64,000 nucleotides of DNA from the IMG/VR virus record IMGVR_UViG_3300047497_000079, positions 17,637-81,636 of that record, one strand, 5' to 3'. A model generated the notes under the pieces. It did no database searches. It had not been told where the DNA came from and saw nothing but the letters and a program-made list of their open reading frames with translations. A program made the position numbers and the translations under genes. Positions 1 through 64,000 of this stretch are shown in pieces. Within the stretch, counting starts at the first letter, position 1. The number at the start of each line of letters is the position of its first letter. The DNA comes from a virus.

Positions 1-1
1 C

Positions 2-1069
2 CCGAATGTTGCCATCGCCACGATCAATCTCAACACGCCAGCCACGGGCGGGTCCGACAAGGAGAGCATCGACTCCATCCGGTTCAACGCCCCGCGCAAT
101 TATACCCAGCAGTACCGGAATGTTACGACGGCCGACTACACCCAAGCCATCGTCTCTCAGTTTCAGAACATCCAGGCCGTCTCGGTATGGGGCGGTGAAC
201 ACAATACGACGCCCGATTATGGGAAGGTGTATATCTCCGTTAAGCCAACGACGGGCTTTACCCTGACGGCCTCGCAGAAGAGCCAGATCCAGACGGCCCT
301 TGCGCCCTCAAACGTAATGGCCATCCAGACGGTCTTGATCGATCCCACGTTCAACTATATCGTTCCGCAGGTGAATGTGTGGTTCAATTCGCTGAAGACT
401 TCGCTGTCGGCGACCCAGATCCTTGCCAATATTTCCGCGACCGTTCAGACCTTCGAGACCAACACGCTCGGCACCTTCCAATCGCCTTTTTACTTTTCAC
501 GGTTCGCGGCGGCCATCGATGGCACCGATCCCTCGATCCTCGGAAACGATTCACGGATACTGGTCCAGAAGCGGTTCACGCCCCAGCTAAACTCGTCGTT
601 CTCCTATGCCTTGAACTTCCATCAGGCCGTGGTCCATCCCTATGACGGGTATCTGGGAGCGATCACGTCGACGGGCTTTACGGTACCGCTTTACGCGCAG
701 ACCCTGTACATCACTGATGACGGGTATGGCAATCTCGTCACTTACTATCTGTCGGGTACGAGCAAGGTCTATGTGGCCCCGGACGGCACCAACAAAAACA
801 TAGGCACGGTCAATTACAGTACTGGTCTATTGCAATTCACGCTTCCCGTTGCGAGCGTCGTCGATGGATCAGGGGAAATCCAGATCAACATGGCCCCGGT
901 GCTTAGGGATGTGACGCCAGGTTTCAACGAAATCTTGCTCATTACCCAGTGCAACATCAACCTATATGATAGCGCTTCCGGCAATCTCGTCACTTCCGGC
1001 TCGGTCAATACAGCGGGCGATACGACGACCCTACAGCAGAACGGGTTTGCCACGGCCATCATCATATGA
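2..1069 (+). CDS. gp6: Baseplate wedge subunit gp6-like (5'-partial)
   Basis: Frame is open from base 2: GGSDKESIDSIRFNAPRNY..RNVTTADY..SVWGGE..YGKVYISVKP, typical T4 gp6 motifs; followed by gp7- and gp8-like genes. Confidence 0.9.
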   Translation, partial: PNVAIATINLNTPATGGSDKESIDSIRFNAPRNYTQQYRNVTTADYTQAIVSQFQNIQAVSVWGGEHNTTPDYGKVYISVKPTTGFTLTASQKSQIQTALAPSNVMAIQTVLIDPTFNYIVPQVNVWFNSLKTSLSATQILANISATVQTFETNTLGTFQSPFYFSRFAAAIDGTDPSILGNDSRILVQKRFTPQLNSSFSYALNFHQAVVHPYDGYLGAITSTGFTVPLYAQTLYITDDGYGNLVTYYLSGTSKVYVAPDGTNKNIGTVNYSTGLLQFTLPVASVVDGSGEIQINMAPVLRDVTPGFNEILLITQCNINLYDSASGNLVTSGSVNTAGDTTTLQQNGFATAIII

Positions 1070-2403
1070 TTGACTGGAAGTTAGCCTCCAAGCTTTTACC
1101 ATCCCGTCTCCCGGAGTTCGTCCGTGAAGATGCCCGGATGTTCGTCTTATTCCTTTCGGCCTACTATGATTGGCTCGACAATCAGGGCAACCCATCATGG
1201 GGCATCAACAATTTCCTGCTCGAACTCGACATCGATCAGACCGAGGCCAAGTTCATATCGTCCTTCTGGGATTCGTACATGGCGACGGTCCCTTCGTCGG
1301 CCCTTGCTGATCCCCGGTTACTACTCAAGCATATCAAGCCGTTTTATCTCGCAAGGGGTTCGGAGACCTCGTTTAGGTTCCTATTCCGGGTGTTTTTCAA
1401 CACCGAGATCGATTTCTACTATCCAGGCAATGACATTTTCCGTCTCGATAACTCGGAATGGATCGTCCTCACCTCGCTCAAGATCACGCCCGCGGCCGGC
1501 ATCGATCCGAACCAGTATCTGAACAGGGAAGTGTATGGGAGCACCTCAGGAGCACGCACGGGCATCACCAACGTCATCTCCTATTACACGGCCGGCTTGC
1601 TCATTTTCGAGCTTTATTACGCCTCGTCCATCGGAGCATTCGTCGCGGGCGAAGAAGTCGTCGACTACGAAACCAATGCCACCATCGGCACAATCATCGC
1701 AGGCGGCGTCGTCAGCTATCCAGGCTATTACGACACCTATAACTCGCAGCCCGACGGTCCCTGCAAGCTCCAGGACGATTATTATTATCAAGCCTATTCC
1801 TATGTCGTGAAATCCCCGATCTCGTCGTCGGCCTATGAGCAGCTCGTTGCCAATTTGCTCCACCCGGCCGGGACCCTGCTCTTCCCCCAGTTTCAGGGCT
1901 TTTCGCAAGAACAGCTTCCGATTGCGTCGATCCAGAATTCGGTCATCAGTCTCGACGTTCCCGTTGCCTATGCCCTGCCCTTGGCCTACGGCAATTCCGC
2001 CTTCGCCACGTCCACCCTGGCCTTGCCGCCGCTAGCCATTTACGACACCGATGTATCCGTCCCGGTCTCCTACGCCTCTTCCTACGAGCCATGGACGGTT
2101 CAGGCCGATTACATCCAGATCCAAACCTACGCGACCTTGGGTTCCATCGCCGGATTCACAGGCTCGATTGTCGCGAGCTGGCAGGGCGCTACGTTTACCA
2201 ACGGCACGGGCGTCATCGGCATCGGCAATACGTCGTTCCTGTCCTATCTATCGGTGTCCCAGCCCGTGGAGATCATCGACGATTCGGGGGCCAATGCTCC
2301 CGCACCCAACGCCGTTGCGGCCGTCGATTCCAACACCACGATGCGGCTGGTCTTCCCCTATGCAGGCGGCTCCCTCGCGAACGGACAGATATACACTTAC
2401 TAA
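1066..2403 (+). CDS. Baseplate wedge subunit gp7-like
   Basis: LPEFVRED..FL.AYYDWL, LLKHIKPFYLARGSETSFRFLFR and LQDDYYYQAYSYVVKS..LLHPAG; lies between gp6 and gp8. Confidence 0.75.
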   Translation: MIDWKLASKLLPSRLPEFVREDARMFVLFLSAYYDWLDNQGNPSWGINNFLLELDIDQTEAKFISSFWDSYMATVPSSALADPRLLLKHIKPFYLARGSETSFRFLFRVFFNTEIDFYYPGNDIFRLDNSEWIVLTSLKITPAAGIDPNQYLNREVYGSTSGARTGITNVISYYTAGLLIFELYYASSIGAFVAGEEVVDYETNATIGTIIAGGVVSYPGYYDTYNSQPDGPCKLQDDYYYQAYSYVVKSPISSSAYEQLVANLLHPAGTLLFPQFQGFSQEQLPIASIQNSVISLDVPVAYALPLAYGNSAFATSTLALPPLAIYDTDVSVPVSYASSYEPWTVQADYIQIQTYATLGSIAGFTGSIVASWQGATFTNGTGVIGIGNTSFLSYLSVSQPVEIIDDSGANAPAPNAVAAVDSNTTMRLVFPYAGGSLANGQIYTY

Positions 2404-2417
2404 ATAATCGATTAGGG

Positions 2418-2933
2418 CTACAAATATTCTTTGTACTGGCGTAGCAAACTATCGTCCCCTTTGCTTGTTAGCGGAACATAGAACAGCATACGATTATCGG
2501 ACTTTTCATGAACTCTAAAAACACGTTTGCCATTCAAAGCTCGCTTCATCAATGCCGCAAAGTTGTAGAACGTGTTGAAACGCTGGGAATTCTCGCAGAT
2601 AAGCAGAATTATATCGCAGTAGCGAAACTTATTTAAATAGAAGAAGACCGCTTTTTTGACTAACGCCATAATCTCCTGAGCATCCTTTAACGATAGATCG
2701 TTAATCTTGCTGTAGTGTTCGTTCACAGTAAAATCTATCTGAAGAATCAGGCATCCATCCTCTTTGTAGGTTGCGGCATAGACCCCGACTGGTATATTGC
2801 TCTTTGTTTTCTGAATAACTCCATGGGTATTGGGCTTGTGTAGCCAGCGCTTAACAAAGTTGGGTACAAAAGAGCGTGGATGATCGTTAAAGGCCGGGTG
2901 GGCCTCGTTTAAGAACTGTTGGAAGCTTTGCAT
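2418..2933 (-). CDS. Hypothetical protein with capsid-targeting-like N-terminus
   Basis: Starts MQSFQQFLNE; TAAATA 4 nt upstream of ATG; inverted relative to flanking baseplate genes. Confidence 0.7.
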   Translation of the reverse strand: MQSFQQFLNEAHPAFNDHPRSFVPNFVKRWLHKPNTHGVIQKTKSNIPVGVYAATYKEDGCLILQIDFTVNEHYSKINDLSLKDAQEIMALVKKAVFFYLNKFRYCDIILLICENSQRFNTFYNFAALMKRALNGKRVFRVHEKSDNRMLFYVPLTSKGDDSLLRQYKEYL

Positions 2934-2938
2934 CCCAT

Positions 2939-2961
2939 ATTTATTAACGGCCTTATAAATA
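2939..2961. promoter_or_regulatory. Divergent pair of T4-type late promoters
   Basis: TATAAATA on + upstream of gp8, and ATAAATA on - upstream of the ORF starting at 2933. Confidence 0.7.
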
Positions 2962-2984
2962 CTTTTAAAGACTCACGGTAATCC

Positions 2985-4481
2985 ATGTCAGGCATAATCA
3001 CGAACCACGTCCGGCTATTCGAGGCCAATACCTTCCTCAACCGCTTCAATTCGACGGACAATTTATATCTCTATATCGCGCGGATTACGCCCTGGCCCAA
3101 CGAGTCATCACCGCCGTCTGCGGCCGATACGGTGTTCTCGACCGATTACGACCTGTGGCGGCAGATCTATGCCATGAAGAAGGTGTCCATTGGCAACATG
3201 TCCTTCGGCGTCCCCCGCTATAACTGGACGACGGGCACGGTGTACAACGAATACCGGGACAACGATTCCTCGCTGATATCCGAACCATTTTTCGTGATCA
3301 CGTCGGCCCTGAACGTGTACAAGTGCTTGTATAACAATGGCGGGGCCACATCCACCGTACAGCCCACGGGCACGTCGACGTCGTCATTCCAGACGGCGGA
3401 CGGATACATATGGAAGTTTCTCTATCAAGTCTCGGCCTCGGGCGCGACGACCTTCCTGACGCCGTCGTTCATCCCCGTTCAAACCATCGCCTCGAACGAC
3501 GGATCGGCACAATGGTCGGTACAACAGGCAGCAATCCCAGGTTCCGTCGAAGTCATCGACGTCATTTCGGGCGGCACGGGCTTTACGGGCGATGCCAACA
3601 CGGCTTCGACGGCGTCGGCTTCCACAATCACCCTCCAGACTTCGGCCGCCACGGGCAAGCTCAACGGCTCTGTCGTCTATATCTCCTCAGGCACTGGCGC
3701 GGGTCAGCTCAGGACTATCACGGCCTGGAACGGGTCCACCAAGGTTGCCACCATTTCCCCCAACTGGACGACGACGCCCGATGGCACGTCTTCATACGTC
3801 GTCGGCGCACAGATCACGGTGGCGGGCGATGGACAGGGTTTAACGGCCTATGGCCTCGTCTCCAACACGGGTGTCATAACGTCCGTACCCGTCGTCTCAA
3901 AGGGCAATTCCTACACCATCGTATCTGCCACGGCCTCGGCAAATGGCGGTTCTGGAGCCAACCTCGACGCGTACGTAAGCCCTCGGGGCGGACATGGTTC
4001 GGATGCCGTGTCAGAGCTATTCGGGACCAATATCATCTTCTATGCGCAGCTCAATGGCACCGAGAGCAACACGATTTCTGCCTCGAACCAGTACCGGGTG
4101 CTGGGCCTGATCCTTGATCCGCTCCTCGCCAATGGTTCGCCGGCGACAGGGGCCGTTTACGATCAGACCACGCATCTAACCATCACGTCTCCCGTGGGCA
4201 CATTCACGAACGACGAGGAGATCGTGGGCCAGACCTCGGGGGCAACGGGCTATCTCGTCGATGATACGTCGAACGTCCTCCGTCTCGTCAATGTGACGGG
4301 CACCTTTGCCAATGCGGAAAGCGTCGTGGGGCAATCGTCATCTGCACACGGCACTGTTTCAGCAATTTCCGCATCTCCTCTTAAACTTTTTACTGGAAAC
4401 ATCCTCACCGTCGAAAATAGGCTTTCTGTATCAAGATCACCGAACCAAGCCGAAACTTTCCAGATTGTGATGGAATTCTGA
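2985..4481 (+). CDS. gp8: Baseplate wedge subunit gp8-like
   Basis: LYLYIARITPWPNESSPP, VPRYNWTTGTVY, VYKCLYNNGG, DGYIWKFLY, SPRGGHGSDAVSEL. Confidence 0.85.
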   Translation: MSGIITNHVRLFEANTFLNRFNSTDNLYLYIARITPWPNESSPPSAADTVFSTDYDLWRQIYAMKKVSIGNMSFGVPRYNWTTGTVYNEYRDNDSSLISEPFFVITSALNVYKCLYNNGGATSTVQPTGTSTSSFQTADGYIWKFLYQVSASGATTFLTPSFIPVQTIASNDGSAQWSVQQAAIPGSVEVIDVISGGTGFTGDANTASTASASTITLQTSAATGKLNGSVVYISSGTGAGQLRTITAWNGSTKVATISPNWTTTPDGTSSYVVGAQITVAGDGQGLTAYGLVSNTGVITSVPVVSKGNSYTIVSATASANGGSGANLDAYVSPRGGHGSDAVSELFGTNIIFYAQLNGTESNTISASNQYRVLGLILDPLLANGSPATGAVYDQTTHLTITSPVGTFTNDEEIVGQTSGATGYLVDDTSNVLRLVNVTGTFANAESVVGQSSSAHGTVSAISASPLKLFTGNILTVENRLSVSRSPNQAETFQIVMEF

Positions 4482-4521
4482 TCCATCACACTAAATACTT
4501 AAAACGCTTTAATCCTTCTAC

Positions 4522-7500
4522 ATGGCAAACACTTCAAATACGAATTCTGCTGACAATACGGTCCCGTGGATTGATACCAACCTATCGGAATATCCGTATT
4601 TTGATGACACCGACGAAACCAAGGATTATGAGCGGGTTCTATTTAAGCCTACCGTTGGCCTTCAGACTCGTGAGCTAAATGCTCTTCAGACTTATATCCA
4701 GAAGCAAAATGCCCGCGTCACGTCTTCCATATTCCAGGACGGCACCCGGATCAAAGGCGGGTCGTTTAACATTGACCTCAACGCAAATTATGTACGGCTT
4801 CAAGACAATGATCAGTTCGGTCATGCCGTAAACGTAACTAATTTTGCTAACACAGTTATTACTGGTGCTACTTCAGGTGTTAAGGCCCATGTCAGCCTTG
4901 TTCAGGCAGGTACACAGGCGGCTTCACCAAATACAAATCTACTCATTGTAAAATATACCGCTGCTTCTAGTTCGAATAATTCCGTTACGACATTTACGCC
5001 CGGTGAGATTATTTCATCTGATACGGGTTTCACTGCAACTGTAATAAACCTGACCTCTGCACTAGGATCTGCTTCGACGATGAAAGTCGACGACGGCATA
5101 TTCTTTTGCAAAGGATTTCCCGTTCGCTTTTCCAAAAGTTCCATTATCCTTGATCCCGCAAGCTCGACACCTTCGTGCCGTGTAGGTATCATCGTCAACG
5201 AAAACATCGTAAATTACGAAGAAGATCCAACTCTTCTTTCTAATGCCGCAGGCTTCAACAATTATAACGCACCGGGCGCGGATCGGCTTCAACTGCTCCC
5301 CGAACTTACGATCCTCGGACTTACTGAGTCTGTACCGTCGAACTTTTCTCAGATCTGCGTGCTATCAAATGGTGTCATTCAGTCAGTAAACCAGCCCGAT
5401 ACTCTATCGAATGTGATGGACGTTTTGGCTCAGAGACAGTACGAGACCACTGGGAACTTTGTCGCCAACGGCATGAACCTCAGTGTGGTCGAATGTCTCG
5501 ATAGCGGTATCAACAACGGGTATTTGTCTGCTAATAATGGTGGCAACACCTATCAACTTGCCGTTGGTGTCCAGCCTGGGTATGCCTTTGTAAAAGGCTA
5601 TAACGTCCAGTACTATGTCACTCAGTGGGATCTTATCGACAAGGGCATTGATTATGTCAATGTTGACTCCGTTACAATTCAGACAAATTACGGAAACTAT
5701 GCGAATGTAAAGCAGCTTGCTGGTTATTTCGATACCGTCAATGGCACTCCTGTAAGCTTATACAGTGCCAACCAGTATGCTCTCTCCAACAATACCTACG
5801 TGTCTGGAAGCTATAATGGTTCGATCATAGGCACGGCTCGTGTTCGTGAAGTCGAGCTTCAGACAGGCAACTATGACGACGCTGCCGCAACATTCAACGT
5901 CTATCTGTACGATGTAAAAATGACGGCCAACGATTTTTCGGCTGTCTGTTCTATCGTTTCAAATACTGGTGTATGCGATATCATTCCCGATGCTTCGTCA
6001 AATACAGCTTATCTATATGACGCAAGTTTCGACGACGCCGTCTTCCCCATTGCAAATCAGGCAATCCGGACGATCAGAAACGCCAACGGCAATGTTGTAA
6101 ACTCTTATGAGTTTACACAGTCCTTTCCCGTGACGATTGCGTCTTCGGGGACTTTTACCGTTGCAACGGGAAGTTCAAGCGAAACGTTTCCCTACTCTCC
6201 CGGTCTGTTAAATAGTACCCAGGTCCAAGACTTTATGGTTGTCTTGCAGGGTAGCGCAAACGTTGCCCTCCAGGGAACAGTCACGACTGTCAATGGCAAT
6301 ACCACTGTTACCGGCGCGAATACAATATTTTCTACACAGCTCCGGGAATCTGACAAGATAAATGTTGGCGGCAATCTGTATCGCGTTGCTAATGTCAATT
6401 CGAACACCAGTCTAACCCTTTGGCATCCCGCCACATCCAATGCGACGTCCTCTTTTTCGAAGCAGTATATTAGCGGCGACATCGTCCCATTCAATGTAAA
6501 TGGTACGAGTGGCACTGCACGTACCATCACCGCAAGTTCATCGACGTCTGCTGCTTTCAACCTTGAGGAAACACTATCCAATAACGTTTCGGCCGTTGTC
6601 TTCTGTAAGCTTATTAAGGCTAACGCAACGGAGAAGAAGAAACACTTAAATAACGCTTATGTAATAATTGATACTACGACCCATTCTGCTAATACCGTTG
6701 GCCCCTATTCATTGGGTTTCGCGGACATTTACAGCGTTATTAGCTGCCGTACGTCAGCCAACGCTTTTGTTAATGTAACGGACGGAACCGACGTCTCGTC
6801 ATATTTTCTGTTCAATACAGGACAGAATGATGATTTGTATGGTCTCGGTTCTATGTCCATCGCTAACACTAGCGTCGTGCTGGATCGTTATTTGTTGGTC
6901 AATGTTGCCTTTTTCTCACATGACTTTTCACAGGGGTCGTGCTTCTTTACAGTCGACTCGTACCCCGTTGACGACACGACGTACACGAGCAACTCCACGA
7001 TTAGGACGGAGTTAATACCATACTTCCAGTCACCTTCGGATGGTACCTTATACAGTCTTCGTCAGTGCATAGATTTTCGCCCTGCTTTGGTAAATACAGC
7101 AGCTAATTCTGCTACCATATCAGGTGCTACCACCAACCCGTCTGCCAATTCCACTCTAAATGTGCCATCGGGTGGCTTACATTTTCCGGTTATCGACTCA
7201 AACTTTACCTCTTCCTTCTCTTATTACCAGGGCCGTGTCGATCTCGTCACTCTTACGCCAACCGGAGGGCTCAATGTCATTCGTGGTGCGCCGGCAGATA
7301 GCCCTGTAACGCCACAGACGCCTTCTTCGACCATGGCTCTTGGCACTGTTCAAGTGCCTCCCTATCCGTCCTTGGCCAACACCGTCACGACGTCCTGGTT
7401 GGGTTCCAAGGGTTATACGATGCAGATGATCGGGGCGCTTGAGACCCGCATCGCCGCGCTTGAATATTATTCCAGTCTCAACCTATTGGAGCAGAGCACG

Positions 7501-10500
7501 AGTGCGCTGCAAATTCTCGACTCTAACGGGCTGAACCGATTCAAAAATGGGTTCATTGCAGATAATTTCTCTGGCTCGAATATCGTAAATGTGTATGACG
7601 TTGAATACCTCTGCTCTATTGACACCACAAATCAATTGTGCCGCCCCCGCTTCTACCTTAATCAGGTAAAGCTTGACTACGATCAAGTACATTCAAATAA
7701 CTGTGTCACATCCGCTAACGCAGTATCACTGATACTAGCCAGTAATAACACCACGTTTGTAGCAGGCCAGGCTTTTCAGACCAATTCTGCAAGCGGCACT
7801 GTCGTTGCAACACATGGCAACCGAGTTTATCTGGAAAATATCATCGGGACATTTGCCGCTAATTCTTACACGCTTGAAACCAACAGCTCACCGACGACCT
7901 ATCAGATCACGAGCGTTGTTCCATCTGTCAATGGATCGTTGCTAACTCTGCCATGGACCAACTATCTCGCGATACAGCAACCCTATGCGACAGAAACACG
8001 GAATGCTGCTGGTCTGGAATGGGATTGGGTAGGCAACGTAACTCTATACCCACCTTCCGATTACTGGGTTGATACGAACCAAAGCGCAGACGTGGTTCTA
8101 AACGTCGGCGACCAGAATGATAACTGGGAGGCCAACAATGGCTGGGTTACGACCTGGAATTCTTGGCAGACCGTCTGGACTGGCACGAGCACGTCGAATA
8201 CAACTACAACTCAGATAACTGTTAATAGCGCCAGTGATTTGACAGATATTACTGCTGTCGCGCAGTATGTCATTAACGGTGGCACTTTGACCTTAGGTCG
8301 TCTTGGGGGCAATTATGGGCTCTCCACAATTGAAAGCCGTTGGTCGTCGTTTTTTTCAGACAATGAACCTCTTCAAGGTGTAATTGCTTGGTTACAAGAG
8401 GAGTTATCTCGTTACGGATCGAGCGGTGTAGAAACCGTTACTATTCAGAACGGCGTATCTACTACCAACACGGTACAGACCAGGACGGGCACTTCTTCCT
8501 TAACGACCTATTCAGAGCAGACATCGACGGTCGGTGATTATGTGATTGACACATCACTCAATCCCTACATGCGCTCGCAGGCTATTGTGTTTGTGGCCAC
8601 GGGAATGAAGCCAAATGCACAGCTCTATCCATTTTTCGACAACATCGCGGTCTCTCAATATTGTGCTCCCCTGGCGAATGTGAGTTTCCAGAATTCTTTG
8701 ATTTCAGTCGCCAATACGAATGCGTATATACCACTGCAATCGTCCTTGGACCAGGCTTTAGCGACGGGGATCGAGGTTCCGACTCTTGGCGATCCTTTGA
8801 TAAGTGATGCTAATGGTAATGTGATCGGTGTTTTCTATCTTCCTGATAATCCAAATCGGCAGTTTAATGTTGGTTCGGTCGTTTTCCGGCTTTCGGATTC
8901 TTTGGTCAATTCTAATACCGTGGGCGATGTCACCACCTCGGCCGAGGCTACCTATTCTGCATATGGTATTACGGATACCACGTCCAATCTGATCGTTTCG
9001 ACGCAGGTAGCCTCGACCCAGACACAGAGCGTTACCCAGACTCAGACTTTATCTTCGACGACTACGACCTCACAAGTCGTAGCGGCGGCACTTTATGAGC
9101 CCATTGTACAGTCTTTCTCGGTTCCGTTGCCTTCCAGTGAAACGGCCGAGGGAGTGTTTGTCACACGGCTTGATTTGTTCTTCCAGACCGCCGATCCGGT
9201 GCAACCCGTTACGATCAGTCTCGTTGCCCTTGACCCCAGCACCGCACAGGTTACCAGCACTACCATCCCTCTATCTACCAAGATCCTGTATCCTGGAGAT
9301 ATTAACGTATCTGCGGATGGAACGGTCCCCACGCCGTTCTATTTCGACTCGCCGATCTATCTGACGGCCGGTCAAATGTATGGATTTAAGATTTTCCCAG
9401 GTGGAAGTAACCCGAATTATAACGTGTGGGTCGCCACTCTCGGCCAGACGGATGTCTCCACGGGTATACAGGTCATACAAAATCCTGCGTCGGGCAATCT
9501 TTTCGTTTCGTCAAACGATCAAACGTATACGGCCGTAACAAATCAGCAGGTTAAGTTTAATCTGTACGTGGCACAGTTCAACACATCAGTGCAAGGTTCT
9601 GCCGTTCTTTATAATGATCCCCAAGAGTATTTGCAGCTATCTTCCAATACTGGCGGTGCCTACTTTATGACGGGCGAGCCGATATTTGGTCCGACCACTA
9701 TCACTCTCTCAAATGTCGCAAATGGAACTCCCGTCGTCGGAGATATCGTCCGTGGGTCTACATCTAACACGTCGGGCTATATTACTGCCGTGTCTAATAA
9801 TGTTCTAACTGTTACGCCTTGGGCCAATCAGTTAGGGGCTTCCTACTTCTCGAACGATGCCATGACCATTCTTTATGCGAATGGATCGGCTACGGGCATA
9901 ACCTCTAACACTATTTCTGTTACCTTCCCTTCGGGCCTACAGTCCAGTTCGTCGCTCGGAACGCTGGTATTGAATACTATGTCAAATACGCAGTTTCAGG
10001 TGAACAACACTATTGTTGGACAGTTTGCTGGCCTCTCCAGTGTTTTAAATTCCTTTGGCAATATCCAATATGACGTTTATCAGCCGACGATATCATCGCT
10101 TGTGTTTCCGAAAACATCTATTGCTTGGGCGGCTAAGACAACTTCTAACACGGGAACATTGGATAGCTCCTATAATGCATGTGTGGTGAACAACAATAAT
10201 AATTGTCTCGGACAGCGCGTAATCTATACCAATACTTACGAAAAGAACATGCTGGGTGATCATTCATTCAAGTTGAATGGCATTTTATCCACCTCGGACG
10301 CTTATCTGTCTCCTGTGATCGATCTCACCAGGAGCGGTGTCATCCTGGTTGGTAACATCATAAACAATGTGACTACAAATGAGACGACACCTCATGCGGG
10401 CCAAGCAGCCGCGAAATATGTTACCCGTTTAGCAACTCTTGATGCCAATATGGATGCCGAGGATATCGTCGTCTATGTCACGGCATACCGCCCGCCCGGA

Positions 10501-10815
10501 ACCGACTTGCCTGTGTATGTAAAGCTATCCAATTTCCAAGATACGCTTGCGACGAATGACCATAATTGGGTTCAACTCGTGCCGGATGGCACAGCTTATT
10601 CGGACGCGACCGATCCGACGGATTACATAGAATATACCTATAACTTGCCTTCTTCGGTTATGACGGGTCCTGATGGTGGTTACCAGTACGTCGGTCCTAA
10701 CAACGTGACGTTCTCTTCATTCCGAAACTACATAATCAAGATCGTGATGATTTCCGATGATTCTTCCAATGTTCCGCTCCTAAGTAATATGAGAGCGGTC
10801 TGTCTCCAGATGTAG
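4522..10815 (+). CDS. Large virion structural protein (VrlC/DUF4815-like)
   Basis: PYFDD..K.YERVLFKP..LQTRELNALQ, APGADR, NRFKNGFIADNF, PIVQSF, D.YLSPVID motifs typical of T4-like VrlC proteins. Confidence 0.8.
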   Translation: MANTSNTNSADNTVPWIDTNLSEYPYFDDTDETKDYERVLFKPTVGLQTRELNALQTYIQKQNARVTSSIFQDGTRIKGGSFNIDLNANYVRLQDNDQFGHAVNVTNFANTVITGATSGVKAHVSLVQAGTQAASPNTNLLIVKYTAASSSNNSVTTFTPGEIISSDTGFTATVINLTSALGSASTMKVDDGIFFCKGFPVRFSKSSIILDPASSTPSCRVGIIVNENIVNYEEDPTLLSNAAGFNNYNAPGADRLQLLPELTILGLTESVPSNFSQICVLSNGVIQSVNQPDTLSNVMDVLAQRQYETTGNFVANGMNLSVVECLDSGINNGYLSANNGGNTYQLAVGVQPGYAFVKGYNVQYYVTQWDLIDKGIDYVNVDSVTIQTNYGNYANVKQLAGYFDTVNGTPVSLYSANQYALSNNTYVSGSYNGSIIGTARVREVELQTGNYDDAAATFNVYLYDVKMTANDFSAVCSIVSNTGVCDIIPDASSNTAYLYDASFDDAVFPIANQAIRTIRNANGNVVNSYEFTQSFPVTIASSGTFTVATGSSSETFPYSPGLLNSTQVQDFMVVLQGSANVALQGTVTTVNGNTTVTGANTIFSTQLRESDKINVGGNLYRVANVNSNTSLTLWHPATSNATSSFSKQYISGDIVPFNVNGTSGTARTITASSSTSAAFNLEETLSNNVSAVVFCKLIKANATEKKKHLNNAYVIIDTTTHSANTVGPYSLGFADIYSVISCRTSANAFVNVTDGTDVSSYFLFNTGQNDDLYGLGSMSIANTSVVLDRYLLVNVAFFSHDFSQGSCFFTVDSYPVDDTTYTSNSTIRTELIPYFQSPSDGTLYSLRQCIDFRPALVNTAANSATISGATTNPSANSTLNVPSGGLHFPVIDSNFTSSFSYYQGRVDLVTLTPTGGLNVIRGAPADSPVTPQTPSSTMALGTVQVPPYPSLANTVTTSWLGSKGYTMQMIGALETRIAALEYYSSLNLLEQSTSALQILDSNGLNRFKNGFIADNFSGSNIVNVYDVEYLCSIDTTNQLCRPRFYLNQVKLDYDQVHSNNCVTSANAVSLILASNNTTFVAGQAFQTNSASGTVVATHGNRVYLENIIGTFAANSYTLETNSSPTTYQITSVVPSVNGSLLTLPWTNYLAIQQPYATETRNAAGLEWDWVGNVTLYPPSDYWVDTNQSADVVLNVGDQNDNWEANNGWVTTWNSWQTVWTGTSTSNTTTTQITVNSASDLTDITAVAQYVINGGTLTLGRLGGNYGLSTIESRWSSFFSDNEPLQGVIAWLQEELSRYGSSGVETVTIQNGVSTTNTVQTRTGTSSLTTYSEQTSTVGDYVIDTSLNPYMRSQAIVFVATGMKPNAQLYPFFDNIAVSQYCAPLANVSFQNSLISVANTNAYIPLQSSLDQALATGIEVPTLGDPLISDANGNVIGVFYLPDNPNRQFNVGSVVFRLSDSLVNSNTVGDVTTSAEATYSAYGITDTTSNLIVSTQVASTQTQSVTQTQTLSSTTTTSQVVAAALYEPIVQSFSVPLPSSETAEGVFVTRLDLFFQTADPVQPVTISLVALDPSTAQVTSTTIPLSTKILYPGDINVSADGTVPTPFYFDSPIYLTAGQMYGFKIFPGGSNPNYNVWVATLGQTDVSTGIQVIQNPASGNLFVSSNDQTYTAVTNQQVKFNLYVAQFNTSVQGSAVLYNDPQEYLQLSSNTGGAYFMTGEPIFGPTTITLSNVANGTPVVGDIVRGSTSNTSGYITAVSNNVLTVTPWANQLGASYFSNDAMTILYANGSATGITSNTISVTFPSGLQSSSSLGTLVLNTMSNTQFQVNNTIVGQFAGLSSVLNSFGNIQYDVYQPTISSLVFPKTSIAWAAKTTSNTGTLDSSYNACVVNNNNNCLGQRVIYTNTYEKNMLGDHSFKLNGILSTSDAYLSPVIDLTRSGVILVGNIINNVTTNETTPHAGQAAAKYVTRLATLDANMDAEDIVVYVTAYRPPGTDLPVYVKLSNFQDTLATNDHNWVQLVPDGTAYSDATDPTDYIEYTYNLPSSVMTGPDGGYQYVGPNNVTFSSFRNYIIKIVMISDDSSNVPLLSNMRAVCLQM

Positions 10816-10822
10816 GTGACAG

Positions 10823-11041
10823 TTGCCAGAGTTTATTAAAGTCGTAAATGCCGACCACTGCATCAGAGACAAAAAAAGCAAGTGCGTCTCGTCAACAAAT
10901 GTTGCTGCTCTAAAGCAGTACAAACGTAACAAAGCCACGGTCGCTTCCCGTGATAATCGAATAAATAATTTGGAGACCGAAATCTCCGAACTTAAAGAAT
11001 TAGTCCAACAAATAGCGAATGTCGTACTTAAACACAGTTAG
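10823..11041 (+). CDS. Small coiled-coil hypothetical protein
   Basis: 72 aa; IRD..S...N...Y plus RINNLETEISELKELV; such genes typically follow VrlC-like genes. Confidence 0.6.
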   Translation: MPEFIKVVNADHCIRDKKSKCVSSTNVAALKQYKRNKATVASRDNRINNLETEISELKELVQQIANVVLKHS

Positions 11042-12443
11042 CCTATCTAATACCGTCAATGATTATGTGAATGCACTCGACGCGGCAATCGGATGGATAA
11101 ATTCCGTTACCACGGGTCTCAATGTCGTCACGGCAAATTCGATCTCGGCTAATTCTGGAAGCATCTTATCGCTAGGTGCGAACTCCGTTTCTGCCAATTC
11201 CTTAGCCGTCGTAAATACGTTAACTCTCGGGGGTGTTAACGTCGCCATTCAGAGTACCAATATCATTGGCGCGGGTCTTATTTCCGGTTCGGGCAATCTT
11301 GCTGCCAATGTGACCCTAACGGTAACGGCCGCCGCAGGGTCGGATATCAACGCTGGAACGAATAATTCGATTGTTGTGACGCCCTATGCGCTCGCACAGT
11401 CAAATTTGAGCATTAGTGCCTTGAATCTAAAGGCTCCGTTGGCATCCCCGGCCTTGACCGGAACGCCCACGGCACCCACCCCGGCCAATACGTCGAATGC
11501 AAACACCGTGGCTACGACGGCGTTTGTCAACAATGTACTTTCGAGCTATGCTTCTCTAAATGCACCTACTTTTTCAGGTGTTCCTTCGTGTAGTACCGCC
11601 GCTATTGGTGCAGCCAATAGCCAAATTGCAACTACTTATTTTGTCGCGCAGTCTGTAGCTACCATAAATTCTCCAGCATTGACGGGAACACCGACAGCTC
11701 CCACCCCCGCAAATACGTCCAATGCCAATACAATTGCTACGACAGCTTACGTAAAAAATAATTTGGCCTCTTATCTACCGCTATCAGGTGGAACAGTGAC
11801 TGGTTCATTGGGTGTTACCGGTTCATTGACCGTTAACACTGGTAGTCTAGGGAATACATATGCCTCTGGTTTAACCCTTTACTCAAGTGATTATACGGGC
11901 AATTCGACTTCACCAACAGAATTAGTCATTCAAACCAATGGCGTGACGGGAAATTGGCAGATTAATCTATGGAATGGATCTGGATCGACCGGAAGTCTTA
12001 ATTTTGGAATGCCATCAGTAACAGCGACAACCCCTTCTTTTGGAGATAACTCTACTAAATTAGCGACCACGGCTTTTGTCAGCCAAGCTATTTCTAATTC
12101 TTCAAGTATTGCGTTTCTGAACAAAACTGCACAGAGCTTTTCAGGAGGATTTAGGGTAACCTCTTATAGCGTAGGGACCGGTTCGTTTACGTGCGACCCT
12201 GGAAACGGTCCTTATCAATATGTCACGAATAATGGAAGCATGACGATTACCGCTCCATCTTATGATGGCGGATTTGATCTCCTAATTACCAATACGAGTA
12301 CGCCAGGTGTCGTAGCATTTTCAGGCTTCACAGTAAATAGTTCAACTGGTGATACAATCACAACATCCGCAAGTGCTGAGTTTATCGTTTCAATTAGACG
12401 CATAAATGGCGTATCTACATACTTTGTAAAGGCACTTCAGTAA
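11019..12443 (+). CDS. Tail fibre protein
   Basis: Repeated fibre motif SPALTGTPTAPTPANTSNANT[VI]ATTA[FY]V and YLPLSGGTVTG. Confidence 0.8.
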   Translation: MSYLNTVSLSNTVNDYVNALDAAIGWINSVTTGLNVVTANSISANSGSILSLGANSVSANSLAVVNTLTLGGVNVAIQSTNIIGAGLISGSGNLAANVTLTVTAAAGSDINAGTNNSIVVTPYALAQSNLSISALNLKAPLASPALTGTPTAPTPANTSNANTVATTAFVNNVLSSYASLNAPTFSGVPSCSTAAIGAANSQIATTYFVAQSVATINSPALTGTPTAPTPANTSNANTIATTAYVKNNLASYLPLSGGTVTGSLGVTGSLTVNTGSLGNTYASGLTLYSSDYTGNSTSPTELVIQTNGVTGNWQINLWNGSGSTGSLNFGMPSVTATTPSFGDNSTKLATTAFVSQAISNSSSIAFLNKTAQSFSGGFRVTSYSVGTGSFTCDPGNGPYQYVTNNGSMTITAPSYDGGFDLLITNTSTPGVVAFSGFTVNSSTGDTITTSASAEFIVSIRRINGVSTYFVKALQ

Positions 12444-12444
12444 C

Positions 12445-13524
12445 ATGTTTTTCCCGGTCGGCATCTTTGGGGGGACGACGCCATATTCAAATACTTGGAA
12501 TGAAATTTCTTCTTATCCCATAAGTGTAGGTGGTCTATCTGCTGTTACACTTTCTAACAATTATGTAATAGCCTTTGGTGGAAATTTCCCGATTACTCCA
12601 GAGACTTATGCAAGTGTGTCGACTTCTACTACATCATATGGTTATTCTGTTGTCACCAATTCTTGGAGTGAATTGGCAAACGTACCTTTGGGTATATGTT
12701 TCAATGGAGTAGCTGTTCTCTCCAACAATAGTGTTGTTACTGTAGGCGGTTCTTGGTCTAACTCGGGATATTATTCAGGAAGCTCCGCTTATTGGAATTA
12801 TTATTCTTTACTAGAACCGACAAGCAATTGTTACTTATATAGTCCTAGCGCAAATTCTTGGAGTGCATTCTCATCTTATCCAATTGCAGCAACGGGTGTA
12901 ACTTGTTCAACACTTTTAAATGGCAATGTTTTAGCTGTAGGCGGTGATGCTTGGAGTTACAGTCAAAATTTATCAACCCAAGTCAATTATGTTAATGAAA
13001 CCTTTATCACTCAGTCGTGTTATCTTCTTAATGGTAACACTTGGAATAGTGCAGCATCTTACCCAATTCCTATTACGAATGCAGGTTCAGCAAGATTTCC
13101 AAATGGTTCCGTTTTAGTGGTCGGTGGATTTACAAATAACTCAATAGCTACGACATCATGTTATCGATATGATCCGTCACCAAATACGTGGACACAAGTA
13201 AGCCATTTACCATTATCGCTTGGCTTTGTAAGTTGTTCACCTTTAAGAGATGGTACTGTATTAGCAGTTGGTGGTGCTTCCAGTAAAACGACAGCACCTT
13301 CGTCTGTGACATATAGATTTACTCCAAGCAGCAATACTTGGAGTAATGTTTCATCCTGCCCTTTAGGCGCAGGTGCCGTAGGGCTTACCAATTTAGCTAA
13401 TGGTTCCGTTATCGCCGTCACCGGTGCTACAGGATTTGATTTAGCTGTGCAGGAAGATGGAAACGACGATGTATCCTGTACTTTAGTTTCTTCCGTGACA
13501 AACTTGGGTTATAGATATGATTGA
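12445..13524 (+). CDS. Kelch-repeat beta-propeller protein, putative fibre-associated or receptor-binding
   Basis: About six repeats of NG.VL.VGG...CY.Y.P..NTW....YP. Confidence 0.8.
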   Translation: MFFPVGIFGGTTPYSNTWNEISSYPISVGGLSAVTLSNNYVIAFGGNFPITPETYASVSTSTTSYGYSVVTNSWSELANVPLGICFNGVAVLSNNSVVTVGGSWSNSGYYSGSSAYWNYYSLLEPTSNCYLYSPSANSWSAFSSYPIAATGVTCSTLLNGNVLAVGGDAWSYSQNLSTQVNYVNETFITQSCYLLNGNTWNSAASYPIPITNAGSARFPNGSVLVVGGFTNNSIATTSCYRYDPSPNTWTQVSHLPLSLGFVSCSPLRDGTVLAVGGASSKTTAPSSVTYRFTPSSNTWSNVSSCPLGAGAVGLTNLANGSVIAVTGATGFDLAVQEDGNDDVSCTLVSSVTNLGYRYD

Positions 13525-13536
13525 ATAAATAATTGC

Positions 13537-14160
13537 ATGAATAATATCATTCCACTTCTCACTTTTGCATGGGCATGTGATCAAATCCTCGTTTACGAGG
13601 GTTCCGAATATACCGACGATCCCGATGACGCCGGTGGTCCCACTAAATGGGGTGTGACGCTCGAAGATTACCGCGAGAACATCAATCCACAGGGCACCGC
13701 GAATGACATCAAGAATTTGTCACGCGATACCGCTATTCAAGATTATAAGCTGCATTACTGGGACCCCATAAAGGGAGACGACCTGCCATTCTATATGGCT
13801 TTCCTCATCTTCGATTTCGGGGTCAATTCCGGTATCGGTCATGCCGTGAAATATGCTCAGGCCGTTATGAACATCACTCAGGACGGTTCCGTAGGCCCTG
13901 TGTTTGAAGCGGCCGCCGCCGCGTTCAATCCTACGACTTTCATCGAACAGTTTTCCGCTGCCAAGGAAACGTTTTATCGAGGTCTCGGTAACTTCTGGAA
14001 ATATGGATCGGGATGGCTGTCTAGGGCCGAGACCTCCAAGGCCCTTGCTACGGCAATTGTCACCGAATTCGGTGCGGCCAAAGTCACCCCTGATGATACG
14101 ACTACGGAGGACACTCCGGACGTCGCTCAAGGCGACCTCCTGGTTAAGAGTACTCAATAA
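13537..14160 (+). CDS. Glycoside hydrolase family 108 lysozyme with peptidoglycan-binding domain
   Basis: EG.EY.DDPDDAGGPTKWGVT, FDFGVNSG, GWLSR. Confidence 0.85.
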   Translation: MNNIIPLLTFAWACDQILVYEGSEYTDDPDDAGGPTKWGVTLEDYRENINPQGTANDIKNLSRDTAIQDYKLHYWDPIKGDDLPFYMAFLIFDFGVNSGIGHAVKYAQAVMNITQDGSVGPVFEAAAAAFNPTTFIEQFSAAKETFYRGLGNFWKYGSGWLSRAETSKALATAIVTEFGAAKVTPDDTTTEDTPDVAQGDLLVKSTQ

Positions 14161-14189
14161 AAAAGCGGCGGTATCACCCGCCGCTTTTT
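14159..14189. terminator. Bidirectional intrinsic terminator
   Basis: AAAAAGCGGCGG-tatcac-CCGCCGCTTTTT between convergent genes. Confidence 0.85.
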
Positions 14190-14207
14190 GTTTGCGCGTC
14201 AGCTCGT

Positions 14208-14468
14208 CTAATTCATAACACGCCGGCGGGATCCATTGGAATTCGCCCCGCCTTTCCTTCCTGCCGCGGCCGCTAAGTCCCTATTGAGGGAAAACGAGCG
14301 CTTTTCGTTGGATACGTTCAACCCACCCTTCCGTCCAGCCCTCACCGCCAAGTCCCGATCCTTGGAAAACGCGCGATCTTTTGCTTTGACCGCATGTCCT
14401 CCCATCGCTGCAATTTTTCTCCGTTTTTCGAGGTCCATGGACGCAAAGCCTCTGCTCTTCATGATCAA
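14208..14468 (-). CDS. KGG-repeat general stress protein
   Basis: RGFASMDLEKRRKIAAMGG followed by two FS.[DN]RDLA..AGRKGG repeats. Confidence 0.85.
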   Translation of the reverse strand: MIMKSRGFASMDLEKRRKIAAMGGHAVKAKDRAFSKDRDLAVRAGRKGGLNVSNEKRSFSLNRDLAAAAGRKGGANSNGSRRRVMN

Positions 14469-14535
14469 CTATCCTTTCGATTAGCTTGCCGGATCAATAA
14501 ATACTCGAAGCAAGTTCGAGCGAGAACTCAAATAT

Positions 14536-15276
14536 ATGACGAAACCTACCAACCGGGAAGAGCTAAAGTGTTATGCGCTAAGAGCACTTGGTCAACCTGT
14601 TATTAACGTAAATGTGTCTGATGATCAGTTGGAGGACCGTCTCGACGATGCCTTGAGCATCTTCCGGGAATGGCATCATCTTGGGACGGTGCGTGGCTAT
14701 CTGAAATACCAGATGCAGGCCCAGGATATCACTAACGAGTATCTCACTCTCCCTGAAAACGTTCAGGAGGTCACGCGGCTGCTAAACTACGATACATCCT
14801 ATGGAGCGGCTCTGTTTTCACCAATCCCGTACGCCAAATATACATATATGTATAATTACAATTTCGGCGGCGGCGCGGGGCAGATCTATGGATATTCGGT
14901 CGCTCTATCGAACCTGGAGCAGCTCGACGAGCAGCTCGGCCAGAAGATGGATTTTCAGTACAATCGCTATAATAACCAGCTCTTCATCGAGACCGATTGG
15001 GTCGACTTTCAGGCTGGGAATTACCTCGTCATGGAGGCTTATTTCACCCAGGACGTGGAAGGCATGTATGGCGACATCTGGCTTCAGCGCTATTTCACGG
15101 CGCTCGTTAAGAAACAGTGGGGCAACAACCTCGGAAAGTATTCGAACATACAGCTCTTGAACGGAATCACGTTCAACGGTGAGCAGATCATGGCTCAGGC
15201 CGAAGCCGACATCGAAAAACTGACAGAGGACCTGGAGAAGAAGTTCACGCTTCCGGCTATTGGTTTGATTTACTAA
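14536..15276 (+). CDS. gp13: Neck protein gp13
   Basis: REELKCYALRALGQPVINVNVSDDQLEDRLDDAL; WLQRYFTALVKKQWGNNLGKY. Confidence 0.92.
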   Translation: MTKPTNREELKCYALRALGQPVINVNVSDDQLEDRLDDALSIFREWHHLGTVRGYLKYQMQAQDITNEYLTLPENVQEVTRLLNYDTSYGAALFSPIPYAKYTYMYNYNFGGGAGQIYGYSVALSNLEQLDEQLGQKMDFQYNRYNNQLFIETDWVDFQAGNYLVMEAYFTQDVEGMYGDIWLQRYFTALVKKQWGNNLGKYSNIQLLNGITFNGEQIMAQAEADIEKLTEDLEKKFTLPAIGLIY

Positions 15277-15668
15277 TGCTTGGATTTGCGCAGTTTGTAA
15301 GGGAAGAGATCGGTGACCCTTTAAACTCCGATCACATGACACATCACTTGCCTCATTCGCCTTATGGTGATCATTCGAACCCCAGAGGCTTGCTCAAGCT
15401 TTTTGCTGCCACACGGGCCAAAGCTACCGCGCGTAGGTCTGAACCTGAGAACGTGCCTTTGCACCGTATACGGGCGACCAATAAATACATTGGCAAAAAG
15501 CGTGGCAAGTACGACGCCTTCCCCGATCACGAAGAGCCGGTCCTCGCGAAGGTTCTAGGCACTTATCATATCCTCGACGGTCATCATCGTATTCATAGAG
15601 CCGTCGAGAAACGTGCTAAGTCCGTTCGGGCTCATGTCTACCATGTGAAGAAACACGAGGTAGAGTGA
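15276..15668 (+). CDS. ParB/Srx-like domain protein with capsid-targeting-like N-terminus
   Basis: Starts MLGFAQFVRE; EPV....GTYHILDGHHRI.RA....V.AHVY. Confidence 0.65.
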   Translation: MLGFAQFVREEIGDPLNSDHMTHHLPHSPYGDHSNPRGLLKLFAATRAKATARRSEPENVPLHRIRATNKYIGKKRGKYDAFPDHEEPVLAKVLGTYHILDGHHRIHRAVEKRAKSVRAHVYHVKKHEVE

Positions 15669-16090
15669 TGAAGTCTTTTCATCGATTCGTTGTTGAAGTT
15701 AATGAGTTTGAGCGCTTGCATCCGCGCGACGATAATGGACAATTTACGGATAAAATCATACAGGGCATGAGGGAGCTTGACCGCCATTTTGATAGAGCAG
15801 GTGATTACCTAGAGAGGAAATATGGTAATAGTTTCAGGAAAGCGATGGATAAGGAGATAAATCGCCCTACTTCGGATGCTATGAAAGATCTGGCTCTATC
15901 AATGGTTCCAGGATATGGTCTCTATAAACAAGCAAAGAAGTTCAGTCAAATAGCAAATGCTAGAGGTTATCGCTGGTATTATCCTAAATACGATCCTATG
16001 TTGGATAAACGGCTTACTCCAAAAGAGAGAAAAAAACTTTTGAAAGGCAAACAGTCTGGGTTGTCAAAAAAGCCGACATTAAGAAAATAA
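15668..16090 (+). CDS. Basic hypothetical protein with capsid-targeting-like N-terminus
   Basis: MKSFHRFVVE start; HPRDDNGQFT motif; Lys/Arg-rich tail. Confidence 0.6.
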   Translation: MKSFHRFVVEVNEFERLHPRDDNGQFTDKIIQGMRELDRHFDRAGDYLERKYGNSFRKAMDKEINRPTSDAMKDLALSMVPGYGLYKQAKKFSQIANARGYRWYYPKYDPMLDKRLTPKERKKLLKGKQSGLSKKPTLRK

Positions 16091-16091
16091 T

Positions 16092-16910
16092 ATGCCTTTA
16101 AATCCTTATTTTCAGAACTACACTAGCCTAAATGAGATGAATCTCTTACGTGCGCTTACCGAAGAGGCCATCCAGATCGGTGGCATCCTCGTCTATTACA
16201 TGCCGCGTACGGCTGGTTATGTTGATCCCCTGCTAGGGGAAGACTCGCTGTCCGAATACCCCTTGTGCGTCGACATGGAAGCCTTCCCGGAGACCATAGA
16301 GAACTGGGGCGGCACAGGCGAACTCATCTCACGCTTCACCGGCCTCACGTTCGACGAGAAGCTTACTCTATCCATCGCGCAGCACCGCTGGGCGCAAGAG
16401 CGCAACGAGATGCTCTATTTCACGACGGCCGAGATGATCACCTACGCCGGCACGAACCTGTTCACGCTCACCGGGGGTGTCGAACAGTCGTCCTCGGGCT
16501 ATGTGCTGCCGAACGTCCCGAAGGAAAACGATCTCATCTTCATCCCGACCTTCAACCGGATCTTCGTCATCAACCACGTCGACCGTGACAAGGACTTCTT
16601 CCCCCTTGGCGTGCTGCCGACATACACCCTTACCTGCGGTGTATGGGATTACTCATCCGAACGGCTGTCTACGGGCTTCACGGGCATCGATATCTTCCAG
16701 ACCCAGTATTCGACCGATGTCCTCTCACAGGGTCAGATCATAGATGCTACGGGCAACAACGTCCTCACGTCCTCGGGCGATCTCCTCATCGACAATACCG
16801 ATACGCTCGACAACGATCCTTTCGCGGGTAACGACGAGATCCAAGGCACGGCAGATGTGTCGGTTATCTGCGATGAAGACAATCCCCTGGCCGGGAAGAA
16901 AACGTATTAA
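16092..16910 (+). CDS. gp14: Neck/head completion protein gp14
   Basis: LNPYF..EAIQIGG..VYYMPR..DPLLGED; PKENDLIFIP; Y.LTC..WDYSSE. Confidence 0.9.
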   Translation: MPLNPYFQNYTSLNEMNLLRALTEEAIQIGGILVYYMPRTAGYVDPLLGEDSLSEYPLCVDMEAFPETIENWGGTGELISRFTGLTFDEKLTLSIAQHRWAQERNEMLYFTTAEMITYAGTNLFTLTGGVEQSSSGYVLPNVPKENDLIFIPTFNRIFVINHVDRDKDFFPLGVLPTYTLTCGVWDYSSERLSTGFTGIDIFQTQYSTDVLSQGQIIDATGNNVLTSSGDLLIDNTDTLDNDPFAGNDEIQGTADVSVICDEDNPLAGKKTY

Positions 16911-16924
16911 AAGGAATAACGGCA

Positions 16925-17269
16925 ATGAATAAAAAAATGGAGCAAACTGCTGCCAGACACAAGTCGAGAGCATTGCATCACCACAGAGAATATGTGGAAC
17001 ATAGTATTTTAGCTGATCATCATAAAAAACAAGCAGAACATTTTCAGCAAAAAGCACAACATCACTGGGACAAAGCTCATGCTTCTGCTTATGGAACTAA
17101 AGAATATGAACAACATTTTCGTGAAGCGAGAGCACATGAACATGTAGCTGGCTATCATTACAACCATTCTAATGATGCCAGCAACAAGGCTAGTAATCAT
17201 AATATTCTGTATAAACATTATCGTAAGGCCCATGCAACCTTGATGCGGTCTGCTAAAAAACTGAAGTGA
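16925..17269 (+). CDS. His/Ala-rich helical-repeat protein
   Basis: AAGGA RBS; periodic His residues (HHHRE, ADHHKKQAEH, AHEH). Confidence 0.65.
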   Translation: MNKKMEQTAARHKSRALHHHREYVEHSILADHHKKQAEHFQQKAQHHWDKAHASAYGTKEYEQHFREARAHEHVAGYHYNHSNDASNKASNHNILYKHYRKAHATLMRSAKKLK

Positions 17270-17287
17270 TGTTCATATAAATAGTAG

Positions 17288-18223
17288 ATGTTTGGCAACG
17301 CCTACTTCTTCAACGGCCTCCTCCGCATCTATATCGCCGTGTTCGGTAAGATGTTCGACGACATCCGAATCCAGCGTAAGGACGCCTCGGGGAATACAAT
17401 CCAGGAGCTGCCCGTCTCGGTTTCCTATGGTCCCAAGGAAAAGTGGCTAAGAAGGATCACCGAAGATCCGAACATGACCCAGCAGCTCGCATTCATTACG
17501 CCTCGCATGGCCTATGAGATGACGGGCCTTCAGCACGTTCCCGAACAGCAGACATCCCAGCTCCAGCGCCTCACGAACGTTACATCGGGCCAGGAGATGC
17601 TTTCCCAGTACAAGTGGACGACCTACAAGCTCAATTTCGCCCTGTACGTTCAGGCGAAGAACGAGATGGACCATTTCAACATCGTCGAGCAGATCATCCC
17701 GTTCTTCACTCCAGACTGGACGATGAAGGTCAACACCGTCCCGGCCATGGGCTACGAAGACAAGGTTTCCACGACCCTTGACAATCTCACGATTGACAAG
17801 ATGTACGAAGGAGATCTCGATTCCAAACGGGTAATTACCTGGACACTTAATTTTACGATGACGGCTCGCTTCTATGGGCCGATCTATCAACAGGGTCCAA
17901 TCCGCCGCGTGCTGATAGACCTTCTTGTTCCGGGTGGTACGGATCCCATCACCGTCGAAGACATCGTCGACACACCCCGCTCCGTGCGTATCACAGTCAC
18001 CCCTGGTGAAACGGCCAATGGCTACCCGACGACCGACCCCAACCAGTCCAAACCCTGGAACGAAATCAACGCTTCGGATGTGACGATGGACGGCCAGCAA
18101 GCTTGGGCTTACATCACGAAGATCATGGAATATGATGATAACAATCAGTTCAATCCGAATACCCTTACGGACCAGCCCGTAGGAACATTCCCCGTCGAAG
18201 CTATTCTCCGCACGGAAGAGTAG
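17288..18223 (+). CDS. gp15: Tail sheath stabiliser/terminator gp15
   Basis: MFG..FFN..R.YIAVFG.MFDDI; VSYGPKEKW; PRMAYEM; EQIIPFFTP; TATAAATA promoter 4 nt upstream. Confidence 0.92.
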   Translation: MFGNAYFFNGLLRIYIAVFGKMFDDIRIQRKDASGNTIQELPVSVSYGPKEKWLRRITEDPNMTQQLAFITPRMAYEMTGLQHVPEQQTSQLQRLTNVTSGQEMLSQYKWTTYKLNFALYVQAKNEMDHFNIVEQIIPFFTPDWTMKVNTVPAMGYEDKVSTTLDNLTIDKMYEGDLDSKRVITWTLNFTMTARFYGPIYQQGPIRRVLIDLLVPGGTDPITVEDIVDTPRSVRITVTPGETANGYPTTDPNQSKPWNEINASDVTMDGQQAWAYITKIMEYDDNNQFNPNTLTDQPVGTFPVEAILRTEE

Positions 18224-18240
18224 AATTCGGCGTTTTGGCG

Positions 18241-18269
18241 TTGCCAAAATCCCACATGGTTACTATACT
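18241..18269 (+). promoter_or_regulatory. Sigma70-type promoter
   Basis: TTGCCA-N17-TATACT upstream of ORF 18300. Confidence 0.6.
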
Positions 18270-18299
18270 GATCCCCTGTTAAATCGTCAGGGAAATGCC

Positions 18300-18500
18300 A
18301 TGCCTCGCTCAAATCACAAGTCTGCTAATCAGTCTCCCGAAGGCCGGTTCCTTCAAATGTTAGAAGCCGAAATGAGCCGGGAGCTTCTCCGGCGTGGGGT
18401 TCCTGAGGATACCGTCATAGATATATGCAACACGGCTTATAGGAATGCCGTTACCAAGTTTTCCGGCGGTCGCTGCCTTGAGCTGACGGCCCTTTCGTAA
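18300..18500 (+). CDS. Hypothetical protein
   Basis: ORF downstream of the sigma70-like promoter. Confidence 0.5.
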   Translation: MPRSNHKSANQSPEGRFLQMLEAEMSRELLRRGVPEDTVIDICNTAYRNAVTKFSGGRCLELTALS

Positions 18501-18504
18501 GGAG

Positions 18505-18798
18505 GTGGTGATGGCGATGAAGGTTATTGAAACGAGACGGCGCGGGCCGTTTGGCAAGCTGATGAAAGGGCTGTTTATCGCGGGCAATCTAGTTATGTTT
18601 TTCGTTACCGTGGGCTTGTTCTGGGCGTTTGAACACGCGAAGCTCGATCCTGCGAATATCCACGATACCAAGCTTCAAGACACACCATCGGCCGCTACGC
18701 TGGTCTTTACAATTCCTGCGTGGTTCGCGGTTTTCGTTGTCACGGGGATACTTGCTTTGATCACCCGAGGCCAAAAGGTGTATGTGCAGGAAACTTGA
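18505..18798 (+). CDS. Small membrane protein (2 TM)
   Basis: AGGAGG RBS; RRRGPFGK followed by two hydrophobic segments, ending LITRG. Confidence 0.7.
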   Translation: MVMAMKVIETRRRGPFGKLMKGLFIAGNLVMFFVTVGLFWAFEHAKLDPANIHDTKLQDTPSAATLVFTIPAWFAVFVVTGILALITRGQKVYVQET

Positions 18799-18800
18799 TC

Positions 18801-18874
18801 TGGTTCACCCTCATGGATTCGAACCACGGTTTTCTGATCCAAAGTCAGACGTCCTACCGCTAGACGAAGGGTGA
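18801..18874 (-). tRNA. tRNA-Gln(TTG)
   Basis: Cloverleaf on -: acceptor TCACCCT/AGGGTGA, anticodon arm TCTGA-CTTTGGA-TCAGA, GGTTCGAATCC, encoded CCA. Confidence 0.9.
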
Positions 18875-18886
18875 TCTGAATAAATG

Positions 18887-18919
18887 AAACCCGGTACAGT
18901 TTCCTGTACCGGGTTTTTT
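18887..18919 (+). terminator. Intrinsic terminator hairpin
   Basis: AAACCCGGTACAG-tttc-CTGTACCGGGTTTTTT. Confidence 0.75.
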
Positions 18920-18951
18920 GTTGCCTAGCACGTCGATGCGAGTGCGCCGTG

Positions 18952-19317
18952 TTACTCGGTGATGGCACTCATCATTTGCTGCGCTTGAAGGCTTTCTTCA
19001 ATAGCCGATTGCACCGCGCCGATGAACTGTGATTTTGCATCCTCACGGGCGTTTTCCGGGGCCGTGGACAGGATGAAGCCCGTGACAATTGCCAGAGCCG
19101 CTAGGCACACATTGTGGCCGTGCTCAGCGTCGTCGGGCAGGAGATCGATGATCTTCTCGGCGAGTTCTTCGACTTGAGTCTCGGCGTCGCCTTGGGGACC
19201 GGGGACGCCGGTATCGGAAGCGAAATCTGCAAGGCCCGCGCCGATGCTGTTGAGAGTAGTGTCACCCGCTTCAACTTGCATATCGCCGGGGAAAGCCTGA
19301 TCAAGAGAGTTCATCAT
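18952..19317 (-). CDS. Acidic hypothetical protein
   Basis: MMNSLDQAF... downstream of GAGGA RBS. Confidence 0.6.
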   Translation of the reverse strand: MMNSLDQAFPGDMQVEAGDTTLNSIGAGLADFASDTGVPGPQGDAETQVEELAEKIIDLLPDDAEHGHNVCLAALAIVTGFILSTAPENAREDAKSQFIGAVQSAIEESLQAQQMMSAITE

Positions 19318-19550
19318 GAGAGTATCCTCTGGGTTAGTGGTAGGGCGAATATGGATAGTACGCCCTACCATTCCAGGGATTTAGGCAGCTTTTGAGCTAG
19401 TAACCTTAACGGGACAAACTACGTCTTTGCAGGTTACCATATAACTTGTTTTGCCCCACTGACCAGATTTGATGTGTCTACAGACATAAAAAATCAAAAT
19501 GTCTTCAGAAAAAGGGGAAACTTCAAGGATCTTGATCGGTTCGCCATGTT

Positions 19551-19817
19551 TTATGTCGCGCCGGTCGCTGCCCAGGTATAAGTGACTTCCGCTCCAATAC
19601 CAAATCCTTGCTCTGTGGCGATTTCAACGACGATATCCTTCAAGATGTAGGCCATATCGTCGAGCGCATCATACAAATTATAGATCTCAGTCTGAAACTC
19701 GTTCTCCCACCGGCTCGTCAGCTCCTCCAACTTGCTGGAAATGTTATCCTGTGTGGTCCTGACGCGCTTCTCCAATTCGAGCAGTGTCTCTGTGTTATGC
19801 TGTATTCTGAACTCCAT
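19551..19817 (-). CDS. Hypothetical coiled-coil protein
   Basis: Overlaps the integrase 3' end; has RBS. Confidence 0.55.
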   Translation of the reverse strand: MEFRIQHNTETLLELEKRVRTTQDNISSKLEELTSRWENEFQTEIYNLYDALDDMAYILKDIVVEIATEQGFGIGAEVTYTWAATGAT

Positions 19818-21090
19818 ACTTCATGACAAAGGCTTCCTCCCTAAATTTAATGATCATTTGTTCCCATTTGTTTAACGCTTCAACTTTTTCATCGAGATAC
19901 TCATATAAGTTGTAAACTGCCGCAATCTGAGAATGAGCGACAACTCCCCCAGCAAGCGTATGATCGAGGATGGACTCGGTAACTTCGCGGGGAACTCCCA
20001 ATTTAGGGCGTGCAAAAGTTGTCGAGAAAGAACGGCGAAAATCATGCGGGGTCCAGTCTTCTGCCCATAATAGCTGCTTCTGTTCGCTAAGGGTGCCACA
20101 CCGCCTTTTGAGTTCGAACAATCCTTTTGAAAAGCCAGAGAACGGATTCTTATCGTTCCCCTCTGCCGGAAAAACATAAGGCGATGTTGTCCGCTCTATC
20201 GTCTTCATGATTTCGAATGCCGTTGGCGAAAGTGGTAATAATAGCTTCTTACCAGGGGATCGCTGCTTGGAATGTACAAAGATTTGGCGATCCTCTAAAT
20301 GAACGTTCTCCCATAGCAACTGCGTTATTTGTCCGCGTCTTGCACCAGTGAGCATAAGTAAGCGAACAATGTCTCCGTAATGTTTACCCTCATTCGACAT
20401 CTCTTCAGCAGCAAGATAGATTAATCCAAGTTCCGAGTTAGACACAACTCTGCTTCTTGGAATGTATTCGGAAACTTTTTTGATCTTAGCAGCGGGAGAC
20501 TCCTTTAATTGTTTTGCGTCGACTGCCCACGAAAAGAAACGCTTGATGTCCGAGACTGCATGATTTGCGGCACCATTTTTACCCTTACTCTTGAGATCAT
20601 CAATGATCTTCTGGATGTCCTGTTCGGTAACAGCGTTGATATCTTTTTCACCAAGGGAAAGACAAAATTTCCTATTCAACGTCCAGGATAACTCTTGAAC
20701 TGATCGTGGTCGCATTTTTGGTTTTGCATAGTTTTCGATATACTCATCTACTACCGCTGAGAAGGTTTGCTTTTCCTCGGGAGTAGACTCCATGACCTGT
20801 GATTTGGGTCGGTATTCACCATCGGTAATGCGAAGCTTAATTGTTTTTGCCTCGGCTCTGGCGTCTGCCAGTTTCATTTCGGGATAACGACCTACCGTGG
20901 CTTTCACACTCTTACCTTCGGGTGTATGGCCTACCACAATGTATGCAATGGCCCCTTTTTGAGACACACGCACTCCGAAACCTTTTAAGGTTTTGTCCCA
21001 AATGAAATATTGCTTACCCGTTTTCTTAAGATTTTGCAGAATTGTCTGTTGCAGATCCCGCCTATTATTATCCATCTTTTCGTTCTTCAT
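19795..21090 (-). CDS. int: Tyrosine recombinase/integrase with arm-DNA-binding N-terminal domain (P4-like)
   Basis: WDKTLKGFGVRVS..G; TGARRGQI (catalytic R); HDFRRSFST; LDH; VYNLYEYLDEK (catalytic Y). Confidence 0.95.
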   Translation of the reverse strand: MKNEKMDNNRRDLQQTILQNLKKTGKQYFIWDKTLKGFGVRVSQKGAIAYIVVGHTPEGKSVKATVGRYPEMKLADARAEAKTIKLRITDGEYRPKSQVMESTPEEKQTFSAVVDEYIENYAKPKMRPRSVQELSWTLNRKFCLSLGEKDINAVTEQDIQKIIDDLKSKGKNGAANHAVSDIKRFFSWAVDAKQLKESPAAKIKKVSEYIPRSRVVSNSELGLIYLAAEEMSNEGKHYGDIVRLLMLTGARRGQITQLLWENVHLEDRQIFVHSKQRSPGKKLLLPLSPTAFEIMKTIERTTSPYVFPAEGNDKNPFSGFSKGLFELKRRCGTLSEQKQLLWAEDWTPHDFRRSFSTTFARPKLGVPREVTESILDHTLAGGVVAHSQIAAVYNLYEYLDEKVEALNKWEQMIIKFREEAFVMKYGVQNTA

Positions 21091-21149
21091 ATTTCACTCC
21101 TTGCATCAACGAGTTTCATATGGGATTACCCCTTCCCTCCGTCAAGAAA

Positions 21150-21403
21150 AAAGGTAGCAGAAAGGTAGCAAATTTGGGCATGGTGCTGGCGGATTTTGCG
21201 GGAGCTTAATGGACAATAAGAACCGTCTTGTTCAGCAAAATCAACGATATATAGGATATTCTCAGATTTTAGCGGACATTAATTAACCAGATTGTGGATC
21301 TGGGGGTCGCCCGTTCGAGCCGGGCCAGCGGTACCAATGAAATCAATGACTTAGATCGAACTTAAAAAAGGTAGCGAAGGAAAAGGTAGCAAAAAAGGTA
21401 GCA
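21150..21403 (+). mobile_element. attP site: tRNA-His 3'-half core flanked by arm repeats and an IHF box
   Basis: Core 21287-21336 CCAGATTGTGGATCTGG..GCCCGTTCGAGCCGGGC..ACCA; AAAGGTAGC[AG] twice on the left and three times on the right; AATCAATGACTTA at 21341 fits the IHF consensus. Confidence 0.85.
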
Positions 21404-21526
21404 AAACCTGGTGGCTTCCACCGGACGTGTCTGGACAATTTACCATCCTGCCAGTTTTAGTTTGACGGCTTTTGGCGTCCTTCCCATCTCCAGGGTTGTT
21501 GGTTTAGGCCATTTCGGAGATGCCCT

Positions 21527-21769
21527 GTGGAACGCGCCTTGCGTTTAAAAGAAGTACAAAAGTACATTCCTTATTCTCGCTCTCATATCTACCAGCTTAT
21601 GTCTGAGGACAAGTTTCCACGGTGCCGTAAATTGCGGCCAGGGGGTAGAGCTGTCGTGTGGGACGAAAACGAAATCCAACTCTATAAAAATGGTAGTTGG
21701 CAATCGGCACCTACTGCTCTTCAAAAAAGTCATAGGAATACTTCTTCAAACGATCCACGAGCTGCTTGA
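21527..21769 (+). CDS. alpA: AlpA-family excisionase/recombination directionality factor
   Basis: LRLKEV....SRSHIYQLM..FP....GGRAVVW. Confidence 0.9.
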   Translation: MERALRLKEVQKYIPYSRSHIYQLMSEDKFPRCRKLRPGGRAVVWDENEIQLYKNGSWQSAPTALQKSHRNTSSNDPRAA

Positions 21770-21943
21770 CAACAGTCTGCGATTTGATTTATTAAAATTG
21801 TGCTCACTGCTTGAAGAGGTGTTGGTACTCCTCCTCCTTGCGCCTCTCCTCTTTAGGTTTCCCCACACTTGAGCACTGGGAGTCTGAACTTCATCCAGCC
21901 GTTCAGACTCCCTTCTCTGTTTTCGCTCTTCATAAATATTCCT

Positions 21944-22639
21944 ATGATGAGCTTACATACCTTCAATTACTTCATTACCGAGATGGCAGCACCTGCCACT
22001 CAGCTATGTCTCCCCAAGCGGAATACGGGTGATTATCAACCAGCCTCCTTCTATATTGCCAAGAAAGCTCAGACGATAACGACTGCGACAGGTCCTGTTC
22101 GCGCTCTGGCTGGTGATTACATCGTCAGCGGAAAGAAAGGCCGGCAAGTACTCAAGCCGGCAAAGTTCTTCCAGCTCTTTAAGATCGTGCAAAACCCAAC
22201 GGCCCTTCCTCCAAAGGGTCTTTCTTCGACTCAACCTGACCCCAAGCACCGCAAGGAAGAGATATCGAGCCTCCTCGACGACATCGTTACTCATCACCTT
22301 GATGGCCTCCTCACCAGTAAGGAGGCAACGAAGAAGGCGTGGGACATCGGCTCTAATCAGATAGAGTTCGGCAAGCGGCTAACAGCAGAAGCTGCTAGGC
22401 GGGCAGATTTTCTAAAAAGCCGCCTGCATTTCATGACGGGTAAAGACCGTGATTTTGAAGACTTCATCAGGAAGCTTTCACGAACCCATCCGGCCGTCAT
22501 CTTTAAGCTTGCCGACGACTATACAGGCTCAAAGGTAAGCCGTTCTGTTCCCGTTGCTCTTGAAGCTATTCGCAAGGAATACGAGGAGCGCACGGCTGAT
22601 ATGATGGCCCATCTCATGCATCAGTTTCACTCTCATTAA
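21944..22639 (+). CDS. Hypothetical protein with capsid-targeting-like N-terminus
   Basis: MMSLHTFNYFITE; TAAATA-N5-ATG; contains A.AGDYIV.G..G...LKP..F...F. Confidence 0.65.
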   Translation: MMSLHTFNYFITEMAAPATQLCLPKRNTGDYQPASFYIAKKAQTITTATGPVRALAGDYIVSGKKGRQVLKPAKFFQLFKIVQNPTALPPKGLSSTQPDPKHRKEEISSLLDDIVTHHLDGLLTSKEATKKAWDIGSNQIEFGKRLTAEAARRADFLKSRLHFMTGKDRDFEDFIRKLSRTHPAVIFKLADDYTGSKVSRSVPVALEAIRKEYEERTADMMAHLMHQFHSH

Positions 22640-22789
22640 AAATTCGTATACTCCTCTTGCCAAGGAGTACTGTTATGAATATAGATTGATCGGCAGGTAC
22701 CAGCCCGTGGCCACCTGCTGGGATCCGGCTGGTTTTCCGCATGACCAGACCGGATCCTTCTTGTACTCTTGCCGTGCATAAATAGTTGC

Positions 22790-23047
22790 ATGGCCAAAAC
22801 CTTCAAAACATTCATTCTTGAGAATAAAGCTCGCCTCGACGAGATCTCGCCCGCCTCATACATCCATTGGCATAACGCTACGTTAGATGCCGATGAACGC
22901 GGTGATGAGAAACGGGCCGCTTACGCCCACAAACGCATGACAGCCGCCTACAATCGTCCTCACCCCAACTCCTTTGCCGGTAAAGCCAAGAAAGTTGTCG
23001 ACAAGGGCCGTGCCGTTGTTCGCCTCGCCCGTAAAAAAAAAGTCTAA
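22790..23047 (+). CDS. Basic protein with capsid-targeting-like N-terminus; probably joined to the downstream ORF through an A9 slip
   Basis: MAKTFKTFILE; TAAATA-N5-ATG; ends in an A9 run. Confidence 0.7.
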   Translation: MAKTFKTFILENKARLDEISPASYIHWHNATLDADERGDEKRAAYAHKRMTAAYNRPHPNSFAGKAKKVVDKGRAVVRLARKKKV

Positions 23048-24003
23048 CTAACTCTTACGCCCTTGATGAACGTGACGATTCATCTTCCGAATATTGGGCA
23101 AATAAATATGTCGATCATCTTGGTAAGGCGGCCGAACATGCCCGCCACATGGATCGACATAAGTCTGGACCCGCGTTTGACAGAGCCCAGGACAAATACT
23201 GGGCTGCACAAGACCACAGGGACTATGCTCTAAGCCGCTGGAAAGCAGCACAGTACCGCACAGACCCCAAATCAATCTCCGGTAAGATCACGCGAAAGAC
23301 CAAGGCTCTCAAACGCCTGGGTCAACGCAAGCTTAACAAGTATCTATCTCGATCCGAGAGCTTCCTCGTTTCCGAGGGTCTGTTCGACTGGCTGCGGGGA
23401 CGCCCGCGCGATCAAGACATCGGCCCTCTCGAACACGAAAAAGTCGTTGGTGTCGTAAGCGACATCATCCATTCGTTGCAGCATCCTGAGGGATATCCAG
23501 ACAGAAAAAGCTTCCTCAAACACGTCAAGGCCGAATTAGAAGGCCGGATGCATCACGAAGACGAACCCGCGAAGAAAGAGGAATTAATTAACTTATTACA
23601 GTCTCTTGACGCCGAGATCCGGAGCGAAAATGCCGTTCGATTTCACTACTTGCTGGTGAATCCAGAGATCCAGGACATCAAACTCAAGGCCCGTTACGAC
23701 CGCGATCTGATCTTTTGCATCAACAAGCGCGGAAACATCTTCGTCGCTCGCGTAGCGGACGTCCACGGCGAGGGAAAACAATCCCTGGGAAATCTGACGA
23801 ACGCCATTTCACACATGCACCATGCGTGGAATGGCGACACGATGTCTCCGATTGTGAATTGGGGTTACATCGATTGGCACCCCGACGAGGGCTATTCTTT
23901 CTATTTCCTCGACAACAAGTACGACGGTCTCGTCCGCGCCTGGATTAGGGAAATGAAGGCTGCGGGCATACAAAACGAGACAGAATACAAATTAAATAAA
24001 TAA
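23035..24003 (+). CDS. Multi-domain protein; 5' part lacks its own start codon
   Basis: Frame open from 23035; ERDDSSSEYW..RDYALSR..AA..R.DP.S matches ORF 24008; first ATG only at 23149. Confidence 0.65.
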   Translation, partial: KKSLTNSYALDERDDSSSEYWANKYVDHLGKAAEHARHMDRHKSGPAFDRAQDKYWAAQDHRDYALSRWKAAQYRTDPKSISGKITRKTKALKRLGQRKLNKYLSRSESFLVSEGLFDWLRGRPRDQDIGPLEHEKVVGVVSDIIHSLQHPEGYPDRKSFLKHVKAELEGRMHHEDEPAKKEELINLLQSLDAEIRSENAVRFHYLLVNPEIQDIKLKARYDRDLIFCINKRGNIFVARVADVHGEGKQSLGNLTNAISHMHHAWNGDTMSPIVNWGYIDWHPDEGYSFYFLDNKYDGLVRAWIREMKAAGIQNETEYKLNK

Positions 24004-24007
24004 CAAC

Positions 24008-24316
24008 ATGCTTTCATTCTACTCATTTCTCGTCGAACGCGACGACGCATCCACCGATTACTGGCACCAGCGGGCTCATGCGGCTATCTCAAAGGGCTAT
24101 GACCTCCGTCGCCAGGGCGGTTCTCGCGCCGACATCGAAAAGGCCCATAGGGACCGAGATTACGCCAAATCCAGGCATGCAGCGGCTTTAGCCCGGCCTG
24201 ATCCACGATCAGCCGAAACAAAGACGGCCAAGCGTGCCGCCGCCCAAGCGCGGCTGACCAAGCGAAAATCGACATCGAGCAAGGTTAAGCGTTTCGTGCG
24301 GCGCTTTACGGGCTAA
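24008..24316 (+). CDS. Basic protein with capsid-targeting-like N-terminus
   Basis: MLSFYSFLVE; TAAATA-N5-ATG; Arg/Lys-rich. Confidence 0.7.
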   Translation: MLSFYSFLVERDDASTDYWHQRAHAAISKGYDLRRQGGSRADIEKAHRDRDYAKSRHAAALARPDPRSAETKTAKRAAAQARLTKRKSTSSKVKRFVRRFTG

Positions 24317-24561
24317 GTTACAGGAGGCTTCGGCGTCCTTTTTGCTTTTGGCGGGTTGGCAACCACGCTCGTCGAAATATCCCCACAATCTTTGATCACC
24401 TTGCACGCTGGACAGTCGTGCTGGCTTTTATGTTTCAAGAGCTGAAGGGCCTTTTTCACGTCTTGCTTGTTCAGCATCACGATGGCCTTGGCTTCCTTCC
24501 ATTCCTTCGTGGAGCAGCTCGATTCTCGAAGGGCGTCCCACAACTCATCTAAATCGGTCAT
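24313..24561 (-). CDS. Hypothetical protein with HxCxxC motif
   Basis: AGGA RBS; HDCPAC. Confidence 0.55.
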   Translation of the reverse strand: MTDLDELWDALRESSCSTKEWKEAKAIVMLNKQDVKKALQLLKHKSQHDCPACKVIKDCGDISTSVVANPPKAKRTPKPPVT

Positions 24562-24655
24562 TTCGTTGTAAAATTCCTGATTGGTTATTTTTGGCTTGCT
24601 CGGCGATAAGTGGTCATTTACTATCCTTTTGTCACCCTAACATAGGAGTAAAACG

Positions 24656-24778
24656 ATGAGCAGAGTAGTTTCTGTACTTTTCGTTCTTGGACTTCTCACG
24701 GCCGGTGCTACAACGGCGGGAGCACAGTCAACGGGCAAAAAGTGTTGCTGGGCATGGGACTCGCGTTGTTGTCCATAA
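24656..24778 (+). CDS. 40-aa secreted Cys-rich peptide
   Basis: AGGAG RBS and an upstream sigma70-like promoter; MSRVVSVLFVLGLLTAGATTAGA|QSTGKKCCWAWDSRCCP. Confidence 0.65.
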   Translation: MSRVVSVLFVLGLLTAGATTAGAQSTGKKCCWAWDSRCCP

Positions 24779-24919
24779 TGCCGGATATAACGGACAACCC
24801 CTGGTTCTCACTGGTTACTCAATACACCCCTTTCTTTGTGGGGGAGATGTGTGTATTGATCGCCGTTGTAGTCGGCTATATTGCTATGATGGTGTGGATC
24901 GGGTTGGACAAATCCTGAT

Positions 24920-25165
24920 ATGACGGATGAAGAAGACTATAAGCTTACTCAAAAGATAGTCGGGCAAGTCAAACAACTTTTGACGGGTGCGCCTCGTGGA
25001 ATACAAGGTGTGGTGCTTGCTGAGTTGTTAGCAATCTGGCTCGCGGGACATTTCGGTGATGAAACGCTTCGCGATGAACTCATAAAAATGCATGTCGCTC
25101 AAGTTCGGGAATTCATACCCATTATTGAACCTGAGATACTTGCCTCAATTAGCCAGATTGCATAA
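24920..25165 (+). CDS. Hypothetical protein
   Basis: IQG.VLAELLAIWLAGH motif. Confidence 0.6.
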   Translation: MTDEEDYKLTQKIVGQVKQLLTGAPRGIQGVVLAELLAIWLAGHFGDETLRDELIKMHVAQVREFIPIIEPEILASISQIA

Positions 25166-25169
25166 AAAA

Positions 25170-25251
25170 GCGGACGTGGCGGAACTGGTAGACGCAAGGG
25201 ACTTAAAATCCCTCGATCTCGGTCGTGCGGGTTCGAATCCCGCCGCCCGCA
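25170..25251 (+). tRNA. tRNA-Leu(TAA)
   Basis: GCGGACGTGGCGGAACTGGTAGACGC, anticodon arm AGGGA-CTTAAAA-TCCCT, long variable arm, GGTTCGAATCC; no encoded CCA. Confidence 0.9.
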
Positions 25252-25268
25252 CATACTAATACTGATCC

Positions 25269-26915
25269 CTACTTTCCAAAATATGTTGACAGCTCGTCGA
25301 AATGGACGGGAGCGTAATTGGTCATTTCCATCGACACGCATGCATAACGTGGATCTTTCAGCGTCTTGTAGTGCAGGTGGCCATGCACACAGCGGGTGTA
25401 TCTTCCATCCTCAAACTCTTCGGTGTGTACGGGCATATGAGCCGCGACTATCCCTTCTTCCTTAAAGTGCCGCCAGTACATCACCTTTTCGAAGTAGTCC
25501 ATTAGGGACGTTCCCTTCAGGCTATCGTGATTACCGATACAGAGACGTTTCTTTCCCTTTAAGCGGCGCGCAATGTTCTTGGTAAAATTCTGCCAGTCCA
25601 TTGTCACGTCCCCGAGGAAGTAGACGTGGTCCACGTCGTTCACACGCGCGTTGTGTTGGGAGATCATGAACTCATCCATCTCCTCGACGGTTTTGAACCC
25701 TGGCCGTAAAAGGCTGCCGTCGTCCCGATAGAACGGTGACGTTATCATTTTGGCGTGCCCGAAGTGATGATCGGCCGCGAAGAAGATGTTCACGGTATAA
25801 CAGGTTCCGATCAATGACCGCATCGCATCGACGCTGGTCTGCGAACCCGTCCGTCCGCGCATAAAATTGAGGACCTCTTGCATTGGGTTCTGAGAATCCA
25901 GAGCTGCGAAGGCGATGGTTCGGATGTCGCGGGGGACATCCTTAAGCACCTCTACGGCGAATGTTTTCCTGTCCACATGGCGGGCTTTTTCGAGAAGAGA
26001 GGCGATCTGAAGGGCTATGTTTCTCATCTGCTCCTCAACGGCGTTCCGATATGTCACGATGTGCTCCTGGTCCTCCTCACTGAGCAACGGCAACACGTCG
26101 TCGATCTCACCCATCAAGATCAAGGCAAGCACGTTCTTTTCGTAGACCGTAGAGTCTTTTGCCCTGTGTTTGAGGATGTACTCTTCGCCCTTACATTTCA
26201 TAAGCTGACGTAGGGGTTCATGTTCAAAATCCGGATCGAACATGAGCACATACCCTTCTTGCCCCTTCAGCTCACGAACGTGGGAAAGAAAGGCCGCGCA
26301 TTCACCCCACTGGGTCTCCATGGCTGATACCCGATCAACACCAATGTGCCTCGCGAATAAATCCAGTCCTTTATAGGAAAGATAGCCACCCGTATTGATG
26401 AAACGAGCCCCTATGAGGGTCAACTTAGGCTCTTCGTACCTAATGACAATTCTGTTGGAAGGGGCCGTAAACTCAAAGATTGGAGTCACGCCTGTCTCAA
26501 TGATATCCGTACACGCCTTAATAAAACCTGGTGTCGCACACAGTTCCTCGGCCATTAGAGAGGTGTCGGTAATCCCAGCCCGCGTCATGAGTCTGCATTT
26601 GCCCATAACCATTGCGGCATGAACCATCGACCCGTCCAGCTTATCCATAATCACATGGGGCTTAGACAGGTCGATCATACCAGGCTGAGTTTCTGCCCTC
26701 TCTCCGATGTTGAAGAACTTGTGAAAGGGCCGGCCGATGATCTTTCCATTACCGTCAAACTTGATTCCCCGGAATTCACGGCGAATAGGATCGTCGAAAC
26801 TATCGCTCAGGCCGATCTGATAATCGACGGAGATATAGCCCGGTGCCCTGTGTATACGAAACTCCGTGCGGCCTTCTATGGCAGGAAGAACATCATTTAA
26901 GGATTCAATAAGCAT
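25269..26915 (-). CDS. T4 Rnl1-type RNA ligase fused to a calcineurin-like metallophosphoesterase
   Basis: REFRGIKF, RPFHKFFN, KLDGSM, EGYVL; C-terminal DHHFGH, LGD, GNHD, HGHLH. Confidence 0.88.
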   Translation of the reverse strand: MLIESLNDVLPAIEGRTEFRIHRAPGYISVDYQIGLSDSFDDPIRREFRGIKFDGNGKIIGRPFHKFFNIGERAETQPGMIDLSKPHVIMDKLDGSMVHAAMVMGKCRLMTRAGITDTSLMAEELCATPGFIKACTDIIETGVTPIFEFTAPSNRIVIRYEEPKLTLIGARFINTGGYLSYKGLDLFARHIGVDRVSAMETQWGECAAFLSHVRELKGQEGYVLMFDPDFEHEPLRQLMKCKGEEYILKHRAKDSTVYEKNVLALILMGEIDDVLPLLSEEDQEHIVTYRNAVEEQMRNIALQIASLLEKARHVDRKTFAVEVLKDVPRDIRTIAFAALDSQNPMQEVLNFMRGRTGSQTSVDAMRSLIGTCYTVNIFFAADHHFGHAKMITSPFYRDDGSLLRPGFKTVEEMDEFMISQHNARVNDVDHVYFLGDVTMDWQNFTKNIARRLKGKKRLCIGNHDSLKGTSLMDYFEKVMYWRHFKEEGIVAAHMPVHTEEFEDGRYTRCVHGHLHYKTLKDPRYACVSMEMTNYAPVHFDELSTYFGK

Positions 26916-26921
26916 TACTTC

Positions 26922-27311
26922 CTACTTCGTATCGAACGGAGGTGTGGATTTTATTATCTCTTTGACGCTTTGCCTCATTTTGCGGTCACGCAGGGCTTCT
27001 TTATTCTGATACCGGGCCGTTGCGATCCTCGTCAACATAGCCTCTCGCAAATAGGGGTCTTTTATAGTCTGTGCCCACAGCGTATGTTGATCGAGTTTTT
27101 TCTCCTTGGCCTCAATGTCCTTAATTGTGTCAGTAGAATCGGCGGCGTGTTCTCCCCACCACCGTGGATCCATTTCCTCTCTCAATACGTCGAGGATTTC
27201 AGTTGTCGAGTATTTGGAGAGGGGCGAATCATTATTCATCGGAGGAACCCGTAAGAAGTAGAGTGCCAGGAGTAATATTATTACTCCTAGCGCCCATACG
27301 TAGAGAATGGT
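26922..27311 (-). CDS. Membrane-anchored hypothetical protein
   Basis: N-terminal TM segment MTILYVWALGVIILLLALYFL. Confidence 0.5.
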   Translation of the reverse strand, partial: TILYVWALGVIILLLALYFLRVPPMNNDSPLSKYSTTEILDVLREEMDPRWWGEHAADSTDTIKDIEAKEKKLDQHTLWAQTIKDPYLREAMLTRIATARYQNKEALRDRKMRQSVKEIIKSTPPFDTK

Positions 27312-27553
27312 CATTGTAATGGAGAAGCCGCCGATGCAGCTTCGTTTTGAAGCTCCTCCATGTAAATGTGTGCAACGTCTCCCATAAATTTGAAGAACTC
27401 TGGTATGGATGGTGTTTTGGACACGGCGAGATAGATCGAAAGCGTACACACCGCAAGTGCCGTTAATTGAACGTCGGGCTTTTCTTGCTCAATAAGCTTC
27501 AGAATATTCTGACAAAGATCTCTCGCCGCATAAGTTTCGTCGTCGTAGACCAT
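27311..27553 (-). CDS. Hypothetical protein
   Basis: Tightly packed ORF in the leftward gene block. Confidence 0.55.
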   Translation of the reverse strand: MVYDDETYAARDLCQNILKLIEQEKPDVQLTALAVCTLSIYLAVSKTPSIPEFFKFMGDVAHIYMEELQNEAASAASPLQ

Positions 27554-27554
27554 A

Positions 27555-27860
27555 TTAATGCTTTGTCTGTCCTGTTTCTACCAACCCTGCAAAGAAGTCA
27601 TTCGCGGCTTCCGCCGCCTCATCCGGTGTCATTGAAAAAACGTCATATGCTCTGGCACAGAAGTCGAGATAATGTTCCCTCGAAGGCACCTTTGCGGCTA
27701 TCAGATAAGTATTAGCCGAAGCTGCTATGAATGACGTAAGGGCCGTGACAGGTTTAATGTCAGCACCTATCGCCATTCCAATCATGGTCTGGACGAAGTT
27801 TCTTACGCTGACGGCTTCTTCTTGTGCTTGTTCATGAGTCAATGGCATTTTACTCTCCAT
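27555..27860 (-). CDS. Hypothetical protein
   Basis: Packed ORF with RBS. Confidence 0.55.
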   Translation of the reverse strand: MESKMPLTHEQAQEEAVSVRNFVQTMIGMAIGADIKPVTALTSFIAASANTYLIAAKVPSREHYLDFCARAYDVFSMTPDEAAEAANDFFAGLVETGQTKH

Positions 27861-28250
27861 AGTGTTGACTGTTCCGTGAATATGTGAGGAAGAGAATTTT
27901 CTTAAAGGGCTAATGCACTGTTAACCTTACCTGTTCTGTCCTCTGAAAATGATCCACAAGGCAAAGATCACAAAGGCCGCCCAGGCCATCTCGTGCAAGC
28001 CATCACCAATGGTCATGACGATTTTTCTCCATGTGCAGGTAGTAGCTTCTTAAGCTCAGAGATAAACTCTTTGCGGGCTTCGTCAGCTCGCTGCCAGGCT
28101 TTCTTCGCAGAAACGTCTGATCTATAGTCCAGAAGACCCAATTCGCTATCTGCTATCCACGCCCGCCCGAGCAGGTTTTCGAAATTAGTGAACGCCTTTC
28201 CAAGAGGAGTGGCACAAAACTCGCGCCATTCCTTTACCTCTTTCTCGATA

Positions 28251-28877
28251 TCAAGCACTGAACAACTGTTCTCCTTTATCCTTGGCTTCAAACCCCCACG
28301 CGGACCATCCTGGATGCACACCTCGTGCAAACAGCTCCAGATAAGGCCCTGGGGAGCACGCCTGAATGATCGTGTACTGCTCGTCGGGCTTGCGTGAATG
28401 TTCTCTCTTTCGTGAAGACAGGAAGTTGACTTGTCTCCGGCCGGCGGCGAGTGTTCGAGCGTTCTTTCCACGGACACCGAAGAGCAGCAGCTCCGTTACG
28501 TTCCGGAAATAGAAGCCCACACCGCGGCCGTCCGAACCACCGTCCTTTCTAATCTTGTGCCATACGAGGTTTGTCTTGTACGTGAACCCCCATGCCTTCA
28601 TCACCGCTAAGCCCTCGGGAAGCATGGCGTTGGGGCACCACAGATATAGATGTGCCGCAGGAGCAGCCACCTCCACCACAGGAAGCTTGCAGATCTCGGA
28701 AAGGGTCATCGTCGTGTAGCGTGACAGCCGCCGATGTTCGGGTGATACCTTTCCTGAGCTGTTCTGGAAGCGCCATGGCGGATCGGCGAGGATAGTGGCA
28801 TAGGGAGTCGAACCCCGTGCCACGTACCAGTCAGTTAATGGTAGGAGAGGCGGGCTGATCATTAAATCCGTCTTCAA
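28251..28877 (-). CDS. MT-A70 family adenine methyltransferase
   Basis: TILADPPW, HLYLW, WGF.YKTNLVWHK, GVGFYFRNVTELLLFG, REHSRKP, LELFAR. Confidence 0.92.
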   Translation of the reverse strand: MKTDLMISPPLLPLTDWYVARGSTPYATILADPPWRFQNSSGKVSPEHRRLSRYTTMTLSEICKLPVVEVAAPAAHLYLWCPNAMLPEGLAVMKAWGFTYKTNLVWHKIRKDGGSDGRGVGFYFRNVTELLLFGVRGKNARTLAAGRRQVNFLSSRKREHSRKPDEQYTIIQACSPGPYLELFARGVHPGWSAWGFEAKDKGEQLFSA

Positions 28878-29023
28878 CTTCCATTCGCGCGATCAAACTC
28901 TTCAAATAGTCCGTCGTGCGATGCATCTCAGCGGCCGCCCGCGAAGCCGCGAGACCATATCCCAAGCCAAATCCTCCACAAACGGCGGCTGTGACCACGA
29001 ATGATCCAACCCACCAGATCTGA

Positions 29024-29284
29024 TTAATCACCATCGCATGCCATTGCATCTGCCATCTCCTCTGCTGTTGGGGGGGTCATAGAACTCTTGATCAGGGCTT
29101 GAGTGTATTTGTAACTCACGGATTCCTGCGAGATGAAAACCAACAGTGCCTTTCTCAAAGCACCGATTTGATCTTTGCGCACTCGCGGCGAAAGCTCTTC
29201 CCACATAGGCCCGTGTCCCTTAGTGATATATTTCCAGTGAGCACGAGCTGATGCCTCAAACGGATCTTCCTCTTCATGTGTCAT
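29024..29284 (-). CDS. Hypothetical protein
   Basis: Overlaps the stop of the AAA ATPase gene. Confidence 0.55.
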   Translation of the reverse strand: MTHEEEDPFEASARAHWKYITKGHGPMWEELSPRVRKDQIGALRKALLVFISQESVSYKYTQALIKSSMTPPTAEEMADAMACDGD

Positions 29285-30312
29285 GATGCGCGCTTTCTCT
29301 TCGTAAACCCTACGACACGGCTTTGATCGGGTAGATCATCGGACGTTATAGTCTCGTTGATCCGGTCATCCAATGACTCTACGACCTCGTCAAAGTTACG
29401 GTCGAAGACTGTCATGGCAATGATCACTTCTTTCATGAAGGCGATTGAGAATCCCTTTGTCTTTGACACGTAATATTCGGTCTGCTCGGGTGTTGCTTCG
29501 GGCAGTTTACGCAAGAAGAATTCGCGCCGCACTTCTGTAGAAGGCATGCCGATATATTTGATCGTATCAAGCCGGGAGGGGCGAAAGATCCTTTTGTGGA
29601 TTTGCTCGGGATGATTGGTCGTCGCCAGAAAGACGACGTTTCCTATCTGCGTCTCGCCATCGAGCATGGATGCATACTCGCCATCCCCATTCCGATTGAT
29701 CAACGTTTCAAGTTCCTCCAGGATACAGATCATGGGACGATCCGGCTCATTCTGGCGGATCATTCTCATGGCGTCGATGGCATATGGAGGAAAATCGACG
29801 AACAAAACGATGCCGTTGTATTTCGTTATCAGCTCTTTGGTTAGCTTGTTGACGAGGGTTGTTTTGCCAGAGCCAGGGGGTCCCCAAAAAAGAAAACCAC
29901 GCTTCCACACAAACCCTCTGTCACGATATTTTGCCTCGGAAGACCAGAACTTTTCGAACTCCGCGATCACACCTGAAAAGGATTCGTCGGGAAGATCGAT
30001 GATGTCATCGGCCTGCACTTCATGTTTCTTGACGACCGGGCCAGTCCCGTCCATGTTGTCGCAACGATAAACGCCCGCAGGCAGGGTCTTATAGGAATGA
30101 TTGACAGACCAGAATATCCCATTACGCTCTCCCCATGCCTTTTCACCGGGTGATATAGACATGGAGATCTCTTCGCTTTCTCCATTATCTGTTAGAGACC
30201 CATACGGATCCTCTCTCTGAGACTTTTTCCGTTTGTTTGATATTGACGGTTGGGGAGTAGGTGCCTTCGTTCCGGCAATCTCAAAAAACTTCTTTGTGGA
30301 TTCATCCGTCAT
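29281..30312 (-). CDS. AAA+ ATPase
   Basis: KRGFLFWGPPGSGKT Walker A; ICILEE Walker B; ATTNHPE; RPSRLD. Confidence 0.9.
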   Translation of the reverse strand: MTDESTKKFFEIAGTKAPTPQPSISNKRKKSQREDPYGSLTDNGESEEISMSISPGEKAWGERNGIFWSVNHSYKTLPAGVYRCDNMDGTGPVVKKHEVQADDIIDLPDESFSGVIAEFEKFWSSEAKYRDRGFVWKRGFLFWGPPGSGKTTLVNKLTKELITKYNGIVLFVDFPPYAIDAMRMIRQNEPDRPMICILEELETLINRNGDGEYASMLDGETQIGNVVFLATTNHPEQIHKRIFRPSRLDTIKYIGMPSTEVRREFFLRKLPEATPEQTEYYVSKTKGFSIAFMKEVIIAMTVFDRNFDEVVESLDDRINETITSDDLPDQSRVVGFTKRKRAS

Positions 30313-30397
30313 AACATATCCTTACTACTAAATTGGCTGATCGTCTGTAGGCTCGATAGAAGGCCGTACAGGCGTACTTCTTTTTTGTGGTACTACC

Positions 30398-30763
30398 CTA
30401 GCTCCCCTCACCGCTCTTGCCGTCTCCGGACGCGTCTGCTTGGCAGGAAGCGGATTTCATCTCCGGGGGAAGATAATCTTGTAGAATCACCCATCGTTGC
30501 TTTTCGGAGAACCCCTCGTCATACAAATTCGAGATGATTGACTCCATCTCGATCCCTTCTCTAACGAGTTCTTTCTCAAACGGAGTGAGTTTATCGAAGA
30601 AATAAAACGCTCGACGAGCATTACTTTCGAGAGTCCTCCATGGAGTCTTCCATCCCCCGTGCTCGAATGATGCCGGAACCCATTCATCGGGACATAATCG
30701 TTTACCAAAGTCAGACGCCTTCCGACATCTTGGATTGAATTTCCATTTACCGAATACTGCCAT
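30398..30763 (-). CDS. Hypothetical protein
   Basis: ORF in the leftward block. Confidence 0.5.
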   Translation of the reverse strand: MAVFGKWKFNPRCRKASDFGKRLCPDEWVPASFEHGGWKTPWRTLESNARRAFYFFDKLTPFEKELVREGIEMESIISNLYDEGFSEKQRWVILQDYLPPEMKSASCQADASGDGKSGEGS

Positions 30764-30824
30764 TAATACGTCAGACCCGCTGCCAGAAGTCCGAGGATCA
30801 TTAGGATTTCACACACATACGAGA

Positions 30825-31340
30825 TCATACTCTTCTTTCCCTTTTGTGGACGGCTCTACTCTGACGCCGGGCTATGTGATTACCTTTGATAACGAGATCA
30901 ATGCCCGCGCCGCACAAGCGCGATAGAAGCTCGATGACGAGATATGAGAGTGCTATTAGGAAGATCATCAGAGGCTGAGCAATCTGGGAGTCCGATCCCG
31001 TCACGGACGTAACCAGCGCAATCTGATAATTGTGAACCTCGGGTTGTTGAGCCGTCTTCAAGGTTTCCATGATTGTGATTAAGGCGCAGTAGGTATAGCA
31101 CGCCAGTGTCGTCAAGAAGAGAAGGTGTGATTTGCCAAGTAAGGTCTGTACCAGCGGCACGACCAGGACGGCTATCGTGGCAATGGCATATGTCAACAAC
31201 TCAATAGAGCTGGTCTTTAGAAAGAGAACATTGGAGATAATGACGATAAGCTGAGAGGACACGGCGAGAGCTATAAGCGCGGCACCGAGACTCCAGTAGG
31301 TGTATGGAGAGTGAGTGGGCAGGCGAGTATGGGACGGCAT
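30825..31340 (-). CDS. Multi-pass membrane protein
   Basis: About four hydrophobic segments. Confidence 0.6.
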   Translation of the reverse strand: MPSHTRLPTHSPYTYWSLGAALIALAVSSQLIVIISNVLFLKTSSIELLTYAIATIAVLVVPLVQTLLGKSHLLFLTTLACYTYCALITIMETLKTAQQPEVHNYQIALVTSVTGSDSQIAQPLMIFLIALSYLVIELLSRLCGAGIDLVIKGNHIARRQSRAVHKRERRV

Positions 31341-31444
31341 GGGGAATATTCCAAATCAATGACTACTCCTCATTTAATTTCCCCTAATCATTCTTCAATA
31401 CTGATTCCGAGCAATGAATTGAATTATGAAATTATGATTAATGG

Positions 31445-31882
31445 CTATGGAAGTCCAACGAGAGTAGACAGATCAATAGTCGCCGGGATCTTGGGATCGA
31501 ACCATACCGAGGCGGAATCCGAAGCCGGGATAGCTTTACCGATCATTGCAGGAATAGGCAGTAGGATATAAGGCCCGTCGTCGCTTTTGGCCTTTTTGCG
31601 CATCGTCTTCAGCCAGGGCTTTGCTGCCTCTTCCCACGGCTTTTTCCAATACTTCGTGTCAGGAAGGACCTCGACGGCCATTTCAATCGTTGCGCCGTCC
31701 ACGCAAGCCACGGCGTCTTCCCAGCGGTAGATCTTCGGGTATCCAGGGATTCGGAAATAGAACTTATAATCGCCGAGTTCCACGTCCGAGAACAGATCAT
31801 TGTGAACGGTTCGCAGGGGCATGAAATTAGTGGGAGACCCCGAAGTAAATTCAATATCCATGGGATCAAGCACGAGCTTCAT
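31445..31882 (-). CDS. Hypothetical protein, paralog of the adjacent ORF
   Basis: C-terminal WFDPKIPATIDLSTLVGL resembles WFDPKMPSKINLDSLRGL; start uncertain. Confidence 0.55.
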   Translation of the reverse strand: MKLVLDPMDIEFTSGSPTNFMPLRTVHNDLFSDVELGDYKFYFRIPGYPKIYRWEDAVACVDGATIEMAVEVLPDTKYWKKPWEEAAKPWLKTMRKKAKSDDGPYILLPIPAMIGKAIPASDSASVWFDPKIPATIDLSTLVGLP

Positions 31883-31949
31883 CAGCTCATTCAAGTTTTT
31901 GCGATATTTCACATATCGTTCGCATCGCCCCCGAAAGCAGATGTGCATG

Positions 31950-32468
31950 TCATAGTCCTCTTAATGAATCGAGATTGATCTTGGATGGCATTTTTGGATC
32001 GAACCAGCATCGTGGCGGACCGGCCGTGAATTCGCGGCTGGATATCCGTATCGCCGCAGGAAAAGGAGCGGCGATGAATTCATTAATGTCCCATGTTTGA
32101 ACGGGCACACTAGAAGCCGGGTCTATGTACTCGAACTGGATATCGTAATATCCCGTTAGTCCCGAAATGGGGAATGGGGAGTGGCCTTCCCATATTCCAT
32201 CAAAGACCAATGCTGCGGGGCCTTTGAGGAAAAGTCTGCTAGGGCTCTTTGTGTCCCACACCTTTATGTGGAGCTTCGACTCTTCGAATGGATCAAGCGG
32301 AGAGAACAGGCGTAACATACGATGTACGTCGTGCCAGTAGGAATGTGGCATAGGCCATCCCGGATAGGAAAATTGAGCCCACGCGTCATGGACGCTATTC
32401 GCCATGGTACAAACTCCTTCAACCGTTGGGGCGTACCGTAATGCGGTCGTAGCAAGCTTTGCCTTCAT
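31950..32468 (-). CDS. Hypothetical protein, paralog of the adjacent ORF
   Basis: Shares the WFDPK.P..I.L..L.GL C-terminus. Confidence 0.55.
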   Translation of the reverse strand: MKAKLATTALRYAPTVEGVCTMANSVHDAWAQFSYPGWPMPHSYWHDVHRMLRLFSPLDPFEESKLHIKVWDTKSPSRLFLKGPAALVFDGIWEGHSPFPISGLTGYYDIQFEYIDPASSVPVQTWDINEFIAAPFPAAIRISSREFTAGPPRCWFDPKMPSKINLDSLRGL

Positions 32469-33116
32469 TCAAGCCGCCGAGATAGCCGACAGCGCCTGCG
32501 GTCATGAGCAGGAAGAAGATGATGGTGAAAAAGAACAGGTCTCTGGGCATTGGAACCTCAAGGAAGAATGTTGGAAAGATAGGGGACGGAAGCGGGACAT
32601 CCCATCGGATCGTCGATGAAGAAGCTCGCGATAGTGCCCACAATGGCGATAGTCATGACGATAGCGAACGCGCGCACAAATCCCTTGATGTCTTCGGGCA
32701 TCACAAAAACGTCCGAAACAAATCGACGAAGACATCGGGATAAAACAGTGCCACGCCGGAACCGAAAGTGATCGTCCAGCAAGCAATCAAAAGGATCACG
32801 GCGAGGTCCCCTCGTAAGTGAGCTGGTGAGAAGGGGGCGTGCGGGGCGATGGCACGATGAATATCCACACGCGCCACCTACGCCGCTCGGGCGGCCGGCC
32901 CGCCACGATACGCCCCAATTCCATGAGAAGGTTGACGGCGGTCAGCTCGACGAGCACGCCAAGCATGATCAAAAAGCGGCCGGCGCGACCCCGGAAATCC
33001 CTGCGGTTGTAGAGAATATCCGTCATGACGCGAACTTTCCACTGTTCCCATAGTTCGCCGTCGCCGGTGCGTGGTGGATCATATATCGTCATGTAGACCC
33101 CAATGAGTATGACCAA

Positions 33117-33750
33117 TTAATAGTATTCCGAAGCCGGGCAGCAAGTGCCCGGAGGAAAAATGGAATAAAATCATTTCATTAGCGTTAATATGGGGCGTTA
33201 ATAGGGATAGTTACCGCGACCAGGCCACGGGAGCAGTTGAGGGCAAAAAAGAGCCCCGAAGAGAATACACGCTCCGAGGCCAAGTTGAGATAGGGAAACT
33301 TGAAAGAGAAGGACTTCTCTTTCAAGGCGTCATGGTTAATGCATGGTTTAGGATTAGTCAAGGGGGGGAAGAGCGGAGCACCAGGGCTATGTTAGGCCAA
33401 CAGCTCGACGCTCTTCCCAGCCACCGTTCGCCTATTGGGCGGGGCACAGGTGGCTGCCCTTATATGTGACGGGCCTATAGCCGTGTCAACTATTCCGTTT
33501 GTGACAGATTTATCACAGACTATTAGTTTTATGAATGTATCTTCCCAAACAGGGAATAATACGTTAACCTTAACCTGATGCATACCGCATCATCAGGGTG
33601 GTTGACATGAGAGCTGAAGCAAACTCTTCCCATTTGCCGGTGTATACTCTTACCTTAGGTTGCGCTTTCGATTATGGGTGATAGCATCCTTACCCTTTGT
33701 TTTCGCGGGACTTCGGGAACAGAGAGGGGATCGTTAGATCCCCTTAGGAG
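33117..33750. promoter_or_regulatory. Divergent control region
   Basis: Strand switch; TTGACA/TTGACT -35 boxes on both strands; CtrA-like TAAA-N7-TTAACCAT on -; hairpins. Confidence 0.6.
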
Positions 33751-33921
33751 CGTGCATGAACCTCTTGAACTGTCTATCTATTGAATTAGTACGCATCTAT
33801 CGCTGGAACGGCACCGAGTTTGATTTTGTTCGATCCAGGTTCGTGGCTTTCGTTAAGAATACATCCTCCTCGACTACTACTATCTGCAAAGGGAACAATC
33901 CGTCCAAGTTACGGATTCGTC

Positions 33922-34209
33922 ATGATTGAATTAAGCTTATTTGCAGACTTTCCCTTTAAGATCAAATGGAAGCACTTGTGGGATCGTACGTGGGAAATAT
34001 CTCCCAACAAGTCACTTGAGATCGAGATTGAACGACGGAACTTAGTGTTCTCCTTTTTCCTGAGAGTATCCTTCCGGGGATATGACCATGCAGGCCCAAA
34101 GCTGCGCATGGGTTTGTTCTGTCACGAGATCTCCATTGACTTTTACGACATCCGTCACTGGGACCGGGAAGCCGATCAGTGGGAGAAACGCATGTGGCAG
34201 AAAGAATAA
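33922..34209 (+). CDS. Hypothetical protein
   Basis: DHAGP....GLF......FYD.RHWD motif. Confidence 0.6.
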   Translation: MIELSLFADFPFKIKWKHLWDRTWEISPNKSLEIEIERRNLVFSFFLRVSFRGYDHAGPKLRMGLFCHEISIDFYDIRHWDREADQWEKRMWQKE

Positions 34210-34326
34210 TTGCGATGTCGCTTGGAAACATAGATCCTGAAATGCTCGTACTTCCCGTGGCGTTGGGATCGGAATTAGGTCGTTACCTATGATAACTCTC
34301 GTTATACAATTAAGGATGGCAATGGC

Positions 34327-34809
34327 ATGGGCATGATGACAACAAACTCTGATACACGTTACAGTTCCCCAAAGCCGGGAAAAAAATCTTCTTACGCGGC
34401 GATCCGGCGCAAGTACCCGAATTTCTATGACGTCGTCGTCAGTAGTGAAAACGAGCTTAATGAGTACATGACGCAGACTTTTCCTCACTGGCAAGAATCG
34501 AGGCGTTGGGAAGAGGATGGCGTTACCCTCATCGAGCTGGTTGAGGACAACGTCGTGATGGAGGTCGTCGCTTTCACCGGTCCTAAGAAGGCAGACGTCA
34601 CCTTCTACTACTACCGCAAGGCGTCAACGGGCCGTTACATCGCGATTTCCCCCCAGGATGACGGCTTCTTCGCCGCCGATGACACTCTCGATGCTCTCCA
34701 AGCCAAGGCCGTTGAAGCGTGGAACGATCTGCGGGCCGTGCAGGGGCTGTCTCCCGTGGATGTGCAAGCTACATGGATCGAAATCGCCGTCCCGGCCGGG
34801 GAGGAATAG
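34327..34809 (+). CDS. Hypothetical protein with HicB/DUF1902-like C-terminal domain
   Basis: YIAISPQDDGFFAADDTLDALQAKAVEAWNDL. Confidence 0.5.
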   Translation: MGMMTTNSDTRYSSPKPGKKSSYAAIRRKYPNFYDVVVSSENELNEYMTQTFPHWQESRRWEEDGVTLIELVEDNVVMEVVAFTGPKKADVTFYYYRKASTGRYIAISPQDDGFFAADDTLDALQAKAVEAWNDLRAVQGLSPVDVQATWIEIAVPAGEE

Positions 34810-35662
34810 AGTCCGTGTACGCCATGAGAGCCGTCACTTCCCTCGATCCCGCGACGAACGCTTCCTCCGTCGTGCTATGGGATATGTTCAAGGGCGTTGA
34901 GCAGACGTGGCTGGGGTCGCGGCGTACTCTCGATCAATGCTCTTTGTTTCTTCGCGCCCCCGTCGACGATTCCGTCAAACATGAGAGCGTGTCCGTAAAG
35001 GAAGATCATTCCATCGCGGCTCTGCGGCGGCTTTGGGCTGACTATCCAGAGCTAATGAAAAAGTGGGATGCACCCCAAGTGCCGGAAGAGGAAGAGCATG
35101 ATTAGCAACATACTCTTAATGATCGTGATCATCATGGAGATAATACTCTTCGCCGATTATCTGGCGATGCGTAAGCGAATGGACCGTCTCCAACAGCGGT
35201 TGGAAAGCTTGATCATCCGCCGCCGCCTCGAACGCTTCTCGAATTGGGGCGTAGGAAGAGAACCATGAGCCGCATGATCCCTTATGATGTATCCGTCATC
35301 TCAACGGCAGGTCCGCCCCTACGTTACGTTGCGCGGATCGAAGCCGTCGACGAACATTCCGCCGCGCTGATCGCCATTCGCCGCGCCGGGTGCGAAGGCC
35401 GTCTCTGTGCCGTCTCGGTATCGGCCGGATATGGCGACGAAACATCGTACATCACCGATTATAAAACGGGGTATCGAACCCTCGAAGACTATTCACAGTA
35501 GAGGAAAAATGACGGAGGAAGCGTTCTATTATGACATGTGGATCATCTGCTTAGTAGGCTGGACCTTTACGTCATTCATGGCGTGGAGGTTATGGTTAGA
35601 AAATAGACGTTTGTTGAAGTTGCTTATCGGTAATCGTAAATCTAATGATACAGGGGCACAAC

Positions 35663-35932
35663 ATGGCGGCGGCGAAATACAAGGGCAAACATACCATCAT
35701 TAGCAACGGCATACTCTCTCATTATGAGCGTATTAAGACCGTCGAGGATCTCGCCGAATTCTTTTCGGGGGCAGATAAGGACGATCTCCAATTCTCGGAA
35801 TGTATCGATCCCGAATCGCATCAACGCTTCGTCGCCGTTACTAACGTAAAGACGGGCGAACGCAAGGCATACGACTTCGCCATCGCCCGCGCGTATAAGA
35901 ACGAAGTCGAATTTTTGCTGACGTTGAATTAG
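35663..35932 (+). CDS. Hypothetical protein
   Basis: AGGGG RBS; MAAAKYKGKH... Confidence 0.55.
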   Translation: MAAAKYKGKHTIISNGILSHYERIKTVEDLAEFFSGADKDDLQFSECIDPESHQRFVAVTNVKTGERKAYDFAIARAYKNEVEFLLTLN

Positions 35933-35941
35933 GGGAACACT

Positions 35942-36382
35942 ATGGGTTCTGAAATTGATCGTAGAGGCTTCCTGGGCCTCGTAGGGGCCTTTGCAGCTCC
36001 GGCCGTGATCCTGACACCGGGCTTGCTAATGCCCGTCCATAAGCGTCTGTTGACGTCGAGAGAAGCCGAGCTAATTTCCCTGTACAAGCTTCCCGATCAG
36101 ATCTTGTTCTCGGCGGCTTCACCATCCGTACAGAGACAGATGATTGCGGCCGCCGAATTCTGGACCAGGGCATTCCCCCGGCGATCTCTGGGCGAGCTAG
36201 TGGAATCCAAACATGATTTCGGCGTCGATGCCGGCTTGGTCTATCTCGGGCCGGGTAAGCGTGGCATTCGTCCCGATGGAGGCCCGGCCGCGCTATACGA
36301 CTATTCCCGTCCTCGCTGCGTATTAGATTGTATCCCTCTCTATCCATGGATGGACAAGGAGACGCGCTATGATCGGACGTAG
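35942..36382 (+). CDS. Protein with twin-arginine-like N-terminus
   Basis: DRRGFLGLVGAFAAPAVILTPGLLMPV. Confidence 0.6.
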   Translation: MGSEIDRRGFLGLVGAFAAPAVILTPGLLMPVHKRLLTSREAELISLYKLPDQILFSAASPSVQRQMIAAAEFWTRAFPRRSLGELVESKHDFGVDAGLVYLGPGKRGIRPDGGPAALYDYSRPRCVLDCIPLYPWMDKETRYDRT

Positions 36383-36653
36383 AGGATTTATCACGGGCCT
36401 CACGGGTCTAATAGCGGCACCAACCGTCATTCGTACGCCGGGCTTGCTCATGCCTATTCGTTCGGGGCGCGGTATCTATGACTTCGTCGTCGTATGTGAC
36501 TCAACCAATAACACGCCTGATATTGATGTCCCCGATGATGTGTTTAATCACCAGTTCACTCTTGACCAAGTACAGGTGAATGCAAGCGTCCGCCGCCTCG
36601 AAGCGGTTTATATCTGGGAACGTCGGGATGGGATCTGGCTGTCTCAATCGTAA
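36369..36653 (+). CDS. Twin-arginine-like leader fused to a tail-sheath-like motif
   Basis: GRRGFITGLTGLIAAPTVIRTPGLLMPIR followed by GRGIYDFVVVCDSTNNTPD. Confidence 0.6.
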   Translation: MIGRRGFITGLTGLIAAPTVIRTPGLLMPIRSGRGIYDFVVVCDSTNNTPDIDVPDDVFNHQFTLDQVQVNASVRRLEAVYIWERRDGIWLSQS

Positions 36654-36702
36654 TTAATTGATTAAAAAGCCGAGAGGGGTCGTGATCGAGGTCACGATTA
36701 TC

Positions 36703-37713
36703 TCAGCTCGTTCTTTGTACCTGAGCTATTGCGGTCTTTTTGAAGACGGCCACTTCGTCGACCACGGCGCGGGCATTCGTTAGGCTGTTTGATCCAGGCC
36801 GAAGGAGAATATAACTAGACACCTTTTTAACGTCGGGGTGTTTCAGAAGCTTGTTGGCGTTCATCTTCAGGACCACGAACGATTCTCCTACGGCCACGGC
36901 GGATGATCCCTCCGTTATTGATATCATCGGATGCACGTTGGTATAGCGTATGGCTTCGCCGTGGCGGTCATTAGGGAATTCGATGATGTTCTTCTCGCGG
37001 TAAAGTTCATATTCGTTCCATAACAGCGTTAGATATACAGGCGGGAGCTTGTGTGTCCACGTAGGAAAGGTTATTTGCTTAAGCCCTTTGAGCCGGGATG
37101 GTTCGAATACGAGATAGCACACAGGTGTTGATGTACCCTCTGTTTCCTCTTTGGCCGTGTCCTTATACTGGATGGCATCGTAAAGGCGGGCCAGCTTGGA
37201 TCGAACGAAGGATATGTCTCTTCGTACTTGAGATAGGCTTACGTACCTGTCCATTTCTAATAGCATGCACATCTTTCGGGTACGAGAAGTCTCCGTGCCA
37301 TTGTTTCCTTTAAGATAACCCTTCACTTTCTTGGGTCGATTCGAATACTTTAGGAGATATTGTTCCCACGCATCGACGTCGTCACCGAACTTCGTGCGAA
37401 AGAAGAGCCTATTGAACGCGAGGAAATCGTCGGGACAGTCGCCGGATTGATCGAGGACTAGGATGCGCGGCGGTATCTGAGCTTGATACAGATTAAGGGC
37501 CAGAGTGTTCTTGATGCCGTAGTAATTCATCGACAGCTTTGGATCTTTGGCCCAGTGCGTACCTAGATACATGTCGATGGTCGTGGCGTGGTGTTTTATT
37601 CGTTCGGCGGCATAACCCGCGCGGTACATCTTGTTGGGGAGTATCAGTCCTTTAAGGTATTTGGCGAGGTCTGCTACGGAGTATTCGGCGAGGTGCTGGG
37701 CGAACGATAACAT
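36703..37713 (-). CDS. Putative ADP-ribosyltransferase-fold protein (ART-PolyVal-like) with capsid-targeting-like N-terminus
   Basis: MLSFAQHLAE; MYRAG..GTHWAKD..YDAIQYKD..E..YLVFEP..LK; TAAATA-N5-ATG. Confidence 0.55.
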   Translation of the reverse strand: MLSFAQHLAEYSVADLAKYLKGLILPNKMYRAGYAAERIKHHATTIDMYLGTHWAKDPKLSMNYYGIKNTLALNLYQAQIPPRILVLDQSGDCPDDFLAFNRLFFRTKFGDDVDAWEQYLLKYSNRPKKVKGYLKGNNGTETSRTRKMCMLLEMDRYVSLSQVRRDISFVRSKLARLYDAIQYKDTAKEETEGTSTPVCYLVFEPSRLKGLKQITFPTWTHKLPPVYLTLLWNEYELYREKNIIEFPNDRHGEAIRYTNVHPMISITEGSSAVAVGESFVVLKMNANKLLKHPDVKKVSSYILLRPGSNSLTNARAVVDEVAVFKKTAIAQVQRTS

Positions 37714-37749
37714 GCTCGTATTTATGCGTACGCATTACATAAATATGGG

Positions 37750-38724
37750 ATGCTATCCTTCTCGTCCTATATCCTCTCCGAACGCCTCGACTTCGACTTT
37801 CTCCAGGATGCTCGCACGACGGGTAACGCCGTGTTCGATGCGCTTCTAATTTACATTAAGAGCCATGGAGGATTACCGGAAACGCGCGATACGAGAAAGA
37901 TTCGAAGTTATTTTAAGAACGATCCCAATACTCACTGTGTACGTGTAAGAGACTTGCCCGTAACAGACGACATCAAATCACGATATGGTTCATCGCTAAT
38001 CTCTTTTGTGCCTTATGTCGTGTTGAATCCAAAATATAATGGAATGGGTCTTTATTTTGAAGGCGGTTATTCACATCCTACGGGTCCTGCTTTTATAAGA
38101 GCTATTACGACTCGTTTGTTTACGATCCTTAATAGTATTTTTATTGGGTATGTGACGCCTATCAATGACACATCACGCTTTGCTTATGAGATGTCTAATA
38201 TCAGGCGAACGACCTTCCTTCATGAGTGGACGCATTATATGCAGTATGTTATGGCGAAGAAGAATGTCGAATACGCCGATGCCAAAGATGATTTGGACGC
38301 CTATCACAACCGATCCGCTGAGGTCGAGGCATTTACGCAAGAGATACTGCACGATCTGGATCTCACGTTTAATCCAACATTTGGACCAAAGGGCGTAAAG
38401 ACGTTCAAACAGTGTAATTGGTCGTCTCGATCCAAGTTCAATTCACCCAATGAACTATTAAGAGCGATGCTTGCTGATGCTCATGCTCGGGGCATATATG
38501 ACAAATTCAATGCCGAAAATAAGATAAACGTGCTTAGAGTCGTGTATGACAATTATAAGAAAATTATTATGAATCAGACATTGAAGGCCATTGCTCCCGA
38601 TAAAAGCAGAGCAAGAGAGATAGCAATGCGGAAAATGGAGATTGATCATGAGAGGCGCAAACGTGATGCATTCCTTAATGCAGTCTTTGCTCGTAAGCGG
38701 GAGGCATTGAAGGCTCGTGCTTGA
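37750..38724 (+). CDS. Zincin (HExxH) metallopeptidase with capsid-targeting-like N-terminus
   Basis: MLSFSSYILSE; FLHEWTHYMQ..YHNRSAEVEAF; TAAATA-N4-ATG. Confidence 0.7.
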   Translation: MLSFSSYILSERLDFDFLQDARTTGNAVFDALLIYIKSHGGLPETRDTRKIRSYFKNDPNTHCVRVRDLPVTDDIKSRYGSSLISFVPYVVLNPKYNGMGLYFEGGYSHPTGPAFIRAITTRLFTILNSIFIGYVTPINDTSRFAYEMSNIRRTTFLHEWTHYMQYVMAKKNVEYADAKDDLDAYHNRSAEVEAFTQEILHDLDLTFNPTFGPKGVKTFKQCNWSSRSKFNSPNELLRAMLADAHARGIYDKFNAENKINVLRVVYDNYKKIIMNQTLKAIAPDKSRAREIAMRKMEIDHERRKRDAFLNAVFARKREALKARA

Positions 38725-38895
38725 ATCGTGCATGAATCGTCGTGGAATCGTGCAAAACCCATGCAAATGCCATGCCTAATCGTGCGAGAACCATTCGGCG
38801 GCGTGCGAAGGCGTGCGGGACTGTCCAAGGTCATTCTAATGCGTGTAGGGGCGGTTCATTGCATTTATATGCATGTCCTTGCGGTTCATTAACTG
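38722..38895. repeat. Cluster of short direct repeats
   Basis: AATCGT x4 (mostly AATCGTGC), GGCGTGCG x2, GCGGTTCATT x2. Confidence 0.6.
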
Positions 38896-39504
38896 CACAG
38901 ACTCTTGCCCTCGATCTCCCACCCCCAGGGTCGCAAGCGGCCCACACAAGCCTGCCCAAGAATTGATCACGAACTGCCTAAGGAATACTCAAAGTTCCAT
39001 AATCCAACTTATGCGAACGAAAAACATGGGAGTAGTCGGCCCGTTCAAGGCATCATCGATCTCCAACTGCAAGGTGAACACAAAGTGAAACTCACAGCAA
39101 CGTTGGGGTTGAAGTCCGTTGCCAATCCGGCATAAACTCTTCCCTCGCCCCATCGTCAGGGGGCAAGGAGGAGGGGTTCTCAACGGCGCGTACGATCCAT
39201 TTGCAGCCGTGACAGCGGGGTAGAACCCCTCCTCCCCTCCCGTAAGCCCTGTCATATCAACGCCCTGTCCTGGCCCGTCCTTGTGGTTCATGGAGGGCCG
39301 CGCGTTCGCGCCGGCCTGTAGAAACCGACATATGCCAGGGATGGCATGGTGCAGTTGGGGACCCCGGTTGCCAGGAGTCTACATTGCTCTTTGCACGTTT
39401 TTGCTAGGATCACCCCTCGTTTACCAAGGTTTTACAAAGGGGTACCTTGCCCTTACAAATTTTTTTGCCAACCCCAACTACTCCCTGAAACGATTGGAGT
39501 AGTC

Positions 39505-39927
39505 ATGGCAAGCCCCGAAACAGAACTATCCCTTGCGCTGGGTCCATTGCAGGATCTTGCGACGAACATGCTTAGGACAGTCCGGCCTGGCTTGGGTGGG
39601 AATCCTCATTTGCTCTATGAACAGGCATTGGCATTCATTGAAGCTTTTGAGACCTATCGGGATCGTATGGGGCAATCCCTCACATCTGAAGACGTTCGCC
39701 GGGTGCTGAAGCTGCCCCCTCTTATCATGAGTTATGAAAACAGGGCTTCTGGAAAATATAGTGAGCTTTGCGTAGCCCGGAGTGAGTTCATCGACGAGGT
39801 CGTCGCGGCCTCTCTCCAGCTTGCTGCTTCAACGCTGACTTGGAATAATTCCATGCGAAGCAGGGCCGATTGGGCGATCATGGATGCCATGCAACAATAT
39901 CAAAAAATCAGAAGGCAAGTAGTATAA
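39505..39927 (+). CDS. Hypothetical protein
   Basis: GGAG RBS before MASPETEL. Confidence 0.55.
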   Translation: MASPETELSLALGPLQDLATNMLRTVRPGLGGNPHLLYEQALAFIEAFETYRDRMGQSLTSEDVRRVLKLPPLIMSYENRASGKYSELCVARSEFIDEVVAASLQLAASTLTWNNSMRSRADWAIMDAMQQYQKIRRQVV

Positions 39928-39928
39928 C

Positions 39929-40468
39929 ATGGCTTATCCTAGATATGATAGTAATGGAAACTTGCGTCCTCCTTCGACGAGGCGGCGTATCAAAAGGGCT
40001 ACGGCCGACCGCATGGTGGCGGACTTCCTCAATAGGGTGCAAGCCTATGGAGAAGACGACACACGGCTCCTCTGGATTCACAAGGTATGGGCCTTTGGTT
40101 CCTACACCAGGGACGATCCAACCCTTGGCGACGTCGACTTATGCGTGAAGTTCTTGAGGAAGCCCGAATGGACGATGCTGGAAGTCATGGAGCAAGCCGA
40201 TGCAGAAGCACCACCTAGCTGGGATTGGTACCATCACATCTGCTGGGATGTCACCGATCTATTCCGCCGCATTAAGGGCCGTAATGGATACTTGTCCATC
40301 GGCGATCTCCGGGACATCAAGAATGCCGAATTCTTTCCCGTCATGTACCCGCATATGAAGCTCCTGTACGAACATGAACGGTCAGACTGGATTGCTTCGG
40401 AAGCCAGGAAGGTGAGGTCATACAAAAATCTACAACCCGTCATGGGCATCGAATATGCTCTATTTTAA
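39929..40468 (+). CDS. Pol-beta-like nucleotidyltransferase domain protein
   Basis: VWAFGSYTR.....GDVDLCV. Confidence 0.75.
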   Translation: MAYPRYDSNGNLRPPSTRRRIKRATADRMVADFLNRVQAYGEDDTRLLWIHKVWAFGSYTRDDPTLGDVDLCVKFLRKPEWTMLEVMEQADAEAPPSWDWYHHICWDVTDLFRRIKGRNGYLSIGDLRDIKNAEFFPVMYPHMKLLYEHERSDWIASEARKVRSYKNLQPVMGIEYALF

Positions 40469-42004
40469 ATTGTTCGAAACGGGACAGGCTGGCGACGGCC
40501 CCTTAGCAGAATTCCGATGCACGGCTATTCCTCCCGCAGGCACGGTCTTATGGACGGATAAGGGACCGTACAAGGTAGTATCCATCGAGGCCGTGTTGTC
40601 CAAGGACGGGACCTTAAACGCCTTTGAGATGATGGTAGAAAAGCAATGAAGGGGGCCGATCTTGAAAATATCATCATTTACGTCTCCATAGTCTTATGCA
40701 CGGCGGCGGTGGCGTACTGGCTACATTCACCACAGGGACTGTGGTCAATGCTCATGCTCCTCTTCGTCAAGTATGATGCATGAAGACGTTAGGAGACATA
40801 GCCTACGAAGCCTTTTACGCGAAGATGAACGCGATCTTTGCCCAGGACAAGATGCCGTCCAAGGCAAAGGACTCCGTGGGGTCGAAGTGCTGGGAAGCCG
40901 CGGCCGAGGCCGTAAGGAAAGAAGTGGCCGCGAAGATCCTGGCGGCTGTCGTGGCTCCTGGCTATGTAAGCTGTGATGAACAATTTTCGCAAGGGTATGA
41001 TAGCGCCATCGAAAAGACTCGGGAAGACATCGCCGCTCTCTTTAAGGAAAGTCCATGAATGAGATATTCGCCATCATCAGCCTCCCGCGACCTAATCGAC
41101 GGCGCACGGCATGAAGTGGCGGTGGCTTCTTAACGAGCAGACCGAGCTTGGGTGGATGGTATGGCCGTTCCTTTTGTTCGCAATTTCTGGCGCGATCACG
41201 GCAATTCTTTCTGAATATGGCGTAATATGAAGCTGATGTGGCAGTCTAAGAGATTAGTCGATCCATACGACGTAACGGTCATCATTAAGGAAATCGATCA
41301 CCACACCCGAATCATGATCGACATGATTAAATACGAACAACAATGAACTTCCCCTGTGCATTCACATACATCGAACGGGATTGGGACCGTGCCGGAATAT
41401 TTCACGTCCTGAAGTTTGCTCTTATCGAAGATCCCGAACAATACGAGAAGATCATAAGGAACGTCGAGGACGGTGTGTGTTTCGTTTGCTGGGTATCCCC
41501 TGGTCCTCCACAGCCCCTTTCCGTGCAAGATCCCGAACCTCCCGTAGATCCCCTGTAACAACCGAGGACGACATGTACCTGCTTCAGATGTGGCTGGAAG
41601 GCCAGAAGACGCACTGGAAAGATCATTCCTTCGTATTCCCCAACGGACGTGAATATATGATCGAAGCGGCGGCAAAAGCCGTCGAGAACGGAATAGCGGC
41701 CGAGGCCGTCCTGTGGTGGCTACGAGACATGACATCTCCCTTTATGTTCCCCGATGGACGCGAACAGATGCTGGCTTTGGTTATGTCGGTGCGAGAAGGA
41801 GCCAAAAGGCATGAACCTACGGGATGAAGTGTTCCGCGTCCTCGAAATCGCCGTGTACGAAAACGGCGAGAAGACTTTTCTGCTTTTACCCCCCTCTTTC
41901 GTGGCCGTGGAGATCAATTCGTACAACTCAACCCTGAACAAATTTGACCCCGCCGCCCTGGAACCATACATTGCCGAGTGGCAGGAAAACGAAGGATACG
42001 GACA

Positions 42005-42205
42005 TTGACTTCCATAACTATCATCAACGGTTTGCGCGCCGTGGTCTCCAAGGACCCTGGTTCGGCCTACGGCATCCACTTCCCTGATTGCCCTGGCCTG
42101 TACACGGCCGGGGATACGATGGAGGAGCTGTTCGCCAACGCTCACGAAGTCACGAGCATATGGCTGGAGATGGAGCATGATGATCAATTCACAGGGACGA
42201 AATAG
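42005..42205 (+). CDS. HicB-family antitoxin-like protein (stand-alone N-terminal domain)
   Basis: KDPGSAYGIHFPDCPGLYTAGDTMEELFANAHE...WLE. Confidence 0.75.
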   Translation: MTSITIINGLRAVVSKDPGSAYGIHFPDCPGLYTAGDTMEELFANAHEVTSIWLEMEHDDQFTGTK

Positions 42206-42558
42206 AGCACAACTGCCCTGGGAGGGCGAAATGAGCACACCAAACAAAACGATGACGACGGTTGATCTCGGGTCCGAGCGTGTCCTTACCGAGACCGTTG
42301 AACCTGATCCCGCACCCGCACCAAATCGTGATGTCATCCCATTGACCGAAGACGGCGTTACAGAGGCAATGTTCCGCAAAGCGGGATACACAGCCGCGGC
42401 CGCAAGCTTGCCGCTTTCGCAAACCGCATACGAGGCGAAATGCGCTTTTAACGGCGTCCACCCCAAATTCGCTCCTAATTCATGGCGATATGCGCCCAAT
42501 GACTACATGCGGAAATATTGGGAGAATGGGCAAAAATTTCCAAAATCGGAGCAAGCCA

Positions 42559-42993
42559 ATGACTGAAGACCTATCGATCACTCGTAGGAAGCTTTTAGTC
42601 GCAGGGGCCGCAGCGGTATTCGTTCCCGCTTCTGCTTTCGCCGCGCTGGGCTCAATCCCCACAAGGCTGACGGCCCTTAATATCGACGGAGTAGCAGTGC
42701 CCTACTCGTGGGAATTGGCACGGGATATCAAAGCCGTATTTGGCTGGGACATCGAAGATCTGTTCAGCAAGCTTCATGGCACGTCCTTCTCCATTCGAAG
42801 AATAGCCGCTGGTCCATGGTGGGATACAGAACCTACGGAAATCCATTCGTTCCAATCTTTCGAACTCACGACCAACGACAGTCGGGACAAACCAATGCGA
42901 TGGACCCAACTATACGATAAGACCGGGCGTAGCGTCGACTGCTCTATATGCAAAGCTTTTCGTTGTGAATTTGTTGCAGCGCTTGGAGCATGA
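42559..42993 (+). CDS. Protein with Tat-like signal
   Basis: SITRRKLLVAGAAAVFVPASAFA. Confidence 0.55.
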   Translation: MTEDLSITRRKLLVAGAAAVFVPASAFAALGSIPTRLTALNIDGVAVPYSWELARDIKAVFGWDIEDLFSKLHGTSFSIRRIAAGPWWDTEPTEIHSFQSFELTTNDSRDKPMRWTQLYDKTGRSVDCSICKAFRCEFVAALGA

Positions 42994-43233
42994 ATATGGC
43001 AACGTTCTTTCATCTACGCCCCGGCGATAAGGTCAAGCGTCTTATCGGAGGTCTCATTGCCATGCCCATGATCGTGACAGAGGTTAAGGACAGGACGCTC
43101 CTCGCTGATGCCTTCGCAGATGACGGATCAATCTTTCATGGCCAGTGGGAGTTCGACCGTGAAACGGGAGCCGAAGAAGACCCTGAACTTGGATGGGGCA
43201 GGGCTTTCGGCGCGACGGGATCGTTTCTCGTTC

Positions 43234-43461
43234 ATGACTAAATCGTTCGAAAAAGGGGAACTAAATCCATGCCCCGTCTGTGGTAGTAGCGTACAAACCA
43301 GCGCTGACCCTCCCCGTTTCGCGTGGGCAATCTCGTGTAGAGAAGACCACGGCCCGTGCGGCATCACGCTTGTACAGGGTATGAAAGAAGGTAATGCAAC
43401 CTTCTTTGCGAGATGAAACGCGCTGTGGTCCCGGTTCATAGGGACTTGGACAAGAGGATAG
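43234..43461 (+). pseudogene. Lar-like zinc-ribbon protein with a possible premature TGA
   Basis: ELNPCPVCG..ISC...GPCG; FFAR*NAL where Lar-like proteins usually have WN. Confidence 0.4.
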
Positions 43462-43465
43462 GACA

Positions 43466-43792
43466 ATGACCGAACTTGCATGTCTCAGTGAAGGCATCGA
43501 CGACGACACCTATCTCTTTTTGAAAGAGAATGGGTACATCACGGCCAAGCTCCTTGCCACGGGTAAACTTGCCGGCATTTCCCAGTTCATGTTCACGTAC
43601 GGTCTCGTCTCCGGCATCACCGAGTATGGATATGAGATGCGGTGGTGCTACAAATCCTATCTTGAGGCCCTTTTCGCCTTGGACGAATGGGATGGCAAAG
43701 GAACGCCACCCGGCATGTGGATCAAAGAGAAAGGTGGCCGTCGCGGAGACAGACATGGTCCTGGCTCTCCGTATTATAATCAAGAAAAATGA
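43466..43792 (+). CDS. Hypothetical phage protein
   Basis: FMFTYGL..G...GYE.RWCY..WDG.G.PPG.WIKEKG. Confidence 0.6.
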   Translation: MTELACLSEGIDDDTYLFLKENGYITAKLLATGKLAGISQFMFTYGLVSGITEYGYEMRWCYKSYLEALFALDEWDGKGTPPGMWIKEKGGRRGDRHGPGSPYYNQEK

Positions 43793-43795
43793 ACC

Positions 43796-44056
43796 ATGTT
43801 CAAGGTACAGTCAAAACCATGTTCGACGTGCATTTACCGCAAGGACAGTCCTCTCGACTTGAAACAGTTGGAAGACGCCGTGCGAGATCGTTACATGGGA
43901 TTTTGGACACACCGGGTGTGTCATCATTCCGAAGACGCATGCTGCCGTGGCTTCTGGAACCGCCACAAAGATAGGTTTCAGGCGGGTCAGATAGCGCAGC
44001 GTTTGAATCTCGTGCAATTCGTCGACGAAGACATAATTAAGAATACCCCTACCTGA
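43796..44056 (+). CDS. Cys/His-rich hypothetical protein
   Basis: PCSTCIYR..VCHH..CCRGF. Confidence 0.6.
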   Translation: MFKVQSKPCSTCIYRKDSPLDLKQLEDAVRDRYMGFWTHRVCHHSEDACCRGFWNRHKDRFQAGQIAQRLNLVQFVDEDIIKNTPT

Positions 44057-44064
44057 GACTCCTC

Positions 44065-45468
44065 ATGATCATTGATGTTAACCGCCCCATCACGGGAAAG
44101 ACTCTCATTGACCTCGGATACAAGTCTGGTCCCTGGTTTTCCCGTGCCATAGCCGAAGCCGAAGCGGCGCGGAAGCTTCATCGCCCCGCTGACGAGATCC
44201 GCCTCATCATCGACAGCTACGTTCCGGCACCGCCGACGCCGCTACACCCCATGGGGTTTCGGCCGTTCCATCTCAATATCGAAGCCGTGAACGAAGGAGA
44301 TGCCGATAACATCAACAAGGTGTCCGTGGCGATGGACCATATCATGCGCGTTCCTACCGTCGTTGCAGGGGCCATCATGCCCGATGCCTGTCCCACGGGA
44401 GGTCCGGGAGAGATCCCCGTAGGCGGCGTTGTAGCCACGCAGGGGGCCATTCATCCGGGGTGGCACTCCTCTGACATCTGTTGCTCTCTTGCCATGTCCG
44501 TGCTCGGAGACGTCGATCCGAAGGCCGTTTTGGACGCGGGTATGGCCCTCACTCATTTTGGACCTGGGGGCCGGCCGCGGTCGGGACAGATCCGGCCCAA
44601 TCTCGAATTCCTGGAACGGATGAACGAGAACAGCTTCATGAAGCACGTCGTATCCGAAGCCATTGAGCACAACGCCACGCAGGGCGACGGCAACCACTTT
44701 TTCTATGTGGGACGGGTAGCTTCCACGGGCCACACGGCCATCGTCACCCACCATGGCTCACGAAAGCCCGGTGCCCTCCTGTATAAGATGGGTATGGTCC
44801 TGGCCGAGAAGAACCGTAAGAAGATCTGCCCCGAGGCCCCGCCCGTCGCGGGCTGGATCGACGCCGACACTTACGAAGGCGAGGAATACTGGAACGCCCT
44901 GCAACTGATCCGTGAATGGACCAAGAACAACCACATGGTCATTCATCACCTCGTATCCGGGCGGCTCAAGGCAAAGATCCGCGATCAGATGTGGAACGAA
45001 CATAATTTTATTTTTCGTAAGACGGACGGGCACTTCTACCACGCGAAGGGGGCGACACCTGCTTACAAGGGATATGCCGCCGACGAAACGGGCGTAACGC
45101 TGATCCCCCTGAACATGGCCGAACCTATCCTCATGGTCGAGGGCCTCGATGCTCCTAATGGTCTCGGCTTTTCTCCTCACGGGGCAGGCCGGAACTATTC
45201 CCGTACGGCGTTCATGAACTCGTTAGGACCTAACGCCGATAAGAAGGAGATCGTCGCGGAACAGACCAAGGGCATAGACGCCCGTTTCTTCTGTGGTGTT
45301 CCCGATCTGAGCGAGCTGCCCGGAGCCTACAAGAATGCCTCCACAGTTCGTTCGCTCATCGACAAGTTCGGACTTGCCAAGGTCGTCGATACCGTCGAAC
45401 CTTACGGTTGTATCATGGCCGGGGACTGGCAGGTGAACGCGCCGTGGCGAAAGAAGAAAGGTAGATGA
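44065..45468 (+). CDS. rtcB: RtcB-family RNA ligase
   Basis: IMPDACP, IPVGGV, SDICCS, GDGNHF, HHGSR, HNF, KGATPA, HGAGR, SELPGAYK. Confidence 0.92.
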   Translation: MIIDVNRPITGKTLIDLGYKSGPWFSRAIAEAEAARKLHRPADEIRLIIDSYVPAPPTPLHPMGFRPFHLNIEAVNEGDADNINKVSVAMDHIMRVPTVVAGAIMPDACPTGGPGEIPVGGVVATQGAIHPGWHSSDICCSLAMSVLGDVDPKAVLDAGMALTHFGPGGRPRSGQIRPNLEFLERMNENSFMKHVVSEAIEHNATQGDGNHFFYVGRVASTGHTAIVTHHGSRKPGALLYKMGMVLAEKNRKKICPEAPPVAGWIDADTYEGEEYWNALQLIREWTKNNHMVIHHLVSGRLKAKIRDQMWNEHNFIFRKTDGHFYHAKGATPAYKGYAADETGVTLIPLNMAEPILMVEGLDAPNGLGFSPHGAGRNYSRTAFMNSLGPNADKKEIVAEQTKGIDARFFCGVPDLSELPGAYKNASTVRSLIDKFGLAKVVDTVEPYGCIMAGDWQVNAPWRKKKGR

Positions 45469-45470
45469 TC

Positions 45471-45560
45471 GGAAGGGTGGTTGAGCGGTTGAAAGCACTG
45501 GTCTTGAAAACCAGCGGCCCCTCATGGGGTCCGTGGGTTCGAATCCCACCCCTTCCACCA
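45471..45560 (+). tRNA. tRNA-Ser(TGA)
   Basis: GGAAGGG acceptor, anticodon arm CTGGT-CTTGAAA-ACCAG, long variable arm, GGTTCGAATCC, CCA. Confidence 0.93.
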
Positions 45561-45751
45561 CAGAGGTGATGACAATGGACAAGCTCTTGAGACGCTACTT
45601 TGCGGATTACATCGTCGATAGTTCTTCAGGGCGTTCTATCATTACCTTATCCGTACAGACTTTTAAAAACTGGACTACTTCCGTTTTTATCGCGGGCATG
45701 GTCGCGATGTGGTTTCTAATGGCTGTCTCTTATTTAATTGGAAGATTATAG

Positions 45752-45949
45752 ATGAATGATTATTTCGATCTTCTCTATTCCCTAGTCAAACGCGGTGCTG
45801 CTGTCACCGTCGTGTGTGATGAAAACAACAACTCGAAAGAAAGCATTGAAAAAGGATATCTGAATATTGATCTTTATGCCACGTTTCCACCGGGGAGTAT
45901 TGAGTTCGTGAAAGTACCACCATTAGAAAAGGACGGCTTAGATGGATAA
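45752..45949 (+). CDS. Small protein resembling the tail-sheath C-terminal domain
   Basis: VVCDENNNSKESIEKGYLNIDLY..P..SIEFV. Confidence 0.55.
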   Translation: MNDYFDLLYSLVKRGAAVTVVCDENNNSKESIEKGYLNIDLYATFPPGSIEFVKVPPLEKDGLDG

Positions 45950-46403
45950 TGTTCTGAACGAAATGGCGCAGTTCTGCCTTAAGTATAAGTCTAGCCGCTC
46001 TTACACGCTCGATGGTAACTCAATCGTCTTTCATCCGTGTGGCATTCGTTCCCACAATCCTAACGACGTTGCAAATCGCTACTGTGCCGTGTGCCATCAA
46101 TTCATTCCCGACCGGGAAGTACCGATGGAGCAACGGCGATGAAGAAGAAATTTCCCTCCTTGGAATACTCTCGTGCCGTTACGGCATTGGCGATGTCTAA
46201 GACCGAGGCTTGGAAAATGCGGAAATTTCTTGAGGGCCGGGTCATTGCCCTTAGAGAAGAAGCCAAGCAAATCGAAGACTTTCTCGTCGAATCGACTTCG
46301 GAAGTGGATAGTTGGTACGAAGTGATAAAGAAGGAGGAGACCGAAGCCGATTTGATGCGCCGTTCAAATCCTGGAAAACCACGAGCCGAATGATCCCGCA
46401 CAA

Positions 46404-46721
46404 TTAGCCAGCCTCAAGATCGTCAGGGATGCCCTTCATGCTCTCCGTGCAGTGATCGCCTGGGATCTTGAAGACCACGTTCTGGACCAACGTCAGGACC
46501 CGGCAGGCAATACATCCCTCCTCGTACATCCATATCGGTTGATCCTTGAGATGCAGATCGCGCATCTCGGCCCATGCTTCTGAGCAGGTGTAGCGGAAGC
46601 ATCCAAGGGCTGGAACGCAGTGTGCGACGAAGATCGTGAAGACGCCGCCGATCAGGACGTTGAGGCCGACGTCGATCCATTTGAGGATGTTCATAAAGAA
46701 TGTGATGAAGCGCGTAAACAC
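46404..46721 (-). CDS. Small late protein
   Basis: TAAATA-N4-GTG; IDVGLNVLIGG..DHCTES. Confidence 0.55.
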   Translation of the reverse strand: MFTRFITFFMNILKWIDVGLNVLIGGVFTIFVAHCVPALGCFRYTCSEAWAEMRDLHLKDQPIWMYEEGCIACRVLTLVQNVVFKIPGDHCTESMKGIPDDLEAG

Positions 46722-46747
46722 CCGCTATTTATTTTCTAAATACCCGT

Positions 46748-47734
46748 ATGCTTTCTTTCGCTTCCTTCCTGTATGAAAAAGAAATTGATGCCGTTCATTC
46801 AACGAAGGTTGATTTTAAACGCTTTGCTAAAAAGTATGTTTCGAATAAAAACCGATGGGGTCCTGGCTTTTATTTCACACCCCTCGATACGGTAAAGCGC
46901 GAATACGCCAACACAGGCGAAACATACTTCTACGCCGCCGGCCGGTGGGGGCACAACAAAATCGTCGTCCTGTCATACAAGAAGCCATTTAAGGTCAAGT
47001 CATCTGACTGGGATAACTATCGAGGCCCCTGGGATCTCCTATGGCACGGCGGTTACAAATGGAAAAAGCCGCCGCTCGATCAAACCAACGAAATTATAGG
47101 CACCATGTTTGCCAAAGGCGAGATTGATCTTGCTGATCGGACGAAGATCGCAAAGGTACAAAACTCCGTTCGTAATGCCTTCATGAATGCCATGAAACAA
47201 GGAGGCTTTGACGCCGTAGAGGTATACATCGGGGCAATCCTGATGATCGTCGTGGTTTACTCGTCCTCTAATATCAAAGACAAATTTCTCAAAGACAAGA
47301 AACTAAAACCTTATGACCACTGGACCCAAGTGTGGTGGTCATTTGAAGGCGATCATATTCTGGATGCACTTTTTGACGAGGCTCAAATGCTTGATAAGGT
47401 CATTCCGAAACTGAGTAAGGACGAAAGACAGGCCGAGCTGGCAATGAAGTGTGCCCTTCAGTGGATTGATCACCTTGCAGGAAAACGAAAGATCACTGCA
47501 TTTCAGAATGGGTCCGGCGATGCCCTTGATAAGCTCATTCAAAGAGCATTTGTTATCGGTTTAGACCTCAAGCGTGCTTTTAAGCAGCGAGATCTAGTGG
47601 AGTTTAAGCGACTAATTCCAACTTACAAGCGTGCGCTAAGCGCGATCAGAACAGAACGAAAACGGCTTGCTGGTATGACGTTCCGTTACAAACAAAGAGA
47701 CGACGAAAGTTTCCTCGACCCTTCCGGGGACTAA
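46748..47734 (+). CDS. Putative ADP-ribosyltransferase-fold protein (ART-PolyVal-like) with capsid-targeting-like N-terminus
   Basis: MLSFASFLYE; VHST..DFKRF....WGPGFYFT..GFDAV; TAAATA-N5-ATG. Confidence 0.6.
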   Translation: MLSFASFLYEKEIDAVHSTKVDFKRFAKKYVSNKNRWGPGFYFTPLDTVKREYANTGETYFYAAGRWGHNKIVVLSYKKPFKVKSSDWDNYRGPWDLLWHGGYKWKKPPLDQTNEIIGTMFAKGEIDLADRTKIAKVQNSVRNAFMNAMKQGGFDAVEVYIGAILMIVVVYSSSNIKDKFLKDKKLKPYDHWTQVWWSFEGDHILDALFDEAQMLDKVIPKLSKDERQAELAMKCALQWIDHLAGKRKITAFQNGSGDALDKLIQRAFVIGLDLKRAFKQRDLVEFKRLIPTYKRALSAIRTERKRLAGMTFRYKQRDDESFLDPSGD

Positions 47735-47819
47735 TTTCACTACTTCCAGGCAAACTATTCCTTAACCCTAACGGTTGTATTCTCCTGGCATCGTAAGCGA
47801 ACCTCGGAGAAGTAACAGT

Positions 47820-48185
47820 ATGATGAACCCCGTTGAACTTCGTCTATTCCAGTCGGCCTACTGGGCTGCCATGGCAAAGACGAGGGAGCATCGCGTAGCT
47901 CACAAGTACGCCGTGCAGCCGTCCGCCAAGGAATTCCACAAGCACATGATGGCTAGCACCCTAGCCGATGCCAAGTCGATAAGGGACACGATCACCCGAT
48001 ATACGACGCCGCCGAAGCCGATGCGGATACACAGACCCCGCAAGCCCGCGACCAAGAAAACCTTCATATCAGACGCGCGCTGGTCAGTGTTCAAAATTCG
48101 GGAAGGAGTGTTTAAGCACGCCCCCATCGGCGGTAGTTCTGGTGCGATCTTCAAAGACCCGGCCGCTCGTATGTGTCTGTGCTAG
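47820..48185 (+). CDS. Hypothetical basic protein
   Basis: GGAG RBS, upstream promoter-like sequence. Confidence 0.5.
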   Translation: MMNPVELRLFQSAYWAAMAKTREHRVAHKYAVQPSAKEFHKHMMASTLADAKSIRDTITRYTTPPKPMRIHRPRKPATKKTFISDARWSVFKIREGVFKHAPIGGSSGAIFKDPAARMCLC

Positions 48186-48221
48186 TACTTGAACTGCTTC
48201 TCCTGTCACCCATATGAATAT

Positions 48222-48323
48222 TGCCAAAGGCAGCAAATAGGAAACGGACCTCCGGTTTACTAGGCGCGCCCCTATGGGGATTAGCTAACACCTACTGAAG
48301 CTTTATCCCCGCTGCCTTTGGCA
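48222..48323 (+). ncRNA. Unknown structured RNA A
   Basis: 13-bp closing stem TGCCAAAGGCAGC/GCTGCCTTTGGCA enclosing further stems. Confidence 0.55.
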
Positions 48324-48406
48324 TCACCCACTACTCTCTTTACCTTAATGCTGATCATCGGACCACTCCACCTTGCCATTATGTTTTTGATATCCATTTC
48401 AAGTGA

Positions 48407-48504
48407 GCCGGGGATACTCTAATGCAGGAGTTTTCTTCGGGAGACGGGTCTCCACTTTAGCAGAAGTAGTCTGCTTTCCTGCGGGCCGTGTAAGTATCCC
48501 CGGC
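48407..48504 (+). ncRNA. Unknown structured RNA B
   Basis: 12-bp closing stem GCCGGGGATACT/AGTATCCCCGGC; cUUCGg hairpin; AGCAGA/TCTGCT hairpin. Confidence 0.6.
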
Positions 48505-48523
48505 ACAATCTCCTCCCCTATAT

Positions 48524-48594
48524 CGTGATGTAGCTCAATTAGAGCCCCTGCCTGTCGGGGAGATGAAGGTTCAAGTCCTTCCATCACGACCCCA
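48524..48594 (+). tRNA. tRNA-like RNA with a defective anticodon arm (Asp-like remnant)
   Basis: CGTGATG/CATCACG acceptor, TAGCTCAATTAGAGC D-arm, GAAGG-TTCAAGT-CCTTC T-arm; anticodon arm CCCTGCCTGTCGGGG is short. Confidence 0.6.
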
Positions 48595-48595
48595 T

Positions 48596-48627
48596 AAAAA
48601 AAGGACCGCAACAGCGGTCCTTTTTTC
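48596..48627. terminator. Bidirectional intrinsic terminator
   Basis: AAAAAAGGACCGC-aaca-GCGGTCCTTTTTT. Confidence 0.85.
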
Positions 48628-48642
48628 TTTCCGAGAACGACC

Positions 48643-49413
48643 TTAAGCGGCCAGGGGGAGAACTCTTCTGGCTCGTTCGTCTTTCAACCACCCATTGATC
48701 AAATCATTAGACATTGCACGAGCCGGGGCATTCAACATCATTTTGATCACATGAGCCGATTGAAAGGCCCCCGACGAGGTGTCGTGACCATAACCCTTCA
48801 CGACGGCGTTGATTACGTCATTTGCCGATGAAGGGAACTCCCACTCGGGGTGAGCCTCAAAGAGCTGCATAAACCCATATATCATTCCCACAGTGTGGGA
48901 TTCGACTTCCCAAGGCAAATTGTTGTATTCGGCGTTGGAACTGATCCCGCCTTCGCCGCCGAGCTTTTCCAATACACTCTTCTTTGCATTCCAGAACCGT
49001 AGCGGTTCCTTGAAATGCTGTGTGAGGTGCGTCACTTCGTGTGCAATTACGGACTCGGTCTGTTCGAGAGAAGCTTGATCCCGAATTCCGTTTATCATCA
49101 ATATACACAGGGTGTCTGGTGACGGTGAAGGAAAGATACATTGACCTTTTGTTTCGGGGTTCATCAAGGGAGAAGGTACCACCATTACCTTATCCCATCG
49201 AATTGGTGATGCGTCGTAAGGCGTTACGGAGAGAATTCTGAAAACACCTGGGCATGGGCCATTTTCTCTCAAGTTGGCAGCAAGAGCTTTCTTGAGATGC
49301 TTTGTCACCCCAAAGATGCCTGGAATATCCTGTGATGTTATGAGCCTCGCCTGTGAATCATAAAAGGCCGGCTGCGGGTCGAGATAGTAAGCAAATGGAA
49401 GCTTCTTGGTCAT
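48643..49413 (-). CDS. HExxH metallopeptidase
   Basis: VIAHEVTHLTQ..EYNNLPWEVESH. Confidence 0.7.
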   Translation of the reverse strand: MTKKLPFAYYLDPQPAFYDSQARLITSQDIPGIFGVTKHLKKALAANLRENGPCPGVFRILSVTPYDASPIRWDKVMVVPSPLMNPETKGQCIFPSPSPDTLCILMINGIRDQASLEQTESVIAHEVTHLTQHFKEPLRFWNAKKSVLEKLGGEGGISSNAEYNNLPWEVESHTVGMIYGFMQLFEAHPEWEFPSSANDVINAVVKGYGHDTSSGAFQSAHVIKMMLNAPARAMSNDLINGWLKDERARRVLPLAA

Positions 49414-49539
49414 GTAGTGTTCCTCAACGAAGATGATCCGTATCTCGGGTTTTCATTAATGAATACAAGTTGAAATTTACCGTTAAGGTTAAACTACTCC
49501 TTTGAAGGGCGGGTCGTTCCTCGTTTGGATAAATAGGAG

Positions 49540-49938
49540 ATGCTTTCGTTTGTCTCCTTCGTCAAAAGACGGCTGTTCGAAGCCCTGGAAACGCCCGTTC
49601 TTCGAAATCCTCCTATGACGAAAATAAAGCAGATCGCCCGCGAAGACCCTTCGAATGTGGCCCGATTCGTCATTGACGAGTTCGGCGACATCTACGTGGC
49701 CAAGGCTCACGACATCATTCATTCTCAGATGATGGTAGCACAGGGCGTGTCGGACGACGACGCCCTCCTTGGCTTTGTCACATACGAACACGGCCAATTC
49801 TACTACTACATTTCACAGGGCGAACCTCGAAGGCACAAAGAAGACCTAGCTCGTCTAGCCCGCTTCGACATCCATCCCGGCGATTCTCACGACTGGCGTA
49901 CGATGATGCAGCTCGGGGCCATCGGAGCGCGCTGGTAG
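49540..49938 (+). CDS. Capsid-targeting-like N-terminus plus one NP/RFVID domain
   Basis: MLSFVSFV..LFE; RNP..ARFVIDEFGDIYVA; TAAATA-N4-ATG. Confidence 0.7.
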   Translation: MLSFVSFVKRRLFEALETPVLRNPPMTKIKQIAREDPSNVARFVIDEFGDIYVAKAHDIIHSQMMVAQGVSDDDALLGFVTYEHGQFYYYISQGEPRRHKEDLARLARFDIHPGDSHDWRTMMQLGAIGARW

Positions 49939-49977
49939 TGCTCTTTTCTAACTAACTTTTCAATTAAGGATATTTCA

Positions 49978-50343
49978 ATGTCTTTCTTCAAGGCACTCTC
50001 TACCATTTTCATTTTTTGCTGCCTATGCCTCCCGGCCGCGGCTGAATGTGGAATTGCCTCCACATATTCGTCAGGACGCCTGACAGCTAACGGTGAGCGT
50101 TACGATCACATGGGCATCTCCGCCGCTCACAAGACGCTCCCTTTTGGTACCCATGTCATCGTCCGCAATCAGAGGACCGGGCGGAGTATCACCGTCCGCA
50201 TCAATGACCGGGGTCCTTTCGTCGCCGGCCGTATCATAGACCTATCTACGGGGGCCAAGAATGCCCTTGGAATGGGTGGTCTGGCCCCTGTGTGCATCGA
50301 GGTCGTTTCCTACGGTCCTAGACGCGCCCGGCGCTCTAAATAG
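49978..50343 (+). CDS. RlpA-like (DPBB) lytic transglycosylase with signal peptide
   Basis: GIAS.Y..TANGE..AAHKTLPFGT..VRINDRGPF..GRIIDLS. Confidence 0.9.
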   Translation: MSFFKALSTIFIFCCLCLPAAAECGIASTYSSGRLTANGERYDHMGISAAHKTLPFGTHVIVRNQRTGRSITVRINDRGPFVAGRIIDLSTGAKNALGMGGLAPVCIEVVSYGPRRARRSK

Positions 50344-50347
50344 AGGT

Positions 50348-51073
50348 ATGATCCTCTCTTTCCGGCAATTCATGAAGGAAGCCCTGGTCGATGACGCCAT
50401 CGTCAGGAATCCTTCGATTAGTCAGCTAAAGTCCATGATCCAACGCGCACCCCATTCTCGGGTGCGTTTTGTCATCACCGACGCCGAAGACTTTTTTGCC
50501 GTGCCGTCCACGTACAAAACCCATGACGACATCACCACTGAAATGGGCATTGATACGAATACCGTCGATTCGCTCGGCGAGGTGGTCTTCGAGAACGGTC
50601 ACTATATGATCAAGTTGTACGCCAACTACTTCTCTAATTTCGCTCATTCTTACACCGAGCCCACTCGGGAATGGATGTCGCGGCTGCGGAACACAGGCGG
50701 CTTTCTTGGTGGGAGGGTCTTTGCCGATTCCTGGGACATGCTGGGAGAAGCCATCGGCAGCAAAATCCATATCAACCCAACCATCAGCAAAATCAAAGAC
50801 CTAACCAGAACCGACCCAGCTCAGCAGGCCAGGTTTGTGATCGATTCGGACGGAGATCTCTTCGTCGGACAAGCCTACTATACCTATCACCACGACATTG
50901 AGCGCGCCGAAGGGATACATGATCCAGATGCCGAAGGTGTCTTTGAGTGGCTCAAGGAAACTGGCTTCACGTTTGATTTCACGCTCCTTCCCCGAATGAC
51001 GGACAATGTGCGTACCTGGATTAAACGTTTGCGGGCGGCTGGGTTCATCGAAGCCACTGAATCTCGTTACTAA
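50348..51073 (+). CDS. Capsid-targeting-like N-terminus plus two NP/RFVID domains
   Basis: MILSFRQFMKE; two internal repeats; TAAATA-N5-ATG. Confidence 0.7.
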   Translation: MILSFRQFMKEALVDDAIVRNPSISQLKSMIQRAPHSRVRFVITDAEDFFAVPSTYKTHDDITTEMGIDTNTVDSLGEVVFENGHYMIKLYANYFSNFAHSYTEPTREWMSRLRNTGGFLGGRVFADSWDMLGEAIGSKIHINPTISKIKDLTRTDPAQQARFVIDSDGDLFVGQAYYTYHHDIERAEGIHDPDAEGVFEWLKETGFTFDFTLLPRMTDNVRTWIKRLRAAGFIEATESRY

Positions 51074-51131
51074 CGAATTTTTCTAAATACCTAAATAAAT
51101 CCAAGAAACATATTTACAGGACAACTATTCA

Positions 51132-51845
51132 ATGTCTCAAAGAAAACGGCTTTCTGAACTCCTTTATGAAAACGACCAGTACCAGCTCGACGAAGCCGGG
51201 TTTGGAAGTGCATTAGCTGCATTTGGTCGCGACGTGCGCCATGGAACGGGTTCTGAAAAAAGCAAAGCAGCTTATAAAGCCCATGCTGCCGCCTATAAAG
51301 CAAACCCACGCGCTCCAGAACCTTCATTTCACGATTTAATGGGTAGGAGCAAAAAGGCCGCTGGCTCGACAGCATCGCACGTTGCTTCAAAAATAAGTTC
51401 GATTGTTTCGGGCAAGCACACTTATAACAAGGGCGATTACAAGCGCCCAACGGGTCAAGATCGGGACCTTCATAAGCATTTGGCTATGGCTCAGGATCAT
51501 CGCGGTGAAGCGAAGCATCACTTTGCAAGGGCTCAAGAGCATCACGAAAAAGCTCGTGACCATGGAGAGCAAGCTGCTCATCATATTCGTGCTGAAGCAC
51601 AAAAGAATTACGGAAGTTCATTGACCTCTCCGAAGCCACAGTTTCAACCGGGGCAGGGGCAACAAGGACAACAAGCTCCTCAAGGTGGTGGGGGTTCTTC
51701 ACATCTTAGAGATGCACTCCAGCATGCAGACATGGCGGGTCATCATGCAAAGAAAAGAGATGAACACTTAGGTTTGGCAAAACATCATACGGAAAAATCA
51801 AAAGCACATCTTGCGGCGATCCATTCGATCAAGCGCGGGCGGTAA
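51132..51845 (+). CDS. His/Lys/Gln-rich protein, putative internal head protein
   Basis: RLSELLYE..LDEAG N-terminus; His-periodic helices; late promoter upstream. Confidence 0.6.
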   Translation: MSQRKRLSELLYENDQYQLDEAGFGSALAAFGRDVRHGTGSEKSKAAYKAHAAAYKANPRAPEPSFHDLMGRSKKAAGSTASHVASKISSIVSGKHTYNKGDYKRPTGQDRDLHKHLAMAQDHRGEAKHHFARAQEHHEKARDHGEQAAHHIRAEAQKNYGSSLTSPKPQFQPGQGQQGQQAPQGGGGSSHLRDALQHADMAGHHAKKRDEHLGLAKHHTEKSKAHLAAIHSIKRGR

Positions 51846-51857
51846 TCGGATTAGTTC

Positions 51858-52115
51858 ATGCCATCTCGTTCCCATCAAGTCCTGTACCAAGCCCTTGACG
51901 AACTCAAGGGCCAGAACTTTTCGTCTTTCCAGGACATCATGTCCCACGTCTTGTTCTCCAAGACGAGGGCGTCCATCGCCGAAATGCGGAAGGGATTGTA
52001 TTCCAGCCCTGTTTCGGAAGGGCTGGGGCTTGAGGACGATCTCGCTGATTATGCCATCGACGCGCTTGTCCACGAACTCGACCTGGATTCCGACGTAGAA
52101 AGCAAGATTGGGTAG
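51858..52115 (+). CDS. Acidic hypothetical protein
   Basis: ORF following 51132. Confidence 0.55.
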   Translation: MPSRSHQVLYQALDELKGQNFSSFQDIMSHVLFSKTRASIAEMRKGLYSSPVSEGLGLEDDLADYAIDALVHELDLDSDVESKIG

Positions 52116-52229
52116 CTAAGCCTACCCATTTTCCCTCCTTAACCGTGTCCTTAAGTGGACACTTGCATTTTCCCTTTTCCCAACGATCTTAAAGCGTGCT
52201 AGCCTCAACCAGCACAAAGGGAATTTGCT

Positions 52230-52460
52230 ATGGGAATTATGACAGTACTCGATACCACGGGCCATACGGAATACTCCTGGACCGAGGGCAACGAAGACGA
52301 AACCGAAATCGCAAGAAAAGCCTTCAACGACCTGATCGCCAAAGGATACACGGCGTTTTATGTCGACGAGGACCGGGACGACCGCAAGGGCAAGCGCATG
52401 ATATCGTTCGATGCCGACGCAGGCTCGGTTATTCTTTTCAAGCAACTTGCGGGGGGTTAG
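52230..52460 (+). CDS. Small protein ending in Gly-Gly
   Basis: VLDTTGHT..W..E..AR.AF..KGY.AF..FD.DA..QLAGG*. Confidence 0.7.
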   Translation: MGIMTVLDTTGHTEYSWTEGNEDETEIARKAFNDLIAKGYTAFYVDEDRDDRKGKRMISFDADAGSVILFKQLAGG

Positions 52461-52466
52461 CCCCCT

Positions 52467-53048
52467 ATGCCGGTACCCACCCAAGCTTTTTATGACACCA
52501 CGCTTAGTTACATCACAACGGCTACAACGAGCATAACCAGCGGCCACATCTTTACGGCAAGTTCTGCCACCAACTGTGTCATATACGGAGTTGGTGGATC
52601 GTACATTCCATTCCGTATCCCTACCGAGATACCGACGCCATCTGCTACCGAGACCGAAGAACGATGGCAGCGGCAGGATGAAGTTCAGCGGCGGCAACTG
52701 GAGGCAGACGAAAGAGCCAGGGGGCTTCTTCTATCCTACCTGGATGACGAGCAACGGCGTACCTTTCAAACTAACAATTTCTTTGAAGTGATTTCTCAGT
52801 TCGGCCGGCGCTATAGGATCTGGACGACGGGATGGGTCGGAAACGTCGACCGATTACGTGCCGATGGCACTATTGAAGCTCGATATTGCGCACATGTTCC
52901 TGCTCACGAATGCACCATGCATGATCAGTTTATCGCTCAGATGATTATGCTCCAGTACGATGAAAGCGCGTTTCTTCAGGTGGCGAATGTGCCTCATATT
53001 ATTCAACGGGGGCCGACAGTCGTTCAGGAGATGGCCGTAGCGGCTTAA
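52467..53048 (+). CDS. Hypothetical protein, partner of the GG-ending protein
   Basis: RARGLLLSYL..EQ..F..RRYRI..YCAH..DQFIAQ..DE..FL..AN. Confidence 0.65.
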   Translation: MPVPTQAFYDTTLSYITTATTSITSGHIFTASSATNCVIYGVGGSYIPFRIPTEIPTPSATETEERWQRQDEVQRRQLEADERARGLLLSYLDDEQRRTFQTNNFFEVISQFGRRYRIWTTGWVGNVDRLRADGTIEARYCAHVPAHECTMHDQFIAQMIMLQYDESAFLQVANVPHIIQRGPTVVQEMAVAA

Positions 53049-53063
53049 CACAAAGAGGGTGGT

Positions 53064-53450
53064 ATGCCATTACTAACGATCAAGTGGTATACGAGAGAAG
53101 ACATTCAGGCGAATAGAAATCGGCTTTATGTATTCGGCGATAACTTCGCGGAGAGCGGGAGAGGCGGTCAAGCGCGCGCCTGCCGTGGAGAGCCGAACAC
53201 TATAGGAATTCCTACCAAACGTGCTCCCTTCTGGTCTCCCGAAGACTTCTTGTGCGACAACGATATCCCCGAGTGGCTGGAAAGAGTAAAAATCCCATTT
53301 GCGACCGTGCAGACGGCTCTGAGAGATGGAATCGAGGTAGCTATTCCAGCCGATGGACTTGGTACTGGATTGGCTCATCTGCCGTCAAAAGCCCCACGTA
53401 TTTTTTCGATGCTTCAGGCTCAAATTCGATACTGGCACACAATTACCTAA
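53064..53450 (+). CDS. Conserved phage protein (YVFGDN..GGQA..RGEPN..GIPTK family)
   Basis: Motifs as named, plus P.DGLGTGLA.L. Confidence 0.7.
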   Translation: MPLLTIKWYTREDIQANRNRLYVFGDNFAESGRGGQARACRGEPNTIGIPTKRAPFWSPEDFLCDNDIPEWLERVKIPFATVQTALRDGIEVAIPADGLGTGLAHLPSKAPRIFSMLQAQIRYWHTIT

Positions 53451-53458
53451 ATATCTGT

Positions 53459-53914
53459 ATGAAAGCAAAGACTGATCTGGCCTTGGCTCTTGGTATTCCG
53501 ACCGAGCCTGTACTCTTGGAAGAAAATAATGTTCCTGTCTTAGTGCCGGAACCTACGGCCACAGCCGCTCCTCTTTCTGACGATGATTTCCATCTCGCCA
53601 GAAGCAATATCCTGAAAGCCATAGCGAAGGGTGGGCAGCTCCTAGATGCCATGAGCGATGTCGCTGTTCAGTCCGACTCTGCCAGGGTATTCGAAGTAGC
53701 CACAGATCTCATGCGAGGATTCGTGGAGGTCAATGAAAAGCTCGTGGATCTTCACAATCGAAGAATGACGAGCGAGCCAATTGGATCTACAGGCCCAACG
53801 ACCGTTAATAATCTTACTATCGTCGGAACTACAGACGAAGTTCTGCGAAAGATTATTGATGCACGCAAGAACAATACTCTCATCGAACACCAGGAAGCTG
53901 ATGCCGCCGACTAA
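53459..53914 (+). CDS. gp16: Terminase small subunit gp16
   Basis: DDF..AR.N...I.KG....VA..S..AR.FEV...L; NN..IVGTTDE; immediately upstream of gp17; TAAATA-N5-ATG. Confidence 0.85.
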   Translation: MKAKTDLALALGIPTEPVLLEENNVPVLVPEPTATAAPLSDDDFHLARSNILKAIAKGGQLLDAMSDVAVQSDSARVFEVATDLMRGFVEVNEKLVDLHNRRMTSEPIGSTGPTTVNNLTIVGTTDEVLRKIIDARKNNTLIEHQEADAAD

Positions 53915-53922
53915 ATAGTCGT

Positions 53923-56820
53923 GTGACATTACCAACCAATAACCCTTTTCTCAAAAAAGCCTATACGCCCATTGAGTTTACTCCTCATCAGATCGAGGAG
54001 TTAATCAAATGTCAGGCGGACCCAGAATACTTTCTTCGTAACTATTATACGCTTAAGACGGCGGACGGTGAGGAAAAGCTTTTTGAGCCTTATCCGTATC
54101 AGCTCCGCTTTCTGAGGGCGATGGTTGACGACCGATTTGTAATCGGAAAGATAGGACGGCAGCTCGGTAAAAGCTCAATAGTTATAGCCTTTCTGTTGCA
54201 CTCAATCTTGTTCTTTCCAAACCGCGAGATCCTACTTCTCTCGAAATCTGAAATCGACGCGATTGCGCTCCTTTCACGTATCAAATACGCGTATGAAAAG
54301 ATCCCTCAGTGGATGCAACAAGGCGTTTTGAGAAATGATGCCAAGAGATTTGAGCTAGAGAATAAAAGCTCGATCCAGGTTAGAGCGACGACGGAAGGGG
54401 CCGGCCGGTCCGGTTCATACTGGTGTGTGTTTGCCGACGAGTTTGCTTTCGTACCCGCCAATCTGGCTCACGAGTTCTATACCGCTGCTTATCCGACCGT
54501 TTCGTCCGGTAAGCAATCCAAGTTCATAATCGTATCTTGCGTCACAAAGAACTCTTACGTTTTTACTCCACACGGCCCGAGAAGGATATCTGAATTTATA
54601 GATAACAATCAAATCGTGAACCCAAATCTTGGCTATAAGGTTCTTCCATACGCCGTCGCAGGAAAAGATAAACTTCATCAGGGTGACATTATGGTCAACT
54701 CTGGTGTGTCCAAAACCTACAAAATCAAATCGCAATGTTCAGATTTGGAATGCTCTCCAGCTCATAAATTGTGGGTATGTGATAAGAATGGACACTATGG
54801 ATGGAAAAAAGCCGAAGATGTTCAGGTTGGTGAATGGATAGGACTTCGATATGGTCTCAACCTGTGGGGGAACTACGATTCTATCAAAGACCTTCAAAGA
54901 ACTCTTTCTTTTAAGGAACACTCTCGTTTCGAAGTTCCTCTGTCACTTAATGAGGACCTTGCTTATTTCCTTGGTTTATTTCTAGCAGAAGGCTATGCAA
55001 GGCCAATCTATGGAGTGGGTGGTGACCTAACAGGAGGTCAGGTCACGATCACTTGCGGTGATGATATTGCCCATGTATTCGAAAAATTAGGGCTTAAATA
55101 TAGCAAATCTGACGACGTTCATTATACCGTCAACAGTAAAAGCCTATTTTTGTTTCTAAAAGAGTTTGGCTTCGATCCAGCACTAAAGGCGAAAAATAAA
55201 GTAGTTCCTGATCGTCTTTTTATGTGTTCCGAAAAAGTCATTTGCTCGTTTTTGCGAGGATATTTTGACGGTGATGGAACCATCACGCAAGGCCAATATG
55301 GTATTATAGGCGCATGCTCAGCTTCATCTGTATTAATTGATCAAATCCGAATTTTGCTTATGAATCTGGGTATTTTGTCTGGACGAACATATTACAAGAC
55401 TACACAAACAAAGAAAGTGAAAGCATGGAGCGAACGTCATGTCCTTGAAATTTCCATGTGTGAACAACGCAAATTATTCATGGAGAAAGTTGGCTTTGGT
55501 TTAAAAAGAAAAGCCGACAAATATTCTTATAATCCCCTCAAGAAGTTGGTGACTAAAGACTATATTCCATTCGGTCGCAGATATTTTCAGATAGAAGAAA
55601 ATAAAACATACGATAGAAGTGAAAATATATCACGAGCGCGTGCGATTGCTGCCGGTGTTTGCCATGAGATTGTCGACCCAAATATCAAATGGGATGTCGT
55701 TAGAAAAATTGAAACTGGCGAAAATGAAGTCTTTGATTTTTCTCTTCCGCATGTAGAAGATGATCCATGGTGCCATTCCGTCCTCTATAATGGTTACATA
55801 GGCCATCAAACCCCGAATGGAATTAACCTGTTCTACAAGCTTTGGATGGACGCCAAGGCAAAGAAGAACAATTACACGACCGTCGAAGCCCACTGGTCCG
55901 AACATCCCGACCGCGACGAAAAATGGGCGAGGCAAGAAGAGAAGGCTCTCGGATCTGAAAAGTTCGCCCAGGAATATCTGGCCGAGTTCCTGGGTTCGGC
56001 TGATACCCTGATTTCGTCATCGAAGCTTCGTATGCTCGTTCACTCCGATCCGATCTTTGAGCAGCAGAACTATCAGCTCTGGGACATGCCGAAACTGAAT
56101 CACAAATATGTCATCTGTTCAGACATCGCTGAAGGCATCGGCCGTGACTACACCGTCGCCGTAATCATCGACGTAACCTCATTGCCATACCAGTACGTCG
56201 GCAAATACAGGTCGAACCGGATATCACCCCTGTCGCTACCCAAGCTCCTATACTCTCTAGGCAAGCAGTTTAACGAGGCCCACGTCCTGGTCGAGACCGG
56301 GGCCGCGTGCCAGGGTATCGGCGAACAGGTCGGCAACACCCTGTATTTCGAACTAGAGTATGAGAATGTTTTCTGCTCCACCAAGGGCGTCGGCCGCGGT
56401 GGCCAGGAGCTTGAATGGACACCCGGCAAGACACGCAACATGGGCGTCCGTACGACACGCGCTACGAAGGCCAAGGGATGCGCGTCCCTTAAGCACCTCG
56501 TAGAAAACGATCAGCTCATCATTCCAGACTTTGAAGCGCACGAGGAACTGTCCAACTTCAAGAAGATCGGCAACACCTTCCGGGCCGAGGACACTCTGAC
56601 AGACGATATCGCCATGTCTCTCGTTATCTTTGGATGGCTGTGCAAACAGACCAACTTCGAAGACCTGACCGAAACTAAGGTGATTGCGCACGACGAGGGA
56701 GATCTAATCCTCCCTCTTGTTTACGACGGTCTGAACGACCCCGGCGACGTTATCGTCGACACCGAGAACAATTTGCTATGGCAGCGTAAAGTCAATTTTA
56801 TAGCCGGGATTGGCTACTGA
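53923..56820 (+). CDS. gp17: Terminase large subunit gp17 with intein
   Basis: RQLGKS Walker A, FADEFAFV Walker B, S|TPNG coupling motif split by the intein, DIAEG.G.DY, DD.AMSL. Confidence 0.95.
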   Translation: MTLPTNNPFLKKAYTPIEFTPHQIEELIKCQADPEYFLRNYYTLKTADGEEKLFEPYPYQLRFLRAMVDDRFVIGKIGRQLGKSSIVIAFLLHSILFFPNREILLLSKSEIDAIALLSRIKYAYEKIPQWMQQGVLRNDAKRFELENKSSIQVRATTEGAGRSGSYWCVFADEFAFVPANLAHEFYTAAYPTVSSGKQSKFIIVSCVTKNSYVFTPHGPRRISEFIDNNQIVNPNLGYKVLPYAVAGKDKLHQGDIMVNSGVSKTYKIKSQCSDLECSPAHKLWVCDKNGHYGWKKAEDVQVGEWIGLRYGLNLWGNYDSIKDLQRTLSFKEHSRFEVPLSLNEDLAYFLGLFLAEGYARPIYGVGGDLTGGQVTITCGDDIAHVFEKLGLKYSKSDDVHYTVNSKSLFLFLKEFGFDPALKAKNKVVPDRLFMCSEKVICSFLRGYFDGDGTITQGQYGIIGACSASSVLIDQIRILLMNLGILSGRTYYKTTQTKKVKAWSERHVLEISMCEQRKLFMEKVGFGLKRKADKYSYNPLKKLVTKDYIPFGRRYFQIEENKTYDRSENISRARAIAAGVCHEIVDPNIKWDVVRKIETGENEVFDFSLPHVEDDPWCHSVLYNGYIGHQTPNGINLFYKLWMDAKAKKNNYTTVEAHWSEHPDRDEKWARQEEKALGSEKFAQEYLAEFLGSADTLISSSKLRMLVHSDPIFEQQNYQLWDMPKLNHKYVICSDIAEGIGRDYTVAVIIDVTSLPYQYVGKYRSNRISPLSLPKLLYSLGKQFNEAHVLVETGAACQGIGEQVGNTLYFELEYENVFCSTKGVGRGGQELEWTPGKTRNMGVRTTRATKAKGCASLKHLVENDQLIIPDFEAHEELSNFKKIGNTFRAEDTLTDDIAMSLVIFGWLCKQTNFEDLTETKVIAHDEGDLILPLVYDGLNDPGDVIVDTENNLLWQRKVNFIAGIGY
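54538..55809 (+). mobile_element. Intein with LAGLIDADG endonuclease in gp17
   Basis: Starts CVTKNS; LGLFLAEG and LRGYFDGDG; ends YNGYIGHQ|T. Confidence 0.9.
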
Positions 56821-56826
56821 TCCTGA

Positions 56827-57702
56827 TCAGGCAGCAAGCCGTGCCGTTGGTTTTATCAGCGGCAAGATAAACTCCACCGCTATCTTTCTACCCAGTGGGG
56901 TCAATGAATAGTCTCTGTGCTTGGTTTCAATATACCCCTCCGTACGAAGCTTTCCTAGTAAGGTATGAAGATAGTTATCAGTGGCGTCCGGAGTTATTAA
57001 GCGGGCGGATCGTATCTGATCGAATGTCCGTGGGCCATGGTTGTAAAGATGCCAAATGACTCTATCACGGTTGTAACGAAGACGACCGCTTATAAGTCGC
57101 GGTTGGCGAAATGTTGCTTTTAACTGAATAGTAGATAGTTCTTGCGCGGCTGGCGTGATGGTGGGCACGGGCGACTTAAGGACATCAGTCGATTGTGTAG
57201 GTAACGGAGCGATTCGTACCGAATTTAAGGATAGTCCTCTACTTACTAGAAAAGCGAACATATCGCCGACGAAACCCGTTGGCAAATCAACACGTAAGCG
57301 AAAAAATGGAACATCATCCGTGGGTGTTCCTATCTTTTCTATTTTCTCAAGTTTGGGAACAGTGTCTAAGAGAAGTTCGGATACAGTCTCGACTTCTGAT
57401 TGCAAAATATCGACTTGGCGTTCAAGCCGACTAAGAGGCGTATCCTCTTGTTTTCTATGACGTTCCTGCTTCGGAAGTGGCTTTAGGGGTGACAGACCAT
57501 CAGCCTTTAATGTGTTCCGAACCTGTGATCGGACATTTAAGGCAGCTCGCCAATCGGATGAGGTGAGCGCGACCGTGTGTATTCGCTCCTGCCCGTGATG
57601 AAACCACTTTACTTTCAGATGCTTACCGCCGCGCTCGGTCGCATAACGGGTAATCCCGTGGCGTGCTAGCTCATCCACCGCGGCCGTCAAACATTCATTC
57701 AT
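56827..57702 (-). CDS. HicA-like N-terminal domain plus C-terminal winged-HTH protein
   Basis: GGKHLKV..TV..TSSD.RA..N.R...R; LGKLRTEGYIE....YSLTPLG. Confidence 0.5.
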   Translation of the reverse strand: MNECLTAAVDELARHGITRYATERGGKHLKVKWFHHGQERIHTVALTSSDWRAALNVRSQVRNTLKADGLSPLKPLPKQERHRKQEDTPLSRLERQVDILQSEVETVSELLLDTVPKLEKIEKIGTPTDDVPFFRLRVDLPTGFVGDMFAFLVSRGLSLNSVRIAPLPTQSTDVLKSPVPTITPAAQELSTIQLKATFRQPRLISGRLRYNRDRVIWHLYNHGPRTFDQIRSARLITPDATDNYLHTLLGKLRTEGYIETKHRDYSLTPLGRKIAVEFILPLIKPTARLAA

Positions 57703-57831
57703 GCGATTTGCCCCTGTTTTGTCGATTCAACGATGCTTCCGCAATTTGGAATACAAGTCCAGCAGATTCAACACCAAAACTCACAAGTTACATAAATATG
57801 CAAAAGAATACTAAACAATCGGTAACGCTCA

Positions 57832-58395
57832 ATGCCTGTAGATATCCATTCATTCACCTCGCAATTTTCCGGAGGCGGTGCAAGGCTTAACCTATTTCAG
57901 GTGCAGATAACTAATCCTGTAGATGGTTCCCAGGACAACGTTATCCCCTTCCGCGCGAAAGCCGCCGATCTTCCGGTCTGGCAGACGGAGGAACTAAAAG
58001 TCTCCTTTATGGGGAGACAAATCTACTACGCAGGTGTCCGCCAACCTGATTCATGGAACATCACGATCATTGAGGACTCGAACCTGTTGGTTCGGAACGC
58101 CCTGGAATCGTGGCAAAACTGGATCAATCTCCAGGAACAAAACGTTCGTGGATTCACGACCGAAGCCGATTCTGCCTACAAATCCGTGGCACAGGTTCAG
58201 TGTTTGGACAAGCTTGGCAACGTATCGCGCGAATATACCCTCTACGGTCTATGGCCGGTAACAGTCGCATCAATTAATCTGAGCTGGGATACTGACAATA
58301 TCATGGAGTACGGAGCTACGTTCCGCTACGACTACTTTGAAATTTCAAATGGGTATTCAGGCAACGCTGCGGATCCCGGCACAATCGGATCATAA
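57832..58395 (+). CDS. gp19: Tail tube protein gp19
   Basis: GGGAR.NLFQV, FMGRQI..AG.R....W..T, QCLDK.G....Y...G.WP, F.YDY. Confidence 0.92.
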   Translation: MPVDIHSFTSQFSGGGARLNLFQVQITNPVDGSQDNVIPFRAKAADLPVWQTEELKVSFMGRQIYYAGVRQPDSWNITIIEDSNLLVRNALESWQNWINLQEQNVRGFTTEADSAYKSVAQVQCLDKLGNVSREYTLYGLWPVTVASINLSWDTDNIMEYGATFRYDYFEISNGYSGNAADPGTIGS

Positions 58396-58398
58396 TTT

Positions 58399-61300
58399 AT
58401 GGACGGGAAACCCTCCCTCCTCACCGTCTACGAACACTTTCAACGATCTTTTGGTATTGAAATCAAACGGAAGGAGCGTAAGCACCTTCCTACGTTCGCT
58501 CCCCCCGAGAACAACGACGGCGCGATCTTTACCCGCTATTCTGGTGGGCTTTTCTATTCCACTGTTCTTGATCTAAGCAAGTCGGCTTCGGCTTATTCGA
58601 ATGAGGTCGCACTCATTGATAAGTACCGGGAGTTGGAAGCTTTTGCAGAGGTCGAGAATGCCATCGACGAGATCATCAACGAACTCGTGGTTGTCGACGA
58701 AGAAAACAATCCCGTTCAGCTTGTTCTCGATCAAGTTAATCTCAAAGAGAGCACCAAAAAGGCGATCCAGGAAGAATGGGATGGAGTCCTCAAACTCTTC
58801 CACTTCAAGAAATCTGGATACGACATTGCCAAGCGCTTTTACGTCGATGGGCGCATCTACTATCACTTGATGGTGGATCCCAACAATACACAATTGGGAA
58901 TTCAAGAAGTTAGATACATCGATCCTCGAATGATCAAGAAGGTCATCGAGCCAAAGATGCCAAAGACCGAAGCCGAAAAGGCACAGGTCCAGAAGCTAAT
59001 TGACGCCCGACAGTACGTCCAGCCCGAATACGACGAATACTTTTACTATAACGAATCCGGCATAAACAACATGACGGCCTCTGGTTTAAAGGTCGCCCCA
59101 GATTCAGTTGCCTATGCTCATTCAGGTTTGCTCGACCACAAAACAGGTATCGTCTACTCGCATCTTCATAAGGCGTTGAAGCCCTTTAATCTGCTTCGGA
59201 TGCTGGAAGATGCCTTTATCATTTATAAGTTGTGTCTTGTCGGTGATACTCGTGTCAAGACGCCCGGAGGTTACAAATTTATCAAAGATATTCTCGAAGG
59301 AGACGTTGTCTTTTCGACTGATGGACACGAGCTTATACCGACTCTCGTAACAAAATCATGGAAGACAGGGACCAAACCCGTCTTTTCCGTTAAGTCGACT
59401 CATTTTTCAGTTACAGGCTCAGATAATCATCCGATTCTTGTTTTCGATAACCAAACCAATGTAGTCGAATATATTGAAATCAAAGACATCAAGCCAAAGC
59501 AACATTCTTTTGTGTATATAAAACCTGTAGACACAGGATTTTATCCTGAAATGCCAATGCCGCGTGAAATGGCAGTTAAAATTACGAATCCAAAAGAGCT
59601 TTCTCCTCTCCGAAGAGCCTATGGAGAAATTCTACATCTTAAAGAGAAAACCGGTGTTGCGTTAAATCAGGTTCGAAATTTCTTATATGGTTTGCAATAT
59701 CTCAAAGAGTCCAAAGCCTTTCCAATACTCCAGGAATTGGGTTGCCCCAATGTCAAATTGGAGGCAAAATATGCGGGTAAGCACACAAATGATGTAAACC
59801 TCCCTTCGCATATTACACCGGAGTTTGCTCGACTTTTTGGGTTTATGATCGGAGATGGCTCAGTTTCACAATATGGCCTTTCGTTTGCTGAGGGTACTAA
59901 CGCAGACACAAACAGGTTTTACGCTAACCTCTTAATCACATATTTTGGTAATTGCCGACGTTATCATTCAACGGATGAGAGTCGTAAATATCTCAATTGG
60001 AATACGTCTTCGACACTTGGTGCAGAAGTGTTTGTGAAACTTGGTTTTGTATCTGGAGCAAAAAATAAAAGGGTTCCCGAATGGGTCTTTCACAGCGCTG
60101 ACTCTATCAAAGAAGCTTTCGTACTTGGTTATTGCGATGCTGATGCTCATATTCGTGGTCCTCTCTTTCAGAAAGAATGGGCAGCCGATCTAGCATGTTC
60201 AAACAAATCCCTTATTGAAGATATTAAGGAATTGTGGACAGGGCTTGGTTATTCTTCCGGTCATATCAGAGAACGCCAGCGTCAAGGTGGTTTTAGAACT
60301 TCCCTAGGGCGTTCAATGCCAGATACGACTTCTTATGAACTTCATATTTCGAAAACTTTATTAAAGAAATTCGAACGCATCACAGGCGTCGAGAACGCTG
60401 GCGAAGAGGATGTTTATGACCTCGAAGTTGAGCATGAAAAACACAATTTCATTGCTAACGGCATAGCTGTTCATAATTCGAGAGCACCCGAGCGGCGCAT
60501 ATTCTACATTGACGTATCGAACCTCCCCCCTGCCGTGGCTGAAAAATACCTACAGACAGTAGCCGAGCGTTACAAAAACAAAGTGGCCTATGACGCTACG
60601 ACGGGCGAAGTCACCAACGAACGCATGCATATGACTATGCTTCAGGACTTCTTCCTGGCGCAACGCGAAGGCAAAGGCACTCAGATCGACACGCTCGGTG
60701 GTGGTGGTTCCGACTTCACCGACATGAACCAAGTCGACTACCATCTGAAGAAACTATACCGAGCACTAAATATACCCATTAGTCGTATTGAAGACTCTGG
60801 TCCTTTTAATATGGGCCGGCCGTCTGAAATTACGCGAGATGAAGTTAAGTTCAATAAGTTTATTAGGCGGCTGCGCAATAGGTTCGTGGTGCTGCTTGAA
60901 AAGACTTTAGAAATACAACTCGTTCTGAAGCAGATCATGTCTCGTGAGGAGTTCATCGCAATCCGCGAGGATATCCGATATGACTTCCTTCAGGACAATC
61001 TCTTCACTGAGCTGAAGAACATAGACATGTGGACGGGCCGGGTATCATTACTTGCCGCCGTTCAGCCATATACAACGATGGTGGGAGGAGGATATTTCTC
61101 CCGTGCATGGGTAAAGAGAAATCTGCTCATGATGACAGAAGAAGAAGTCGAACAGATCGAAAAAGAAGTAGAAGAAGAAACGTTAGATGACCAACAAAAA
61201 GGGATTGATCCGAACGGCGCTGCTGTCGCTGGAGCAGGGGCAGCTCCCGCAGTTCCAACACTTAATGGACCGGGTTCTTCGTACCAAGATCTCATCGGGC

Positions 61301-61479
61301 ATCGAGAATACCCGGACGAGGATTTTCTCCGAGATGATGATGAGCCCGGATCGAGTGGAGACGCTCGCCATGCACTCTCAGAGGTCTTTTCCTCCGATAG
61401 GCTCGGCAGGCGATTATCCTTTGCAGAAGAGCATGAGTACCCTCGCAAACCGGGACACGGAAGGGCTAGAAGATCTTGA
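58399..61479 (+). CDS. gp20: Portal protein gp20 with intein
   Basis: RFYVDGRIY, RYIDPR, HKALKP.N.LRMLEDA..IY..|SRAPERRIFYID, EITRDEVKF. Confidence 0.95.
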   Translation: MDGKPSLLTVYEHFQRSFGIEIKRKERKHLPTFAPPENNDGAIFTRYSGGLFYSTVLDLSKSASAYSNEVALIDKYRELEAFAEVENAIDEIINELVVVDEENNPVQLVLDQVNLKESTKKAIQEEWDGVLKLFHFKKSGYDIAKRFYVDGRIYYHLMVDPNNTQLGIQEVRYIDPRMIKKVIEPKMPKTEAEKAQVQKLIDARQYVQPEYDEYFYYNESGINNMTASGLKVAPDSVAYAHSGLLDHKTGIVYSHLHKALKPFNLLRMLEDAFIIYKLCLVGDTRVKTPGGYKFIKDILEGDVVFSTDGHELIPTLVTKSWKTGTKPVFSVKSTHFSVTGSDNHPILVFDNQTNVVEYIEIKDIKPKQHSFVYIKPVDTGFYPEMPMPREMAVKITNPKELSPLRRAYGEILHLKEKTGVALNQVRNFLYGLQYLKESKAFPILQELGCPNVKLEAKYAGKHTNDVNLPSHITPEFARLFGFMIGDGSVSQYGLSFAEGTNADTNRFYANLLITYFGNCRRYHSTDESRKYLNWNTSSTLGAEVFVKLGFVSGAKNKRVPEWVFHSADSIKEAFVLGYCDADAHIRGPLFQKEWAADLACSNKSLIEDIKELWTGLGYSSGHIRERQRQGGFRTSLGRSMPDTTSYELHISKTLLKKFERITGVENAGEEDVYDLEVEHEKHNFIANGIAVHNSRAPERRIFYIDVSNLPPAVAEKYLQTVAERYKNKVAYDATTGEVTNERMHMTMLQDFFLAQREGKGTQIDTLGGGGSDFTDMNQVDYHLKKLYRALNIPISRIEDSGPFNMGRPSEITRDEVKFNKFIRRLRNRFVVLLEKTLEIQLVLKQIMSREEFIAIREDIRYDFLQDNLFTELKNIDMWTGRVSLLAAVQPYTTMVGGGYFSRAWVKRNLLMMTEEEVEQIEKEVEEETLDDQQKGIDPNGAAVAGAGAAPAVPTLNGPGSSYQDLIGHREYPDEDFLRDDDEPGSSGDARHALSEVFSSDRLGRRLSFAEEHEYPRKPGHGRARRS
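59233..60477 (+). mobile_element. Intein with LAGLIDADG endonuclease in gp20
   Basis: Starts CLVGDT; FGFMIGDG and LGYCDADA; ends VYDLEV..HNFIANGIAVHN|S. Confidence 0.92.
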
Positions 61480-61738
61480 CGATCTCAATAGCTCCGTTGC
61501 CCGCGAGAAGTATGGGTCGTTCTTCGACGACGAGGACGACGACGAAGTAGGGTTTCCAGAACCCGCTAATCCCACCTTTGGTGAGAGCATCGACACTTCG
61601 GCGCGGTGGCAAAAAGCAGCTCAGAATGCGCTAGCCAGAGGGGATAGAAAGCGGGCGGAACGCGCTCAGAGATTATCCAGGCGGGCCGCCCAGAGGAGAA
61701 TCGCCCGCGCGCAGGGTACACCAGGGAACGTCGATTAA
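61433..61738 (+). CDS. Putative prohead core/internal protein
   Basis: Acidic N-half and Arg-rich C-half; lies at the gp67/gp68 position. Confidence 0.5.
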   Translation: MSTLANRDTEGLEDLDDLNSSVAREKYGSFFDDEDDDEVGFPEPANPTFGESIDTSARWQKAAQNALARGDRKRAERAQRLSRRAAQRRIARAQGTPGNVD

Positions 61739-62049
61739 TGCCCGCGATCCAGAACATACCAGGACATTGCGTCACGCTTTCCACGGCATCTGAGACGATC
61801 ACGGCAAACACTGTCCAGCTAGCCAACACCGTCGAGCAAACCGTCACTGGTTTGGCCATTCGGAGGTTGAGATGGGCAGGTAACGTATCAATTACGCAGG
61901 GGAACACCGCCCTATCATTTCCAGCAAGCACGGCCGGAGAGTGGTATCTCGAAGGCATAGAATTGAATGATTATTACACCGCAAACGTGAGCATTACGAT
62001 CACTGGGGCGGGGACATGCATTTTGGAACTAGATAAACTTTATACTTAA
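61738..62049 (+). CDS. Small beta-rich protein upstream of gp21
   Basis: Translationally coupled ORF. Confidence 0.6.
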   Translation: MPAIQNIPGHCVTLSTASETITANTVQLANTVEQTVTGLAIRRLRWAGNVSITQGNTALSFPASTAGEWYLEGIELNDYYTANVSITITGAGTCILELDKLYT

Positions 62050-62061
62050 ACGATAGAGTAC

Positions 62062-62727
62062 ATGGGACTATTACTAAGAGAAGCTATTCAAGACGTTGAA
62101 ACAATCGTCGAAGAAGCCACAGATTCTAAGCCTAAGGGTTACTACATCCAGGGCATTTTCCTCCAGGCCGAAAATGAAAATCGGAATGGTAGGATCTATC
62201 CACGCAAGATCCTCGAAAAGGAAGTGCGGCGATACAACAAAGAATACGTTCAGAAGAACCGTGCCCTCGGGGAGCTTGGTCATCCCAATTCACCTTCCAT
62301 TCAGATGGAGCGGATTTCTCACGTAATAACGGACCTCAAGCAGAACGGAAATGATTTCATTGGCCGTGCCAAGGTCATTCCCGAAGGTCTGGGAAAGATT
62401 GCGCGTTCTCTCATCGATGAGGGTGTCAAGTTAGGTGCCTCTTCTCGCGGTGTCGGCTCATTATCCGAGAAGTCCGGCAAGACCTATGTCGATGAAGATT
62501 TCATGCTGTCTACAGCCGCAGATATTGTCCACGATCCGAGTGGTATCAATTGCTTTATCGAAGGACTGGTCGAGAATAAGCAATGGGTATGGGAATCTGG
62601 TGTTTGGCGCGAAAAAACTCTCATGCGCGAGAAAAGTAGAATCAAAAGAGCTTCGAAACGCCAGGTCGAGTCTACAATACTCGAAGCATTCGAGCGGTTA
62701 ATGTACCGCACGGCACGTAGAAAATAA
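62062..62727 (+). CDS. gp21: Prohead protease gp21
   Basis: GIFLQAE..NRNGRIYP, ALGELGHP, SSRGVGSL, DIV.DPS. Confidence 0.95.
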   Translation: MGLLLREAIQDVETIVEEATDSKPKGYYIQGIFLQAENENRNGRIYPRKILEKEVRRYNKEYVQKNRALGELGHPNSPSIQMERISHVITDLKQNGNDFIGRAKVIPEGLGKIARSLIDEGVKLGASSRGVGSLSEKSGKTYVDEDFMLSTAADIVHDPSGINCFIEGLVENKQWVWESGVWREKTLMREKSRIKRASKRQVESTILEAFERLMYRTARRK

Positions 62728-62778
62728 CGTACCGCATAAATACAAGTAAATCTTTTTAATACCAAAGGACTTTTGATA

Positions 62779-64000
62779 ATGGCTGGTCGCCGCAAGAAAT
62801 ATTTTAGGGAAGATGATGCGCTCCGTCCCGTCGATATGAATATGGGTCATGAAGTTGATCCTCATGTTTATGACGACGAGCCTGAAGGCGGTGACGACTT
62901 CGGTACCCCTATCGACAAAGACGAAGAACTCAACAAGAAACCCATGACTCGCCTCGAAACGAAGTCGGGTGCCATTCTTGCTATCACCGAGAAACTCTCC
63001 AAACTTTCACCCTCCGTCGTAAAAGAAATCGCTGCTCGAATCCGTGAGGAAGAGGACTGCGATAAAGACGAAAAGGACGACGATGAAGACATGAAGTCTG
63101 AGTCGAGGGGATACCGCTATCCTCGTTTCGTTCGTGAGGAAGATGAAGACGATGATCATCACGACCACGACGATGAAGACGGCGAGACCCAGGATGAATA
63201 TGCCCAGGAGGAGTCTTATTACTCCCGCAGGCGGCCGATTCGCGAAGACGAAGAAGATGATGAAGAACACCGCGATCATGATGATGACGATGAAGATGAA
63301 GATGTAAAAGAAGCGGCCTATTCCAGCCGGCTTTCAAGGCGTGCCCGGTACGAGGATTTCGAGGGCGATGAAATGCCCGTCGAACGCGAAGCCGGTGATG
63401 AGCCTGAACCCGACGAAGATTGGCCTGAAGAGCCAGGACATGAATACGAGAAACCCGAAGTACGCGTCGAGTCCACAGAAGACGACGATGACCATGGTTA
63501 CACCTACGTAGACGACGGTGATGACGATGACGAGGAAGATCGGAAAGACGTCAAGGAGCAAATCAAGCGCCTGCGCAAAGAAAGCCTGAAGACGCGTTAC
63601 AACGTAGGTAATCTCTTCGAGGGTCATGATCTTTCACCCGCATTCAAACGGAAGGCCGAAGAGGCATTCAACACTGCCGTGCTCGCGGGAGTAAAAGATA
63701 ATCTTAAAATTATTTCCGAGAACGAGATTAGGTCCCGTAAGCGGTTCCGTACGAAGCTCCGCGAAGACATGGTTCGGAAAATCGACCAGTACCTGACATA
63801 CGTGGCTGAGGAGTTCATTAAAGAGAACCGATTGGCCATCGAGAACGGACTAAAGGTTGAAATTACCGAGTCCTTTATGCGCGGCATGAAAGATTTGTTC
63901 GAGACACATTATGTCGAAGTGCCTGCCCGCAAGCGTAATCTCTTTGATGAGCTTTCGGAACAGTTAGAGAGAACAAATCAAAAGCTGACGAAACAGATCT
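62779..64000 (+). CDS. gp22: Prohead core scaffold gp22 (3'-partial) with a long acidic N-terminal extension
   Basis: Open from ATG 62779 to the window end; LSPAFKRKA..F..AV, IDQYLTYVAEEF..EN.LAIENGLK.EI.ESFM.GMK.LFE.HYVEVP. Confidence 0.9.
   Translation, partial: MAGRRKKYFREDDALRPVDMNMGHEVDPHVYDDEPEGGDDFGTPIDKDEELNKKPMTRLETKSGAILAITEKLSKLSPSVVKEIAARIREEEDCDKDEKDDDEDMKSESRGYRYPRFVREEDEDDDHHDHDDEDGETQDEYAQEESYYSRRRPIREDEEDDEEHRDHDDDDEDEDVKEAAYSSRLSRRARYEDFEGDEMPVEREAGDEPEPDEDWPEEPGHEYEKPEVRVESTEDDDDHGYTYVDDGDDDDEEDRKDVKEQIKRLRKESLKTRYNVGNLFEGHDLSPAFKRKAEEAFNTAVLAGVKDNLKIISENEIRSRKRFRTKLREDMVRKIDQYLTYVAEEFIKENRLAIENGLKVEITESFMRGMKDLFETHYVEVPARKRNLFDELSEQLERTNQKLTKQI

Follow-up and report, generated by a model that had tools for sequence, protein, structure and literature searches.

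A T4-type capsid targeting sequence predicted at the N-terminus of ten to twelve proteins of a distant T4-like phage

Judged by sequence, 10 to 12 proteins encoded in the window, the stretch of 64,000 nucleotides analysed here, have a T4-type capsid targeting sequence (CTS) at their N-terminus. The window belongs to an uncultured T4-like myovirus, distant from T4 itself, with DNA found in moss metagenomes. We think it probable that the tagged proteins are capsid-targeted, protease-trimmed internal proteins; the principle is known from T4 and would here appear in an enlarged form. Since about a dozen unrelated genes carry a T4 head-loading peptide, the amount of protein that the phage brings into its host is probably unusually large.

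The shared N-terminus and the head machinery

The genes concerned, named below by their first listed coordinate, are as follows.

2418..2933, minus strand: tagged ORF, 171 aa, MQSFQQFLNE; mature pI 9.5
15276..15668, plus strand: tagged ORF, 130 aa, MLGFAQFVRE
15668..16090, plus strand: tagged ORF, 140 aa, MKSFHRFVVE; mature pI 10.0; same late operon as 15276
21944..22639, plus strand: tagged ORF, 231 aa, MMSLHTFNYFITE, tag offset by 3 residues
22790..23047, plus strand: tagged ORF, 85 aa, MAKTFKTFILE; basic, pI 10.3
23035..24003, plus strand: open frame without tagged start, first ATG at 23149
24008..24316, plus strand: tagged ORF, 102 aa, MLSFYSFLVE; very basic, pI 11.3, 27% K+R
36703..37713, minus strand: tagged ORF, 336 aa, MLSFAQHLAE; pI 9.5; TAAATA 5 nt before ATG
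37714..37749: 36-nt intergenic region between the divergent tagged genes 36703 and 37750
37750..38724, plus strand: tagged ORF, 324 aa, MLSFSSYILSE; pI 9.6; TAAATA 4 nt before ATG
46748..47734, plus strand: tagged ORF, 328 aa, MLSFASFLYE; pI 9.6; TAAATA 5 nt before ATG
49540..49938, plus strand: probable tagged ORF, 132 aa, MLSFVSFVKRRLFE; acidic, pI 5.8
50348..51073, plus strand: tagged ORF, 241 aa, MILSFRQFMKE; acidic, pI 5.2
51132..51845, plus strand: weak candidate, 237 aa, MSQRKRLSE/LLYE; His/Lys-rich, pI 9.8
62062..62727, plus strand: prohead protease of the T4 gp21 family (Peptidase_S77), 117.6 bits, cut-off 27
62773..63999, plus strand: gp22-type scaffolding (prohead core) protein, Pfam T4_CASP 114.2 bits

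A preliminary description had listed about 12 dispersed ORFs with a common N-terminus, and direct reading of the sequence found all 12 in place. The consensus M-x-[S/T/G]-F-x-x-[F/Y/H]-[L/I/V/M]-x(1-2)-E is matched by 10 of them; 49540 fits once an insert is allowed (MLSFVSFV-KRR-LFE) and is a probable family member, and 51132 (MSQRKRLSELLYE) is a weak one. True starts include ATG 21944, ATG 22790 and ATG 50348. The public gene call of 50348 begins 8 residues downstream and loses the tag. For 15668 a GTG start at 15665 was rejected in favour of ATG 15668.

A loose regular expression, run in six frames over the whole 81,636-b record, gave 12 matches, 10 of which sit 0–3 residues past a Met that opens an ORF of 85–336 aa (2933 and 37713 on the minus strand, 15276, 15668, 21944, 22790, 24008, 37750, 46748, and 50348). 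The remaining two are an internal match (23506, within ORF 23149-24003) and one across a stop codon. No match fell at an ORF start in any of the six frames of the 17.6 kb preceding the window, the minus-strand block at about 24.3–33.6 kb likewise yielded no tagged ORF start, and none was found outside late-promoter contexts in the 81.6-kb record. A position matrix derived from nine tags scores those same nine at 21.6–26.2, which is circular; its best further match is the start of 49540 (12.1, background maximum 11.8), and 51132 was missed by both matrix and regular expression. The non-circular pattern [FY]..F[ILV].E, taken from T4 IPII/IPIII, occurs 12 times compared with a mean of 2.0 (maximum 8) in 100 shuffles, and 5 times compared with 0.06 (maximum 1) when Met is added at position 1.

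T4 IPII and IPIII begin MKTYQEFIAE and IPI begins MKTFKEF... (read from NC_000866), and the window tags include MAKTFKTFILE, MKSFHRFVVE, and MQSFQQFLNE. Residues 4 and 7 of T4 IPIII are reported to carry targeting and residues 8 and 10 processing, with gp21 cleaving after L/I-X-E (PMC9026906). These four positions of the IPII/IPIII leader are the ones conserved in the window tags, which terminate in [L/I/V/M]-x-E, although the L/I position of the T4 rule is occupied by V in two tags and by M in one. The protease at 62062..62727 (52% identity to a cyanophage gp21) is expected to be the enzyme that cuts after the tag E. The scaffold gene at 62773..63999 runs off the record end and holds one tag-like site, YRYPRFVRE. 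Together with the late-promoter motifs described below, the conserved positions, the tag ending, the protease, and the scaffold support the earlier reading of the shared N-terminus as a T4-type CTS by every test that a sequence permits. A CTS-like start is nevertheless not proof of packaging, as exemplified by T4 gp61.1, a 54-aa product from the primase region that starts MKTFKEFIKE.

Late-promoter boxes and the spread of the tag

That most tagged genes have their own TAAATA box, as claimed before, was confirmed: TAAATA-N4-5-ATG occurs at 12 sites in the window compared with 0.68 expected (maximum 3), and 9 of the 12 sites precede tagged ORFs, the box lying 4–5 nt from the ATG. Besides the three genes so annotated above, the spacing is 4 nt in 2418 (TAAATA 2938-2943, minus strand) and 49540 and 5 nt in 21944, 22790, 24008, and 50348. 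In the region 37714..37749, each of the divergent tagged genes has its own CATAAATA box, the two standing back to back and being nearly palindromic. For 51132, TAAATA lies at 34 and 42 nt upstream; no box of their own precedes 15276 and 15668, which both lie downstream of a gp13-like gene. The same box is found 18–51 nt upstream of baseplate, fibre, and scaffold genes.

A NATAAATA late motif has been reported from cyanophages (PMC2984593), and the T4 late promoter is described as spanning −13 to −6 (PMC1524935). With this geometry, a box 4–5 nt from the ATG predicts leaderless late mRNAs. A gp55-like late sigma was not found in the record, itself only about 49% complete, a result that is uninformative and does not count as a negative. 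RNA evidence comes from a single metatranscriptome, apparently entered twice, whose contigs are short and of low depth; they touch genes 37750 and 46748 and may stem from carried-over DNA.

Scanning IMG/VR for TAAATA-N4-5-ATG followed by tag codons recovered the promoter-plus-tag arrangement at 62 loci, 58 with 5-nt spacing and 54 opening an ORF of at least 60 aa; at 42 loci an unspecified TA was present, completing TATAAATA. The 79 tagged ORFs in these loci fall into 37 cargo sequence clusters, and 18 of the 79 have no abutting promoter. By a strict pattern, the cultured cyanophage S-CREM1 has 4 tags, 2 of them between TerS and TerL, T4 has 3, and the present record has 5. A distant relative, G001, carries four tandem tagged paralogues.

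The preliminary description had proposed a portable cassette of promoter and tag. Their co-occurrence in the window is indeed strong, but each element also occurs alone: the promoter abuts three untagged genes in the window (a GH108 lysozyme at 13537, gp15 at 17288, and a TerS-like gene at 53459) and 12 of 13 sites in G001 without a tag, and the tag occurs without the promoter in two window genes (15276 and 15668) and in the 18 IMG/VR ORFs. Capture of a mobile cassette is unproven, because the tags do not resemble one another as DNA and because duplication followed by divergence gave rise to at least two groups of tagged genes. The same exceptions bear on whether the first ten codons might be an RNA-level, start-proximal nucleotide signal for leaderless translation instead of a targeting peptide. 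Such a constraint is conceivable with 9 of the 12 tagged genes predicted to be leaderless, yet we regard this explanation as hardly credible, given that abutting-promoter genes in the window and in G001 lack the motif and that the tagged ORFs without the promoter, like the T4 ip and S-CREM1 genes, have ordinary upstream regions. Moreover, tag-coding DNA varies among genes at synonymous sites while the residues are kept, which argues that selection acts on the peptide.

The cargoes and their proposed route

All-pairs BLASTP of the 12 proteins with the first 14 residues removed (threshold E<0.01) gave a single match, 49540 with 50348 (4e-13), which contain one and two copies, respectively, of a common domain of about 60 aa. 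In alignments, 22790, the stretch 23035-23505, and 24008 are paralogues with 34–39% identity. The cargoes thus appear unrelated except for these two groups. 22790 has a second L-x-E at residue 18 and ends in an A9 tract (23033-23041), and the first part of the open frame 23035..24003, read from before ATG 23149, follows ...SYALDE; farther inside, at 23506, the frame contains a tag-like KSFLKHVKAE. A shift at the A9 tract possibly gives access to this frame; alternatively, the frame may be a decayed or fused member.

These paralogue groups, like the four tandem paralogues of G001, would suit mere common descent, the N-terminus then being a conserved helix of one fast-evolving paralogous family with no targeting role. 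We consider this very unlikely, as the other cargoes are dissimilar and range from 85 to 336 aa, the tag stands on 37 sequence clusters in the IMG/VR loci and it corresponds to the experimentally defined T4 CTS. In addition, among 50 homologous tagged cargo pairs below 80% identity, the tag is 78% identical compared with 33% in the next 60 residues; the tag figure is inflated, since roughly half of its positions served as selection criteria.

All cargoes tested were ORFans for which sequence searches found no homologues, and Pfam, PHROG, and NCBIfam confirmed an enzymatic family for none. 2418, which lies between baseplate-wedge genes, and 15668 match no family in these three collections, and 21944 matches phrog_419 (function unknown, E=2.2e-4). 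The earlier cargo names are weak. For the ParB-like cargo, 15276 gave a faint Pfam signal (ParBc_2, E=0.062, 13.9 bits compared with a cut-off of 23.6); its start and the stop of the gp13-like gene (14536-15276) overlap, and it forms an insertion between this gene and a gp14 gene, whose counterparts in G001 are direct neighbours. One of two claimed ART-like cargoes, 46748, matches PF18760 (ART-PolyVal) below the Pfam threshold in its N-terminal half (E=2.9e-5, 25.3 bits, cut-off 31.2; residues 17-177 on profile positions 11-131 of 140); this orphan has no detectable similarity to cultured phage proteins, and its AF2 model is poor. The other, 36703, is a language-model and predicted-structure lead (Atlas ART-PolyVal clusters, 0.85 by features and TM 0.54 by row), with no Pfam, PHROG, NCBIfam, or PDB sequence match. 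As for the zincin, 37750 contains HEWTH (HExxH) at residues 158–162 (nt 38221-38235), and the motif is the sole basis for the name; Atlas leads are LPD23 0.86, SprT-like 0.82, and M36 TM 0.35, two separate sequence searches left it an orphan, and its AF2 model is too poor for use.

In the route that we propose by analogy with T4 IPI-III and Alt, the tagged genes would be transcribed late, nine of them from a NATAAATA/CTAAATA box 4–5 nt before the ATG, so that with a T4-like promoter at −13 to −6 transcripts would start on the A of AUG or immediately beside it. The leader of about 10 residues, with a hydrophobic face of F4, F7, and L/I/V8, would dock the protein on the gp22-type scaffolding core during prohead assembly, and the gp21-family protease would cut after the E of [L/I/V/M]-x-E, releasing the mature protein within the head. 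These mature proteins, most of them basic, would stay with the DNA, be ejected with it into the next host, and take part in host take-over or counter-defence as soon as infection begins. The late timing and the leaderless starts are inferred, as are docking, cleavage, and ejection and whatever function any cargo has.

Proteins loaded and trimmed in this way might instead serve inside the capsid, as expendable core or scaffold components or as basic counter-ions aiding DNA condensation and ejection. The charge is in keeping with such a role: 10 of the 12 mature parts have a pI of 9.5–11.3 (49540 and 50348 are the acidic ones), 22790 and 24008 are among several small, Lys/Arg-rich cargoes, and lysines of the T4 internal proteins are reported to contact DNA phosphates (PMC3012670). 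The charge equally supports the main reading of the tagged products as T4-type internal proteins, which are described as basic (PMC9026906); the recognised structural proteins have a pI of 4.1–4.8. The missing enzymatic families also favour it. As a substitute for host effectors we nevertheless find it unlikely, since four cargoes of 230–336 aa carry enzyme-like hints (the sub-threshold ART-PolyVal match, HExxH, and ART-like Atlas leads), the T4 precedents IPI, IPIII, and Alt act in the host, and rapid turnover and ORFan nature suit an arms race better than packing. The two roles are compatible with each other. As a whole, the earlier interpretation of the cargoes as injected host take-over or anti-defence effectors is partly supported.

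Comparison with known systems

The closest parallel is with the T4 internal proteins. Common to both are a leader of about 10 residues (aromatic at 4 and 7, aliphatic at 8, Glu at 10), its attachment to mostly basic, non-conserved proteins that are otherwise unrelated, a gp21-family protease and a gp22-type scaffold encoded in the genome, and gene positions in variable regions between conserved modules. Unlike T4, the present phage, very distant from it (the best cultured match to its protease, about 52% identical, is from a cyanophage), has at least 10 tagged genes within 64 kb, and its genome is only half complete. Several cargoes are 230–336 aa long with enzyme-like hints, no mature part resembles a known internal protein, and the late-promoter box stands 4–5 nt before the ATG in nine genes; T4 ip genes, by contrast, are preceded by ordinary Shine-Dalgarno leaders.

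T4 Alt, which enters the host together with the DNA, is reported to be an ADP-ribosyltransferase in the head whose N-terminal propeptide is removed by gp21 (PMC9026906, PMC5512222), and the sub-threshold ART-PolyVal match of 46748 behind a CTS recalls it; Alt, however, starts MELITE... (T4 record) with no IP-type CTS and belongs to another ART family. Polyvalent and MuF-fused proteins of phages and conjugative elements, with which P1 DarB/DdrB are grouped for comparison here, are described as predicted or known to be injected with DNA, with ART, zincin-like metallopeptidase, and ParB-like DNase among their recurring domains (Iyer et al., 2017, PMC5512222). Likewise, 36703 and 37750 have ART-PolyVal and LPD23 clusters as Atlas leads, but the domain assignments here all lie below curated thresholds, and whereas polyvalent proteins join 2–15 domains per polypeptide, each candidate domain here is a separate gene with its own CTS. 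A further comparison is with the ejection proteins of phiKZ-like giant phages (phiKZ, 201phi2-1, and SPN3US), in which a gp21-related protease is reported to trim many head-internal proteins after Glu (PMC5694885, PMC9026906); unlike the tags described here, their propeptides are mostly longer than 100 residues, with the motif S/A-x-E and no common 10-residue leader.

The N-terminal tag

The 12 N-termini that the preliminary description had listed as variants of one peptide all lie at the positions given there, and the pattern they share is a genuine one that far exceeds chance expectation. The ORFs concerned, named here by start coordinate, are 2933 (-), 15276, 15668, 21944, 22790, 24008, 36703/37713 (-), 37750, 46748, 49540, 50348 and 51132. 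A loose regular expression, run over the whole record in all six frames, matched at 12 sites: ten lie where ORFs of 85-336 aa begin, another is internal and the last spans a stop codon. When the pattern was taken from the leader of T4 IPII and IPIII alone, it occurred 12 times compared with 2.0 in shuffled sequence, and requiring Met at position 1 left five occurrences compared with 0.06. In a matrix built from nine tags, these tags scored at least 21.6, a value that is circular for the training tags themselves, and all other sites at most 12.1, with the top score outside the training set falling on the start of 49540. Ten of the 12 peptides fit the leader rule (aromatic residues at 4 and 7, an I/L-type residue at 8, Glu at 10), 49540 fits once a four-residue insert is allowed for, and 51132 fails; we regard 10 members as firm, 49540 as probable and 51132 as weak. 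The codons of the tags vary freely at synonymous positions, which shows that the peptide is the conserved entity.

The T4 leaders (NC_000866) read MKTYQEFIAE in IPII and IPIII, MKTFKEF... in IPI and MELITE... in Alt, and MAKTFKTFILE, MKSFHRFVVE, MQSFQQFLNE and MLSF..FL.E from the window are the same word as the internal-protein (IP) leaders. Passages of PMC9026906 state that the first 10 residues of IPIII are enough for loading, that in IPIII mutagenesis residues 4 and 7 affect targeting and residues 8 and 10 processing, and that gp21 cleaves after L/I-X-E. The positions conserved in the window are exactly 4 (F), 7 (F/Y/H), 8 (L/I/V/M) and 10 (E), and the residue at the -3 position of the cleavage motif is L or I in nine of the 12 tags, V in two and M in one. 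Such a capsid targeting sequence (CTS) requires a gp21-type protease and a gp22-type scaffold, both of which are encoded in the window, the DNA of a distant T4-type myovirus. It spans bases 17637-81636 of an 81,636-b IMG/VR record, which is about 49% complete (CheckV). The genes recognised are as follows.

Recognised genes of the window
1066-4481, baseplate wedge genes
4522-10815, 2097-aa protein
11019, tail-fibre gene
13537, GH108 lysozyme
16092, gp14 neck protein
17288, gp15
53459, weak TerS
53923-56820, TerL, 965 aa, split by an intein that contains a homing-endonuclease domain of the LAGLIDADG type (Pfam Intein_splicing, LAGLIDADG_3)
58399-61479, portal protein, 1026 aa, split by an intein that contains a homing-endonuclease domain of the LAGLIDADG type (Pfam Intein_splicing, LAGLIDADG_3)
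62062-62727, gp21-family prohead protease (Peptidase_S77; PF03420, 117.6 bits)
from 62773, gp22-type scaffold (PF25623 T4_CASP, 114.2 bits)

The mature parts, i.e., the proteins after the tag Glu, are basic in 10 of 12 cases (pI 9.5-11.3), matching the description of T4 internal proteins; the recognised structural proteins of the window are acidic, as judged from a crude longest-ORF list that includes spurious ORFs and wrongly flags 14536-15276 as tagged. That the tagged proteins are capsid-targeted and protease-trimmed in the manner of T4 is well supported by these sequence features, and on the analogy of T4 precedents they would probably be injected and act as effectors. The scaffold itself carries one tag-like YRYPRFVRE/E (63100-63130, residues ~111-123; the slash follows the Glu), which resembles MLGFAQFVRE/E of 15276.

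Identity of the cargoes

Behind the tags, the cargoes had been described as otherwise unrelated, which holds outside two paralogue groups. With the first 14 residues removed, BLASTP found no similarity at E<0.01 except between 49540 and 50348, which have a domain of ~60 aa in common, present in one copy and two copies, respectively; alignment identified 22790, the frame 23035-23505 and 24008 as paralogues. BLASTP of 46748 against 36703 gave no similarity. In the paralogue region, an A9 tract (23033-23041) forms the end of ORF 22790, the following frame is open from this tract, and ahead of its first ATG (23149) this frame reads ...SYALDE/RDDSSSEYW..., homologous to the start of 24008 (...SFLVE/RDDASTDYW) and to 22790. 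From its sequence, 23033-23505 could be a polyprotein joined by slippage, with an L-x-E site inside it, or else a start that has decayed. A further tag-like sequence, KSFLKHVKAE (23506-23535), lies ~120 residues into ORF 23149-24003, which looks as if two formerly separate tagged genes had fused.

Homologous-protein searches for 37750, 46748 and 50348 returned self matches only, and all three tested cargoes are ORFans. The single additional match in a full HMMER search with 37750, a 2148-aa Cna_B repeat protein, was rejected as repeat-inflated chance. PDB sequence searches with 46748, 37750 and 36703 gave nothing credible, and comparison of the tagged cargoes with PHROGs and NCBIfam gave nothing useful.

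The preliminary description had named two cargoes as ART-like, one as a zincin and one as ParB-like. For the first ART-like candidate, 46748, there is a near-full-length match to ART-PolyVal PF18760 (profile positions 11-131 of 140, E=2.9e-5) that scores 25.3 bits against a gathering threshold of 31.2; the second, 36703, had no Pfam match, its leads to ART-PolyVal clusters coming only from the Atlas, our source of language-model and predicted-structure leads. The zincin assignment of 37750 refers to an HEWTH (HExxH) at residues 158-162; Pfam, PHROG, NCBIfam and PDB sequences gave no match for this ORF, and the Atlas offered only leads, namely M36 (TM 0.35), SprT-like (0.82) and LPD23. Single-sequence AlphaFold2 models of 46748 and 37750 (pLDDT 38.3 and 43.8) were too poor for a fold search. 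The ParB-like label of 15276 was not upheld, with ParBc_2 at E=0.062 and 13.9 bits against a cut-off of 23.6; its ...LDGHHRIHRA... has what we take to be a resemblance to the ParB motif.

Most of the tagged genes lie in a block of ~35 kb of accessory genes (18224-53458) between gp15 and TerS, together with an integrase, an RNA ligase with phosphoesterase, and RtcB. The genes for gp15 and TerS adjoin or nearly adjoin each other in cyanophage S-CREM1 and in G001, the IMG/VR record of a distant relative. The tyrosine-integrase-like gene (19795-21090 (-); phrog_1, E=8.8e-54) adjoins the tagged cluster 21944-24316 and is unusual in a T4-like phage; G001 is labelled 'provirus' by IMG/VR.

A probable late promoter abutting the start codon

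The statement that most tagged genes have their own TAAATA promoter was borne out. The motif TAAATA-N4-5-ATG, which we call the abutting box, occurs 12 times in the window compared with 0.68 expected (100 shuffles, maximum 3), and all 12 boxes open real ORFs. Nine of them precede tagged genes; the other three belong to the untagged genes for GH108 lysozyme (13526-13539), gp15 (17278-17290) and the TerS-like protein (53448-53461). If boxes at other distances are included, a late-promoter-like box precedes 10 of the 12 tagged genes, the remaining two lying within the neck-gene operon, and the divergent pair 36703/37750 has a common, nearly palindromic 36-nt spacer with one box per gene. Since TAAATA also stands 18-51 nt upstream of baseplate, giant-protein, fibre and scaffold genes, its behaviour is that of a promoter, not of a ribosome site. 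Passages of PMC1524935 place the T4 late promoter TATAAATA at -13 to -6, a geometry that with a 5-nt spacer makes the A of the ATG position +1. By analogy with this promoter geometry, the late mRNAs of the abutting-box genes would be leaderless, whereas the T4 ip genes have ordinary Shine-Dalgarno leaders. The literature searched contained no account of leaderless T4-type late mRNAs or of an abutting late promoter.

A comparison of T4 gp55, the late sigma, with the record gave no match, which is uninformative because the record is half a genome. Short contigs from an RNA library, listed as X3 and X4 in what seem to be two entries for a single data set, cover 38138-38731, 40745-40928, 46777-46941 and 51868-52000 at a depth of 2-4; as evidence of transcription or leaderless ends they were discounted, since transcript starts are invisible in contigs and DNA carry-over is possible. 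The public gene call P0004 (233 aa) for 50348-51073 starts at a Met within the tag (..F-M-KE), eight residues late, which means that automatic calls can hide CTS tags on genes predicted to be leaderless; an abutting promoter would account for gene callers clipping tags.

Relatives, spread and comparison with known systems

The protease (62062-62727) has its best cultured match in a cyanophage (52% identity), megablast of 12 kb found no DNA-level match in cultured phages, and tblastn of the ART-like ORF 46748 found none there either. Searches of IMG/VR for related loci with this ORF and with TerL gave none; G001, found through a pattern scan, is no more than a distant relative (protease 49% identical). 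The cargoes of the window had no match in G001 or any fetched locus. Two moss-metagenome runs contain the window DNA almost whole (95% of sampled words).

Scanning IMG/VR for TAAATA-N4-5-ATG followed by tag codons yielded 62 loci. Since the spacing of the promoter and five residues of the tag were set by the scan pattern, the independent features are limited to the TA ahead of TAAATA, the N5 preference, the length of the ORFs and K5/Q6. The TA that completes TATAAATA was present in 42 of the 62 loci, the spacing was 5 nt in 58 although 4 nt was equally permitted, ORFs of at least 60 aa were opened in 54, and tag positions 5 and 6 were mostly K and Q; these shared, unspecified features support a real signal. 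The loci contain 79 tagged ORFs, which group into 37 clusters by sequence; 18 of the 79 lack the abutting box. Between homologous tagged cargoes the tag is 78% identical and the next 60 residues 33%, a difference inflated by selection through the scan pattern. Ten of the 37 cluster representatives were compared with Pfam, giving one FMN_red domain, one sub-threshold TetR_C and eight without a family, and tblastn of the representative of the commonest cluster found no match in cultured phages.

With a strict pattern, T4 gave three matches (ipII, ipIII and, unexpectedly, gp61.1), S-CREM1 four, Syn1 none, a 117-kb IMG/VR record four, the present record five, and S-CAM3 one that is spurious, a 12-aa ORF. 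T4 gp61.1 (NC_000866, 18966-19130 (-), locus L090) is a 54-aa hypothetical protein encoded beside the primase gene, presumably in the early-gene region, and starts with the CTS-like MKTFKEFIKE. Between TerS and TerL, S-CREM1 carries two 'hypothetical' genes that begin with a CTS (OP535465.1, 137282-139161, locus L091). The MKTYNDFITE/VAAWQRKEGK... of one of these genes and the MLSFKQFLVE/KSPAWQRKEGK... of IMG/VR locus L032 (4108-4410) have the start of the mature part in common, which suggests a conserved small internal protein. In the article texts searched, no CTS tag is described for T4 relatives that are uncultured or resemble cyanophages.

The preliminary description had proposed that promoter and tag travel as one portable cassette. 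The two are indeed often combined, but the abutting box occurs 13 times in G001 (1.7 expected) and is followed by a tag only once, which argues for two separate devices and not for an obligatory cassette; nothing was found at the DNA level to indicate recent movement of a promoter-tag cassette. Because it also precedes untagged genes here and at 12 of the 13 G001 sites, the abutting box is a device for gene expression used generally in this phage group.

That diverse internal proteins have only the CTS in common is stated for T-even phages in passages of PMC3012670, and 'more than 30 known variants' are mentioned in part of PMC2839356; the principle of CTS-sharing internal proteins was thus already known. 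The window extends and enlarges what is established for T-even phages and adds no new mechanism, the promoter arrangement being the element for which the literature searched yielded no description. Tentatively, and with a little less than even confidence, we propose that a large branch of the T4 superfamily, most of it uncultured, may use the abutting promoter, with its leaderless mRNAs, and the 10-residue CTS as two plug-ins that make almost any ORFan a head cargo. If so, this phage would ship at least a dozen single-domain effectors, ART-like and metallopeptidase-like enzymes included, and the injected proteome of such phages could be read directly from the sequence, where public gene calls that begin at an internal Met, as that of 50348 does, would conceal it.

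Proteins co-injected with phage DNA act before phage gene expression and are therefore prime candidates for counter-defence or host take-over, as T4 IPI against GmrSD, IPIII on ECOR17, and Alt illustrate; that few are known is due to their being ORFans. Should the CTS work in distant T4-like phages as in T4, injected cargo could be listed from sequence alone, which would yield roughly a dozen candidates in the window, plus 37 cargo clusters from the fetched IMG/VR loci. ART, zincin-like peptidase and ParB-like DNase domains recur in the injected 'polyvalent proteins' according to passages of PMC5512222. The parallel with the tagged cargoes, whose domain assignments are weak, is suggestive. Polyvalent proteins (Iyer et al. 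2017) combine at least two disparate effector domains in one polypeptide, whereas each tagged ORF here has at most one candidate domain; if the proposal is correct, the kit would be their functional equivalent, split into separately tagged genes.

Follow-up and report, generated by a model that had tools for sequence, protein, structure and literature searches.

A putative tRNA-His-directed integration cassette in the genome of a T4-like phage from moss

The genome of a T4-like phage from a moss metagenome carries a cassette of an integrase gene (int), an attP site and an alpA-type excisionase gene, which is probably a resident, integration-competent module for site-specific recombination of this phage genome. 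The cassette is real and looks able to integrate; recombination itself we infer from the sequence. The reading is supported by complete protein domains, five exact arm repeats that occur nowhere else in 64 kb, and a core identical to the host gene in 51 of 51 positions. T4-like phages are the textbook example of obligately lytic phages, and both ecology and the selection of therapeutic phages work from this view; an integration kit of this kind is unusual in this normally lytic group. With a complete int, attP and excisionase and an exact match to a host tRNA, integration of a T4-type genome becomes a testable question. The cassette is known in one genome only. In the following, the window is the whole 64-kb stretch of the phage contig that was analysed, and all positions refer to it unless the contig is named.

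The phage and the position of the cassette

The source contig has a length of 81.6 kb and represents about 49% of the genome (CheckV); the full genome of such a T4-like phage comprises roughly 165 kb, of which about 51% was unseen. By Pfam searches of the contig, the portal protein gp20 (Portal_T4, PF07230, E 7e-137), a terminase with the T4-type domains PF03237 and PF17289, and gp15 (T4-gp15_tss, PF16724, E 4e-53) were detected, and a baseplate wedge protein was found by its match to PHROG 438. These four matches place the contig in the T4 superfamily, as had been suggested in the original prediction from the DNA alone. The closest cultured proteins of gp15 are those of the phiM12-group phages, DLP6 and Cr30 with 33–36% identity, while a further relative (P0118) shares 71% identity. 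Scanning viral contigs with gp15 as single protein gave no relatives, and a DNA search with positions 19500–22100 against 50,697 phage records gave no match.

The cassette sits in the phage DNA itself. It is flanked by gp15 on the left, and on the right by genes from 21932 on, which have late-promoter-like ATAAATA motifs (the first one at 21932) and a leader peptide common to other phage ORFs.

Structure of the cassette

The features of the cassette and their coordinates are listed in Table 1.

Table 1. Genes, recombination sites and terminators of the cassette, with positions in the window.
Feature	Position	Strand	Description
Terminator-like hairpin	18887–18916	−	13-bp stem; closes the int-orf88-orf139 unit
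orf139	18952–19371	−	acidic protein; final gene of the minus-strand unit
orf88	19551–19817	−	small helical protein from the ORF list; without Pfam or PHROG match
int	19795–21090	−	431-aa P4-type tyrosine integrase (predicted); PF13356, PF22022, PF00589; PHROG 1 integrase, E 9e-54
P arm	21150–21169	+	two AAAGGTAGC repeats, 11 nt apart, 60–79 nt upstream of the int start codon
attP core	21286–21336	+	51-nt copy of tRNA-His(GTG), position 26 to CCA
IHF-like box	21341–21353	+	AATCAATGACTTA, fits WATCAANNNNTTR; 5 nt after CCA
P′ arm	21367–21402	+	three AAAGGTAGC arm-type repeats
alpA	21527–21769	+	80-aa AlpA/Xis-type HTH protein; Phage_AlpA PF05930, E 1.9e-14; PHROG 66 and 2790, excisionase
Terminator of the alpA unit, right cassette edge	21878–21912	+	12-bp-stem hairpin followed by a T-rich tract

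The int product is predicted to be a P4-type tyrosine recombinase with intact domains and catalytic residues. Its N-terminus carries an arm-binding domain (Arm-DNA-bind_3, PF13356, residues 18–92), followed by a core-binding SAM-like domain (Phage_int_M, PF22022 and PF14659, residues 109–205) and the catalytic domain (Phage_integrase, PF00589, E 5e-12). In an alignment of 29 sequences, residues R251, R352, H377 and Y393 were invariant and K278 and H349 nearly invariant; the intact catalytic R, HxxR, H and Y residues noted earlier thus agree with conservation at all six catalytic positions. A PDB sequence search with Int covered the core-binding domain only (2kiw, E 0.0012) and left the catalytic residues uncovered. 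The closest relatives of Int, with 46–56% identity, lie on tiny contigs. A scan of metagenomes with one generic peptide pattern from the Int alignment returned only relatives with at most 35% identity and missed the contig of a 46% relative (P0002), and scanning viral contigs with Int as single protein gave no relatives.

Two further genes follow int on the minus strand. The reading frame of orf88 shares 23 nt with the end of int, across the stop codon of the latter, and the two genes are probably transcribed together; a structure look-up (Atlas) yielded only generic helical-hairpin matches. Whether orf139 is a member of the cassette is uncertain. It has a GC content of 0.56 versus 0.44 for int, and its structure look-up (Atlas) gave scores of at most 0.82 with no function assigned. 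A sigma-70 scan detected no promoter upstream of int or alpA, the hits being not above shuffle expectation.

The attP site spans 253 bp (21150–21402) between int and alpA, both of which are intact and diverge from it, matching the divergent arrangement around a half tRNA described in the original prediction. The arm repeat AAAGGTAGC occurs in five exact copies in the window, all on the plus strand (at 21150, 21161, 21367, 21382 and 21394) and none elsewhere; 0.22 copies per window are expected by chance, and five copies were reached in 0/100 shuffles. The core comprises the anticodon stem and loop (GTG), the variable loop, the T arm, the acceptor 3′ strand, A73 and CCA, and the anticodon stem-loop is presumed to be the crossover region. 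Identity to the tRNA ends at 21285, and the 5′ half is absent. The half tRNA had first been delimited as 50 bp (21287–21336), which was right in kind and one base short in extent. No tRNA-His was found by ARAGORN on the whole 81.6-kb contig, the half tRNA was not reported by Rfam at E ≤ 1, the contig contains no second copy of the core, and the fold of the 51-nt core alone was uninformative (z 0.13).

With arms on both sides of the half tRNA, the site reads as an unrecombined attP and not as attL or attR. This configuration, likewise recognised at the outset, is borne out by the two plus three exact AAAGGTAGC copies around a half tRNA in phage DNA. Also, the IHF consensus predicted at 21341 was recovered, and boxes following the tRNA-His end fit the consensus in L060, in the attL of L082 and in L006, while that of L005 differs at the first base. 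We take the site to belong to the anticodon-loop class of tRNA-gene attP sites.

Two other origins or roles of the core were considered. We rejected an origin of the half tRNA from a phage tRNA-His that an inserted element had disrupted, given the absence of a 5′ half and of a second core copy and the 100% identity to the host gene. For control, the phage's own tRNA-Leu and tRNA-Gln were compared with the four core-holding genomes, which gave 82–85% and 79% identity, respectively. Decay of a phage tRNA is thereby excluded as the source of the half tRNA, because the real tRNAs of the phage reach only 79–85% versus 100% for the core. A role in Cre/lox-like cyclisation of the genome was rated unlikely because the core is host tRNA sequence.

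On the right side, alpA starts with GTG, preceded by GGAG 7 nt upstream, and AlpA is presumed to be the recombination directionality factor. The terminator of its unit folds with −24 kcal/mol (z −4.8), and 0/200 shuffles fold as well. The sequence TTAGGCCATTT, 12 nt before the alpA start codon, is one mismatch away from TTWGYCMATTT, an early-gene motif of the phage with 12 exact copies, all at contig positions 378–7894, and 19 one-mismatch matches scattered over the contig. No hairpin lies ahead of TTAGGCCATTT, which is a weak hint of an early-gene motif at most.

Predicted host, proposed integration and known systems

For prediction of the host, about 185,000 species genomes were searched. 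A 42-nt core sequence had an exact match in five contigs of only four genomes, all of them Alphaproteobacteria, with Rhodomicrobium among them. Rhodomicrobium sp. Az07 and three MAG contigs carry a tRNA-His that agrees with the core in 51/51 positions, and 21286–21336 corresponds without mismatch to positions 26–76 of tRNA-His in L003, L004 and L006. The attP core predicts an alphaproteobacterial host with a Rhodomicrobium-type tRNA-His and thereby points to a culturable genus. The comparison of the core with bacterial genomes had been proposed together with the tRNA-His target and an alphaproteobacterial host, and both expectations agree with the exact matches. A core-holding bin was present in run X3 at a depth of 5.1, from which nothing was drawn.

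We propose that Int would have its binding sites in the five AAAGGTAGC arm repeats and in the inverted repeat formed by the anticodon stem of the core, that a host protein would bend the DNA at the IHF-like box, and that attP would recombine with the tRNA-His gene of a Rhodomicrobium-like alphaproteobacterium at the 51 nt in which the two are identical. Upon insertion, the 3′ part brought by the phage would complete an intact tRNA-His at attL, leaving the alpA end adjoining the tRNA and int adjoining the displaced half copy at attR, and AlpA would direct excision. The outcome could be stable lysogeny, or rare transient integration in the course of lytic infection as in T7-like cyanophages. The intact state of the cassette could reflect recent capture. 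Should integration take place, be it only transiently, T4-like phages could transfer host DNA or disrupt and replace tRNA-linked islands, the presence of an integrase would be unusable as a simple classifier of temperate and lytic phages, and att cores would serve to predict hosts in a further phage group, for which this has rarely been tried.

The search for attL/attR junctions that had been suggested as a check came out empty in metagenome, viral and Logan contigs, and contigs cannot show rare junctions. A pattern of core plus P′ arm gave 0 matches in metagenome contigs, and no joint at the core was present in the Logan contigs. A pattern of the arm triplet gave 10 matches in viral contigs, all of which were coding tandem repeats and were rejected as attL or attR.

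The closest analogue of the cassette is int plus attP of the T7-like cyanophages P-SSP7 and S-TIP37, which gave integration without lysogeny (Shitrit et al. 2021, PMC8776855). These phages and T7-like pelagiphages (bioRxiv 10.1101/410191) are described as carrying, like the present phage, an isolated int together with an attP copied exactly from part of a host tRNA gene, within a classically lytic family, with no repressor evident and no prophages known. Compared with what is described for the cyanophages, the present phage is T4-like, its target is tRNA-His and not tRNA-Leu, arm repeats lie to the left and right of its attP core, and an AlpA excisionase accompanies the site. Integration was shown experimentally in the cyanophages (PMC8776855), whereas for the T4-like cassette it is predicted.

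A second comparison is provided by bacterial islands at tRNA-His, namely L082, where an island of 10.4 kb is integrated between attL and attR, L060, which is in the attP form, and L095 and L025 with the same arrangement. They share with the phage the domain architecture of the integrase (Arm-DNA-bind_3), a half tRNA-His starting at the same tRNA position, an adjacent int transcribed away from it, direct arm repeats beside the start of int, and, following the tRNA end, an IHF-like ATCAATGACTTAG box. However, their Int proteins are only 28–31% identical to that of the phage, which lies in a different clade and falls outside the tRNA-His-targeting integrases in a FastTree tree. Their arm words are GGTAAGCA or GGGAAGCA instead of AAAGGTAGC, and their cargo is a bacterial island of about 10 kb with a cNMP-TIR effector and a resolvase, whereas here it would be a whole T4-like phage.

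The attP of phage lambda measures about 250 bp; arm-type sites flank its core, two on one side and three on the other, and a bending-protein site lies beside the core. Lambda Int is heterobivalent with an arm-binding N-domain, and Xis is a small helix-turn-helix directionality factor. The phage cassette resembles lambda in the size of attP, the two plus three arms, the IHF-like site, the arm-binding Int and the small HTH factor. It differs in that int is transcribed away from attP and not towards it, the core is part of a tRNA gene, the factor is of the AlpA type, and no immunity region lies near the cassette.

Among cultured T4-like phages, the transducing phage Cr30 of the alphaproteobacterium Caulobacter has an annotated integrase (AGS81037.1) and a gp15 with 35% identity. 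In contrast to Int of the window, this recombinase has 282 aa, consists of a catalytic domain only, lacks an arm-binding domain and shows 21% identity over 131 residues. No tRNA-like att was found within 3 kb of it by Rfam at E ≤ 1, a weak negative because the same search missed the half tRNA of the window. A claim that T4-like phages never carry integrases would be slightly too strong, since Cr30 has a tyrosine recombinase of a different type.

Lysogeny and other readings of the cassette

A further step would be that the phage is temperate, i.e. that a T4-like phage of about 165 kb forms stable, reversible lysogens at a Rhodomicrobium-like tRNA-His via a lambda-style Int/AlpA/IHF attP, with a repressor or switch on the unsequenced half or in an unrecognised gene and with AlpA driving excision upon induction. 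We regard this as unlikely. The presence of an excisionase besides int and attP speaks for it, because an excisionase only makes sense if the integrated state is later left, as do the fully elaborated attP with two plus three arm sites and an IHF-like box, and the share of about 51% of the genome that was unseen. However, the cassette is isolated in a surrounding of late or virion-type genes and has no regulator beside it, and repressors of the two families searched, HTH_3 (PF01381) and Peptidase_S24 (PF00717), were absent from the 81.6 kb (about 49% of the genome). The prophage search covered 405 genomes as samples of the group, 401 of the Rhodomicrobium order and four with the core. A gp15 (PF16724) was found in one of the 401, where the matching contig (150.7 kb) is a free phage concatemer that lacks bacterial flanks, and in 0/4 of the core-holding genomes. 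Integrase domains (PF00589) were present in 0/30 related T4-like IMG/VR contigs searched, two of which are at least 90% complete, and the terms 'T4-like prophage' and 'temperate T4-like' were absent from the literature searched. Thus, from the original suggestion that this phage can lysogenise an alphaproteobacterial host, the host agrees with the core match, while lysogeny is not supported, with no attL/attR in the contig scans, no T4-like prophage in the 405 genomes and no repressor of the two families on the 81.6 kb.

Quite improbable in our view is a passenger. The cassette would then be an inert or selfish joint region (int-attP-alpA) that came from another phage or a small circular integrative element, entered the hyperplastic gp15-gp16 region by illegitimate recombination and is without a role in the phage life cycle. 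The setting of the cassette would suit such an origin: it is compact (about 2.4–3.0 kb), is bounded by its own terminators on both sides, has a GC content about 5 points below its flanks, and lies within 35 kb of accessory DNA inserted between gp15 and gp16, two genes that adjoin each other in 5/5 cultured relatives. Apart from Int itself, the loci of its relatives (80 metagenome, 34 viral) have no gene in common with this phage, and the related T4-like contigs are without integrases. Yet nothing in the cassette is decayed, with the core at 51/51, five perfect 9-mers and both ORFs intact, and its composition is phage-like (int 0.44; phage 0.498, sd 0.037), unlike that of the GC-rich host loci and related islands with comparable att sites (0.54–0.63). 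An inert passenger would also require the cassette to be unexpressed, since with int and attP in working order the whole phage would still become integrated.

Returning to the cassette as a resident module of the phage, its continuity with the flanks was followed in Logan contigs. These break at both cassette edges (19397–19416 and 21715–21750) and inside the core (21309–21338), and none of the Logan contigs listed covers the right-hand join (21716–21749, 34 nt), which comes from the original assembly only; to this stretch and to 17559–17970, likewise without Logan cover, no weight was given either way. An assembly chimera, in which a cassette belonging to a different replicon of the moss sample was built into the phage contig, could account for the breaks and for the uncovered 34 nt but is very improbable: it needs a double misjoin at a single place that has T4-like genes of this one phage to its left and right, independent Logan contigs overlap by 20 nt at the left edge, and the 30-nt overlap in the core is the expected product of shared host tRNA sequence. 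A chimeric assembly, named beforehand as the finding that would speak against the module, is not supported by the depth of the Logan contigs, which was even across the cassette and its flanks (6.5–7.0 versus 7.4 and 8.6), with zero mismatches.

Structure of the cassette and its T4-like genome

A tyrosine integrase-attP-excisionase cassette, complete and host-specific, is genuinely present in this T4-like genome; the module is familiar, but the type of genome carrying it was unexpected. The linear IMG/VR viral contig (81,636 bp; window at 17637-81636; CheckV completeness 49%) is assigned by its encoded proteins to the T4 superfamily; besides T4-type gp15, portal and large terminase (see table), baseplate wedge and neck proteins are encoded. 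The closest cultured gp15 proteins, from the Sinorhizobium phiM12 group, Stenotrophomonas DLP6 and Caulobacter Cr30, show 33-36% identity. Since 5.8 billion proteins yielded a single close gp15, with 71% identity and on a contig of 2.5 kb, the phage is a lone lineage. While gp13-gp14-gp15-gp16-gp17 are contiguous in all five nearest cultured relatives, here ~35 kb of accessory DNA, cassette included, lies between the gp15 and terminase genes.

All parts described in the original prediction (int, alpA, arms, half tRNA and IHF consensus) were recovered, and the catalytic residues of the integrase, claimed to be intact, indeed occupy invariant or nearly invariant columns among 29 homologues (R251, K278, H349, R352, H377, Y393). 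The arm repeat AAAGGTAGC occurs in five copies, all on one strand between int and alpA, and nowhere else in the 64 kb (chance expectation 0.22; five copies reached in 0 of 100 shuffles). On the whole 81.6-kb contig, neither a further exact copy nor a second core was found, and ARAGORN detected no tRNA-His. Another motif, TTWGYCMATTT, has 12 exact copies at contig positions 378-7894 (early-gene region, upstream of the window), each following a GC hairpin and preceding a Shine-Dalgarno sequence; a one-mismatch copy (TTAGGCCATTT) is located at 21504, 12 nt upstream of the alpA start codon.

Features of the cassette and its surroundings (window coordinates)
Feature	Position	Strand	Remarks
T4-gp15_tss	17288-18223		E 4e-53
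Accessory DNA	18224-53251		tRNA-Gln, tRNA-Leu, tRNA-Ser; RNA ligase-phosphoesterase fusion; RtcB; int cassette
Closing hairpin, int-orf88-orf139 unit	18887-18916		13-bp stem
int	19795-21090	minus	431 aa; arm-binding, core-binding and catalytic domains of P4-type integrases
Arm repeats AAAGGTAGC, int side	21150, 21161	same as alpA side	
attP core	21286-21336		tRNA-His(GTG) positions 26-76; 5′ half absent
IHF-consensus box AATCAATGACTTA	21341-21353		fits the consensus
Arm repeats AAAGGTAGC, alpA side	21367, 21382, 21394	same as int side	
alpA	21527-21769	plus	Phage_AlpA, E 1.9e-14
Terminator-type hairpin, alpA unit	21878-21912		12-bp stem and T tract; z -4.8
Unrelated ORFs with M.SF..F..E leader	15668, 21947, 22790, 24008, 37750, 46748, 50348	plus	several after ATAAATA
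ORFs with M.SF..F..E leader	2933, 37713	minus	
T4-type large terminase	53923-56820		965 aa; LAGLIDADG intein at residues about 260-610
T4-type portal, Portal_T4	58399-61479		1026 aa; E 7e-137; LAGLIDADG intein at residues about 295-693

Host match and related tRNA-His elements

The expectation of an alphaproteobacterial host was supported by a search of one genome each from 185,579 species, in which a 42-nt piece of the core matched exactly in five contigs of four genomes. Two of these genomes are Rhodomicrobium, namely sp. Az07 and a MAG with matches in two contigs; the remaining two are MAGs bearing the label uncultured Alphaproteobacteria. Three of the five contigs carry complete tRNA-His genes, for which identity to the window spans all 51 nt; these have G1-U72 and A73, as in the alphaproteobacterial type without G-1. 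The other two exact matches are half tRNAs belonging to other elements. As the phage's own tRNA-Leu and tRNA-Gln are only 82-85% and 79% identical to the same four genomes, the half tRNA can be regarded as a host-matching att core, and a decayed phage tRNA was thereby ruled out. Four of these bacterial contigs (L002, L003, L005, L006) contain at least three different arm-repeat sets (GGAACGCCAGCGGAAC, GTCGGAACC and others) after the gene or around half copies, and one MAG has a full and a half tRNA-His copy on separate contigs. Because half tRNAs of other elements are present and arm-type repeats other than those of the window follow full genes (in L003 and L006), tRNA-His is a hot spot for insertions among them.

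For comparison, 80 metagenome and 8 host-genome loci encoding Int relatives (≤35% identity) were used. In four of them (L060, L082, L095, L025), a half tRNA-His starting at the same tRNA position as in the window lies directly upstream of int, which reads away from it. L060 shows the attP configuration, its core flanked by arms at either end. L082, from a metagenome bacterium, holds an integrated 10.4-kb island (9797-20242) with a complete tRNA-His as attL and a half copy beside int as attR. Its cargo of a cNMP-binding and CAP12/Pycsar-type TIR effector, a serine resolvase and an HTH_36 protein looks like that of a small defence island. In these elements, as in the window, a ATCAATGACTTAG box directly follows the tRNA end. 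From these shared features, the phage site has the same build as functional tRNA-His att sites, and a predicted prophage would have int at the attR end. When 116 integrases were placed in a FastTree tree, the Int of the window grouped on a long branch with its relative P0002 only, apart from the tRNA-His elements; the likeness is thus one of architecture and not of close kinship.

Integration and lysogeny

On balance, we expect the cassette to be capable both of integrating the phage DNA at the tRNA-His gene of a Rhodomicrobium-like host and of excising it again. The nearest documented case is that of T7-like cyanophages with int and an attP identical to host tRNA-Leu, for which integration needs both int and attP and is rare, and which yielded no lysogens (PMC8776855). 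Of the five nearest cultured relatives, only Cr30 has an annotated integrase, a tyrosine recombinase of 282 aa (KF301602.1 71923-72771; L242 2424-3272) comprising the catalytic domain alone and 21% identical to the window's Int over 131 residues. In this cultured T4-like Caulobacter phage, the gene adjoins that of the gp55 late sigma factor.

Of the original prediction, the int/attP/excisionase cassette was upheld, but the temperate lifestyle was not supported: repressor, att junctions and prophages were not found in the material searched. Stable lysogeny, favoured by the excisionase, is unlikely given the missing prophages and repressor in what was searched. HTH_3 and Peptidase_S24 genes are absent from the 81.6 kb (~49% of the genome), no regulator was found beside the cassette, where neighbouring genes have no family matches, and att junctions were found in neither metagenome, viral nor Logan contigs. 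T4 gp15 was detected in none of the four core-bearing genomes and in one of 401 genomes sampled within the order to which Rhodomicrobium sp. Az07 belongs. The latter contig, G299:C30 (186,208 bp; 28-36% GC; 21 tRNA genes; int absent), repeats a nine-tRNA set at an offset of 150,693 nt, indicating a unit genome of about 150.7 kb. It was rejected as a T4-like prophage and represents a free phage concatemer; its place in a bacterial MAG is likely a binning artefact. The portal of this phage has 528 aa, without the intein insert seen in the window. PF00589 was found in 0 of 30 gp15-related IMG/VR contigs (12-222 kb; two at least 90% complete), the longest among the best 80 such loci. In the full texts searched, no paper spoke of a "T4-like prophage" or of phages that are "temperate T4-like" or "lysogenic T4-like", nor used similar expressions, and the listed publications on Straboviridae, integrase and lysogeny appear to be characterisations of lytic phages.

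Residence of the cassette in the phage genome

It is improbable that the cassette is a functionless passenger captured by the phage. The GC content of int (0.44) falls inside the spread of the phage's own genes (mean 0.498, sd 0.037 over 32 long ORFs) and is lower than in host loci and related islands (0.54-0.63). This speaks against very recent acquisition from a host island of high GC content.

Flanks, boundaries and depth show that the cassette really resides in the phage. From 21932 on, the right flank consists of genes preceded by ATAAATA and bearing the N-terminal leader M.SF..F..E, shared by some nine further ORFs of the window. The late-promoter-like ATAAATA also precedes gp15 and occurs in the window 14 times on the plus strand versus 3 on the minus strand. 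Both cassette units end in hairpins.

Logan contigs from the two moss metagenome runs that contain the phage, which resemble a single data set filed twice, tile 14000-28000 with zero mismatches at depths of 7.7, 7.44, 6.53 (19397-21338), 7.0 (21309-21715) and 8.6. At the right edge, 34 nt lie outside every listed piece. An assembly chimera, raised in the original prediction as a matter of coverage, is highly improbable given error-free tiling and depths of 6.53-7.0 in the cassette against 7.44-8.6 outside. The contigs probably stem from the source sample, and their support is weak but consistent. A break within the core shows a 30-nt overlap, as sequence shared with the host tRNA would cause, and at the left cassette edge adjoining contigs overlap by 20 nt.
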